Translations under genes and position numbers: made by a program
Source: Heterodontus francisci
Lineage: Eukaryota
Assembly: GCF_036365525.1 (NCBI RefSeq)
Contig: NC_090378.1
Span: forward strand, 119,459,593 to 119,523,592
Direction: 5' to 3'
DNA: 64,000 nt
Shown here: one piece after another, positions 1 to 64,000 of the stretch
Position numbering within the stretch: position 1 is the first letter of the stretch
Layout: every line of letters starts with the position of its first letter
Notes under the pieces: generated by a model
Seen by the model: only the letters and a program-made list of their open reading frames with translations
What the model was told of the DNA's origin: nothing
Databases searched by the model: none

Positions 1-350
1 AAGCCAGAGGCCTGGCTGCCTTCCCGCTGGTCACATGGCCACCCAATTGTCTGTGGCAGCCTCGCCCCCTGTTCTTCTGCCCTCACGATGCCAAGAGGGT
101 GACGATCCTCTCCACTGCCCAATCACTCACAGCCCACTCCAGCCCAATGGAGAGTGATGTCCTCGGGACTTAGTGAGGTTTAGCCGAGTTTAGGATGAGA
201 TATGTGAGACTGAGACTGCAGGCTGTTAAACACAAAGGCTTCTTCTTTATTCTGTTTTAATTCCACTTTCCCTTTGCTAGCCTGTGTGTTCTACAGTGGC
301 TTCAAGTTAACAAAATGTACAATGCAATTTCAAAACACTGCAACACGACA
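1..350 (-). mobile_element. Probable 3' LTR of a Gypsy-type retrotransposon (may continue past the window start)
   Basis: On the minus strand a polypurine tract AGAAGGGGAGGAA (363-351) is followed immediately by TGTCGTG at 350. AATAAA lies at 251-246. The region is directly downstream of the integrase remnant. The far end of the LTR is not defined. Confidence 0.6.
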
Positions 351-639
351 TTCCTCCCCTTCTCAGTAAATGAGAGATGTAGTATGTGTCAATGGTTTGT
401 TTCCAAAAATGTAAAGTATAAACTTACACATAAATAGTTCACTTCGTTATTTAGTCACCGATGTATGATGGGCATTTTCTCTCACAAGTAGGATATTGTC
501 TGACATCAGGTGAAGTCTCATTTAACTCATGTTCTTCATCGGAGGTGTTGATGCTGAAATCGGATTCAATGTTTACGAGAGGTGTTTTCAGTGTTTGAAG
601 AATGACACGTTTCTTGTGATAATTTGTGAATCGTGCTCA

Positions 640-1674
640 GCAGTGATCATTGATCCTTTTGTGTTGGTCACAACAAATGGTTGGATGTTATAAGGGGTTG
701 TTTGTTTTCCAACATGACCATCACGTTTCACAAGTACTTTATCTCCTGGCTTTAATGGTGTAGCCTCGAAGTTTCATGTTTCGTTCTGCATTTACCTTCA
801 ATCTATCCTTCTGATATCGATCGTGTTGATGTATATGTTGATCATTATCTCCGTAGGGTAATTGAGGAAGACGTGTGCACAGAGGATGTGTAAAGATGAG
901 AGTGACTGGAGGTTTTCCAGTAGTTGAGTTTGGAGTCACTCTGTAATTATGAAGAAAGTGATATAACTCTTGCTCCCATGACTTGTTCACAGCTGTAGCT
1001 GTACGTATCACTATTTTCAAGGTTCACATAAATGTCTCGACTTCTCCATTAGCTCTTGGCCAATGGGGTGTGATTTCCCTATGAGTGAACACTAGGTAGT
1101 TTGTGAATTTACTGAACTCATTGCTGTTGAATGGGGGTTCATTGTCACTTCTTACTGTTTGAGGGATTCCAAACAAGGTAAAGATCTGGTCAAGCTTTGG
1201 AATCACTGCTTTTGTTGGAGTTGACTTAACTAATTCCACGATTGGGAATCTGCTGTAGTCGTCAGTGACAACAAGCAGGTGTTCACCTGTGGGTAAATCT
1301 GTGAAATCAACACTGACACAATCCCTGGTCCTGGAGGTAGTTCAGACATCACGAGAGGATCATGAAGATTTGACATTGTGGGTAGTTGACATGGTAAACA
1401 CTGATTGATTTTATCTCCACCATGCAGTTCATTCCTGGAACCCAAACCATTTGCCTAAGGAGTTGTTTGCTATTGACTATTCCCTGGTGTCCTTTATCAA
1501 CAACACATTCTCTTAATGAGTGTGGAATGACCATACAGTTGTTGTGTAATATGAGATCAGATGTAGTTGTAACAGTGAGCTCATTTCGAACATTGGTGTG
1601 AAGATCTTGTAGTGTGTCAGAATTAATCTGTAGACATTTCTCGATCACGTCTTTCCACTTTCGTGATTTGATAG
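640..1674 (-). pseudogene. Degenerate Gypsy/Ty3 pol integrase (zinc-finger plus rve core), frameshifted
   Basis: Broken ORFs read GHQGIVNSKQLLRQMVWVPGM...CLPC (HHCC zinc-finger region), FGIPQTVRSDNEPPFNS...TPHWPRANGEVETF (DDE core) and FLHNYRVTPNSTTGKPP. These are typical Gypsy integrase motifs spread over several frames. Confidence 0.85.
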
Positions 1675-2871
1675 CAGGGATGTCCAACCTTTTCGTGTCA
1701 GGGGCCAGATTACAATTTTTACCCTCCAGTAGGGGGCCAGTGAGAACATTTCGGACGATAAAGGCATTAAAAATGTATCCTTGTATGAAAACTATAACAA
1801 ATGTGCATTTTTATGAAGAAGCTTTAAATGAGAAGTAATTTATTGACTTACTTTCTCATTACTATGTTGAACATTGATTTAGTGACCTACCTGACATTGT
1901 TTTTGCTTGCATTAATACTCAATCTCTGCCCACACACTTGACGTAGCGATGCAGTGTATTCCAGAATGATGTCCATGTGTCAGAGAGATATTGATCTTTC
2001 TTCCTCTCTCCTCTTGCTCTCTGTATCTCTCTGTCTCTCTTTCCCCCCTCCATCTCTCTCTCCCCCTCTCAGTCCCACCCTCTCCCCTACCTCTGTCTCC
2101 CCACTCTCTCTATCAGTCTCCCTCTGTCTGTCCCACTATCCCCTCTCTCTGTCTCTCTCTCTCCCTCTCTCGCTGCCCCTTCTTTCTCTTACTCCCTGCT
2201 CTCTTTCTCTGTTTGTCTCTCACTCCCTCCTCCTCACTGCCTGCTCCCCAGTCCCTGATCCCTGCTCCCCACCCTCCACTTCCCACTCTCCACTGCCCAC
2301 TCTCCACTGCCCACTCTCCTCTCCCCACTACCCACACTCCACTCCCCACTCCACGCTCTCCACTCCCCACTGTCCGTTCTCCACTCCCCACTCCACGCCT
2401 CTACTCCCCACTGTCCGTTCTCCATTCCCACTCCACGCTCTCCACTCCCCACTGTCCTTTCTCCACTCCCCATTCCACGCTCTCCACTCCCCACTGTCCG
2501 TTCTCCACTCCACGCTCCCCACTCCCCACTGTCCGTTCTCCACTCCACGCTCTCCACTCCCCACTGTCCGTTCTCCACTCCCCACTCCACGCTCTCCACT
2601 CCCCACTGTCCGTTCTCCACTCCCCACTCCACGCTCCACTCCACGCTTTCCACTCCCCGCTCTCCAATCCCGGTTCCCCTGTCTCTGCTGCCCATTCCCC
2701 ATCTGTTCATTCTCCATCAATGTGGATTCCAGAGACAGGATGTGAATGACACTCTCCCGCTGGGCACAGCCACGTTGTGTGGGTCGGGGATCCTCACAAA
2801 AATAGAGCTGCCCACCGAAGTGCTTTGCAGGGCTGAAGTCTGGCCCATGGGCCGTATGCTGGAAAACCATA
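1675..2871. mobile_element. Old non-autonomous hAT-like DNA transposon containing an internal simple-repeat expansion
   Basis: The left end CAGGGATGTCCAACCT is a hAT/Charlie-type TIR and cuts the Gypsy remnant. The right end is degenerate (GGCCCATGGGCCGTATGCTGGAAAACC). No clear TSD. Confidence 0.5.
1995..2700. repeat. CT-rich low-complexity tract grading into a ~42-bp C-rich minisatellite
   Basis: Repeated unit CTCCACGCTCTCCACTCCCCACTGTCCGTTCTCCACTCCCCA with variants from about 2340 to 2660. Confidence 0.9.
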
Positions 2872-2965
2872 TTCTAATTCTTCACCTCCAAGTGTCAAAG
2901 TAAGGCCTTTTTCCTTGTGACGTCTGTGATAGTGAAACGTGCCATTGCATCTTCAAAACGTAGCA

Positions 2966-5590
2966 GCCACACCTACAGACAGTACTGGGTAACACACTCA
3001 AACTCAGAGACACACACCTACAGACAGTACTGGGTAACACACTCACACTCAGAGACACACACCTACAGACAGTACTGGGTAACACACTCACACTCAGAGA
3101 CACACATCTACAGACAGTACTGGGTAACACACTCAAACTCAGAGACACACACCTACAGACAGTACTGGGTAACACACTCAAACTCAGAGACACACACCTA
3201 CAGACAGTACTGGGTAACACACTCAAACTCAGAGACACACACCGACAGACAGTACTGGGTAACACACTCAAACTCAGAGACACACACCTACAGACAGTAC
3301 TGGGTAACACACTCAAACTCAGAGACACACACCTACAGACAGTACTGGGTAACACACTCAAACTCAGAGATACACACCTACAGACAGTACTGGGTAACAC
3401 ACTCAAACTCAGAGACACACACCGACAGACAGTTCTGGGTAACACACTCAAACTCAGAGACACACACCTACAGACAGTACTGGGTAACACACTCAAACTC
3501 AGAGACACACACCTACAGACAGTACTGGGTAACACACTCAAACTCAGAGACACACACCTACAGACAGTACTGGGTAACACACTCAAACTCAGAGATACAC
3601 ACCTACAGACAGTACTGGGTAACACACTCAAACTCAGAGACACACACCGACAGACAGTTCTGGGTAACACACTCAAACTCAGAGACACACACCTACAGAC
3701 AGTACTGGGTAACACACTCAAACTCAGAGACACACACCTACAGACAGTACTGGGTAACACACTCAAACTCAGAGATACACACCTACAGACAGTACTGGGT
3801 AACACACTCAAACTCAGAGACACACACCTACAGACAGTACTGGGTAACACACTCAAACTCAGAGACACACATCTACAGACAGTACTGGGTAACACACCCA
3901 CACTCAGAGATACACACCTACAGACAGTACTGGGTAACACACTCAAACTCAGAGACACACACCTACAGACAGTACTGGGTAACACACTCAAACTCAGAGA
4001 CACACACCTACAGACAGTACTGGGTAACAGACTCAAACTCAGAGACACACACCTACAGACAGTACTGGGTAACACACTCAAACTCAGAGACACACACCTA
4101 CAGACAGTGCTGGGTAACACACTCACACTCAGAGACACACACCTACAGACAGTACTGGGTAACACACTCAAACTCAGAGACACACACCTACAGACAGTAC
4201 TGGGTAACACACTCACACTCAGAGACACACACCTACAGACAGTACTGGGTAACACACTCACACTCAGAGACACACACCTGCAGACAGTACTGGGTAACAC
4301 ACTCACACTCAGAGACACACACCTACAGACAGTACAGGGTAACACACTCACACTCAGAGACACACACCTACAGACAGTACTGGGTAACACACTCAAACTC
4401 AGAGACACACACCTACAGACAGTACTGGGTAACACACCCACACTCAGAGATACACACCGACAGACAGTACTGGGTAACACACCCACACTCAGAGATACAC
4501 ACCTACAGACAGAACTGGGTAACACACCCACACTCAGAGATACACACCTAAGGACAGTACTGGGTAACACACCCACACTCAGAGATACACACCTCCAGAC
4601 AGAACTGGGTAACACACCCACACTCAGAGATACACACCTACCGACAGAACTGGGTAACTCACCCACAATCAGAGATACACACCTATAGACAGTACTGGGT
4701 AACACACTCAAACTCAGAGACACACACCTACAGACAGTACTGGGTAACACACCCACACTCAGAAACACACACCTACAGACAGTACAGGCTAACACACCCA
4801 AACTCAGAGATACACATCTCCAGACAGAACTGGGTAGCACACCCACACTCAGAGATACACACCTACCGACAGAACTGGGTAACTCACCCACAATCAGAGA
4901 TACACACCTGCAGACAGTACTGGGTAACACACTCAAACTCAGAGACACACACCTACAGACAGTACTGGGTAACACACTCAAACTCAGAGACACACACCTA
5001 CAGACAGTACTGGGTAACAGACCCATACTCAGAGACACACACCTGCAGACAGTACTGTTTAACACACCCACACTCAGAGACACACACCTGCAGACAGTAC
5101 TGTTTAACACACCCACACTCAGAGACACACACCTACAGACAGTACTGGGTAACACACCCACACTCAGAGACACACACCTGCAGACAGTACTGTTTAACAC
5201 ACCCACACTCAGAGACACACACCTGCAGACAGTACTGGGTAAGACACATACTCAGAGACACGCACCTACAGACAGTACTGGGTAACACACCCACACTCAG
5301 AGACACACACCTGCAGACAGTACTGTTTAACACACCCACACTCAGAGACACACACCTGCAGACAGTACTGGGTAAGACACATACTCAGAGACACGCACCT
5401 ACAGACAGTACAGGGTAACACACCCACACTCAGAGACACACACCTGCAGACAGTACTGGGTAAGACACACACTCAGAGACACACACCTACAGACAGTACT
5501 GGGTAACAGACCCATTCTCAGAGGAACCCACCAAATGACTGCACTGTGTAATACACACATACTTAGACGTACACACCTACTGAGAGTACT
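2966..5590. repeat. 45-bp minisatellite, array A (~58 copies)
   Basis: Unit ACAGACAGTACTGGGTAACACACTCAAACTCAGAGACACACACCT. It produces the 15-aa periodic ORFs in the track. Confidence 0.97.
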
Positions 5591-6025
5591 GGATAGCTAT
5601 GAAGAGAGACTGGATAGGCTAGGGTTCTTTTCCTTAGAGCAGAGAAGGCTGATGGATGACCTGATTGAGGTATATAAAATTATGAGGTGCATTGATAGGA
5701 TAGATAGGAAGAAACCTTTTGCCTTAGTGGAGGGGTCAATAACCAGTGTGCATAGATTGAAGCTAAGAGGCAGGAGGCTTAGAGGAAAAGAATTTTCACC
5801 CAGAGGGTGGTGCGAATCTGGAACGCACTGCCTGAAGACTTGGTAGAGGCAGGAACCCTCACAACATTTAAGATGTATTTAGATGAGCACTTGAAATGCC
5901 ACAGCATACAAGGCTACGGGCCAAGTGCCAGAAAATGTGATTAGAATAAATCGGTGCTTGATGGTTGGCAAAGACACGATGGGCTGAAGGGCCTGGTTCT
6001 GTGCTGTATAACTCTATGATTCTAT
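5591..6025 (+). mobile_element. 5'-truncated CR1-type LINE 3' end inserted in the 45-bp array
   Basis: Translates SYEERLDRLGFFSLEQRRLMDDLIEVYKIM (CR1 ORF2 C-terminus), followed by a 3' UTR ending in the short tandem tail ACTCTATGATTCTAT. Confidence 0.9.
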
Positions 6026-7451
6026 AACACACCCACACTCAGAATCACACACCTACAGACAGTACTGGGTAACCCACACACACTCAGAGACACACACCTA
6101 CAGACAGGGCAGGGTAACCCACACACACTCAGACACACACACCTACAGACAGGACAGGGTAACCCACACACACTCAGACACACACACCTACAGACAGTAC
6201 AGGGTAACCCACACACACACAGACACACACACCTACAGACAGTACTGGGTAACCCACACACACTCAGAGACACACACCTACAGACAGGACAGGGTAACCC
6301 ACACACACTCAGACACACACACCTACAGACAGTACTGGGTAACCCACACACACTCAGAGACACACACCTACAGACAGGACAGGGTAACCCACACACACTC
6401 AGAGACACACACCTACAGACAGTACTGGGTAACCCACACACACTCAGACACACACACCTACAGACAGTACTGGGTAACCCACACACACTCAGAGACACAC
6501 ACCTACAGACAGGACAGGGTAACCCACACACACTTAGACACACACACCTACAGACAGGACAGGGTAACCCACACACACTCAGACACGCACACTTACAGAC
6601 AGTATAGGGTAACCCACACACACTCAGACACACACACCTACAGACAGTACTGGGTTACCCACACACACTCAGACACACACATCTACAGACAGTACAGGGT
6701 AACCCACACACACTCAGATACACACACCTACAGACAGTACAGGGTAACCCACACACACTCAGACACACATACCTACAGACAGTACTGGGTAACCCACACA
6801 CACTCAGACACACACACTGACATACAGTACTGGGTAACCCACACACACTCAGACACACACACCTCCAGACAATACAGGGTAACCCACACACACTCAGACA
6901 CACACACCTACAGACAGTACAGGGTAACCCACACACACTCAGACACACACACCTACAGACAGTACAGGGTAACCCACACACACACAGACACACACACCTC
7001 CAGACAATACAGGGTAACCCACACACACTCAGACACACACACCTACAGACAGTACTGGGTAACCCACACACACTCAGACACACACACCTACAGACAGTAC
7101 AGGGTAACCCACACACACACAGACACACACACCTACAGACAGTACTGTGTAACCCACACACACTCAGACACACACACCGACAGACAGTACAGGGTAACCC
7201 ACACACACACAGACACACACACCTACAGACAGTACTGTGTAACCCACACACACTCAGACACACACACCAACATACAGTACTGGGTAACCCACACATACTC
7301 AGACACACACACCTACAGACAGTACAGGGTAACCCACACACACTCAGACACACACACCTACAGACAGTACAGGGTAACCCACACATACGCAGACACACAC
7401 ACCTACAGACAGTATTGGGTAACCCACACACACTCCGAAACACACACCTAC
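6026..7451. repeat. 45-bp minisatellite, array B (~32 copies, variant unit)
   Basis: Unit ACAGACAGTAC(T/A)GGGTAACCCACACACACTCAGACACACACACCT. Confidence 0.97.
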
Positions 7452-7981
7452 AGGATGTAAATGTGTTGGAATCAGTTCAGAGAAGGTTTATTAGACTAAT
7501 ACTTGGAATGTGCAGGTTTTCCTCTGAGGAAAGGTTGGACAGGTTAGGTTTATATCCACTGGAGTTTAGAAGAGTAAGAGGTGACTTGATGGAGACATAT
7601 AAGATTCCTGAGGGGTTTTGACAGGGTGGATGTGGAAAGGTTGTTTCTTCTTGTTGAAGAAACTAGAACTTGGGGTCACTATTTAAAAATAAGGTGTCAC
7701 CCATTTAATACAGAGTTGAGAATTCTTTTATTTCCAAGGGTCGTGACTCTTTGGAACTCTCTTTCTCAAAAGGCGATGGAAGCAGAGTCTATAAATATTT
7801 TTAAGGCAGAGGTGGATAGATTCTTGATAAGCAAGGGGGTGAAAGGTTATCATGGGTAGGAGGGAATGTGGTGTTGAGATTACAATCAGATCAGCCATGA
7901 TCTTATTGAATGGTGGAGGAGGTTCGAGGGGCCGAGTGGCCTACTCCTGTTCCTAATTCATATGTTTGTATTTATGTTTGT
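7452..7981 (+). mobile_element. 5'-truncated CR1-type LINE 3' end
   Basis: Translates DVNVLESVQRRFIRLILGM...EERLDRLGLYPLEFRRVRGDLMETYKI...RVVTLWNSL, with tail (TATGTTTG)-like repeats at 7961-7981. Confidence 0.9.
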
Positions 7982-8221
7982 AATCAAATCTTATGCTAAT
8001 GTGCTATTGATTGAGAGTTCAACCAGCCAATCATTAGAATCACTTGCTGAAATACAGCCAATCAACTGACAGGAATGTGGGACATTTCCAAAGTACTCCC
8101 GAGACATTTACTGAATATTCTTAATGTTTATTACCTTTTACAGATTTACATTTACAGTAAAAAGACTTGAATAAACAGCTCAGTGAGAGGAAGCTGGAGA
8201 AATTCACAGGGAGAATGAAGG

Positions 8222-8227
8222 TTTATT
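8222..8227 (-). terminator. Poly(A) signal AATAAA of the Ig light-chain transcript
   Basis: TTTATT on the plus strand, about 500 nt downstream of the C-exon stop. It is the first canonical hexamer I see after the stop. Confidence 0.7.
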
Positions 8228-8421
8228 AAAACAGTTGTGGAGATTTTCTCAATAACATGAGAATCCTGTCGCTTTAAACAGAGACTAAACTTTAAATTGT
8301 AACTGCAGGGTGAGCAGGAAGGAGGTCTGGTTTACTGAAGCAGCGACTTCTGAGGTTCACATTATTTTAGCTCAGCTGACAGTCTTCAGCATCTTAGAGA
8401 GGTTTTACTTGGCATCACGAG

Positions 8422-8567
8422 TCTACATTGTCCAATCAAACACTCCCAGGGCAGGTACAGTACGGGTTAGATACAGAGTAAAGCTCCCTCTACACTGTCC
8501 AATCAAACACTCCCAGGGCAGGTACAGTACGGGTTAGATACAGAGAAAAGCCCCCTCTACACTGTCC
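8422..8567. repeat. 67-bp tandem repeat (~2.2 copies) in the predicted 3' UTR
   Basis: TCTACA(T/C)TGTCCAATCAAACACTCCCAGGGCAGGTACAGTACGGGTTAGATACAGAG(T/A)AAAGC(T/C)CCC starts at 8422, 8489 and 8556. It resembles a dispersed minisatellite I recall as common in shark genomes. Confidence 0.9.
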
Positions 8568-8724
8568 CAATTTAGTGCCTTAACCCCTGATCCTCAGAGG
8601 TGTCTCAGACCCAGTCACGAGAAGGAAGAGAGTTGAAATTCCGTGCTGACAATGACCTTTATCCTCCCAGCTCACCCCTGTTATATTTAAAGTTGTGTCT
8701 CCTCTGCGGACTGTCTCTAACATT

Positions 8725-9053
8725 CTACACACATTCTGATCTGCTCACACTCTTACTGAGGGGAGAGGACAGGGTCTCGTGGGTGAGGGCACAGGAGAAG
8801 CGGGCGTTGGACTCCCAGTCAGAGCCAGAGAGGGTCAGCAGGCTGCTGACACTGTAGGTGCTGTCCGAAGCTCGCAGGTAATTGCTGGTCTGAACTCCGG
8901 CCGAAATGGCTGCACCGTCCTTCTTCCACTCCACCCCCACTTCATCGGGATAGAAGTGATCGGCAAGGCACACCAGGGTGGCAGTGCCCTTGGCCTTGAC
9001 CTCCTCCGGCGAGGGGGGCATCAGGGTCAGTGTGGGTTGAGACTTCTCTCGGC
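8725..9053 (-). CDS. IGKC: Immunoglobulin light-chain constant exon, kappa isotype (shark type III / NS4-like)
   Basis: A polypyrimidine tract and AG acceptor (TTTTTCTCTTCTCTTTCAG|GC, AG at 9055-9054) precede a phase-1 exon reading (S)REKSQPTLTLMPPSPEEVKAKGTATLVCLADHFYPDEVGVEWKKDG...STYSVSSLLTLSGSDWESNARFSCALTHETLSSPLSKSVSRSECV*. It has both C1-set Cys, the core Trp, the FYP motif and the C-terminal inter-chain Cys. It closely matches my recollection of horn-shark type III/nurse-shark NS4 constant regions. Confidence 0.96.
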
Positions 9054-9086
9054 CTGAAAGAGAAGAGAAAAACTGTTAATCACTGC

Positions 9087-9320
9087 ATGTTTGTGTATTT
9101 CTGTGTTCTATTTGTATATTTTTTGCTCTCTGTATATATTTGTGTGTTTTATGTATATATTTGTGTCTTTTGTCGGTATATTTGTGTGTCCTCTGTATAT
9201 ATTTGTGTGTTTTATGTATTTATTTGTGTGTTCTGTCTGTACATTTGTGTATTCTCTGTGTATATTTGTGTGTTCTATGTGTATATTTATGTGTATGTTT
9301 CTGTGGGTGTTTCTGTGTTT
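9087..9320. repeat. TG/TA-rich low-complexity repeat (~22-bp period) next to the C-exon acceptor
   Basis: Iterations of GTATATTTGTGTGTT(C/T)T(A/G)T. Confidence 0.85.
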
Positions 9321-9512
9321 GGAATTGTCACATCAGATAACAGACAGCTGAGTTAATGAACTACGGCTGGTGTTGAATCGTTAGAAATGAGCACCATCAC
9401 TTCTTAATTTGCCTCGCTTGCTAGGTTTAGTCTAAAATACAAAGACAGTGGATGGTTTGATGTTCAACTGGTTAAATTGTGTTCGACTGCTCTTGGAAGT
9501 ATGATATGGTAG

Positions 9513-10363
9513 TTTTTTTTATTCATTCATGGGATGTGGGCGTCGCTGGCCAGGCCAGCATTTATTGCCCATCACTAATAGCCCTTGAGAAGGTGGTGGT
9601 GAGCTGCCTTCTTGAACTGCTGCAGTCCATGTGGGGTAGGTACACCCACAGTGCTGTTAGGCAGGGAGTTCCAGGATTTTGACCCAGTGACAGTGAAGGA
9701 ACGGCGATATAGTTCCAAGTCAGGATGGTGTGTGGCTTGGAGGAGAACTTGCAGGTGGTGGTGTTCCCATGCAACTGCTGGCCTTTCCTCCTAGGTGGCC
9801 AGCCTTTGACCTGCTCTTGTAGCCACAGTATTTACAGGGCTACTGCAGTTCAGGTTCTGGTCAATGGTAACCCTCAGGATGTTGATAGTGGGGGATTCAG
9901 CGATCGTAATGCCATTGAATGTCAAGGGGAGATGGTTAGATTCTTTCTTATTTGAGATAGTCATTGCCTTTCACTTGTGTGACGCGAATGTTACTTGTTA
10001 CTTATCAGCCCAAGCGTGGACAGTGTCCAGGTTTTGCTGCATTTCTAGATAGTCTGTTTCCGTTTCTGTGGATTCGCGAATGGTGCTGAAGGTTGTGCAA
10101 TCATCAGCGAACATCCGCTCTTCTGACCTTATGGTGGAGGGAAGGTCATTGATGAAGCAACTGAAGATGGTTGGGCCTAGGACACTATGCTGAGGAACTC
10201 CTGCAGTGACGTCCTGGAGCTGAGATGATTGACCTCCAACAACCACAGCTATCTTCCTTTGTGCTAGGTATGACTCCAAACAGTCGAGAGATTTCCCCCT
10301 GATTCACACTGACTCTAGTTTTGCTCGGGCTTCTTGATTCCAGACTCAAATGCTGCCTTGATG
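9513..10363 (-). mobile_element. Second LINE (CR1/L2-clade RT fragment and 3' end) nested antisense in the CR1
   Basis: The minus strand reads ESYLAQRKIAVVVGGQSSQLQDVTAGVPQHSVLGPTIFSCFINDLP...MFADDCT (RT motifs) and ends in ATGAATGAATAAAAAAAA. It appears internally deleted near 9800. Confidence 0.88.
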
Positions 10364-10605
10364 ACAGTTATTACTGAAATGAGTCTGAAAGAAGGGCAGG
10401 AATGGCAGCTCAATATTCCTGATACTGAGTTTCCCAACGGGATAGAGAGGGAGAGAAAAAAGGAGAAGGGTTTCACAATATTAGTCAAAAGAAAAAATCG
10501 CAGCTGTGAGGAGGGATGATATTCAAGCAGGATCATCGAATGAGGACATTTGAATGAACGTAGGAACAAAAAAGGGGCAATCACATTGCTGCACTATATA
10601 TAGAC

Positions 10606-11301
10606 CAGGGGTCGGTAACCTTTATTACCTGAAGAGACTGTTTTCAAAAATATTACCTAAAATAAAAACTACTGGCAGCGTCAAGACCAAAATTCAGCAT
10701 TTCTAAACCAAATACCTTCTAAATTGCCAAGTGTCTCTGGTAGAATGCACACTTTGTATATATAATAAATAAAATACATGTATTGAATTTATGTATCAAT
10801 AGAAAAAAAGTCAAAATCAGAATAGGTTTCACTCTGAATTATTGCATTTTTTTGACTTGTTTTTGTATAATTTTGTCAGTAAAGTCAAAATTTAAAAAAA
10901 AAATTTAAATTCAGACGTGCAGAATTAAGACAATTTTTTCAGCTATTGATTCTCGTAATAAAAAAGAAGTTTCTAATAGCAGAATAATTTATCATCTCAG
11001 TGATATTAGAAACAATAATGGTCACAAACATAAAAGCTGTTCCTCCAATGGAAGCTGTACCACTCAAACAAGTTCATTTAGACAATGATGATGCTTTTCA
11101 TTTAAATAATCATTTGAAACTATAAAGTACAACATAATGATTAGTCTTTTATCCCCACAATAAAAACACAGTTTACTTTCCTTGACTGAATTTTTTCGGC
11201 CTTTTTCATGTTAATGTGATCCAACTGGAAAAGGTTGGCAGCTGTAAATGAGCTGTTAAAGAGTCACATGTGGCTCCGGAGCCGCAGGTTCCAGACTCCT
11301 G
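10606..11301. mobile_element. hAT/Charlie-type MITE (696 bp)
   Basis: TIRs CAGGGGTCGGTAACCT and CAGGAGTCTGGAACCT (reverse complement) match 13/16. The 8-bp TSD is ATATAGAC / CTATAGAC. AT-rich interior. It splits the CR1 YRP motif. Confidence 0.92.
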
Positions 11302-14291
11302 CTATAGACCCTCAAACAGTCAGAGGGAGAGAGAAGAGAAAATGTGTCGGCAAATTACTGAAAAGTGCAGAAACAACAGGCCAGTAATAGGAGGGGATTT
11401 CAACTTTCCAAATATTAACTGGGATAAATTCAGTATAAAAGGTACAGAGGGCGCAGAATTCCTAAAATACATTCGGGAGAACTTTTCTCATCAGTAGAAA
11501 GACCAACAAGAGAAGATACAGTTCTGGACTTAGTTTTCAGGAATGAATCTGGGCAGGTGGAAGGGGATCAATGTGAGAGTGTTTTAGTGGCAGTGATTAT
11601 AATTCAGTTAGATTTAGAGCAGTTATAGAAAAGGATAAAGATGGACCAAGAGTAAATGTTTTAAACTGGGAAAAGGCCAATTTTACTAAGCTGAGATGTG
11701 ATTTGTCAGAATTAGACTGGAAACAGCTACTTGAAGGTAAATCAGTGTCAGAGCAGTGGGAGGCATTCAAGGAGGAGATAGTGAGGGCTCAGAACAAACA
11801 TGTTCCCACAAAAGAAAAAGGGTGAGACTCCCAAATCTCCATTTACCACAGATGGCAAAGAGCATACACAGTAGGATAAGGTACAAAAGGGAAACTTATA
11901 TTGGATACTGAGATCTTGATACTGCAGAAAACCTGGAGAAGTGTAGAGAGTTCAGGGGTGAAATTGAAAAGGAAATTAGGGAAACAAAGAGAGGACATGA
12001 AAAAATATTAGCTAGTAAAATCAAGGAAAACCCAAAGATGTTTAATAAATACATATAGAGCCGGAGAATCACTAAGAAAAGAGCGGGGTAAATTGGAGTC
12101 CAAAAACCTAACCTGTGTGTGGAGGCGGAGGATGTGGACATGTTTCTGAATGAATACTTTGTGCCTTTTTTCACAGAGAGTGACAAAGCAGACATTGTAG
12201 TTAAGGAGGAGGAGTGTGAAATCTTGGATGGGATAAACTTAGTGAGGGAGGAAATATTAAGGTGTTTCACATCCTTGAAAATGGATAAATCACCAGGCCC
12301 AGGTGAAATGTATCCCAGGCTGCAAAGGAAGCAATGGGAGAAATAGCGGAGGCTCTGATCCTCATTTTCCAATTCTCTCTGGTTAAAGGCATGGTCCCTG
12401 AGGACTGGAGGACTGCTAATGTTGTACTGTTGTTTAAAAAGGAAAGAATGGATGGACCAAGTAATTACAGATCAGTCAGCATAACCTCGGCAGTGGGAGA
12501 ATTATTGGAAAAAGTTCTGAGAGACAGTAAAAACCATCATTTAGAGAAACACGGGATTAATTCAGGACAGTCAGCATGGATTTGTTAAGGGAAGTTTGTG
12601 TCTGACTAACGATTACATTTCATGAGGAGGTTACAAGGAGTGTCAAAGTGGGCGTCATGTTTGATATAGTCTACATGGATTTTAGCAAGGCCTTTGATAA
12701 GATCCCACATGGCAGACTGGTCAGAAAATTAAAAGCCCATGGGATCCAAGGAAAAGTGGGAAATTGGATCAAAAATTGAGTCAGTGACAGGAAGCAAAGT
12801 TTTATTGTCAACGGGTGTTTTTGTGAGTGGAAAGCTGTTTTCAGTGGGGTTCTGCAGGGCTCAGTACTGGGTCCACTGCTGATTATAGTATCTTTCAATG
12901 ATTTAGATTTAAATGGAAGGGGTATTAAGAAGTTTGTAGATGATACAAAAATAGGCCTTGCGGTTGATAATGAGGAAAAAAGCTGTAGACTGCAGGAAGA
13001 TATCAATGGACTGGTCAGGTGGGCAGAAAAATAGCAAATGGAATTCAGTCCAGAGAAATGTGAGGTAATGCATTTGGGGAGGACAAACGAGGCAAAGGAA
13101 TATCCAATAAATGGGATGATACTGAGAAGTGTAGAGGAACTGAGGGACCTTGGAGTTCATGTCCACAGATCCCTGAAGGTCGCAGGACAGCTAGATAAGG
13201 TGGTTAAGAAGGCTTACGGGATGCTTGCCCTTATTCGCTGAGGCCTGGAGTATAAGGGTAAGGAGGTTATGCCAGAACTGTAGAAAACACTAGTTAGACC
13301 ACAGCTAGAAAACTGTGTACAGTTCTGGTCACCACATTACAGGAAGGATGTGATCAAACAAGAGGGGGTACAGAGGAGATTTACGAGGATGTTACCAGGA
13401 ATGGAGAATTTTACCTATGAGGAAAGATAGGATCGGCTGGGATTGTTATCTCTGGAACAGAGGAGACTGAGGGGAGATTTAATTGAGGTGTATAAAATTA
13501 TGAGGGGCCTAGATAGAGTGGATAGGAAGGACCTACTTCCCGCAGCAGAGAGGTCAATAACCCAGCGGCATAGATTTAAATTAATTGGTGGAAGGGTGAG
13601 AGGTGAATTGAGGAGTAATATTTTCACCCAGAGGGTGTTGGGGGTCTGGAACTCACTGCCTGAAAGGGTGGTAGAGGCAGAAACTCTCATCACATTGAAA
13701 AAACACTTGGATATGCACTTGAGGTGCCGAAACCTACAGGGATATGGGAATAAGAGCTGGAAAGTGGGATTAGGTTTGTTAACTCATTTTCAGCTGGCAT
13801 GGAAACCATGGGCCGAATGGCCTCATCTGCATTGTAAATCTTTCTATGTTTCTCTGTATAAATGTCTCTAATGAAGGTTTATCACCAATTCAGCACTGAA
13901 ATGGTTAATAGTAAGAGTGTTTAAAGACTCAGTGTCCCTTTAAGACACTGTTAACCTGACAGGAAGCTCGAACTGTAGATCAGTCTATCTGGAGGAAACA
14001 GGCTCAGTGTTAACAAATCTCAGATCACACACACATCCTGAGAACTTTCTCCGAGAACACTGGAGCAGACTTGTATCAACACATGTCAGAAAGGATTCAT
14101 GTTGGGTGTCGGTGCAGAAGGTTTTCGATTTCATTTAAAACCTTCTTGTCCAACACTGGGGTGAGGTCAAGGGTGAGGTTATAATCAGTCTCAGTGTACT
14201 GGGGTCAGGCAGGGTCACTGCTCCAAATGATCCCATGACCCCTGGAAGGTGAGAGTGTGCGCGAGGGTCAGGATCAGGAGCCTCCAAACTC

Positions 14292-14685
14292 AAAGAAAGA
14301 CTTGCATTTCTATAGTGCCTGTCACTACCTCAGGATGTCCCAAAGTGTTTTACGGCCAATTGTGCACAGCAAGATCCCAGACAGCTGAGTGATAATGAGC
14401 AGATAATCTGATTTTCAGTGCTGTTGGTTGAGTGATAAACATTGTCCAGAACACCGAGGAGAACTCCCCTGCTCTTCTAATAGTGCAGTGGGATCCTTTA
14501 CATTCACCTGAGAGGGCAGACGTCAGTTTGTCTCATCTGAAAGACAGCACCTCTGACAATGCAGCACTCCCTCAATACTGCACTGTAGTGTCAGCCTGGA
14601 TTATGTGCTCCAGTCTCTGGAGTGGGACTTGAAGCCACGACATTCTGACTCAGAAGTGAGAGTGCGACCCACTGAGGCAACACTA
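14292..14685 (-). mobile_element. tRNA-derived SINE with Deu-domain-like body (SacSINE1/AmnSINE-like)
   Basis: The minus-strand head has A-box-like CTCAGTGGGT and B-box-like GCTTCAAGTCCC, then CCAGGCTGACACTACAGTGCAGTATTGAGGGAGTGCTGCATTGTCAGAGGTGCTGTCTTTCAGATGAGAC, and tail AAATGCAAGTCTTTCTTT. Family assignment is from recognition, not a search. Confidence 0.75.
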
Positions 14686-15084
14686 AAACCTCACAGTCGA
14701 ATAGCCTGCCATTCTCAACCTCCCGGCTCACACTTGGAGGAATGAGGCCACTTGGGGAGGGTGGAGCTGTGCCCCAGCCAGAGATAGTGCCTTCAGGAGA
14801 GAGATGGAGAGCAGATTACGGGAGACCTGTAGTCTAGAGGGGTGACATTTAACCAGTCGATGGCAGGTGCTGAGCCCTTTCCCCGTAAGTATTATGTAAG
14901 TCGATGGGGAAAGTGGGAGGGGCACTAGAGTAACACCTTTGTTGCTGCTGAAACTCTTGCTATCTGCTCAGTCATGTCTAATAAACACACAGACAAATCA
15001 GACAAACATTAGTCGGTTTTCTGTGGATTTTCTGCTGGGTTCAGCTTTAATCAACAGGGTATTGTGGGAGCTCCCGGTTAATAA

Positions 15085-15292
15085 AAAGAAAAGAAAGACT
15101 TGTATTTATATCGAGTATTTCACACCTCAGGACCTCCCAAAGTCATTTACAGACAATGAAGGACTTGTTTAAAGAGCAGTCACTGTTTGAATGCAGGAAA
15201 TGTGGCAGACAATTTGTGCACAGCAAGATCCCACAAACAGCAATGAGGTAAATGAACATTTTCAGTGACATCGGTTCAGAGATAAATATCAG
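15085..15292 (-). mobile_element. 3' half of a second copy of the same SINE
   Basis: Shares AAAGACTTG.ATTT.TAT, CCTCAGGA..TCCCAAAG and TGTGCACAGCAAGATCCCA with the copy at 14292-14685. It is truncated at the putative LTR. Confidence 0.75.
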
Positions 15293-16198
15293 TGTCATGC
15301 AGGCCCCCACCTGCCAAGAATGAGGCACATTAATTTCACCATATGAACACTGCTTTTTAATCTGTTGCTGGAGTAAAGAAAGAACTTGTTTTTAAAAAAC
15401 AACACCAGGCCCTTGACTGGAAAGACATTGGCATAATAACAGACAGAACTTGGAAGGGACAAAAGACCATTTCCTGACAAATTCAATCCACAATGGACTT
15501 TTGAATACCAGACATTGAGGATGGAGGAGCTCCCATTCCAGCTTGACTGCTAAGATGGCCGACTACACCATCGGACATGGCCAGACCAGTTTAGTCACAT
15601 GACTAACTGGCTGTTGTAGTTTTTTGAATTTGAACTTGCCACAGAGAATTTGAACTCAGAAAGCTGTTTGCTCCTGGACTGAAAAGACTTTTCATGGCTG
15701 GCTTGCCACTGTCTCTCTCCCATTGGCTTTCATCTCTCTGACCAGCTTCAGGAATCATTGAAGACATATGAACCGCAAGAGGGAAAAGTCTCCCACAGTG
15801 AACAAGGTTTAAGAAGAATACTGGGCCCCAATGAAAAGCAACACCTACCGACAAGCAAGGACTACAGTGAGCTCGAAGCACAGTAACAAAAACTCTCTTC
15901 AGAGATTGCCTCAAACCTCTGCACTTTATTTTTCTTCTGCTCTTTTCTGTCTCTATTTGCATGTGTGTATCGCATATGCATGCTAGCATGGGGCATGGCG
16001 TGTATCCGTACGCGTTAACTGAATTAGAGTTTTAGTTTAAGTTTTAATAAATTTCACCTTTCTTCTTTAAACCTAAGAAAACCTGTTTGTGCTCATTTCT
16101 TTGCCTCACACAGTGTGTTTCAAATTAAATCTTGTTACAGTAAGACCAGGTGAAGGCTGTGAAAGACCCCTAGAGACTTTCATCACCTGGTCAGAACA
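15293..16198 (+). mobile_element. Putative solo LTR (~0.9 kb)
   Basis: Begins TGTCATG and ends CAGAACA (TG..CA, imperfect terminal inverted repeat). AATAAA near 16046. Non-coding. The flanks ATCAG / ATCGA are only an imperfect TSD. Confidence 0.55.
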
Positions 16199-16735
16199 AT
16201 CGACCTGAACTTGACCCAAAGACAAAGCAACTGAGAGTCTCCCCAAAACCCTGGAACACTGAAGCCACTGGATTGGGAGCCCTGCTGTCGCTGTTTGTCA
16301 TCAGAACTTTGACAAGAGATAAGCAGGGAGTGGACAGAGCAGAGTTAAAGCTGGGGGAGGTGGGACCTTGGTGTCTCACTGTGCTGGTGCTGAGATCAGT
16401 TCTATCAGAGACTGTGACAGAGACCCAGAGCTCACACTGAGACTGGCAGGAGTCTAGTGAGGGATTTCACTCCATGGAGCAGGAATGTGACCACAGTCTG
16501 CAAACGTCCAGATCTCCTCTACACACTCGGTAAAAGTTGGTTACTTATATCTTGCTGGTTAAAGGGGGAATGTAACTAAAGAAATACAGCTGGGCACCCT
16601 GTTATACACAGTGCTCTTCAATGAACCATTTCATTGACTGCAGCTCCTTACTAACACCTTCCACTATTCAGCATTTGTGTTTTCAAAAGTTTCAGTATTT
16701 AAAGGATTAATAACGGAGGATTGAGGTTTACTTAC

Positions 16736-16770
16736 TCAGTCTGAGCTTGGTTCCTTTACCGAACGTAAAC
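16736..16770 (-). CDS. IGKJ: Immunoglobulin light-chain J segment (kappa type), unrearranged
   Basis: G TTT ACG TTC GGT AAA GGA ACC AAG CTC AGA CTG A|GTAAGT gives FTFGKGTKLRL with the FGxGTKL motif. The phase-1 donor at 16735-16730 splices in frame to the C exon (A+GC = Ser). Confidence 0.96.
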
Positions 16771-16809
16771 CACACTGACAGCTTCCAGTGCAGGGGCTGT
16801 ACAATATCC
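16771..16809 (+). promoter_or_regulatory. 23-bp-spacer recombination signal sequence of the J segment
   Basis: Heptamer CACACTG (16771-16777), exactly 23-nt spacer ACAGCTTCCAGTGCAGGGGCTGT, nonamer ACAATATCC (16801-16809). A J with a 23-RSS is the kappa configuration. Confidence 0.93.
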
Positions 16810-16810
16810 T

Positions 16811-17675
16811 CTGCTCTCTGTTTCACTCACTCACTCTCACCCTCTCTCTGTCTTTCACTGTCACTGTGTCTCTCTCTCTGTCACTCTTTGCCTGTGTGTA
16901 TGTGTGTCTCTGTCTCTCACACTCTCTCTATATATATCTATTTGTCTCTGTCTCTATGTGTGCTTCTGTCTGTCTCTGTCTGTGTGTGTCGTTCACAGTG
17001 TGTCACACTCTGTCTCTGCTACTTTGGGTTTCTCTCACATTCTGTCTCTCTCTCATTGTTTTCTCTCACTCTGTCTCTTTCACTCTCTCATTATGTCCCT
17101 CTCTCTCACTCCCTGTTACTCTGTCTCTGTCACACGCTCTCTCTCTCTCACACTCTCTCTCAATCTGTCTCTCTCTTTCTCTCACTCACTCTGTCTCTCT
17201 TTCTCACTCTCTCTCACTCCCTCACTCTGTCTCTCTTTTTCTCCCTCTCACTGTCTCTCTCTTTCTTTCTCTCTCACTCTCTCTCTCTTTCTCACTCTCA
17301 CTCTCTCATTCTGCCTCACTCTGTCTCTCTNNNNNNNNNNNNNNNNNNNNNNNNNNNNNNNNNNNNNNNNNNNNNNNNNNNNNNNNNNNNNNNNNNNNNN
17401 NNNNNNNNNNNNNNNNNNNNNNNNNNNNNNNNNNNNNNNNNNNNNNNNNNNNNNNNNNNNNNNNNNNNNNNNNNNNNNNNNNNNNNNNNNNNNNNNNNNN
17501 NNNNNNNNCTCTCATTCAGTCTCACTCTGTCTCTCTTTTTCTCCCTCTCACTATCTCTCTCTTTCTCTCTCTCTCACTCTCTCACTTTGTCTCTCTTTCT
17601 CACTCTGTCTCTCTTTTTCTCCCTCTCACTCTCTCTCTCTTTCTCTCTCTCTCACTTTCTCTCTCTCTGTCTCTA
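16811..17675. repeat. CT/CA-rich compound microsatellite spanning an assembly gap
   Basis: (CT)n/(CTCA)n/(CTGT)n mosaic on both sides of the N run. Confidence 0.95.
17331..17508. other. Assembly gap (178 N)
   Basis: Run of N. The true size is unknown. Confidence 1.
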
Positions 17676-17681
17676 ACAGAC

Positions 17682-18453
17682 TGGGATGAATTCTCCCGGT
17701 GCCATGGAGACGGGGTTCTCATTTGGAGGTTGGGCAGGACTGGGAAAAATACGACGAGCCGTGTCAACATGGCTCCCTGACACATTCCCGCCTCCGGGTT
17801 ACTTTCCCATGGGTGTACTGGGAACCGGTCATCTGCTGCCTCCATGGAGATGGGCAGACAATTAGAGCAATGAAGTTCACATTTAGGGGCCATTTTTGAG
17901 CCGGTGCTGGTATTTTACCAACGTCGGAGCGGCCTCCCCACCCCCGAGTGCGGAGGCCACCAGCTCAATGGAGGAGGCCTCCCGGCAGCAGGCCAGGGGA
18001 CCATCGGAGACGGAGACTCTATGTCCCAATGACAGAGCTACAGGGATGAAAAGCTGCAGTCCCGCCTGTTAATAATCCTGTGGAGGAGTTTCCTAACCCT
18101 AACCCTCTTCAACCTGATGGCCCAACTGGCTTCAGCCCTTTTTATTTTACTATTCCTCTGCAGGCAGCCAAGGGCGTCTCCATGTTGAGGGGCCCTCACT
18201 CTCGCCTGCCTGTTTCAGCAGGGCCCACCTCTCCCGGTGGAGCTGCCAGCCTGACATCACTGTGGGCCCTCTGATTGGGCCTGCAGGCTCGGGAGCCTGA
18301 CTGCCATCATTAATAGGACAGTGAGTGTGGAGGTGACCAATTAAGAGGCTGCCTCCCAGAAAGTTGCTCCGGCGAGTGCTGATGACATGGGCAGGCTCGG
18401 GACCCTCATATAGGCCAGAAGTCAGAGTCCCAATGTCCACTGGGCCAACCAGC
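17682..18453. mobile_element. Unclassified GC-rich interspersed repeat, possibly a PIF/Harbinger-derived non-autonomous element
   Basis: GC-rich non-coding block between two microsatellites, starting GGGATGAATTCTCC and ending CAGCC. The resemblance to shark MITE ends is only impressionistic. Confidence 0.3.
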
Positions 18454-18715
18454 CATCTCTCTCTCTCACGCTGTCCCTCTTGTGCTCTTTCCCTCTGTCT
18501 ATCTCACTATCTCCCTCTCTCTCTTTCTCTCATTCTCTTTCTCTCACTCTTTCTCTCTCTCTATCTGTCTCTCTCTAGCACTTTCTCTCTCTCTCCTACT
18601 GTCTCTCTTTATCTCTCTCTCTCTCTCTCACTGTCTCTCTTTCTGTCATTCTCTCTCTCCCACTGTCTCTGTTTCTCTCTCTCTCCTGCTGTCTCAGCTT
18701 CACTCTCTCTCTCTG
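18454..18715. repeat. CT-rich microsatellite
   Basis: (CT)n mosaic. Confidence 0.95.
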
Positions 18716-18968
18716 TTTGAATTCCATGCTGCCATGCTTGGGAAAGTTGGGAATTCTACTTGTCGATGATAAATCTTCCAGCTGCTCTTCCCACCACATC
18801 AGATGGAAAAACCTGGAGCCACTCAATTCCTGGAAAATGAAAATCTCCCAGCTAACCGAGCTCACCTGCCTGTGCCCTGGAGAAAAGGGGAGGAGTGTTT
18901 CTGTAAATGTGATGTTTCTGTTGCTGACTCTGGTCTTCCTCATGGACCATTTGAAAACAGTGAGTTTC

Positions 18969-19400
18969 AGAGTCGGTGGATCATGTCTACATGGAGTGGG
19001 AGAGGTTGTGGCCCCTGTTCCATTATTTGAAGGGGCTGCTCCTCATCCTCTGGTTCTAATTCAGGCCCACACTCCTGATCTTTGGCCACCCAGTGCAGAG
19101 GGGACTGGGCAGGTTGGAGGCCCCTCCTCGTGGGTCTGCTCCTGGGCCTGGCCAAGGTGTCCATCCACAGGCCCGAGTTGGATGGGACCCATGGGGGTGG
19201 TGGCACTGGCTGCCAGTCTCTCTACCATGGCATTGTCCCCACCCGGGTGGCCCTGGAGAAGGAGCAGGGGGTGTCTGCTGGGTCACTTGAGGCCTTCAGG
19301 CTGCAGTGGGCACCACAGGGACAGGAGTGTGTAGTGGATCGTGGAAATAACATCAGGCTTTAATTTGTTCAGTTTGCTTTCTATTTATGATTTCAGTTTT
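18969..19400 (+). mobile_element. 3' end of a Tx1-clade non-LTR retrotransposon ORF2
   Basis: ESVDHVYMEWERLWPLFHYLKGLLL..*FRPTLLIFGHPV and LVGLLLGLAKVSIHR...RVALEKEQGVSAGSLEAFRLQWAPQG match the post-zinc-knuckle C-terminus of Tx1-like ORF2. Contains a stop and a frameshift. Confidence 0.75.
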
Positions 19401-19830
19401 ATTCATTTCGACACTTTTCTAAATTGGATTTTGATTGGTGAAAATTGTGTCATCCAGATTGTCCAATCAGATGATAAGAAACCTGTTTCCATAGTAACTG
19501 ACCTGGGGTGTCTGACCTGGGATGGGGGGTCAATAATAATGATCAATAATTAGTCTGTGCTCATGAAGCGACTCCACGAGAACCCAGAGAGAATCGAATG
19601 AAGCAAAATGTCAAATCTCCAGAGCTGTGAGATTCTCACTGATGAAGACAGCAGCTCCTCGTCCTCTCTAAACTCCTCCATCCTTTCTCAATTCCTCACA
19701 CCGTTCAGGGGAATGTTTCTGTCAACACTCTCATCGACACATGTGGCAGCAATGCACAAAACAGCAAATATTTCCCAGATAGATAAGACAGGAGATTGAA
19801 GCAACTGTTTTAATAGAACGTCTGTTTATT

Positions 19831-22800
19831 ATATAATAAATATAACTGTGGGATGTGTCGGTACAGGAGGTGGGACTGTGTGTCCATTATTAAATATTAT
19901 ATATAACTGTGGGATGTGTCAGTACAGGAGGTGGGACTGTGTGTCCATTATTATATATTATATATAACTGTGGGATGTGTCAGTGCAGGAGGTGTGACTG
20001 TGTGTCCATTATTATATATTATATATAACTGTGGGATGTGTCAGTACAGGAGGTGGGACTGTGTGTCCATTATTATATATTATATATAACGGTGGATGTG
20101 TCAGTACAGGAGGTGGGACTGTGTGTCCATTATTATATATTATATATAACTGTGGACGTGTCAGTAGTGAAATTGGGACTGTGTGTCCATTATTATATAT
20201 TATATATAACGGTGGATGTGTCAGTAGAGAAATTGGGACTGTGCGTCCCTTATTATATATTATCTATAACTGTGGAACGTGTTAGTCGAGGAGGTGGGAC
20301 TGTGTGTCCATTATTATATATTATCTATAACTGTGGGATGTGTCAGTCGAGGAGGTGGGACTGTGCGTCCCTTATTATATATTATCTATAACTGTGGAAC
20401 GTGTTAGTCGAGGAGGTGGGACTGTGTGTCCATTATTATATATTATATATAACTGTGGGATGTGTCAGTGCAGGAGGTGTGACTGTGTGTCCATTATTAT
20501 ATATTATATATAACAGTGGGTTGTGTCAGTACAGGAGGTGGGACTGTGTGTCCATTATTATATATTATATCTAACTGTGGGATGTGTCAGTACAGGAGGT
20601 GGGACTGTGTGTCCATTATTATATATTATATATAACTGTGGGATGTGTCAGTACAGGAGGTGGGACTGTGTGTCCATTATTATATATTATATATAACTGT
20701 GGGATGTGTCAGTGCAGGAGGTGGGACTGTGTGTCCATTATTATATATTATATATAACTGTGGGATGTGTCAGTGCGGGAGGTGGGACTGTGCGTCCCAT
20801 ATTATATATTATATATAACAGTGGAACGTGTCAGTCGAGGAGGTGGGACTGTGCGTCCCTTATTATATATTATCTATAACTGTGGAACGTGTTAGTCGAG
20901 GAGGTGGGACTGTGTGTCCATTATTATATATTATATATAACTGTGGGATGTGTCAGTGCAGAAGGTGGGACTGTGTGTCCATTATTATATATTATATATA
21001 ACTGTGGGATGTGTCAGTGCAGGAGGTCGGACTGTGTGTCCATTATTATACATTATCTATAACTGTGGGATGTGTCAGTGCAGGAGGTGGGACTGTGTGT
21101 CCATTATTATATATTATATATAACTGTGGGATGTGTCAGTGCGGGAGGTGGGACTGTGCGTCCCATATTATATATTATATATAACAGTGGAACGTGTCAG
21201 TCGAGGAGGTGGGACTGTGCGTCCCTTATTATATATTATCTATAACTGTGGAACGTGTTAGTCGAGGAGGTGGGACTGTGTGTCCATTATTATATATTAT
21301 ATATAACTGTGGAACGTGTCAGTCGAGGAGGTGGGACTGTGCGTCCCTTATTATATATTATATATAACTGTGGAACGTGTTAGTCGAGGAGGTGGGACTG
21401 TGCGTCCCTTATTATATATTATATATAACTGTGGAACGTGTCAGTCGAGGAGGTGGGACTGTGCGTCCCTTATTATATATTATATATAACTGTGGAACGT
21501 GTCAGTCGAGGAGGTGGGACTGTGCATCCATTATTATATATTATATATAACTGTGGGATGTGTCAGTGCGGGAGGTGGGCTGTGAGTCCATTATTATATA
21601 TTATATATAAATGTGGAACATGTCAGTCGGGTAGGTGGGACTGTGCGTCCATTATTATATATTATATATAACTGTGGAACGTGTCAGTCGAGGAGGTGGG
21701 ACTGTGTGTTCATTATTATATATTATATATAACTGTGGAATGTGTCAGTGCGGGAGGTGGGCTGTGAGTCCATTATTATATATTATATATAAATGTGGAA
21801 CATGTCAGTCGGGTAGGTGGGACTGTGCGTCCATTATTATATATTATATATAACTGTGGGATGTGTCAGTGCGGGAGGTGGGACTGTGTGTCCATTATTA
21901 TATATTATCTATAACTGTGGGATGTCAGTGCGGGAGGTGGGACTGTGTATCCATTATTATATATTATATATAACTGTGGGATGTGTCAGTGCGGGAGGTG
22001 GGACTGTGTGTCCATTATTATATATTATCTATAACTGTGGGATGTGTCAGTGCGGGAGGTGGGCTGTGAGTCCATTATTATATATTATATATAAATGTGG
22101 AACATGTCAGTCGGGTAGGTGGGACTGTGCGTCCATTATTATATATTATATATAACTGTGGGATGTCAGTGCGGGAGGTGGGACTGTGTGTCCATTATTA
22201 TATATTATATATAACTGTGGGATGTGTCAGTGCGGGAGGTGGGACTGTGTGTCCATTATTATATATTATATATAACTGTGGGATGTGTCAGTGCGGGAGG
22301 TGGGACTGTGTGTCCATTATTATATATTATATATAACTGTGGGATGTTTCAGTGCGGGAGGTGGGACTGTGTTTCCATTATTATATATTATATATAACTG
22401 TGGGATGTGTCAGTGCGGGAGGTGGGACAGTGTATCCATTATTATATACTATATATAACTGTGGGATGTTACAGTGCGGGAGGTGGGACTGTGTTTCCAT
22501 TATTATATATTATATATAACTGTGGGATGTGTCAGTGCGGGAGGCGGGACTGTGTTTCCATTATTATATATTATATATAACTGTGGGATGTGTCAGTGCA
22601 GGAGGTGGGACTGTGTGTCGATTATTATATATTATATATAACTGTGGGATGTGTCAGTGCAGGAGGTGGGACTGTGTGTCGATTATTATATATTATATAT
22701 AACTGTGGGATGTGTCAGTGCGGGAGGTGGGACTGTGTGTCCATTATTATATATTATATATAACTGTGGGATGTGTCAGTGCAGGTGGTGGGACTGTGTG

Positions 22801-25800
22801 TCCATTATTATATATTATATATAACTGTGGGATGTGTCAGTACAGGAGGTGGGACCGTGTGTCCATTATTATATATTATATATAACAGTGGGATGTTTCA
22901 GTGCAGGAGGTGGGACTGTGTGTCCATTATTATATATTATATCTAACTGTGGGATGTGTCAGTACAGGAGGTGGGACTGTGTGTCCATTATTATATATTA
23001 TATATAACTGTGGGATGTGTCAGTACAGGAGGTGGGACTGTGTGTCCATTATTATATATTATATATAACTGTGGGATGTGTCAGTACAGGAGGTGGGACT
23101 GTGTGTCCATTATTATATATTATATCTAACTGTGGGATGTGTCAGTACAGGAGGTGGGACTGTGTGTCCATTATTATATATTATATATAACTGTGGGATG
23201 TGTCAGTACAGGAGGTGGGACTGTGTGTCCATTATTATATATTATATATAACTGTGGGATGTGTCAGTGCAGGAGGTGGGACTGTGTGTCCATTATTATA
23301 TATTATATATAACTGTGGGATGTGTCAGTGCGGGAGGTGGGACTGTGCGTCCCATATTATATATTATATATAACAGTGGAACGTGTCAGTCGAGGAGGTG
23401 GGACTGTGCGTCCCTTATTATATATTATCTATAACTGTGGAACGTGTTAGTCGAGGAGGTGGGACTGTGTGTCCATTATTATATATTATATATAACTGTG
23501 GGATGTGTCAGTGCAGAAGGTGGGACTGTGTGTCCATTATTATATATTATATATAACTGTGGGATGTGTCAGTGCAGGAGGTCGGACTGTGTGTCCATTA
23601 TTATACATTATCTATAACTGTGGGATGTGTCAGTGCAGGAGGTGGGACTGTGTGTCCATTATTATATATTATATATAACTGTGGGATGTGTCAGTGCGGG
23701 AGGTGGGACTGTGCGTCCCATATTATATATTATATATAACAGTGGAACGTGTCAGTCGAGGAGGTGGGACTGTGCGTCCCTTATTATATATTATCTATAA
23801 CTGTGGAACGTGTTAGTCGAGGAGGTGGGACTGTGTGTCCATTATTATATATTATATATAACTGTGGAACGTGTCAGTCGAGGAGGTGGGACTGTGCGTC
23901 CCTTATTATATATTATATATAACTGTGGAACGTGTTAGTCGAGGAGGTGGGACTGTGCGTCCCTTATTATATATTATATATAACTGTGGAACGTGTCAGT
24001 CGAGGAGGTGGGACTGTGCGTCCCTTATTATATATTATATATAACTGTGGAACGTGTCAGTCGAGGAGGTGGGACTGTGCATCCATTATTATATATTATA
24101 TATAACTGTGGGATGTGTCAGTGCGGGAGGTGGGCTGTGAGTCCATTATTATATATTATATATAAATGTGGAACATGTCAGTCGGGTAGGTGGGACTGTG
24201 CGTCCATTATTATATATTATATATAACTGTGGAACGTGTCAGTCGAGGAGGTGGGACTGTGTGTTCATTATTATATATTATATATAACTGTGGAATGTGT
24301 CAGTGCGGGAGGTGGGCTGTGAGTCCATTATTATATATTATATATAAATGTGGAACATGTCAGTCGGGTAGGTGGGACTGTGCGTCCATTATTATATATT
24401 ATATATAACTGTGGGATGTGTCAGTGCGGGAGGTGGGACTGTGTGTCCATTATTATATATTATCTATAACTGTGGGATGTCAGTGCGGGAGGTGGGACTG
24501 TGTATCCATTATTATATATTATATATAACTGTGGGATGTGTCAGTGCGGGAGGTGGGACTGTGTGTCCATTATTATATATTATCTATAACTGTGGGATGT
24601 GTCAGTGCGGGAGGTGGGCTGTGAGTCCATTATTATATATTATATATAAATGTGGAACATGTCAGTCGGGTAGGTGGGACTGTGCGTCCATTATTATATA
24701 TTATATATAACTGTGGGATGTCAGTGCGGGAGGTGGGACTGTGTGTCCATTATTATATATTATATGTAACTGTGGGATGTGTCAGTGCGGGAGGTGGGAC
24801 TGTGTGTCCATTATTATATATTATATATAACTGTGGGATGTGTCAGTGCGGGAGGTGGGACTGTGTGTCCATTATTATATATTATATATAACTGTGGGAT
24901 GTTTCAGTGCGGGAGGTGGGACTGTGTTTCCATTATTATATATTATATATAACTGTGGGATGTGTCAGTGCGGGAGGTGGGACAGTGTATCCATTATTAT
25001 ATACTATATATAACTGTGGGATGTTTCAGTGTGGGAGGTGGGACTGTGTTTCCATTATTATATATTATATATAACTGTGGGATGTGTCAGTGCGGGAGGC
25101 GGGACTGTGTTTCCATTATTATATATTATATATAACTGTGGGATGTGTCAGTGCAGGAGGTGGGACTGTGTGTCGATTATTATATATTATATATAACTGT
25201 GGGATGTGTCAGTGCAGGAGGTGGGACTGTGTGTCGATTATTATATATTATATATAACTGTGGGATGTGTCAGTACAGGAGGTGGGACCGTGTGTCCATT
25301 ATTATATATTATATATAACAGTGGGATGTTTCAGTGCGGGAGGTGGGACTGTGTTTCCATTATTATATATTATATATAACTGTGGGATGTGTCAGTGCAG
25401 GTGGTGGGACTGTGTGTCCATTATTATATATTATATATAACTGTGGGATGTGTCAGTACAGGAGGTGGGACTGTGTGTCCATTATTATATACTATATATA
25501 ACTGTGGGATGTTTCAGTGCGGGAGGTGGGACTGTGTTTCCATTATTATATATTATATATAACTGTGGGATTTGTCATAATGGGAGGTGGGACTGTGTTT
25601 CCAATATTATATCTTATATATAACTGTGGAACGTGTCAGTCGAGCAGGTGGGACTGTGCGTCCATTATTATATATGAGATATAACTGTGGGATGTGTCAG
25701 TGCGGGAGGTGGGACTGTGTGTCCATTATTATATATTATATATAACTGTGGAACGTGTCAGTCGAGGAGGTGGTACTGTGCGTCCATTATTATATATTAT

Positions 25801-28800
25801 ATATAACTGTGGGATGTGTCAGTGCGGGAGGTGGGACTGTGTGTCCATTACTATATATTATATATAACTGTGGAACGTGTAAATCAAGGAGGTGGGACTG
25901 TGTCTCCATTATTATATATTATATATCACTGTGGAACGTGTCAGTCGAGGAGGTGGGACTGTGCGTCCATTATTATATATTATATGTAACTGTGGAAAGT
26001 GTCAGTCGAGGAGGTGGGACTGTGTGTCCATTATTATATATTATATATAACTGTGGGATGTGTCAGTGCGGGAGGTGGGACTGTGTGTCCATTATTATAT
26101 ATTATATATAACTGTGGGATGTGTCAGTACAGGAGGTGGGACTGTGTGTCCATTATTATATATTATATATAACTGTGGAACGTGTCAGTCGAGGAGGTGG
26201 GACTGTGCGTCCAATATTATATATTATATATAACTGTGGGATGTGTCAGTGCGGGAAGTGGGACTGTGTGTCCATTATTATATATTATATACAACTGTCG
26301 GATGTGTCAGTGCGGGAGGTGGGACTGTGTGTCCATTATTATATATTCTAGATAACTGTCGGATGTGTCAGTACAGGAGGTGGGACTGTGTGTCCAATAT
26401 TATGTCTTATATATAACTGTGGGATGTGTCAGTGCGGGAGGTGGGACTGTGTGTCCATGAACATATATTATATATAACTGTGGGATGTGTCAGTACAGGA
26501 GGTGGGGCTGTGTGTCCAATATTATATATTATATATAACTGTCGGATGTGTCAGTACAGGAGGTGGGACTGTGTGTCCAATATTATATATTATATATAAC
26601 TGTCGGATGTGTCAGTACAGGAGGTGGGACTGTGTGTCCAATATTATGTCTTATATATAACTGTGGGACGTGTCAGTCCAGGAGGTGGGACTGTGTGTCC
26701 ATTATTATATATTAGATATAACAGTGGGATGTGTCAGTACAGGAGGTGGGACTGTGCGTCCATTATTATATATTATATATAACTGTGGGATGTGTCAGTT
26801 CAGGAGGTGGGACTGTGTGTCCATTATTATATATTATATATAACTGTGGGATGTGTCAGTGCAGGAGGTGCGACTGTGTGTCCATTATTATATATTATAT
26901 ATAACAGTGGGATGTGTCAGTGCGGAAGGTGGGACTGTGCATCCATTATTATATATTATATATAACAGTGGAACGTGTCAGTCGAGGAGGTGGGACTGTG
27001 CGTCCCATATTATATATTATATATAACAGTGGAACGTGTCAGTCGAGGAGGTGGGACTGTGCGTCCCTTATTATATATTATATATAACTGTGGAACGTGT
27101 TAGTCGAGGAGGTGGGACTGTGCGTCCCTAATTATATATTATATATAACTGTGGAACGTGTCAGTCGAGGAGGTGGGACTGTGCGTCCCTTATTATATAT
27201 TATATATAACTGTGGAACGTGTCAGTCGAGGAGGTGGGACTGTGCATCCATTATTATATATATATATAACTGTGGGATGTGTCAGTGCGGGAGGTGGGAC
27301 TGTGTGTCCATTATTATATATTATATATAACTGTGGGATGTGTCAGTGCGGGAGGTGGGACTGTGCGTCCATTATTATATATTATCTATAACTGTGGGAT
27401 GTGTCAGTGCGGGAGGAGGGCTGTGAGTCCATTATTATATATTATATATAAATGTGGAACATGTCAGTCGGGTAGGTGGGACTGTGCGTCCATTATTATA
27501 TATTATATATAACTGTGGGATGTCAGTGCGGGAGGTGGGACTGTGTGTCCATTATTATATACTATATATAACTGTGAGATGTGTCAGTGCGGGAGGTGGG
27601 ACTGTGTGTCCATTATTATATACTATATATAACTGTGAAATGTGTCAGTGCGGGAGGTGGGACTGTGTGTCCATTATTATATACTATATATAACTGTGGG
27701 ATGTGTCAGTGCGGGAGGTGGGACTGTGTGTCCATTATTATATACTATATATAACTGTGGGATGTGTCAGTGCGGGAGGTGGGACTGTGTGTCCATTATT
27801 ATATATTATATATAACTGTCGGATGTGTCAGTACAGGTGGTGGGACTGTGTGTCCATTATTATATATTATATATAACTGTGGGATGTGTCAGTGCGGGAG
27901 GTGGGACTGTGTGTCCATTATTATATACTATATATAACTGTGGGATGTGTCAGTGCGGGAGGTGGGACTGTGTGTCCATTATTATCATTATATATAACTG
28001 TGGGATGTGTCAGTGCAGGAGGTGGGACTGTGTGTCGATTATTATATATTTTCTATAACTGTGGGATGTGTCAGTGCGGGAGGTGGGACTGTGTGTCCAT
28101 TATTATATATTATATATAACTGTGGGATGTGTCAGTGCAGGTGGTGGGACAGTGTGTCCATTATTATATATTATATATAACTGTGGGATGTTTCAGTGCG
28201 GGAGGTGGGACTGTGTTTCCATTATTATATATTATATATAACTGTGGGATGTGTCATAATGGGAGGTGGGACTGTGTTTCCAATATTATATATTATATAT
28301 AACTGTGGAACGTGTCAGTCGAGGAGGTGGGACTGTGCGTCCATTATTATATATTATATATAACTGTGGGATGTGTCAGTGCGGGAGGTGGGACTGTGTG
28401 TCCATTATTATATATTATATATAACTGTGGAACGTGTCAGTCGAGGAGGTGGTACTGTGCGTCCATTATTATATATTATATATAACTGTGGGATGTGTCA
28501 GTGCGGGAGGTGGGACTGTCTGTCCATTATTATATATTATATATAACTGTGGAACGTGTCAGTCGAGGAGGTGGCACGGTGCGTCCATTATTATATATTA
28601 TATATAACTGTGGGATGTGTCAGTGCAGGAGGTGGGACTGTGTGTCCATTATTATATATTATATATAACTGTGGGATGTGTCAGTGCGGGAGGTGGGACT
28701 GTGTGTCCATTACTATATATTATATATAACTGTGGAACGTGTAAATCAAGGAGGTGGGACTGTGTCTCCATTATTATATATTATATATAACTGTGGAACG

Positions 28801-31800
28801 TGTCAGTCGAGGAGGTGGGACTGTGCGTCCCTTATTATATATTATATATAACTGTGGGATGTGTCAGTGCGGGAGGTGGGACTGTGTGTCCATTACTAAA
28901 TATTATATATAACTGTGGAACGTGTAAATCAAGGAGGTGGGACTGTGTCTCCATTATTATATATTATATATAACTGTGGAACGTGTCAGTCGAGGAGGTG
29001 GGACTGTGCGTCCCTTATTATATATTATATATAACTGTGGAAAGTGTCAGTCGAGGAGGTGGGACTGTGTGTCCATTGTTATATATTATATATAACAGTG
29101 GGATGTGTCAGTGCGGGAGGTGGGACTGTGTGTCCATTATTATATATTATATATAACTGTGGGATGTGTCAGTACAGGAGGTGGGACTGTGTGTCCATTA
29201 TCATATATTATATATAACTGTGGAACGTGTCAGTCGAGGAGGTGGGACTGTGCGTCCATTATTATATATTATATATAACTGTGGGATGTGTCAGTGCGGG
29301 AGGTGGGACTGTGTGTCCATTATTATATACTATATATAATTGTGGGATGTGTCAGTGCGGGAGGTGGGACTGTGTGTCCATTATTATATATTATATATAA
29401 CTGTGGGATGTGTCAGTGCGGGAGGTGGGACTGTCTGTCCATTATTATATATTATATATAACTGTGGGATGTGTCAGTGCGGGAGGTGGGACTGTGTGTC
29501 CATTACTATTTATTATATATAACTGTGGAACGTGTAAATCAAGGAGGTGGGACTGTGTCTCCATTATTATATATTATATATAACTGTGGAACGTGTCAGT
29601 CGAGGAGGTGGGACTGTGCGTCCCTTATTATATATTATATATAACTGTGGAAAGTGTCAGTCGAGGAGGTGGGACTGTGTGTCCATTATTATATATTATA
29701 TATAACTGTGGGATGTGTCAGTGCGGGAGGTGGGACTGTGTGTCCATTATTATATATTATATATAACTGTGGGATGTGTCAGTACAGGAGGTGGGACTGT
29801 GTATCCATTATTATATATTATATATAACTGTGGAACGTGTCAGTACAGGAGGTGGGACTGTGTATCCATTATTATATATTATATATAACTGTGGGATGTG
29901 TCAGTACAGGAGGTGGGACTGTGTGTCCATTATTATATATTAAGTATAACTGTGGGATGTGTCAGTACAGGAGGTGGGACTGTGTGTCCATGAACATATA
30001 TTATATATAACTGTGGGATGTGTCAGTACAGGACGTGGGACTGTGAGCCCATTATTATATATTCTAGATAACAGTGGGATCTGTCAGGACAGGAGGTGGG
30101 GCTGTGTGTCCATTATTATATATTATATATAAATGTGGGATGTGTCAGTGCAGGAGGTGGGACTGTGTGTCCATTATTATATATTATATATAACTGTGTG
30201 ATGTGTCAGTGCGGGAGGTGGGACTGTGTGTCCAATATTATGTCTTATATATAACTGTGGGACGTGTCAGTCCAGGAGGTGGGACTGTGTGTCCATTATT
30301 ATATATTAGATATAACTGTGGGATGTGTCAGTACAGGAGGTGGGACTGTGTGTCCATTATTATATATTAAGTATAACTGTGGGATGTGTCAGTACAGGAG
30401 GTGGGACTGTGTGTCCATTATTATATATTATATATAACTGTGGGATGTGTCAGTGCGGGAGGTGGGACTGTGTGTCCATTATTATATATTATATATAACT
30501 GTGGGATGTGTCAGTGCGGGAGGTGGGACTGTGTGTCCATGAACATATATTATATATAACTGTGGGATGTGTCAGTACAGGACGTGGGACTGTGAGCCCA
30601 TTATTATATTTTCTAGATAACAGTGGGATGTGTCAGTACAGGGGGTGGGACTGTGTGTCCATTATTATATATTATATATAACTGTGGGATGTGTCAGTGC
30701 AGGAGGTGGGACTGTGTGTCCATTATTATATATTATATATAACTGAGGGATGTGTCAGGACAGGAGGTGGGACTGTGTGTCGATTATTATATATTATATA
30801 TAACTGTGGGATGTGTCAGAGCGGGAGGTGGGATTTTGTGTCCATTATTATATATAATATATAAATGTGGGATGTGTCAGTGCAGGAGGTGGGACTGTGT
30901 GTCCATTATTATCTATTATATATAACTGTGGGATGTGTCAGTGCGGGAGGTGGGACTGTGTGTCCATTATTATATATTATATATAACTGTGGGATGTGTC
31001 AGTGCGGGAGGTGGGACTGTGTGTCCATTATTATATATTATATATAACTGAGGGATGTGTCAGGACAGGAGGTGGGACTGTGTGTCGATTATTATATATT
31101 ATATATAACTGTGGGATGTGTCAGAGCGGGAGGTGGGATTTTGTGTCCATTATTATATATAATATATAAATGTGGGATGTGTCAGTGCAGGAGGTGGGAC
31201 TGTGTGTCCATTATTATATATAATATATAATTGTGGGATGTGTCAGTGCAGGAGGTGGGACTGTGTGTCCAATATTATATATTATATATAACTGTGGGAT
31301 GTGTCAGTGCGGGAGGTGGGACTGTGTGTCCATTATTATATATTATATATAACTGTGGAACGTGTCAGTGTGGGAGGTGGGACTATGCGTCCATTATTAT
31401 ATATTATATATAACTGTGGAAAGTGTCAGTCGAGGAGGTGGGACTGTGTGTCCATTATTATATATTATATATAACTGTGGGATGTGTCAGTGCGGGAGGT
31501 GGGACTGTGTGTCCATTATTATATATTATATATAACTGTGGGATGTGTCAGTACAGGAGGTGGGACTGTGTGTCCAATATTATGTCTTATATATAACTGT
31601 GGGACGTGTCAGTCCAGGAGGTGGGACTGTGTGTCCATTATTATATATTAGATATAACTGTGGGATGTGTCAGTACAGGAGGTGGGACTGTGTGTCCATT
31701 ATTATATATTAAATATAACTGTGGGATGTGTCAGTACAGGAGGTGGCCTGTGTGTCCATTATTATATATTATATATAACTGAGGGATGTGTCAGGACAGG

Positions 31801-34800
31801 AGGTGGGACTGTGTGTCCATTATTATATATTATATATAACTGTGGGATGGGTCAGTGCGGGAGGTGGGACTGTGTGTCGATTATAATATATTATATACAA
31901 CTGTGGGATGTGTCAGTACAGGAGGTGGGACTGTATGTCGATTATTATATATTATATATAACTGTGGGATGTGTCAGAGCGGGAGGTGGGATTTTGTGTC
32001 CATTATTATATATAATATATAAATGTGGGATGTTTCAGTGCAGGAGGTGGGACTGTGTGTCCATTATTATCTATTATATATAACTGTGGGATGTGTCAGT
32101 GCGGGAGGTGGGACTGTGTGTCCATTATTATATATTATATATAACTGTGGGTTGTGTCAGTAGAGGAGGTGGGACTGTGAGTCCATTATTATATATAATA
32201 TATAATTGTGGGATGTGTCAGTGCAGGAGGTGGGACTGTGTGTCCAATATTATATATTATATATAACTGTGGGATGTGTCAGTGCAGGAGGTGGGACTGT
32301 GTGTCCAATATTATATATTATGTATAACTGTGGGTTGTGTCAGTAGAGGAGGTGGGACTGTGAGTCCATTATTATATATAATATATAATTGTGGGATGTG
32401 TCAGTGCAGGAGGTGGGACTGTGTGTCCAATATTATATATTATATATAACTGTGGGATGTGTCAGTGCGGGAGGTGGGACTGTGTGTCCATTATTATATA
32501 TTATATATAACTGCGGAACGTGTCAGTGTGGGAGGTGGGACTATGCGTCCATTACTATATATTATATATAACTGTGGAAAGTGTCAGTCGAGGAGGTGGG
32601 ACTGTGTGTCCATTATGATATATTATATATAACTGTGGGATGTGTCAGTGCGGGAGGTGGGACTGTGTGTCCATTATTATATATTATATATAACTGTGGG
32701 ATGTGTCAGTACAGGAGGTGGGACTGTGTGTCCATTATTATATATTATATATAACTGTCGGATGTGTCAGTGCGGGAGGTGGGACTGTGTGTCCATTATT
32801 ATATATTCTAGATAACTGTCGGATGTGTCAGTACAGGAGGTGGGACTGTGTGTCCATTATTATATATCATATATAAATGTGGGATGTGTCAGTACAGGAG
32901 GTGGGACTGTGTGTCCATTATTATATATTATATATAACTGTGGGATGTGTCAGTGCAGGAGGTGGGACTGTGTGTCCATTATTATATATTATATATAACT
33001 GTCGGATGTGTCAGTGCGGGAGGTGGGACTGTGTGTCCATTATTATATATTCTGGATAACTGTCGGATGTGTCAGTACAGGAGGTGGGACTGTGTGTCCA
33101 ATATTATGTCTTATATATAACTGTGGGATGTGTCAGTGCGGGAGGTGGGACTGTGTGTCCATGAACATATATTATATATAACTGTGGGATGTGTCAGTAC
33201 AGGACTTGGGACTGTGAGCCCATTATTATATATTCTAGATAACAGTGGGATCTGTCAGGACAGGAGGTGGGGCTGTGTGTCCAATATTATATATTATATA
33301 TAACTGTCGGATGTGTCATAATGGGAGGTGGGACTGTGTTTCCAATATTATATATTATATATATCTGTGGAACGTGTCAGTCGAGGAGGTGGGACTGTGC
33401 GTCCATTATTAGATATTATATATAACTGTGGGATGTATCAGTGCGGGAGGTGGGACTGTGTGTCCATTACTATATATTATATATAACTGTGGAACGTGTA
33501 AATCAAGGAGGTGGGACTGTCTCCATTATTATATATTATATATAACTGTGGAACGTGTCAGTCGAGGAGGTGGGACTGTGCGTCCCTTATTATATATTAT
33601 ATATAACTGTGGAAAGTGTCAGTCGAGGAGGTGGGACTGTGTGTCCATTATTATATATTATATATAACTGTGGGATGTGTCAGTGCGGGAGGTGGGACTG
33701 TGTGTCCATTATTATATATTCTAGTATTCTAGATAACTGTCGGATGTGTCAGTACAGGAGGTGGGACTGTGTGTCCATTATTATATATCATATATAAATG
33801 TGGGATGTGTCAGTACAGGAGGTGGGACTGTGTGTCCATTATTATATATTATATATAACTGTGGGATGTGTCAGTGCAGGAGGTGGGACTGTGTGTCCAT
33901 TATTATATATTATATATAACTGTCGGATGTGTCAGTGCGGGAGGTGGGACTGTGTGTCCATTATTATATATTCTGGATAACTGTCGGATGTGTCAGTACA
34001 GGAGGTGGGACTGTGTGTCCAATATTATGTCTTATATATAACTGTGGGATGTGTCAGTGCGGGAGGTGGGACTGTGTGTCCATGAACATATATTATATAT
34101 AACTGTGGGATGTGTCAGTACAGGACTTGGGACTGTGAGCCCATTATTATATATTCTAGATAACAGTGGGATCTGTCAGGACAGGAGGTGGGGCTGTGTG
34201 TCCAATATTATATATTATATATAACTGTCGGATGTGTCATAATGGGAGGTGGGACTGTGTTTCCAATATTATATATTATATATAACTGTGGAACGTGTCA
34301 GTCGAGGAGGTGGGACTGTGCGTCCATTATTATATATTATATATAACTGTGGAACGTGTCAGTCGAGGAGGTGGTACTGTGCGTCCATTATTATATATTA
34401 TATGTAACTGTGGGATGTGTCAGTGCGGGAGGTGGGACTGTCTGTCCATTATTATATATTATATATAACTGTGGAACGTGTCAGTCGAGGAGGTGGGACT
34501 GTGTGTCCATTATTATATATTATATATAACTGTGGGATGTGTCAGTGCGGGAGGTGGGACTGTGTGTCCATTACTATATATTATATATAACTGTGGAAGG
34601 TGTAAATCAAGGAGGTGGGACTGTCTCCATTATTATATATTATATATAACTGTGGAACGTGTCAGTCGAGGAGGTGGGACTGTGCGTCCCTTATTATATA
34701 TTATATATAACTGTGGAAAGTGTCAGTCGAGGAGGTGGGACTGTGTGTCCATTATTATATATTATATATAACTGTGGGATGTGTCAGTGCGGGAGGTGGG

Positions 34801-37800
34801 ACTGTGTGTCCATTATTATATGTTATATATAACTGTGGAATGTGTCAGTACAGGAGGTGGGACTGTGTGTCCATTATTATATATTATATATAACTGTGGA
34901 ACGTGTCAGTCGAGGAGGTGGGACTGTGCGTCCATTATTATATATTAAGTATAACTGTGGGATGTGTCAGTACAGGAGGTGGGACTGTGTGTCCATTATT
35001 ATATATTATATATAAATGTGGGATGTGTCAGTGCAGGAGGTGGGACTGTGTGTCCATTATTATATATTATATATAACTGTGGGATGTGTCAGTGCGGGAG
35101 GTGGGACTGTGTGTCCATGAACATATATTATATATAACTGTGGGATGTGTCAGTACAGGACGTGGGACTGTGAGCCCATTATTATATTTTCTAGATAACA
35201 GTGGGATGTGTCAGTACAGGGGGTGGGACTGTGTGTCCATTATTATATATTATATATAACTGTGGGATGTGTCAGTGCAGGAGGTGGGACTGTGTGTCCA
35301 TTATTATATATTATATATAACTGAGGGATGTGTCAGGACAGGAGGTGGGACTGTGTGTCGATTATTATATATTATATATAACTGTGGGATGTGTCAGAGC
35401 GGGAGGTGGGATTTTGTGTCCATTATTATATATAATATATAAATGTGGGATGTGTCAGTGCAGGAGGTGGGACTGTGTGTCCATTATTATCTATTATATA
35501 TAACTGTGGGATGTGTCAGTGCGGGAGGTGGGACTGTGTGTCCATTATTATATATTATATATAACTGTGGGATGTGTCAGTGCGGGAGGTGGGACTGTGT
35601 GTCCATTATTATATATTATATATAACTGTGGGTTGTGTCAGTAGAGGAGGTGGGACTGTGAGTCCATTATTATATATAATATATAATTGTGGGATGTGTC
35701 AGTGCAGGAGGTGGGACTGTGTGTCCAATATTATATATTATATATAACTGTGGGATGTGTCAGTGCGGGAGGTGGGACTGTGTGTCCATTATTATATATT
35801 ATATATAACTGTGGAACGTGTCAGTGTGGGAGGTGGGACTATGCGTCCATTATTATATATTATATATAACTGTGGAAAGTGTCAGTCGAGGAGGTGGGAC
35901 TGTGTGTCCATTATTATATATTATATATAACTGTGGGATGTGTCTGTGCGGGAGGTGGGACTGTGTGTCCATTATTATATATTATATATAACTGTGGGAT
36001 GTGTCAGTACAGGAGGTGGGACTGTGTGTCCAATATTATGTCTTATATATAACTGTGGGACGTGTCAGTCCAGGAGGTGGGACTGTGTGTCCATTATTAT
36101 ATATTAGATATAACTGTGGGATGTGTCAGTACAGGAGGTGGGACTGTGTGTCCATTATTATATATTAAATATAACTGTGGGATGTGTCAGTACAGGAGGT
36201 GGGACTGTGTGTCCATTATTATATATTATATATAACTGAGGGATGTGTCAGGACAGGAGGTGGGACTGTGTGTCCATTATTATATATTATATATAACTGT
36301 GGGATGGGTCAGTGCGGGAGGTGGGACTGTGTGTCGATTATAATATATTATATACAACTGTGGGATGTGTCAGTACAGGAGGTGGGACTGTATGTCGATT
36401 ATTATATATTATATATAACTGTGGGATGTGTCAGAGCGGGAGGTGGGATTTTGTGTCCATTATTATATATAATATATAAATGTGGGATGTTTCAGTGCAG
36501 GAGGTGGGACTGTGTGTCCATTATTATCTATTATATATAACTGTGGGATGTGTCAGTGCGGGAGGTGGGACTGTGTGTCCATTATTATATATTATATATA
36601 ACTGTGGGTTGTGTCAGTAGAGGAGGTGGGACTGTGAGTCCATTATTATATATAATATATAATTGTGGGATGTGTCAGTGCAGGAGGTGGGACTGTGTGT
36701 CCAATATTATATATTATATATAACTGTGGGATGTGTCAGTGCAGGAGGTGGGACTGTGTGTCCAATATTATATATTATGTATAACTGTGGGTTGTGTCAG
36801 TAGAGGAGGTGGGACTGTGAGTCCATTATTATATATAATATATAATTGTGGGATGTGTCAGTGCAGGAGGTGGGACTGTGTGTCCAATATTATATATTAT
36901 ATATAACTGTGGGATGTGTCAGTGCGGGAGGTGGGACTGTGTGTCCATTATTATATATTATATATAACTGCGGAACGTGTCAGTGTGGGAGGTGGGACTA
37001 TGCGTCCATTACTATATATTATATATAACTGTGGAAAGTGTCAGTCGAGGAGGTGGGACTGTGTGTCCATTATGATATATTATATATAACTGTGGGATGT
37101 GTCAGTGCGGGAGGTGGGACTGTGTGTCCATTATTATATATTATATATAACTGTGGGATGTGTCAGTACAGGAGGTGGGACTGTGTGTCCATTATTATAT
37201 ATTATATATAACTGTCGGATGTGTCAGTGCGGGAGGTGGGACTGTGTGTCCATTATTATATATTCTAGATAACTGTCGGATGTGTCAGTACAGGAGGTGG
37301 GACTGTGTGTCCATTATTATATATCATATATAAATGTGGGATGTGTCAGTACAGGAGGTGGGACTGTGTGTCCATTATTATATATTATATATAACTGTGG
37401 GATGTGTCAGTGCAGGAGGTGGGACTGTGTGTCCATTATTATATATTATATATAACTGTCGGATGTGTCAGTGCGGGAGGTGGGACTGTGTGTCCATTAT
37501 TATATATTCTGGATAACTGTCGGATGTGTCAGTACAGGAGGTGGGACTGTGTGTCCAATATTATGTCTTATATATAACTGTGGGATGTGTCAGTGCGGGA
37601 GGTGGGACTGTGTGTCCATGAACATATATTATATATAACTGTGGGATGTGTCAGTACAGGACTTGGGACTGTGAGCCCATTATTATATATTCTAGATAAC
37701 AGTGGGATCTGTCAGGACAGGAGGTGGGGCTGTGTGTCCAATATTATATATTATATATAACTGTCGGATGTGTCATAATGGGAGGTGGGACTGTGTTTCC

Positions 37801-40800
37801 AATATTATATATTATATATATCTGTGGAACGTGTCAGTCGAGGAGGTGGGACTGTGCGTCCATTATTAGATATTATATATAACTGTGGGATGTATCAGTG
37901 CGGGAGGTGGGACTGTGTGTCCATTACTATATATTATATATAACTGTGGAACGTGTAAATCAAGGAGGTGGGACTGTCTCCATTATTATATATTATATAT
38001 AACTGTGGAACGTGTCAGTCGAGGAGGTGGGACTGTGCGTCCATTATTATATATTATATATAACTGTGGAACGTGTCAGTCGAGGAGGTGGTACTGTGCG
38101 TCCATTATTATATATTATATGTAACTGTGGGATGTGTCAGTGCGGGAGGTGGGACTGTCTGTCCATTATTATATATTATATATAACTGTGGAACGTGTCA
38201 GTCGAGGAGGTGGGACTGTGTGTCCATTATTATATATTATATATAACTGTGGGATGTGTCAGTGCGGGAGGTGGGACTGTGTGTCCATTACTATATATTA
38301 TATATAACTGTGGAAGGTGTAAATCAAGGAGGTGGGACTGTCTCCATTATTATATATTATATATAACTGTGGAACGTGTCAGTCGAGGAGGTGGGACTGT
38401 GCGTCCCTTATTATATATTATATATAACTGTGGAAAGTGTCAGTCGAGGAGGTGGGACTGTGTGTCCATTATTATATATTATATATAACTGTGGGATGTG
38501 TCAGTGCGGGAGGTGGGACTGTGTGTCCATTATTATATGTTATATATAACTGTGGAATGTGTCAGTACAGGAGGTGGGACTGTGTGTCCATTATTATATA
38601 TTATATATAACTGTGGAACGTGTCAGTCGAGGAGGTGGGACTGTGCGTCCATTATTATATATTAAGTATAACTGTGGGATGTGTCAGTACAGGAGGTGGG
38701 ACTGTGTGTCCATTATTATATATTATATATAAATGTGGGATGTGTCAGTGCAGGAGGTGGGACTGTGTGTCCATTATTATATATTATATATAACTGTGGG
38801 ATGTGTCAGTGCGGGAGGTGGGACTGTGTGTCCATGAACATATATTATATATAACTGTGGGATGTGTCAGTACAGGACGTGGGACTGTGAGCCCATTATT
38901 ATATTTTCTAGATAACAGTGGGATGTGTCAGTACAGGGGGTGGGACTGTGTGTCCATTATTATATATTATATATAACTGTGGGATGTGTCAGTGCAGGAG
39001 GTGGGACTGTGTGTCCATTATTATATATTATATATAACTGAGGGATGTGTCAGGACAGGAGGTGGGACTGTGTGTCGATTATTATATATTATATATAACT
39101 GTGGGATGTGTCAGAGCGGGAGGTGGGATTTTGTGTCCATTATTATATATAATATATAAATGTGGGATGTGTCAGTGCAGGAGGTGGGACTGTGTGTCCA
39201 TTATTATCTATTATATATAACTGTGGGATGTGTCAGTGCGGGAGGTGGGACTGTGTGTCCATTATTATATATTATATATAACTGTGGGATGTGTCAGTGC
39301 GGGAGGTGGGACTGTGTGTCCATTATTATATATTATATATAACTGTGGGTTGTGTCAGTAGAGGAGGTGGGACTGTGAGTCCATTATTATATATAATATA
39401 TAATTGTGGGATGTGTCAGTGCAGGAGGTGGGACTGTGTGTCCAATATTATATATTATATATAACTGTGGGATGTGTCAGTGCGGGAGGTGGGACTGTGT
39501 GTCCATTATTATATATTATATATAACTGTGGAACGTGTCAGTGTGGGAGGTGGGACTATGCGTCCATTATTATATATTATATATAACTGTGGAAAGTGTC
39601 AGTCGAGGAGGTGGGACTGTGTGTCCATTATTATATATTATATATAACTGTGGGATGTGTCAGTGCGGGAGGTGGGACTGTGTGTCCATTATTATATATT
39701 ATATATAACTGTGGGATGTGTCAGTACAGGAGGTGGGACTGTGTGTCCAATATTATGTCTTATATATAACTGTGGGACGTGTCAGTCCAGGAGGTGGGAC
39801 TGTGTGTCCATTATTATATATTAGATATAACTGTGGGATGTGTCAGTACAGGAGGTGGGACTGTGTGTCCATTATTATATATTAAATATAACTGTGGGAT
39901 GTGTCAGTACAGGAGGTGGGACTGTGTGTCCATTATTATATATTATATATAACTGAGGGATGTGTCAGGACAGGAGGTGGGACTGTGTGTCCATTATTAT
40001 ATATTATATATAACTGTGGGATGGGTCAGTGCGGGAGGTGGGACTGTGTGTCGATTATAATATATTATATACAACTGTGGGATGTGTCAGTACAGGAGGT
40101 GGGACTGTATGTCGATTATTATATATTATATATAACTGTGGGATGTGTCAGAGCGGGAGGTGGGATTTTGTGTCCATTATTATATATAATATATAAATGT
40201 GGGATGTTTCAGTGCAGGAGGTGGGACTGTGTGTCCATTATTATCTATTATATATAACTGTGGGATGTGTCAGTGCGGGAGGTGGGACTGTGTGTCCATT
40301 ATTATATATTATATATAACTGTGGGTTGTGTCAGTAGAGGAGGTGGGACTGTGAGTCCATTATTATATATAATATATAATTGTGGGATGTGTCAGTGCAG
40401 GAGGTGGGACTGTGTGTCCAATATTATATATTATATATAACTGTGGGATGTGTCAGTGCAGGAGGTGGGACTGTGTGTCCAATATTATATATTATGTATA
40501 ACTGTGGGTTGTGTCAGTAGAGGAGGTGGGACTGTGAGTCCATTATTATATATAATATATAATTGTGGGATGTGTCAGTGCAGGAGGTGGGACTGTGTGT
40601 CCAATATTATATATTATATATAACTGTGGGATGTGTCAGTGCGGGAGGTGGGACTGTGTGTCCATTATTATATATTATATATAACTGCGGAACGTGTCAG
40701 TGTGGGAGGTGGGACTATGCGTCCATTACTATATATTATATATAACTGTGGAAAGTGTCAGTCGAGGAGGTGGGACTGTGTGTCCATTATGATATATTAT

Positions 40801-43800
40801 ATATAACTGTGGGATGTGTCAGTGCGGGAGGTGGGACTGTGTGTCCATTATTATATATTATATATAACTGTGGGATGTGTCAGTACAGGAGGTGGGACTG
40901 TGTGTCCATTATTATATATTATATATAACTGTCGGATGTGTCAGTGCGGGAGGTGGGACTGTGTGTCCATTATTATATATTCTAGATAACTGTCGGATGT
41001 GTCAGTACAGGAGGTGGGACTGTGTGTCCATTATTATATATCATATATAAATGTGGGATGTGTCAGTACAGGAGGTGGGACTGTGTGTCCATTATTATAT
41101 ATTATATATAACTGTGGGATGTGTCAGTGCAGGAGGTGGGACTGTGTGTCCATTATTATATATTATATATAACTGTCGGATGTGTCAGTGCGGGAGGTGG
41201 GACTGTGTGTCCATTATTATATATTCTGGATAACTGTCGGATGTGTCAGTACAGGAGGTGGGACTGTGTGTCCAATATTATGTCTTATATATAACTGTGG
41301 GATGTGTCAGTGCGGGAGGTGGGACTGTGTGTCCATGAACATATATTATATATAACTGTGGGATGTGTCAGTACAGGACTTGGGACTGTGAGCCCATTAT
41401 TATATATTCTAGATAACAGTGGGATCTGTCAGGACAGGAGGTGGGGCTGTGTGTCCAATATTATATATTATATATAACTGTCGGATGTGTCATAATGGGA
41501 GGTGGGACTGTGTTTCCAATATTATATATTATATATATCTGTGGAACGTGTCAGTCGAGGAGGTGGGACTGTGCGTCCATTATTAGATATTATATATAAC
41601 TGTGGGATGTATCAGTGCGGGAGGTGGGACTGTGTGTCCATTACTATATATTATATATAACTGTGGAACGTGTAAATCAAGGAGGTGGGACTGTCTCCAT
41701 TATTATATATTATATATAACTGTGGAACGTGTCAGTCGAGGAGGTGGGACTGTGCGTCCCTTATTATATATTATATATAACTGTGGAAAGTGTCAGTCGA
41801 GGAGGTGGGACTGTGTGTCCATTATTATATATTATATATAACTGTGGGATGTGTCAGTGCGGGAGGTGGGACTGTGTGTCCATTATTATATATTCTAGAT
41901 AACTGTCGGATGTGTCAGTACAGGAGGTGGGACTGTGTGTCCATTATTATATATCATATATAAATGTGGGATGTGTCAGTACAGGAGGTGGGACTGTGTG
42001 TCCATTATTATATATTATATATAACTGTGGGATGTGTCAGTGCAGGAGGTGGGACTGTGTGTCCATTATTATATATTATATATAACTGTCGGATGTGTCA
42101 GTGCGGGAGGTGGGACTGTGTGTCCATTATTATATATTCTGGATAACTGTCGGATGTGTCAGTACAGGAGGTGGGACTGTGTGTCCAATATTATGTCTTA
42201 TATATAACTGTGGGATGTGTCAGTGCGGGAGGTGGGACTGTGTGTCCATGAACATATATTATATATAACTGTGGGATGTGTCAGTACAGGACTTGGGACT
42301 GTGAGCCCATTATTATATATTCTAGATAACAGTGGGATCTGTCAGGACAGGAGGTGGGGCTGTGTGTCCAATATTATATATTATATATAACTGTGGAACG
42401 TGTCAGTCGAGGAGGTGGGACTGTGCGTCCATTATTAGATATTATATATAACTGTGGGATGTGTCAGTGCGGGAGGTGGGACTGTGTGTCCATTATTATA
42501 TATTATATATAACTGTGGGATGTGTCAGTACAGGAGGTGGGACTGTGTGTCCAATATTATGTCTTATATATAACTGTGGGACGTGTCAGTCCAGGAGGTG
42601 GGACTGTGTGTCCATTATTATATATTAGATATAACTGTGGGATGTGTCAGTACAGGAGGTGGGACTGTGTGTCCATTATTATATATTAAATATAACTGTG
42701 GGATGTGTCAGTACAGGAGGTGGGACTGTGTGTCCATTATTATATATTATATATAACTGAGGGATGTGTCAGGACAGGAGGTGGGACTGTGTGTCCATTA
42801 TTATATATTATATATAACTGTGGGATGGGTCAGTGCGGGAGGTGGGACTGTGTGTCGATTATAATATATTATATACAACTGTGGGATGTGTCAGTACAGG
42901 AGGTGGGACTGTATGTCGATTATTATATATTATATATAACTGTGGGATGTGTCAGAGCGGGAGGTGGGATTTTGTGTCCATTATTATATATAATATATAA
43001 ATGTGGGATGTTTCAGTGCAGGAGGTGGGACTGTGTGTCCATTATTATCTATTATATATAACTGTGGGATGTGTCAGTGCGGGAGGTGGGACTGTGTGTC
43101 CATTATTATATATTATATATAACTGTGGGTTGTGTCAGTAGAGGAGGTGGGACTGTGAGTCCATTATTATATATAATATATAATTGTGGGATGTGTCAGT
43201 GCAGGAGGTGGGACTGTGTGTCCAATATTATATATTATATATAACTGTGGGATGTGTCAGTGCAGGAGGTGGGACTGTGTGTCCAATATTATATATTATG
43301 TATAACTGTGGGATGTGTCAGTGCGGGAGGTGGGACTGTGTGTCCATTATTATATATTATATATAACTGTGGGATGTGTCAGTGCGGGAGGTGGGACTGT
43401 GTGTCCATTATTATATATTATATATAACTGTGGGATGTGTCAGTACAGGAGGTGGGACTGTGTATCCATTATTATATATTATATATAACTGTGGAACGTG
43501 TCAGTACAGGAGGTGGGACTGTGTATCCATTATTATATATTATATATAACTGTGGGATGTGTCAGTACAGGAGGTGGGACTGTGTGTCCATTATTATATA
43601 TTAAGTATAACTGTGGGATGTGTCAGTACAGGAGGTGGGACTGTGTGTCCATGAACATATATTATATATAACTGTGGGATGTGTCAGTACAGGACGTGGG
43701 ACTGTGAGCCCATTATTATATATTCTAGATAACAGTGGGATCTGTCAGGACAGGAGGTGGGGCTGTGTGTCCATTATTATATATTATATATAAATGTGGG

Positions 43801-46800
43801 ATGTGTCAGTGCAGGAGGTGGGACTGTGTGTCCATTATTATATATTATATATAACTGTGTGATGTGTCAGTGCGGGAGGTGGGACTGTGTGTCCAATATT
43901 ATGTCTTATATATAACTGTGGGACGTGTCAGTCCAGGAGGTGGGACTGTGTGTCCATTATTATATATTAGATATAACTGTGGGATGTGTCAGTACAGGAG
44001 GTGGGACTGTGTGTCCATTATTATATATTAAGTATAACTGTGGGATGTGTCAGTACAGGAGGTGGGACTGTGTGTCCATTATTATATATTATATATAACT
44101 GTGGGATGTGTCAGTGCGGGAGGTGGGACTGTGTGTCCATTATTATATATTATATATAACTGTGGGATGTGTCAGTGCGGGAGGTGGGACTGTGTGTCCA
44201 TGAACATATATTATATATAACTGTGGGATGTGTCAGTACAGGACGTGGGACTGTGAGCCCATTATTATATTTTCTAGATAACAGTGGGATGTGTCAGTAC
44301 AGGGGGTGGGACTGTGTGTCCATTATTATATATTATATATAACTGTGGGATGTGTCAGTGCAGGAGGTGGGACTGTGTGTCCATTATTATATATTATATA
44401 TAACTGAGGGATGTGTCAGGACAGGAGGTGGGACTGTGTGTCGATTATTATATATTATATATAACTGTGGGATGTGTCAGAGCGGGAGGTGGGATTTTGT
44501 GTCCATTATTATATATAATATATAAATGTGGGATGTGTCAGTGCAGGAGGTGGGACTGTGTGTCCATTATTATCTATTATATATAACTGTGGGATGTGTC
44601 AGTGCGGGAGGTGGGACTGTGTGTCCATTATTATATATTATATATAACTGTGGGATGTGTCAGTGCGGGAGGTGGGACTGTGTGTCCATTATTATATATT
44701 ATATATAACTGAGGGATGTGTCAGGACAGGAGGTGGGACTGTGTGTCGATTATTATATATTATATATAACTGTGGGATGTGTCAGAGCGGGAGGTGGGAT
44801 TTTGTGTCCATTATTATATATAATATATAAATGTGGGATGTGTCAGTGCAGGAGGTGGGACTGTGTGTCCATTATTATATATAATATATAATTGTGGGAT
44901 GTGTCAGTGCAGGAGGTGGGACTGTGTGTCCAATATTATATATTATATATAACTGTGGGATGTGTCAGTGCGGGAGGTGGGACTGTGTGTCCATTATTAT
45001 ATATTATATATAACTGTGGAACGTGTCAGTGTGGGAGGTGGGACTATGCGTCCATTATTATATATTATATATAACTGTGGAAAGTGTCAGTCGAGGAGGT
45101 GGGACTGTGTGTCCATTATTATATATTATATATAACTGTGGGATGTGTCAGTGCGGGAGGTGGGACTGTGTGTCCATTATTATATATTATATATAACTGT
45201 GGGATGTGTCAGTACAGGAGGTGGGACTGTGTGTCCAATATTATGTCTTATATATAACTGTGGGACGTGTCAGTCCAGGAGGTGGGACTGTGTGTCCATT
45301 ATTATATATTAGATATAACTGTGGGATGTGTCAGTACAGGAGGTGGGACTGTGTGTCCATTATTATATATTAAATATAACTGTGGGATGTGTCAGTACAG
45401 GAGGTGGCCTGTGTGTCCATTATTATATATTATATATAACTGAGGGATGTGTCAGGACAGGAGGTGGGACTGTGTGTCCATTATTATATATTATATATAA
45501 CTGTGGGATGGGTCAGTGCGGGAGGTGGGACTGTGTGTCGATTATAATATATTATATACAACTGTGGGATGTGTCAGTACAGGAGGTGGGACTGTATGTC
45601 GATTATTATATATTATATATAACTGTGGGATGTGTCAGAGCGGGAGGTGGGATTTTGTGTCCATTATTATATATAATATATAAATGTGGGATGTTTCAGT
45701 GCAGGAGGTGGGACTGTGTGTCCATTATTATCTATTATATATAACTGTGGGATGTGTCAGTGCGGGAGGTGGGACTGTGTGTCCATTATTATATATTATA
45801 TATAACTGTGGGTTGTGTCAGTAGAGGAGGTGGGACTGTGAGTCCATTATTATATATAATATATAATTGTGGGATGTGTCAGTGCAGGAGGTGGGACTGT
45901 GTGTCCAATATTATATATTATATATAACTGTGGGATGTGTCAGTGCAGGAGGTGGGACTGTGTGTCCAATATTATATATTATGTATAACTGTGGGTTGTG
46001 TCAGTAGAGGAGGTGGGACTGTGAGTCCATTATTATATATAATATATAATTGTGGGATGTGTCAGTGCAGGAGGTGGGACTGTGTGTCCAATATTATATA
46101 TTATATATAACTGTGGGATGTGTCAGTGCGGGAGGTGGGACTGTGTGTCCATTATTATATATTATATATAACTGCGGAACGTGTCAGTGTGGGAGGTGGG
46201 ACTATGCGTCCATTACTATATATTATATATAACTGTGGAAAGTGTCAGTCGAGGAGGTGGGACTGTGTGTCCATTATGATATATTATATATAACTGTGGG
46301 ATGTGTCAGTGCGGGAGGTGGGACTGTGTGTCCATTATTATATATTATATATAACTGTGGGATGTGTCAGTACAGGAGGTGGGACTGTGTGTCCATTATT
46401 ATATATTATATATAACTGTCGGATGTGTCAGTGCGGGAGGTGGGACTGTGTGTCCATTATTATATATTCTAGATAACTGTCGGATGTGTCAGTACAGGAG
46501 GTGGGACTGTGTGTCCATTATTATATATCATATATAAATGTGGGATGTGTCAGTACAGGAGGTGGGACTGTGTGTCCATTATTATATATTATATATAACT
46601 GTGGGATGTGTCAGTGCAGGAGGTGGGACTGTGTGTCCATTATTATATATTATATATAACTGTCGGATGTGTCAGTGCGGGAGGTGGGACTGTGTGTCCA
46701 TTATTATATATTCTGGATAACTGTCGGATGTGTCAGTACAGGAGGTGGGACTGTGTGTCCAATATTATGTCTTATATATAACTGTGGGATGTGTCAGTGC

Positions 46801-49800
46801 GGGAGGTGGGACTGTGTGTCCATGAACATATATTATATATAACTGTGGGATGTGTCAGTACAGGACTTGGGACTGTGAGCCCATTATTATATATTCTAGA
46901 TAACAGTGGGATCTGTCAGGACAGGAGGTGGGGCTGTGTGTCCAATATTATATATTATATATAACTGTCGGATGTGTCATAATGGGAGGTGGGACTGTGT
47001 TTCCAATATTATATATTATATATATCTGTGGAACGTGTCAGTCGAGGAGGTGGGACTGTGCGTCCATTATTAGATATTATATATAACTGTGGGATGTATC
47101 AGTGCGGGAGGTGGGACTGTGTGTCCATTACTATATATTATATATAACTGTGGAACGTGTAAATCAAGGAGGTGGGACTGTCTCCATTATTATATATTAT
47201 ATATAACTGTGGAACGTGTCAGTCGAGGAGGTGGGACTGTGCGTCCCTTATTATATATTATATATAACTGTGGAAAGTGTCAGTCGAGGAGGTGGGACTG
47301 TGTGTCCATTATTATATATTATATATAACTGTGGGATGTGTCAGTGCGGGAGGTGGGACTGTGTGTCCATTATTATATATTCTAGATAACTGTCGGATGT
47401 GTCAGTACAGGAGGTGGGACTGTGTGTCCATTATTATATATCATATATAAATGTGGGATGTGTCAGTACAGGAGGTGGGACTGTGTGTCCATTATTATAT
47501 ATTATATATAACTGTGGGATGTGTCAGTGCAGGAGGTGGGACTGTGTGTCCATTATTATATATTATATATAACTGTCGGATGTGTCAGTGCGGGAGGTGG
47601 GACTGTGTGTCCATTATTATATATTCTGGATAACTGTCGGATGTGTCAGTACAGGAGGTGGGACTGTGTGTCCAATATTATGTCTTATATATAACTGTGG
47701 GATGTGTCAGTGCGGGAGGTGGGACTGTGTGTCCATGAACATATATTATATATAACTGTGGGATGTGTCAGTACAGGACTTGGGACTGTGAGCCCATTAT
47801 TATATATTCTAGATAACAGTGGGATCTGTCAGGACAGGAGGTGGGGCTGTGTGTCCAATATTATATATTATATATAACTGTCGGATGTGTCATAATGGGA
47901 GGTGGGACTGTGTTTCCAATATTATATATTATATATAACTGTGGAACGTGTCAGTCGAGGAGGTGGGACTGTGCGTCCATTATTATATATTATATATAAC
48001 TGTGGAACGTGTCAGTCGAGGAGGTGGTACTGTGCGTCCATTATTATATATTATATGTAACTGTGGGATGTGTCAGTGCGGGAGGTGGGACTGTCTGTCC
48101 ATTATTATATATTATATATAACTGTGGAACGTGTCAGTCGAGGAGGTGGGACTGTGTGTCCATTATTATATATTATATATAACTGTGGGATGTGTCAGTG
48201 CGGGAGGTGGGACTGTGTGTCCATTACTATATATTATATATAACTGTGGAAGGTGTAAATCAAGGAGGTGGGACTGTCTCCATTATTATATATTATATAT
48301 AACTGTGGAACGTGTCAGTCGAGGAGGTGGGACTGTGCGTCCCTTATTATATATTATATATAACTGTGGAAAGTGTCAGTCGAGGAGGTGGGACTGTGTG
48401 TCCATTATTATATATTATATATAACTGTGGGATGTGTCAGTGCGGGAGGTGGGACTGTGTGTCCATTATTATATGTTATATATAACTGTGGAATGTGTCA
48501 GTACAGGAGGTGGGACTGTGTGTCCATTATTATATATTATATATAACTGTGGAACGTGTCAGTCGAGGAGGTGGGACTGTGCGTCCATTATTATATATTA
48601 TATATAACTGTGGGATGTGTCAGTGCGGGAGGTGGGACTGTGTGTCCATTATTATATATCATATATAAATGTGGGATGTGTCAGTGCAGGAGGTGGGACT
48701 GTGTGTCCATTATTATATATTATATATAACTGTCGGATGTGTCAGTGCGGGAGGTGGGACTGTGTGTCCATTATTATATATTCTAGATAACTGTCGGATG
48801 TGTCAGTACAGGAGGTGGGACTGTGTGTCCAATATTATGTCTTATATATAACTGTGGGATGTGTCAGTACAGGACGTGGGACTGTGAGCCCATTATTATA
48901 TATTCTAGATAACAGTGGGATCTGTCAGGACAGGAGGTGGGGCTCTGTGTCCATTATTATATATTATATATAACTGTGGGATGCGTCAGTACAGGAGGTG
49001 GGACTGTGTCTCCATTATTATATATTATATATAACTGTGGGATGCGTCAGTACAGGAGGTGGGACTGTGTGTCCATTATTATATATTATATATAACTTTG
49101 GGATGTGTCAGTGCGGGAGGTGGGACTGTGTGTCCATTATTATATATTATATATAACTGTGGGATGTGTCAGTACAGGAGGTGGGACTGTGTATTCATTA
49201 TGATATATTATATATAACTGTGGGACGTGTCAGTGCAGGGCTTGGGACTGTGTATCCATTATTATATATTATATATAACTGTGGGATGTGTCAGTACAGG
49301 AGGTGGGACTGTGTGTCCATTATTATATATTATATATAACTGTGGGACGTGTCAGTGCAGGGGTTGGGACTGTGTATCCATTATTATATATCATATATAA
49401 CTGTGGGATGTGTCAGTACAGGAGGTGGGACTGTGTGTCCATTATTATATATTATATATAACTGTGGGATGTGTCAGTACAGGAGGTGGGACTGTGTGTC
49501 CATTATTATATATTATATATAACTGTGGGATGTGTCAGTACAGGAGGTGGGACTGTGTATCCATTATTATATATTATATATAACTGTGGGATGTGTCAGT
49601 ACAGGAGGTGGGACTGTGTCTCCATTATTATATATTATATATAACTGTGGGATGTGTCAGTGCGGGAGGTGGGACTGTGTGTCCATTATTATATATTATA
49701 TATAACTGTGGGATGTGTCAGTACAGGAGGTGGGACTGTGTGTTCATTATGATATATTATATATAACTGTGGGACGTGTCAGTGCAGGGCTTGGGACTGT

Positions 49801-52800
49801 GTATCCATTATTATACATTATATATAACTGTGGGATGTGTCAGTACAGGAGGTGGGACTGTGTGTCCATTATTATATATTATATATAACTGTGGGACGTG
49901 TCAGTACAGGAGGTGGGACTGTGTGTCCATTATTATATATTATATATAACTGTGGGATGTGTCAGTACAGGAGGTGGGACTGTGTGTCCATTATTATACA
50001 TTATATATAACTGTGGGATGTGTCAGTACAGGAGGTGGGACTGTGTGTCCATTATTATACATTATCTATAACTGTGGGATGTGTCAGTGCGGGAGGTGGG
50101 ACTGTGCATCCATTATTATATATTATATATAACAGTGGAACGTGTCAGTCGAGGAGGTGGGACTGTGCGTCCCTTATTATATATTATCTATAACTGTGGG
50201 ATGTGTCAGTGCGGGAGGTGGGACTGTGCGTCCCATATTATATATTATATATAACAGTGGAACGTGTCAGTCGAGGAGGTGGGACTGTGCGTCCCTTATT
50301 ATATATTATATATAACTGTGGAACGTGTTAGTCGAGGAGGTGGGACTGTGCGTCCCTAATTATATATTATATATAACTGTGGAACGTGTCAGTCGAGGAG
50401 GTGGGACTGTGCGTCCCTAATTATATATTATATATAACTGTGGAACGTGTCAGTCGAGGAGGTGGGACTGTGCATCCATTATTATATATTATATATAACT
50501 GTGGGATGTGTCAGTGCGGGAGGTGGGACTGTGTGTCCATTATTATATATTATATATAACTGTGGAACGTGTCAGTCGAGGAGGTGGGACTGTGTGTCCA
50601 TTATTATATATTATATTTAACTGTGGGATGTGTCAGTACAGGAGGTGGGACTGTGTGTCCATTATTATATATTATATATAACTGTGGGATGTGTCAGTGC
50701 GGGAGGTGGGACTGTGTGTCCATTATTATATATTATATATAACTGTGGGATGTGTCAGTGCGGGAGGTGGGACTGTGTGTCCATTATTATATATTATATA
50801 TAACTGTGGAACGTGTCAGTCGAGGAGGTGGGACTGTGCATCCATTATTATATATTATATATAACTGTGGGATGTGTCAGTGCGGGAGGTGGGACTGTGT
50901 GTCCATTATTATATATTATATATAACTGTGGAACGTGTCAGTCGAGGAGGTGGGACTGTGTGTCCATTATTATATATTATATTTAACTGTGGGATGTGTC
51001 AGTACAGGAGGTGGGACTGTGTGTCCATTATTATATATTATATATAACTGTGGGGTGTGTCAGTACAGGAGGTGGGACTGTGTGTCCATTATTATATATT
51101 ATATATAACTGTGGAACGTGTCAGTCGAGGAGGTGGGACTGTGTGTCCATTATTATATATTATATTTAACTGTGGGATGTGTCAGTACAGGAGGTGGGAC
51201 TGTGTGTCCATTATTATATATTATATATAACTGTGGGATGTGTCAGTACAGGAGGTGGGACTGTGTGTCCATTATTATAAATTATATATAACTGTGGGAT
51301 GTGTCAGTGCAGGAGGTGGGACTGTGTGTCCATTATTATATATTATATATAACTGTGGGATGTGTCAGTACAGGATGTGGGACTGTGTGTCCATTATCAT
51401 AAATTATATACAACTGTGGGATGTGTCAGTAAAGGAGGTGGGACTGTGTGTCCATTATTATATATTATATATAACTGTGGGATGTGTCAGTGCGGGAGGT
51501 GGGACTGTGTGTCCATTATTATATATTATCTATAACTGTGGGATGTGTCAGTGCGGGAGGTGGGACTGTGTATCCATTATTATATATTATATATAACTGT
51601 GGGATTTGTCAGGACTGGAGGTGGGACTGTGAGTCCATTATTATATATTATATATAAATGTGGAACATGTCAGTCGGGTAGGTGGGACTGTGCGTCCATT
51701 ATTATATATTATATATAACTGTGGGATGTCAGTGCGGGAGGTGGGACTGTGTATCCATTATTATATATTATATATAACTGTGGGATTTGTCAGGACTGGA
51801 GGTGGGTCTGTGTGTCCATTATTATATATTATATATAACTGTGGGATGTGTCAGTGCGGGAGGTGGGACTGTGTGTCCATTATTATATACTATATATAAC
51901 TGTGAGATGTGTCAGTGCGGGAGGTGGGACTGTGTGTCCATTATTATATACTATATATAACTGTGGGATGTGTCAGTGCGGGAGGTGGGACTGTGTGTCC
52001 ATTATTATATACTATATATAACTGTGAGATGTGTCAGTGCGGGAGGTGGGACTGTGTGTCTTTTATTATATACTATATATAACTGTGGGATGTGTCAGTG
52101 CGGGAGGTGGGACTGTGTGTCCATTATTATATATTATATATAACTGTGGGATGTGTCAGTGCAGGTGGTGGGACAGTGTGTCCATTATTATATATTATAT
52201 ATAACTGTGGGATGTTTCAGTGCGGGAGGTGGGACTGTGTTTCCATTATTATATATTATATATAACTGTGGGATGTGTCATAATGGGAGGTGGGACTGTG
52301 TTTCCATTATTATATATTATATATAACTGTGGGATGTGTCAGTGCAGGTGGTGGGACAGTGTGTCCATTATTATATATTATATATAACTGTGGGATGTTT
52401 CAGTGCGGGAGGTGGGACTGTGTTTCCATTATTATATATTATATATAACTGTGGGATGTGTCAGTGCGGGAGGTGGGACTGTGTGTCCATTATTATATAT
52501 TATATATAACTGTGGAACGTGTCAGTCGAGGAGGTGGTACTGTGCGTCCATTATTATATATTATATATAACTGTGGGATGTGTCAGTGCGGTAGGTGGGA
52601 CTGTCTGTCCATTATTATATATTATATATAACTGTGGAACGTGTCAGTCGAGGAGGTGGCACGGTGCGTCCATTATTATATATTATATATAACTGTGGGA
52701 TGTGTCAGTGCAGGAGGTGGGACTGTGTGTCCATTATTATATATTATATATAACTGTGGAACGTGTCAGTCGAGGAGGTGGGACTGTGCGTCCATTACTA

Positions 52801-55800
52801 TATATTATATATAACTGTGGAACGTGTAAATCAAGGAGGTGGGACTGTGTCTCCATTATTATATATTATATATAACTGTGGAACGTGTCAGTCGAGGAGG
52901 TGGGACTGTGCGTCCCTGATTATATATTATATATAACTGTGGAAAGTGTCAGTCGAGGAGGTGGGACTGTGTGTCCATTATTATATATTATATATAATTG
53001 TCGGATGTGTCAGTGCGGGAGGTGGGACTGTGTGTCCATTATTATATACTATATATAACTGTGGGATGTGTCAGTGCGGGAGGTGGGACTGTGTGTCCAT
53101 TATTATATACTATATATAGCTGTGGGATGTGTCAGTGCGGGAGGTGGGACTGTGTGTCCATTATTATATATTATATATAACTGTCGGATGTGTCAGTACA
53201 GGTGGTGGGACTGTGTGTCCATTATTATATATTATATATAACTGTGGGATGTGTCAGTGCGGGAGGTGGGACTGTGTGTCCATTATTATATACTATATAT
53301 AACTGTGGGATGTGTCAGTGCGGGAGGTGGGACTGTGTGTCCATTATTATTATTATATATAACTGTGGGATGTGTCAGTGCAGGAGGTGGGACTGTGTGT
53401 CGATTATTATATATTATATATAACTGTGGGATGTGTCAGTGCAGGTGGTGGGACAGTGTGTCCATTATTATATATTATATATAACTGTGGGATGTTTCAG
53501 TGCGGGAGGTGGGACTGTGTTTCCATTATTATATATTATATATAACTGTGGAACATGTCAGTCGAGGAGGTGGGACTGTGCGTCCATTATTATATATTAT
53601 ATATAACTGTGGGATGTGTCAGTGCGGGAGGTGGGACTGTGTGTCCATTATTATATATTATATATAACTGTGGGATGTGTCAGTGCGGGAGGTGGGACTG
53701 TGTGTCCATTATTATATATTATATCTAACTGTGGGATGTGTCAGTGCGGGAGGTGGGACTGTCTGTCCATTATTATATATTATATATAACTGTGGGATGT
53801 GTCAGTGCGGGAGGTGGGACTGTCTGTCCATTATTATATATTATATATAACTGTGGAACGTGTCAGTCGAGGAGGTGGCACGGTGCGTCCATTAATATAT
53901 ATTATATATAACTGTGGGATGTGTCAGTGCAGGAGGTGGGACTGTGTGACCATTATTATATATTATATATAACTGTGGGATGTGTCAGTGCGGGAGGTGG
54001 GACTGTCTGTCCATTATTATATATTATATATAACTGTGGAACGTGTCAGTCGAGGAGGTGGCACGGTGCGTCCATTAATATATATTATATATAACTGTGG
54101 GATGTGTCAGTGCAGGAGGTGGGACTGTGTGTCCATTATTATATATTATATATAACTGTGGAACGTGTCAGTCGAGGAGGTGGCACGGTGCGTCCATTAA
54201 TATATATTATATATAACTGTGGAACGTGTCAATACAGGAGGTGGGACTGTGCGTCCATTATTAGATATTATATATAACTGTGGGATGTGTCAGTGCGGGA
54301 GGTGGGACTGTCTGTCCATTATTATATATTATATATAACTGTGGAACGTGTCAGTCGAGGAGGTGGCACGGTGCGTCCATTAATATATATTATATATAAC
54401 TGTGGGATGTGTCAGTGCAGGAGGTGGGACTGTGTGTCCATTATTATATATTATGTATAACTGTGGAACGTGTCAGTCGAGGAGGTGGGACTGTGCGTCC
54501 ATTATTAGATATTATATATAACTGTGGGATGTGTCAGTGCGGGAGGTGGGACTGTGTGTCCATTATTATATACTATATATAACTGTGGGATGTGTCAGTG
54601 CGGGAGGTGGGACTGTGTGTCCATTATTATATACTATATATAACTGTGAGATGTGTCAGTGCGGGAGGTGGGACTGTGTGTCTTTTATTATATACTATAT
54701 ATAACTGTGGGATGTGTCAGTGCGGGAGGTGGGACTGTGTGTCCATTATTATATATTATATATAACTGTGGGATGTGTCAGTGCAGGTGGTGGGACAGTG
54801 TGTCCATTATTATATATTATATATAACTGTGGGATGTTTCAGTGCGGGAGGTGGGACTGTGTTTCCATTATTATATATTATATATAACTGTGGGATGTGT
54901 CATAATGGGAGGTGGGACTGTGTTTCCATTATTATATATTATATATAACTGTGGGATGTGTCAGTGCAGGTGGTGGGACAGTGTGTCCATTATTATATAT
55001 TATATATAACTGTGGGATGTTTCAGTGCGGGAGGTGGGACTGTGTTTCCATTATTATATATTATATATAACTGTGGGATGTGTCAGTGCGGGAGGTGGGA
55101 CTGTGTGTCCATTATTATATATTATATATAACTGTGGAACGTGTCAGTCGAGGAGGTGGTACTGTGCGTCCATTATTATATATTATATATAACTGTGGGA
55201 TGTGTCAGTGCGGTAGGTGGGACTGTCTGTCCATTATTATATATTATATATAACTGTGGAACGTGTCAGTCGAGGAGGTGGCACGGTGCGTCCATTATTA
55301 TATATTATATATAACTGTGGGATGTGTCAGTGCAGGAGGTGGGACTGTGTGTCCATTATTATATATTATATATAACTGTGGAACGTGTCAGTCGAGGAGG
55401 TGGGACTGTGCGTCCATTACTATATATTATATATAACTGTGGAACGTGTAAATCAAGGAGGTGGGACTGTGTCTCCATTATTATATATTATATATAACTG
55501 TGGAACGTGTCAGTCGAGGAGGTGGGACTGTGCGTCCCTGATTATATATTATATATAACTGTGGAAAGTGTCAGTCGAGGAGGTGGGACTGTGTGTCCAT
55601 TATTATATATTATATATAATTGTCGGATGTGTCAGTGCGGGAGGTGGGACTGTGTGTCCATTATTATATACTATATATAACTGTGGGATGTGTCAGTGCG
55701 GGAGGTGGGACTGTGTGTCCATTATTATATACTATATATAACTGTGGGATGTGTCAGTGCGGGAGGTGGGACTGTGTGTCCATTATTATATATTATATAT

Positions 55801-58800
55801 AACTGTCGGATGTGTCAGTACAGGTGGTGGGACTGTGTGTCCATTATTATATATTATATATAACTGTGGGATGTGTCAGTGCGGGAGGTGGGACTGTGTG
55901 TCCATTATTATATACTATATATAACTGTGGGATGTGTCAGTGCGGGAGGTGGGACTGTGTGTCCATTATTATTATTATATATAACTGTGGGATGTGTCAG
56001 TGCAGGAGGTGGGACTGTGTGTCGATTATTATATATTATATATAACTGTGGGATGTGTCAGTGCAGGTGGTGGGACAGTGTGTCCATTATTATATATTAT
56101 ATATAACTGTGGGATGTTTCAGTGCGGGAGGTGGGACTGTGTTTCCATTATTATATATTATATATAACTGTGGAACATGTCAGTCGAGGAGGTGGGACTG
56201 TGCGTCCATTATTATATATTATATATAACTGTGGGATGTGTCAGTGCGGGAGGTGGGACTGTGTGTCCATTATTATATATTATATATAACTGTGGGATGT
56301 GTCAGTGCGGGAGGTGGGACTGTGTGTCCATTATTATATATTATATCTAACTGTGGGATGTGTCAGTGCGGGAGGTGGGACTGTCTGTCCATTATTATAT
56401 ATTATATATAACTGTGGAACGTGTCAGTCGAGGAGGTGGCACGGTGCGTCCATTAATATATATTATATATAACTGTGGGATGTGTCAGTGCAGGAGGTGG
56501 GACTGTGTGTCCATTATTATATATTATATATAACTGTGGGATGTGTCAGTGCGGGAGGTGGGACTGTCTGTCCATTATTATATATTATATATAACTGTGG
56601 AACGTGTCAGTCGAGGAGGTGGCACGGTGCGTCCATTAATATATATTATATATAACTGTGGGATGTGTCAGTGCAGGAGGTGGGACTGTGTGTCCATTAT
56701 TATATATTATATATAACTGTGGAACGTGTCAGTCGAGGAGGTGGCACGGTGCGTCCATTAATATATATTATATATAACTGTGGAACGTGTCAATACAGGA
56801 GGTGGGACTGTGCGTCCATTATTAGATATTATATATAACTGTGGGATGTGTCAGTGCGGGAGGTGGGACTGTCTGTCCATTATTATATATTATATATAAC
56901 TGTGGAACGTGTCAGTCGAGGAGGTGGCACGGTGCGTCCATTAATATATATTATATATAACTGTGGGATGTGTCAGTGCAGGAGGTGGGACTGTGTGTCC
57001 ATTATTATATATTATGTATAACTGTGGAACGTGTCAGTCGAGGAGGTGGGACTGTGCGTCCATTATTAGATATTATATATAACTGTGGGATGTGTCAGTG
57101 CGGGAGGTGGGACTGTGTGTCCATTACTATATATTATATATAACTGTGGAAAGTGTAAATCAAGGAGGTGGGACTGTGTCTCCATTATTATATATTATAT
57201 CGAACTGTGGAACGTGTCAGTCGAGGAGGTGGGACTGTGCGTCCATTATTATATATTATATATAACTGTGGAAAGTGTCAGTCGAGGAGGTGGGACTGTG
57301 TGTCCATTCTTATATATTATATATAACTGTGGGATGTGTCAGTGCGGGAGGTGGGACTGTGTGTCCATTATTATATATTATATATAACTGTGGGATGTGT
57401 CAGTACAGGAGGTGGGACTGTGTGTCCATTATTATATATTATATATAACTGTGGAACGTGTCAGTCGAGGAGGTGGGACTGTGCGTCCATTATTATATAT
57501 TATATATAACTGTGGGATGTGTCAGTTCGGGAGGTGGGACTGTGTGTCCATTATTATATATCATATATAAATGTGGGATGTGTCAGTGCAGGAGGTGGGA
57601 CTGTGTGTCCATTATTATATATTATATATAACTGTCGGATGTGTCAGTGCGGGAGGTGGGACTGTGTGTCCATTATTATATATTCTAGATAACTGTCGGA
57701 TGTGTCAGTACAGGAGGTGGGACTGTGTGTCCAATATTATGTCTTATATATAACTGTGGGATGTGTCAGTGCGGGAGGTGGGACTGTGTGTCCATGAACA
57801 TTTATTATATATAACTGTGGGATGTGTCAGTACAGGACGTGGGACTGTGAGCCCATTATTATATATTCTAGATAACAGTGGGATCTGTCAGGACAGGAGG
57901 TGGGGCTGTGTGTCCAATATTATATATTATATATAACTGTCGGATGTGTCAGTACAGGAGGTGGGACTGTGTGTCCAATATTATGTCTTATATATAACTG
58001 TGGGACGTGTCAGTCCAGGAGGTGGGACTGTGTGTCCATTATTATATATTAGATATAACTGTGGGATGTGTCAGTACAGGAGGTGGGACTGTGTGTCCAT
58101 TATTATATATTATATATAAATGTGGGATGTGTCAGTGCAGGAGGTGGGACTGTGTGTCCATTATTATATATTATATATAACTGTGGGATGTGTCAGTGCG
58201 GGAGGTGGGACTGTGTGTCCATGAACATATATTATATATAACTGTGGGATGTGTCAGTACAGGACGTGGGACTGTGAGCCCATTATTATATATTCTAGAT
58301 AACAGTGGGATGTGTCAGTACAGGGGGTGGGACTGTGTGTCCATTATTATATATTATATATAACTGTGGGATGTGTCAGTGCAGGAGGTGGGACTGTGTG
58401 TCCATTATTATATATTATATATAACTGAGGGATGTGTCAGGACAGGAGGTGGGACTGTGTGTCGATTATTATATATTATATATAACTGTGGGATGTGTCA
58501 GTACAGGAGGTGGGACTGTGTGTCCATTATTATATATTATATATAAATGTGGGATGTGTCAGTGCAGGAGGTGGGACTGTGTGTCCATTATTATATATTA
58601 TATATAACTGTGGGATGTGTCAGAGCGGGAGGTGGGATTTTGTGTCCATTATTATATATAATATATAAATGTGGGATGTGTCAGTGCAGGAGGTGGGACT
58701 GTGTGTCCATTATTATCTATTATATATAACTGTGGGATGTGTCAGTGCGGGAGGTGGGACTGTGTGTCCATTATTATATATGATATATAACTGTGGGATG

Positions 58801-61800
58801 TGTCAGTGCGGGAGGTGGGACTGTGTGTCCATTATTATATATTATATATAACTGTGGGTTGTGTCAGTAGAGGAGGTGGGACTGTGAGTCCATTATTATA
58901 TATAATATATAATTGTGGGATGTGTCAGTGCAGGAGGTGGGACTGTGTGTCCAATATTATATATTATATATAACTGTGGGATGTGTCAGTGCGGGAGGTG
59001 GGACTGTGTGTCCATTATTATATATTATATATAACTGTGGAACGTGTCAGTGTGGGAGGTGGGACTATGCGTCCATTATTATATATTATATATAACTGTG
59101 GAAAGTGTCAGTCGAGGAGGTGGGACTGTGTGTCCATTATTATATATTATATATAACTGTGGGATGTGTCAGTGCGGGAGGTGGGACTGTGTGTCCATTA
59201 TTATATATTATATATAACTGTGGGATGTGTCAGTACAGGAGGTGGGACTGTGTGTCCAATATTATGTCTTATATATAACTGTGGGACGTGTCAGTCCAGG
59301 AGGTGGGACTGTGTGTCCATTATTATATATTAGATATAACTGTGGGATGTGTCAGTACAGGAGGTGGGACTGTGTGTCCATTATTATATATTAAATATAA
59401 CTGTGGGATGTGTCAGTACAGGAGGTGGGACTGTGTGTCCATTATTATATATTATATATAAATGTGGGATGTGTCAGTGCAGGAGGTGGGACTGTGTGTC
59501 CATTATTATATATTATATATAACTGTGGGATGTGTCAGTGCGGGAGGTGGGACTGTGTGTCCATGAACATATATTATATATAACTGTGGGATGTGTCAGT
59601 ACAGGACGTGGGACTGTGAGCCCATTATTATATATTCTAGATAACAGTGGGATGTGTCAGTACAGGGGGTGGGACTGTGTGTCCATTATTATATATTATA
59701 TATAACTGTGGGATGTGTCAGTGCAGGAGGTGGGACTGTGTGTCCATTATTATATATTATATATAACTGAGGGATGTGTCAGGACAGGAGGTGGGACTGT
59801 GTGTCGATTATTATATATTATATATAACTGTGGGATGTGTCAGTACAGGAGGTGGGACTGTGTGTCCATTATTATATATTATATATAAATGTGGGATGTG
59901 TCAGTGCAGGAGGTGGGACTGTGTGTCCATTATTATATATTATATATAACTGTGGGATGTGTCAGAGCGGGAGGTGGGATTTTGTGTCCATTATTATATA
60001 TAATATATAAATGTGGGATGTGTCAGTGCAGGAGGTGGGACTGTGTGTCCATTATTATCTATTATATATAACTGTGGGATGTGTCAGTGCGGGAGGTGGG
60101 ACTGTGTGTCCATTATTATATATGATATATAACTGTGGGATGTGTCAGTGCGGGAGGTGGGACTGTGTGTCCATTATTATATATTATATATAACTGTGGG
60201 TTGTGTCAGTAGAGGAGGTGGGACTGTGAGTCCATTATTATATATAATATATAATTGTGGGATGTGTCAGTGCAGGAGGTGGGACTGTGTGTCCAATATT
60301 ATATATTATATATAACTGTGGGATGTGTCAGTGCGGGAGGTGGGACTGTGTGTCCATTATTATATATTATATATAACTGTGGAACGTGTCAGTGTGGGAG
60401 GTGGGACTATGCGTCCATTATTATATATTATATATAACTGTGGAAAGTGTCAGTCGAGGAGGTGGGACTGTGTGTCCATTATTATATATTATATATAACT
60501 GTGGGATGTGTCAGTGCGGGAGGTGGGACTGTGTGTCCATTATTATATATTATATATAACTGTGGGATGTGTCAGTACAGGAGGTGGGACTGTGTGTCCA
60601 ATATTATGTCTTATATATAACTGTGGGACGTGTCAGTCCAGGAGGTGGGACTGTGTGTCCATTATTATATATTAGATATAACTGTGGGATGTGTCAGTAC
60701 AGGAGGTGGGACTGTGTGTCCATTATTATATATTAAATATAACTGTGGGATGTGTCAGTACAGGAGGTGGGACTGTGTGTCCATTATTATATATTATATA
60801 TAAATGTGGGATGTGTCAGTGCAGGAGGTGGGACTGTGTGTCCATTATTATATATTATATATAACTGTGGGATGTGTCAGTGCGGGAGGTGGGACTGTGT
60901 GTCCATGAACATATATTATATATAACTGTGGGATGTGTCAGTACAGGACGTGGGACTGTGAGCCCATTATTATATATTCTAGATAACAGTGGGATGTGTC
61001 AGTACAGGGGGTGGGACTGTGTGTCCATTATTATTTATTATATATAACTGAGGGATGTGTCAGGACAGGAGGTGGGACTGTGTGTCCATTATTATATATT
61101 ATATATAACTGTGGGATGGGTCAGTGCGGGAGGTGGGACTGTGTGTCGATTATTATATATTATATATAACTGTGGGATGTGTCAGAGCGGGAGGTGGGAT
61201 TTTGTGTCCATTATTATATATAATATATAAATGTGGGATGTGTCAGTGCAGGAGGTGGGACTGTGTGTCCATTATTATCTATTATATATAACTGTGGGTT
61301 GTGTCAGTAGAGGAGGTGGGACTGTGTGTCCATTATTATCTATTATATATAACTGTGGGATGTGTCAGTGCGGGAGGTGGGACTGTGTATCCATTATTAT
61401 ATATTATATATAACTGTGGGTTGTGTCAGTAGAGGAGGTGGGACTGTGAGTCCATTATTATATATTATATATAATTGTGGGATGTGTCAGTGCAGGAGGT
61501 GGGACTGTGTGTCCAATATTATATATTATATATAACTGTGGGATGTGTCAGTGCGGGAGGTAGGACTGTGTGTCCAATATTATATATTATATATAACTGT
61601 GGGTTGTGTCAGTAGAGGAGGTGGGACTGTGAGTCCATTATTATATATAATATATAATTGTGGGATGTGTCAGTGCGGGAGGTGGGACTGTGTGTCCATT
61701 ATTATATATTATCTATAACTGTGGGTTGTGTCAGTAGAGGAGGTGGGACTGTGAGTCCATTATTATATATAATATATAATTGTGGGATGTGTCAGTGCGG

Positions 61801-64000
61801 GAGGTGGGACTGTGTATCCAATATTATATATTATGTATAACTGTGGGATGTGTCAGTGCAGGAGTTGGGACTGTGTGTCCAATATTATATATTATGTATA
61901 ACTGTGGGTTGTGTCAGTAGAGGAGGTGGGACTGTGAGTCCATTATTATATATAATATATAATTGTGGGATGTGTCAGTGCAGGAGGTGGGACTGTGTGT
62001 CCAATATTATATATTATATATAACTGTGGGATGTGTCAGTGCGGGAGGTGGGACTGTGTGTCCATTATTATATATTATATATAACTGTGGAACGTGTCAG
62101 TGTGGGAGGTGGGACTATGCGTCCATTATTATATATTATATATAACTGTGGAAAGTGTCAGTCGAGGAGGTGGGACTGTGTGTCCATTATTATATATTAT
62201 ATATAACTGTGGGATGTGTCAGTGCGGGAGGTGGGACTGTGTGTCCATTATTATATATTATATATAACTGTGGGATGTGTCAGTACAGGAGGTGGGACTG
62301 TGTGTCCATTATTATATATTATATATAACTGTCGAACGTGTCAGTCGAGGAGGTGGGACTGTGCGTCCAATATTATATATTATATATAACTGTGGAAAGT
62401 GTCAGTCGAGGAGGTGGGACTGTGTGTCCATTATTATATATTATATATAACTGTGGGATGTGTCAGTGCGGGAGGTGGGACTGTGTGTCCATTATTATAT
62501 ATTATATATAACTGTGGGATGTGTCAGTACAGGAGGTGGGACTGTGTGTCCATTATTATATATTATATATAACTGTCGAACGTGTCAGTCGAGGAGGTGG
62601 GACTGTGCGTCCAATATTATATATTATATATAACTGTGGGATGTGTCAGTGCGGGAGGTGGGACTGTGTGTCCATTATTATATATCATATATAAATGTGG
62701 GATGTGTCAGTACAGGAGGTGGGACTGTGTGTCCACTATTATATATTATATATAACTGTGGGATGTGTCAGTGCAGGAGGTGGGACTGTGTGTCCATTAT
62801 TATATATTATATATAACTGTGGGATGTGTCAGTCCAGGAGGTGGGACTGTGTGTCCACTATTATATATTATATATAACTGTGGGATGTGTCAGTGCAGGA
62901 GGTGGGACTGTGTGTCCATTATTATATATTATATATAACTGTCGGATGTTTCAGTGAGGGAGGTGGGACTGTGTGTCCATTATTATATATTCTAGATAAC
63001 TGTCGGATGTGTCAGTACAGGAGGTGGGACTGTGTGTCCATTATTATATATCATATATAAATGTGGGATGTGTCAGTACAGGAGGTGGGACTGTGTGTCC
63101 ATTATTATATATTATATATAACTGTGGGATGTGTCAGTGCAGGAGGTGGGACTGTGTGTCCATTATTATATATTATATATAACTGTCGGATGTGTCAGTG
63201 CGGGAGGTGGGACTGTGTGTCCATTATTATATATTCTAGATAACTGTCGGATGTGTCAGTACAGGAGGTGGGACTGTGTGTCCAATATTATGTCTTATAT
63301 ATAACTGTGGGATGTGTCAGTGCGGGAGGTGGGACTGTGTGTCCATGAACATATATTATATATAACTGTGGGATGTGTCAGTACAGGACTTGGGCCTGTG
63401 AGCCCATTATTATATATTCTAGATAACAGTGGGATCTGTCAGGACAGGAGGTGGGGCTATGTGTCCAATATTATATATTATATATAACTGTCGGATGTGT
63501 CATAATGGGAGGTGGGACTGTGTTTCCAATATTATATATTATATATAACTGTGGAACGTGTCAGTCGAGGAGGTGGGACTGTGCGTCCATTATTATATAT
63601 TATATGTAACTGTGGGATGTGTCAGTGCGGGAGGTGGGACTGTCTGTCCATTATTATATATTATATATAACTGTGGAACGTGTCAGTCGAGGAGGTGGCA
63701 CGGTGCGTCCATTATTATATATTATATATAACTGTGGGATGTGTCAGTGCAGGAGGTGGGACTGTGTGTCCATTATTATATATTATATATAACTGTGGAA
63801 CGTGTCAGTCGAGGAGGTGGGACTGTGCGTCCATTATTAGATATTATATATAACTGTGGGATGTGTCAGTGCGGGAGGTGGGACTGTGTGTCCATTACTA
63901 TATATTATATATAACTGTGGAACGTGTAAATCAAGGAGGTGGGACTGTGTCTCCATTATTATATATTATATATAACTGTGGAACGTGTCAGTCGAGGAGG
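19831..64000. repeat. 61-bp tandem satellite array, >44 kb (~720 monomers), head-to-tail, continuing past the window end
   Basis: Consensus ATAACTGTGGGATGTGTCAGT(A/G)C(A/G)GGAGGTGGGACTGTGTGTCCATTATTATATATTATAT. I saw no inversion or foreign insertion. Confidence 0.99.

Follow-up and report, generated by a model that had tools for sequence, protein, structure and literature searches.

The window, that is, the whole stretch of 64,000 nucleotides analysed here, contains a kappa light-chain J-C unit of the horn shark, with a giant satellite at the place where its V segment would be expected. The question is thus whether the unit has a V segment at all and, if so, how it can be used. A previous sequence-only reading had left three options: a V-less orphan, a V pushed away by the satellite, or a V hidden by an assembly gap or a mis-join. 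We consider it very probable that the unit belongs to a complete shark Ig kappa cluster, not yet rearranged, in which a 61-bp repeat, likely grown in place, has stretched the V-J spacer to 51.5 kb; B cells likely use the cluster by removing the entire spacer through ordinary RAG deletion.

The coding parts in the window, all on the minus strand, were found to be intact, as had been proposed. The C exon with its stop codon (8725..9053) is open over 109 aa (Pfam C1-set, E 2e-23) and preceded by an AG acceptor (9055-9054); a poly(A) signal AATAAA lies at 8222..8227 and a second one at 8127-8132. The isotype is kappa, since the exon is 95-100% identical to kappa records of the horn shark, with 100% in protein for the 'kappa light chain-like' records P0002/P0003, and 85% identical to the nurse shark record P0008, while the non-kappa C exons of the same genome reach at most 49%. 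A PDB search with the product returned generic Ig constant domains only. The J segment FTFGKGTKLRL with its donor GTAAGT (16736..16770) is separated from C by a 7.7-kb intron (9054..16735), and probable-RNA contigs splice J at 16735 to the start of the C exon. Next to J is a 23-RSS (16771..16809), consisting of a heptamer with one mismatch (16771-16777), a 23-base spacer and a nonamer with two mismatches (16801-16809). It is followed by ca 3 kb of spacer tail without satellite (16810..19825), which has CT/GA-rich tracts and holds 178 N. From 19826 to the end of the window (64000) the 61-bp satellite runs in minus orientation, with 724.7 copies and a TRF score of 70083. Rfam gave no match on window 1-20500, and Pfam gave nothing for the open reading frames at 13431-13868 and 1352-1810.

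The sequence-only reading was right that V is lacking here, in so far as neither a V nor a good 12-RSS was found on either strand of window 1-20000, and none was detected in the spacer by tblastn. However, 4.2 kb to the right of the window there is an intact kappa V, on the same strand as J and C. This exon (C8:119528149-119527848; L031:5150-4849, minus strand) has an open frame (Pfam V-set, E 2.6e-18), and next to it is a 12-RSS in which both heptamer and nonamer have the consensus sequence (C8:119527847-119527820; L031:4848-4821, minus strand). A 49-base leader exon (L031:5385-5337, minus strand) is separated from it by a 186-base GT-AG intron, which is spliced out in probable-RNA contigs, and ca 110 bases upstream of the leader there is a motif that we take to be octamer-like. 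The cluster, called cluster 11 below, contains thus a single V, a single J and a single C in the same orientation, with the V 12-RSS facing the J 23-RSS at a distance of 51,485 bases from RSS to RSS, in agreement with the suggestion that the satellite had pushed V more than 47 kb away. The V-less orphan, dependent on joining between clusters, was a natural thought for a 64-kb window without V, but an intact same-strand V with its consensus 12-RSS, sitting right where the array ends on the side away from J, leaves it practically no probability. A teleost-like position of V, downstream of C or inverted, was found neither in window 1-8700 nor in the genome search.

The cluster had been treated as a one-off, while the same arrangement is in fact present in every kappa cluster found in the genome. 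The kappa V, J and C segments number 28 each, alternating as V-J-C on one strand per cluster, which gives 28 split clusters and no germline-joined gene (fused VJ without RSS). The V frames are open and the heptamer is CACAGTG in all of them; the V nonamer equals the consensus in 23 of 28, the leader donor is GT in 27, and the leader intron is 186 bases long in 27 and 187 in one. No further V, J or C was detected inside any of the 28 spacers by tblastn at E<=1. The comparison of paralogues that had been called for gives V-J distances of 7.5-217 kb (minimum 7,537 bases, median 49 kb, a 29-fold spread), where the array lengths rest on one assembly. The kappa region spans 9 Mb, has clusters in both orientations, and its neighbouring C exons are at least 74 kb apart. 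Four cluster pairs (9/23, 10/22, 11/21 and 6/12) are near-identical, with 0-4 substitutions in 2 kb; they are possibly duplicates of haplotype origin, in which case the clusters would number 24.

We now consider whether the distance could come from the assembly. A V hidden by the gap at 17331-17508 is refuted by clusters 8, 15 and 21, which contain no N and have the same 3,110-base tail as cluster 11, the flanks of the 178 N being colinear with them position for position; the tail is also colinear with that of cluster 27. A mis-join is unlikely, since the order of V RSS, adjoining satellite, short tail and J recurs in all 28 clusters. That the assembler inflated or mis-joined the arrays themselves is conceivable for a single assembly, in which the near-identical pairs make some false duplication possible. 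We nevertheless judge it very improbable. The arrays are gap-free (27 of the 28 spacers contain no N) and heterogeneous, with 4,379 distinct units among 22,464 units of 61 bp. Clusters 11 and 21, which are separately placed, have 778 of 784 units in common in the same order; clusters 11 and 15 share 636, with gains and losses of blocks, and clusters 11 and 5 only 137. The arrays of close paralogues differ in length by blocks of units, young LINE insertions are found at different places in several arrays, and the order V, RSS and unit is likewise seen in a contig of DNA from a different organism.

The whole array of cluster 11 is ca 48.4 kb long, with ca 785 units, and extends 4.2 kb past the window, to about C8:119527811. 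In all 28 clusters the satellite begins 8 bases past the V nonamer, with the first satellite anchor at offset 36, and it makes up ca 94% of the spacers (1.50 of 1.59 Mb). Of 4,421 exact matches to the 44-mer of the unit in the 6.0-Gb genome, 4,415 lie within these spacers, always in the orientation of V. Gene-model read-throughs of the V flank from Cetorhinus, Scyliorhinus, Chiloscyllium and Stegostoma match the RSS and the start of the unit. Seven of nine read-through proteins score above all 500 shuffles, although the nine were picked by eye from 23 viewed and the matches include the RSS itself, which inflates the scores; P0017 and P0023 gave no match to the V flank. As the V flank of other sharks thus corresponds to the monomer, growth in place is likely. 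The probable origin of the monomer is the sequence directly behind the V recombination signal; the array may have grown by unequal exchange or slippage and spread through cluster duplication, and it would be tolerated because rearrangement discards the spacer.

The fixed start and the near-total confinement to spacers could also mean that the satellite is a working part of recombination, its length and RSS-like sites setting the rearrangement frequency, or its sites acting as decoys that consume V or J and so help to limit a B cell to one cluster. The commonest unit has two heptamers within one mismatch and a weak 23-spacer signal in V-RSS orientation; the fractions of 20,000 dinucleotide shuffles are 0.0014 and 0.0026, for features chosen after being seen. 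In the arrays, CAC occurs 96,420 times on the V-RSS strand and 1,187 times on the other, and according to PMC5192425 kappa is dominant in nurse shark and sigma-2 in horn shark. However, the strand bias is a trivial outcome of one tandem unit, and the nonamer-like part of the unit has three mismatches and no A tract. The array offers J no proper partner, since sites with a 12-base spacer are almost absent from it (3 in 1.5 Mb), and no strand-changing joint from V to satellite is present among the X5 joints listed. The 29-fold length spread, together with the 0.5-kb spacer of nurse shark, suggests moreover that the array is dispensable. We therefore regard a function in recombination as unlikely. 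In its most specific form, the array would be a satellite derived from the RSS and dedicated to this task: its length (7.5-217 kb), together with its thousands of heptamer-like sites, would set the rearrangement frequency of each cluster in a heritable way, like a dial. This form is likewise unlikely. If true, it would mean that antibody loci of the cluster type are under distance-based control, which the compact-minilocus model denies them.

Returning to deletion of the spacer as the preferred explanation, V-J joining over tens of kb in B cells is likely. In contigs of the probable-RNA runs X5 and X6, varied V ends meet J, which in turn is spliced to C, and at least 19 contigs leave the coding end of the cluster 11 V type with J-like letters, with a consensus agreement of only 0.56. 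It is important to note that X5 and X6 are one sample with short contigs, and that the RNA nature of X5, X6 and X12 is presumed. Kappa V-J joints are therefore present, but no contig or read links the cluster 11 V to the cluster 11 J or C. The protein of this V is identical to that of cluster 21 and its 3' end is common to clusters 14 and 15, and the joints fit cluster 11, 14, 15 or 21 alike. The F-type J is found in 11 of 28 clusters, cluster 11 among them. The nr kappa chain WKK30311.1 has an F-type J like that of cluster 11 and is 6 residues from its V, but equally 6 from clusters 19/25. Contig depth was rejected as proof of cluster 11 expression, depth not being an expression measure.

Another option is that such a distant V is joined mainly to the J of other clusters, the 9-Mb region behaving as a loose translocon. 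The longest spacers (124-217 kb) exceed the distance between some neighbouring clusters, and the recombination signals are near-identical in all clusters, with both orientations present. The strict 1:1:1 order of V, J and C in 28 of 28 clusters speaks against this, as does, weakly, the fit of the J-like letters after the cluster 11 V type to its own J type. According to PMC2435157, shark IgH rearrangement takes place almost wholly within miniloci. We consider recombination mainly between clusters quite improbable; RAG would instead delete the entire spacer, V joining the J of its own cluster.

The kind of kappa cluster is already known, and the satellite-stretched spacer is a new variation on it. 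Type III kappa clusters were reported to be all split, with a leader intron of 186 bp in NS4/type III (Lee et al. 2000, PMC2193156), and the present ones agree in this and in having one V, J and C each. The intervening sequence of nurse shark NS4 is 502-524 bp (PMC2193156), in contrast to 51.5 kb here, mostly satellite; the compact spacer of ca 0.5 kb is a described NS4 trait and not a defining criterion of the kappa isotype. We found no description of satellite-filled kappa V-J spacers in the literature, where Rast et al. 1994 (light-chain classes) may address type III V-J linkage.

The usual example of antigen-receptor loci that need no long-range recombination is provided by the Ig clusters of sharks, with segments ca 400-500 bp apart that are joined within the cluster (PMC2193156, PMC2435157). 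For the nurse shark IgM miniloci, with segments ca 400 bp apart, PMC2435157 argues that neither long-distance recombination nor locus contraction occurs. The horn shark kappa clusters are similarly widely spaced and expected to rearrange within the cluster, but their spacers are 19- to 540-fold longer. A species with 7.5-217 kb in every kappa cluster, and kappa still rearranged, separates 'within cluster' from 'because segments close'. Since the signals are near-identical and the promoters almost identical across the 29-fold spacer range, including clusters 19/25 with the same V protein and spacers of 22.6 and 28.5 kb, one repertoire experiment can measure the effect of distance on RAG joining and cluster choice. 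In short-read assemblies and PCR screens, such genes would be broken up or overlooked, and false V-less units would be reported.

In mammalian Ig kappa, a 12-RSS V joins a 23-RSS J at distances from tens of kb upwards, there are many V, several J and one C, the distance is made up of other genes, and a kappa-deleting element is present. The long-range 12/23 joining is alike, whereas the distance in the shark is one repeat, which is at most a candidate decoy. Finally, we sampled one each of the other light-chain clusters of the same genome, on C46, C36 and C23, which we take to be sigma-2, sigma and lambda. L207 has only a J near its end and L210, meant as a heavy-chain control, has no V or J motif, so neither gives a spacing. 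V and J are ca 380 bp apart in L206, ca 390 bp in L209 and joined in L208, all without array, L206 having a single loose satellite-anchor match.

The kappa unit of the window lies on the minus strand, where a J segment at 16770-16736 with a 23-spacer RSS and a GT donor is followed by a J-C intron of 7.7 kb, an open C exon at 9053-8725 and poly(A) signals, while a 61-bp tandem array extends from 19826 to the window end. All of these elements had been described in the sequence-only reading and were found again, and a motif and RSS scan of positions 1-20000 agrees with it that no V segment is present there. We assign the gene to kappa (type III), since its C protein matches Heterodontus francisci 'kappa light chain-like' records with 100% identity. 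A second tandem array, of 45 bp, is located downstream of C at 2968-7453 and is interrupted by a retroelement-like piece. Within the J-C intron, the sequence at ca 11400-13800, which matches pieces in another fetched stretch of the genome (L085) and has one ORF without a Pfam match, is presumably a decayed LINE. On the minus strand, the non-repetitive positions 390-1660 resemble part of a retrotransposon pol/integrase, an impression taken from the ORF at 1349-1810, for which no Pfam match was found.

The lack of a V near J had suggested a V-less orphan unit, a V displaced more than 47 kb by the satellite, or a V hidden by the assembly gap or by a mis-join. A genome-wide search with a complete kappa chain as query, which covered the flanking contig sequence as had been proposed, revealed a kappa V on the same contig (C8) at 119527842-119528162, 4.2 kb past the window end. 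It has a leader exon of 49 bases and a GT-AG intron of 186 bases, its V-set frame is open and its 12-RSS fits the consensus; the unit is thus no orphan, and its V-less appearance is an effect of the window edge. The satellite is unbroken to within 8 bases of the V nonamer, and the RSS-to-RSS distance is 51,485 bases, which bears out the displacement. We number this cluster 11 along the contig. In the tail, that is, the non-satellite part of the spacer on the J side, positions 1-2372 and 2551-3110 find their counterparts at identical positions in clusters 8, 15 and 21. As these three clusters are free of N, the colinearity of both flanks shows that the 178 N of cluster 11 hide nothing, and a V hidden in the gap can be dismissed.

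Protein searches of the genome gave, at C8:115.6-124.8 Mb, kappa C, J and V segments in equal numbers, 28 of each, together with weaker matches to other Ig genes and one J on another contig (C2). They form 28 V-J-C units, 15 on the minus and 13 on the plus strand, none of them germline-joined. The spacers, all fetched in full, range from 7,537 to 216,649 bases (median 48,950; at least 20 kb in 25 of 28), and, counted from the V heptamer, every cluster has its first satellite anchor at offset 36. A comparison of paralogous clusters, suggested earlier as a way to find the normal V-J distance, shows a long satellite spacer in 28/28, cluster 11 being no exception. The array makes up 1.50 of the 1.59 Mb of total spacer sequence, and an exact 44-mer of the unit has 4,421 matches in the 6.0-Gb genome, 4,415 of them in the 28 spacers, a count of one exact word that diverged relatives elsewhere may escape. 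In the assembly, the spacer swollen by satellite is genuine, and among the kappa clusters of this genome it is general, a rule and not an accident. RefSeq gene models already connect V, J and C over these spacers, without comment.

V frames are open and carry the heptamer CACAGTG in all 28 clusters, with a consensus nonamer in 23 and a GT leader donor in 27; the J nonamer is identical in 28 and the J heptamer in 27. The sole exception in the leader donor, AT in cluster 4 (V near C8:117591891), is possibly a sign that this cluster is non-functional. In the J of cluster 13 (C8:120123463) the heptamer, CAGTATG, is altered at a second position, and this J may have a weaker RSS as a result. Three length classes are seen among the J-C introns (ca 4, 7-8 and 10-11 kb). 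Clusters of the 4-kb class also stand apart by an L-type J, another kind of spacer tail and a C protein that has diverged (96-97%), features that mark a kappa subfamily.

Although the array lengths rest on one assembly, the arrays look like real, evolving arrays, because they are N-free outside the window, heterogeneous, related to graded degrees and hit by LINEs at distinct offsets. The arrays hold 4,379 different sequences in their 22,464 units of 61 bp. Clusters 11 and 21 have 778 of 784 units common in order, 11 and 15 have 636 with block gains and losses, and 11 and 5 have 137; the arrays of 18/24 and of 19/25 differ by blocks. LINE insertions of recent origin, sharing 97-100% identity among themselves and lying in both orientations, are found in the satellite at L127:5306-8515 (a fetched stretch) and in the spacers of clusters 7, 9, 10, 13, 22, 23 and 28, that of cluster 13 with an open 1,069-aa endonuclease/reverse-transcriptase frame. 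Clusters 9-11 (C8:119.10-119.53 Mb) are mirrored, inverted, by 23-21 at 122.81-123.25 Mb, with colinear arrays, and cluster 12 repeats cluster 6 in direct orientation, both with spacers of 27,375 bases; both sets show 0-4 substitutions in 2 kb. Either the copies arose by very recent duplication or they are haplotype duplicates, and the true kappa cluster count is therefore 24-28.

As to its origin, the monomer probably derives from an old flank of V, because, in other sharks, gene models extending past the V end match the RSS together with the first 20-50 bases of the unit, and sequencing contigs match it too. Seven of nine read-through proteins (Cetorhinus, Scyliorhinus, Chiloscyllium, Stegostoma) outscored each of 500 shuffles and the other two did not, the nine being chosen by eye among 23 viewed of 27 found, with the RSS itself adding to the score. 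One 807-base contig of DNA run X14 (organism C) spans leader, V and RSS into the unit with 94 differences. The unit is also matched by many short contigs, both of X14 and of X17 (organism D), with 142 and 378 contigs, respectively, aligned in all, the summed depth not being a copy number. Amplification of the monomer is thus probable in other sharks as well. Nurse shark kappa V-J spacing is given as 502-524 bp (PMC2193156).

We consider it very probable that RAG joins the facing 12-RSS of V and 23-RSS of J and deletes the spacer. A repeat there would cost little since it is lost on joining; the array could then lengthen through unequal exchange and multiply along with the clusters. In mammals, RAG regularly joins segments this far apart. 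The unusual point is the setting, a long V-J distance in shark clusters, which are described as lacking long-distance recombination: segments of shark miniloci are put ca 400 bp apart, with long-distance recombination and contraction argued to be absent (PMC2435157), compared to 51,485 bases in cluster 11, and joining is reported as usually within one cluster (PMC12227049, PMC4279169). In the literature searched, mostly titles and abstracts, we found no description of long or satellite-filled shark V-J spacers, the swollen kappa spacer included.

Somatic use can be followed in runs X5 and X6, one sample, probably RNA. Among the matches listed, J is spliced to C in 63 and 42 contigs, respectively, and joined to varied V ends at 16766-16770. 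In X5 contigs on the cluster 11 V the leader intron is spliced out, and 19 leave the coding end of this V type with J-like letters (agreement 0.56). As this V end is common to clusters 14, 15 and 21, with spacers of 46-103 kb and all with F-type J, long-range joining likely occurs, not attributable to the cluster 11 copy in particular. The nr chain WKK30311.1 differs by 6 residues from the V of 11/21 and by as many from that of 19/25; on account of its QQA and its F-type J, 11/21 is the slightly better fit.

That the array has a role of its own in recombination seems to us improbable. Two near-heptamers are indeed present in the unit, and so is a weak 23-spacer signal in V-RSS orientation (0.0014 and 0.0026 of 20,000 shuffles, for features chosen post hoc), and the main light chain of horn shark is reported to be sigma-2, not kappa (PMC5192425). 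However, the nonamer-like part of the unit is without an A tract, 12-spacer sites are nearly absent from the arrays, and no V-satellite joint occurs among the matches listed.

Control light-chain clusters of the same assembly, one each, have V-J spacings of ca 380 bp (L206) and 390 bp (L209) or a joined VJ (L208); two further controls (L207, L210) yielded no V-J spacing. More than 30 near-identical light-chain-like C exons lie ca 16 kb apart at C46:16.27-16.87 Mb, and the one sampled there has a compact V-J of ca 380 bp. The kappa-like J on C2 (125446136-125446356, L085:5137-5357) stands alone: the satellite is absent from the 10 kb fetched around it, and C2 has no kappa C or V among the matches listed. 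With its diverged 23-RSS (heptamer CAGCGTG) and donor GTAAAT, it is likely a true orphon J.
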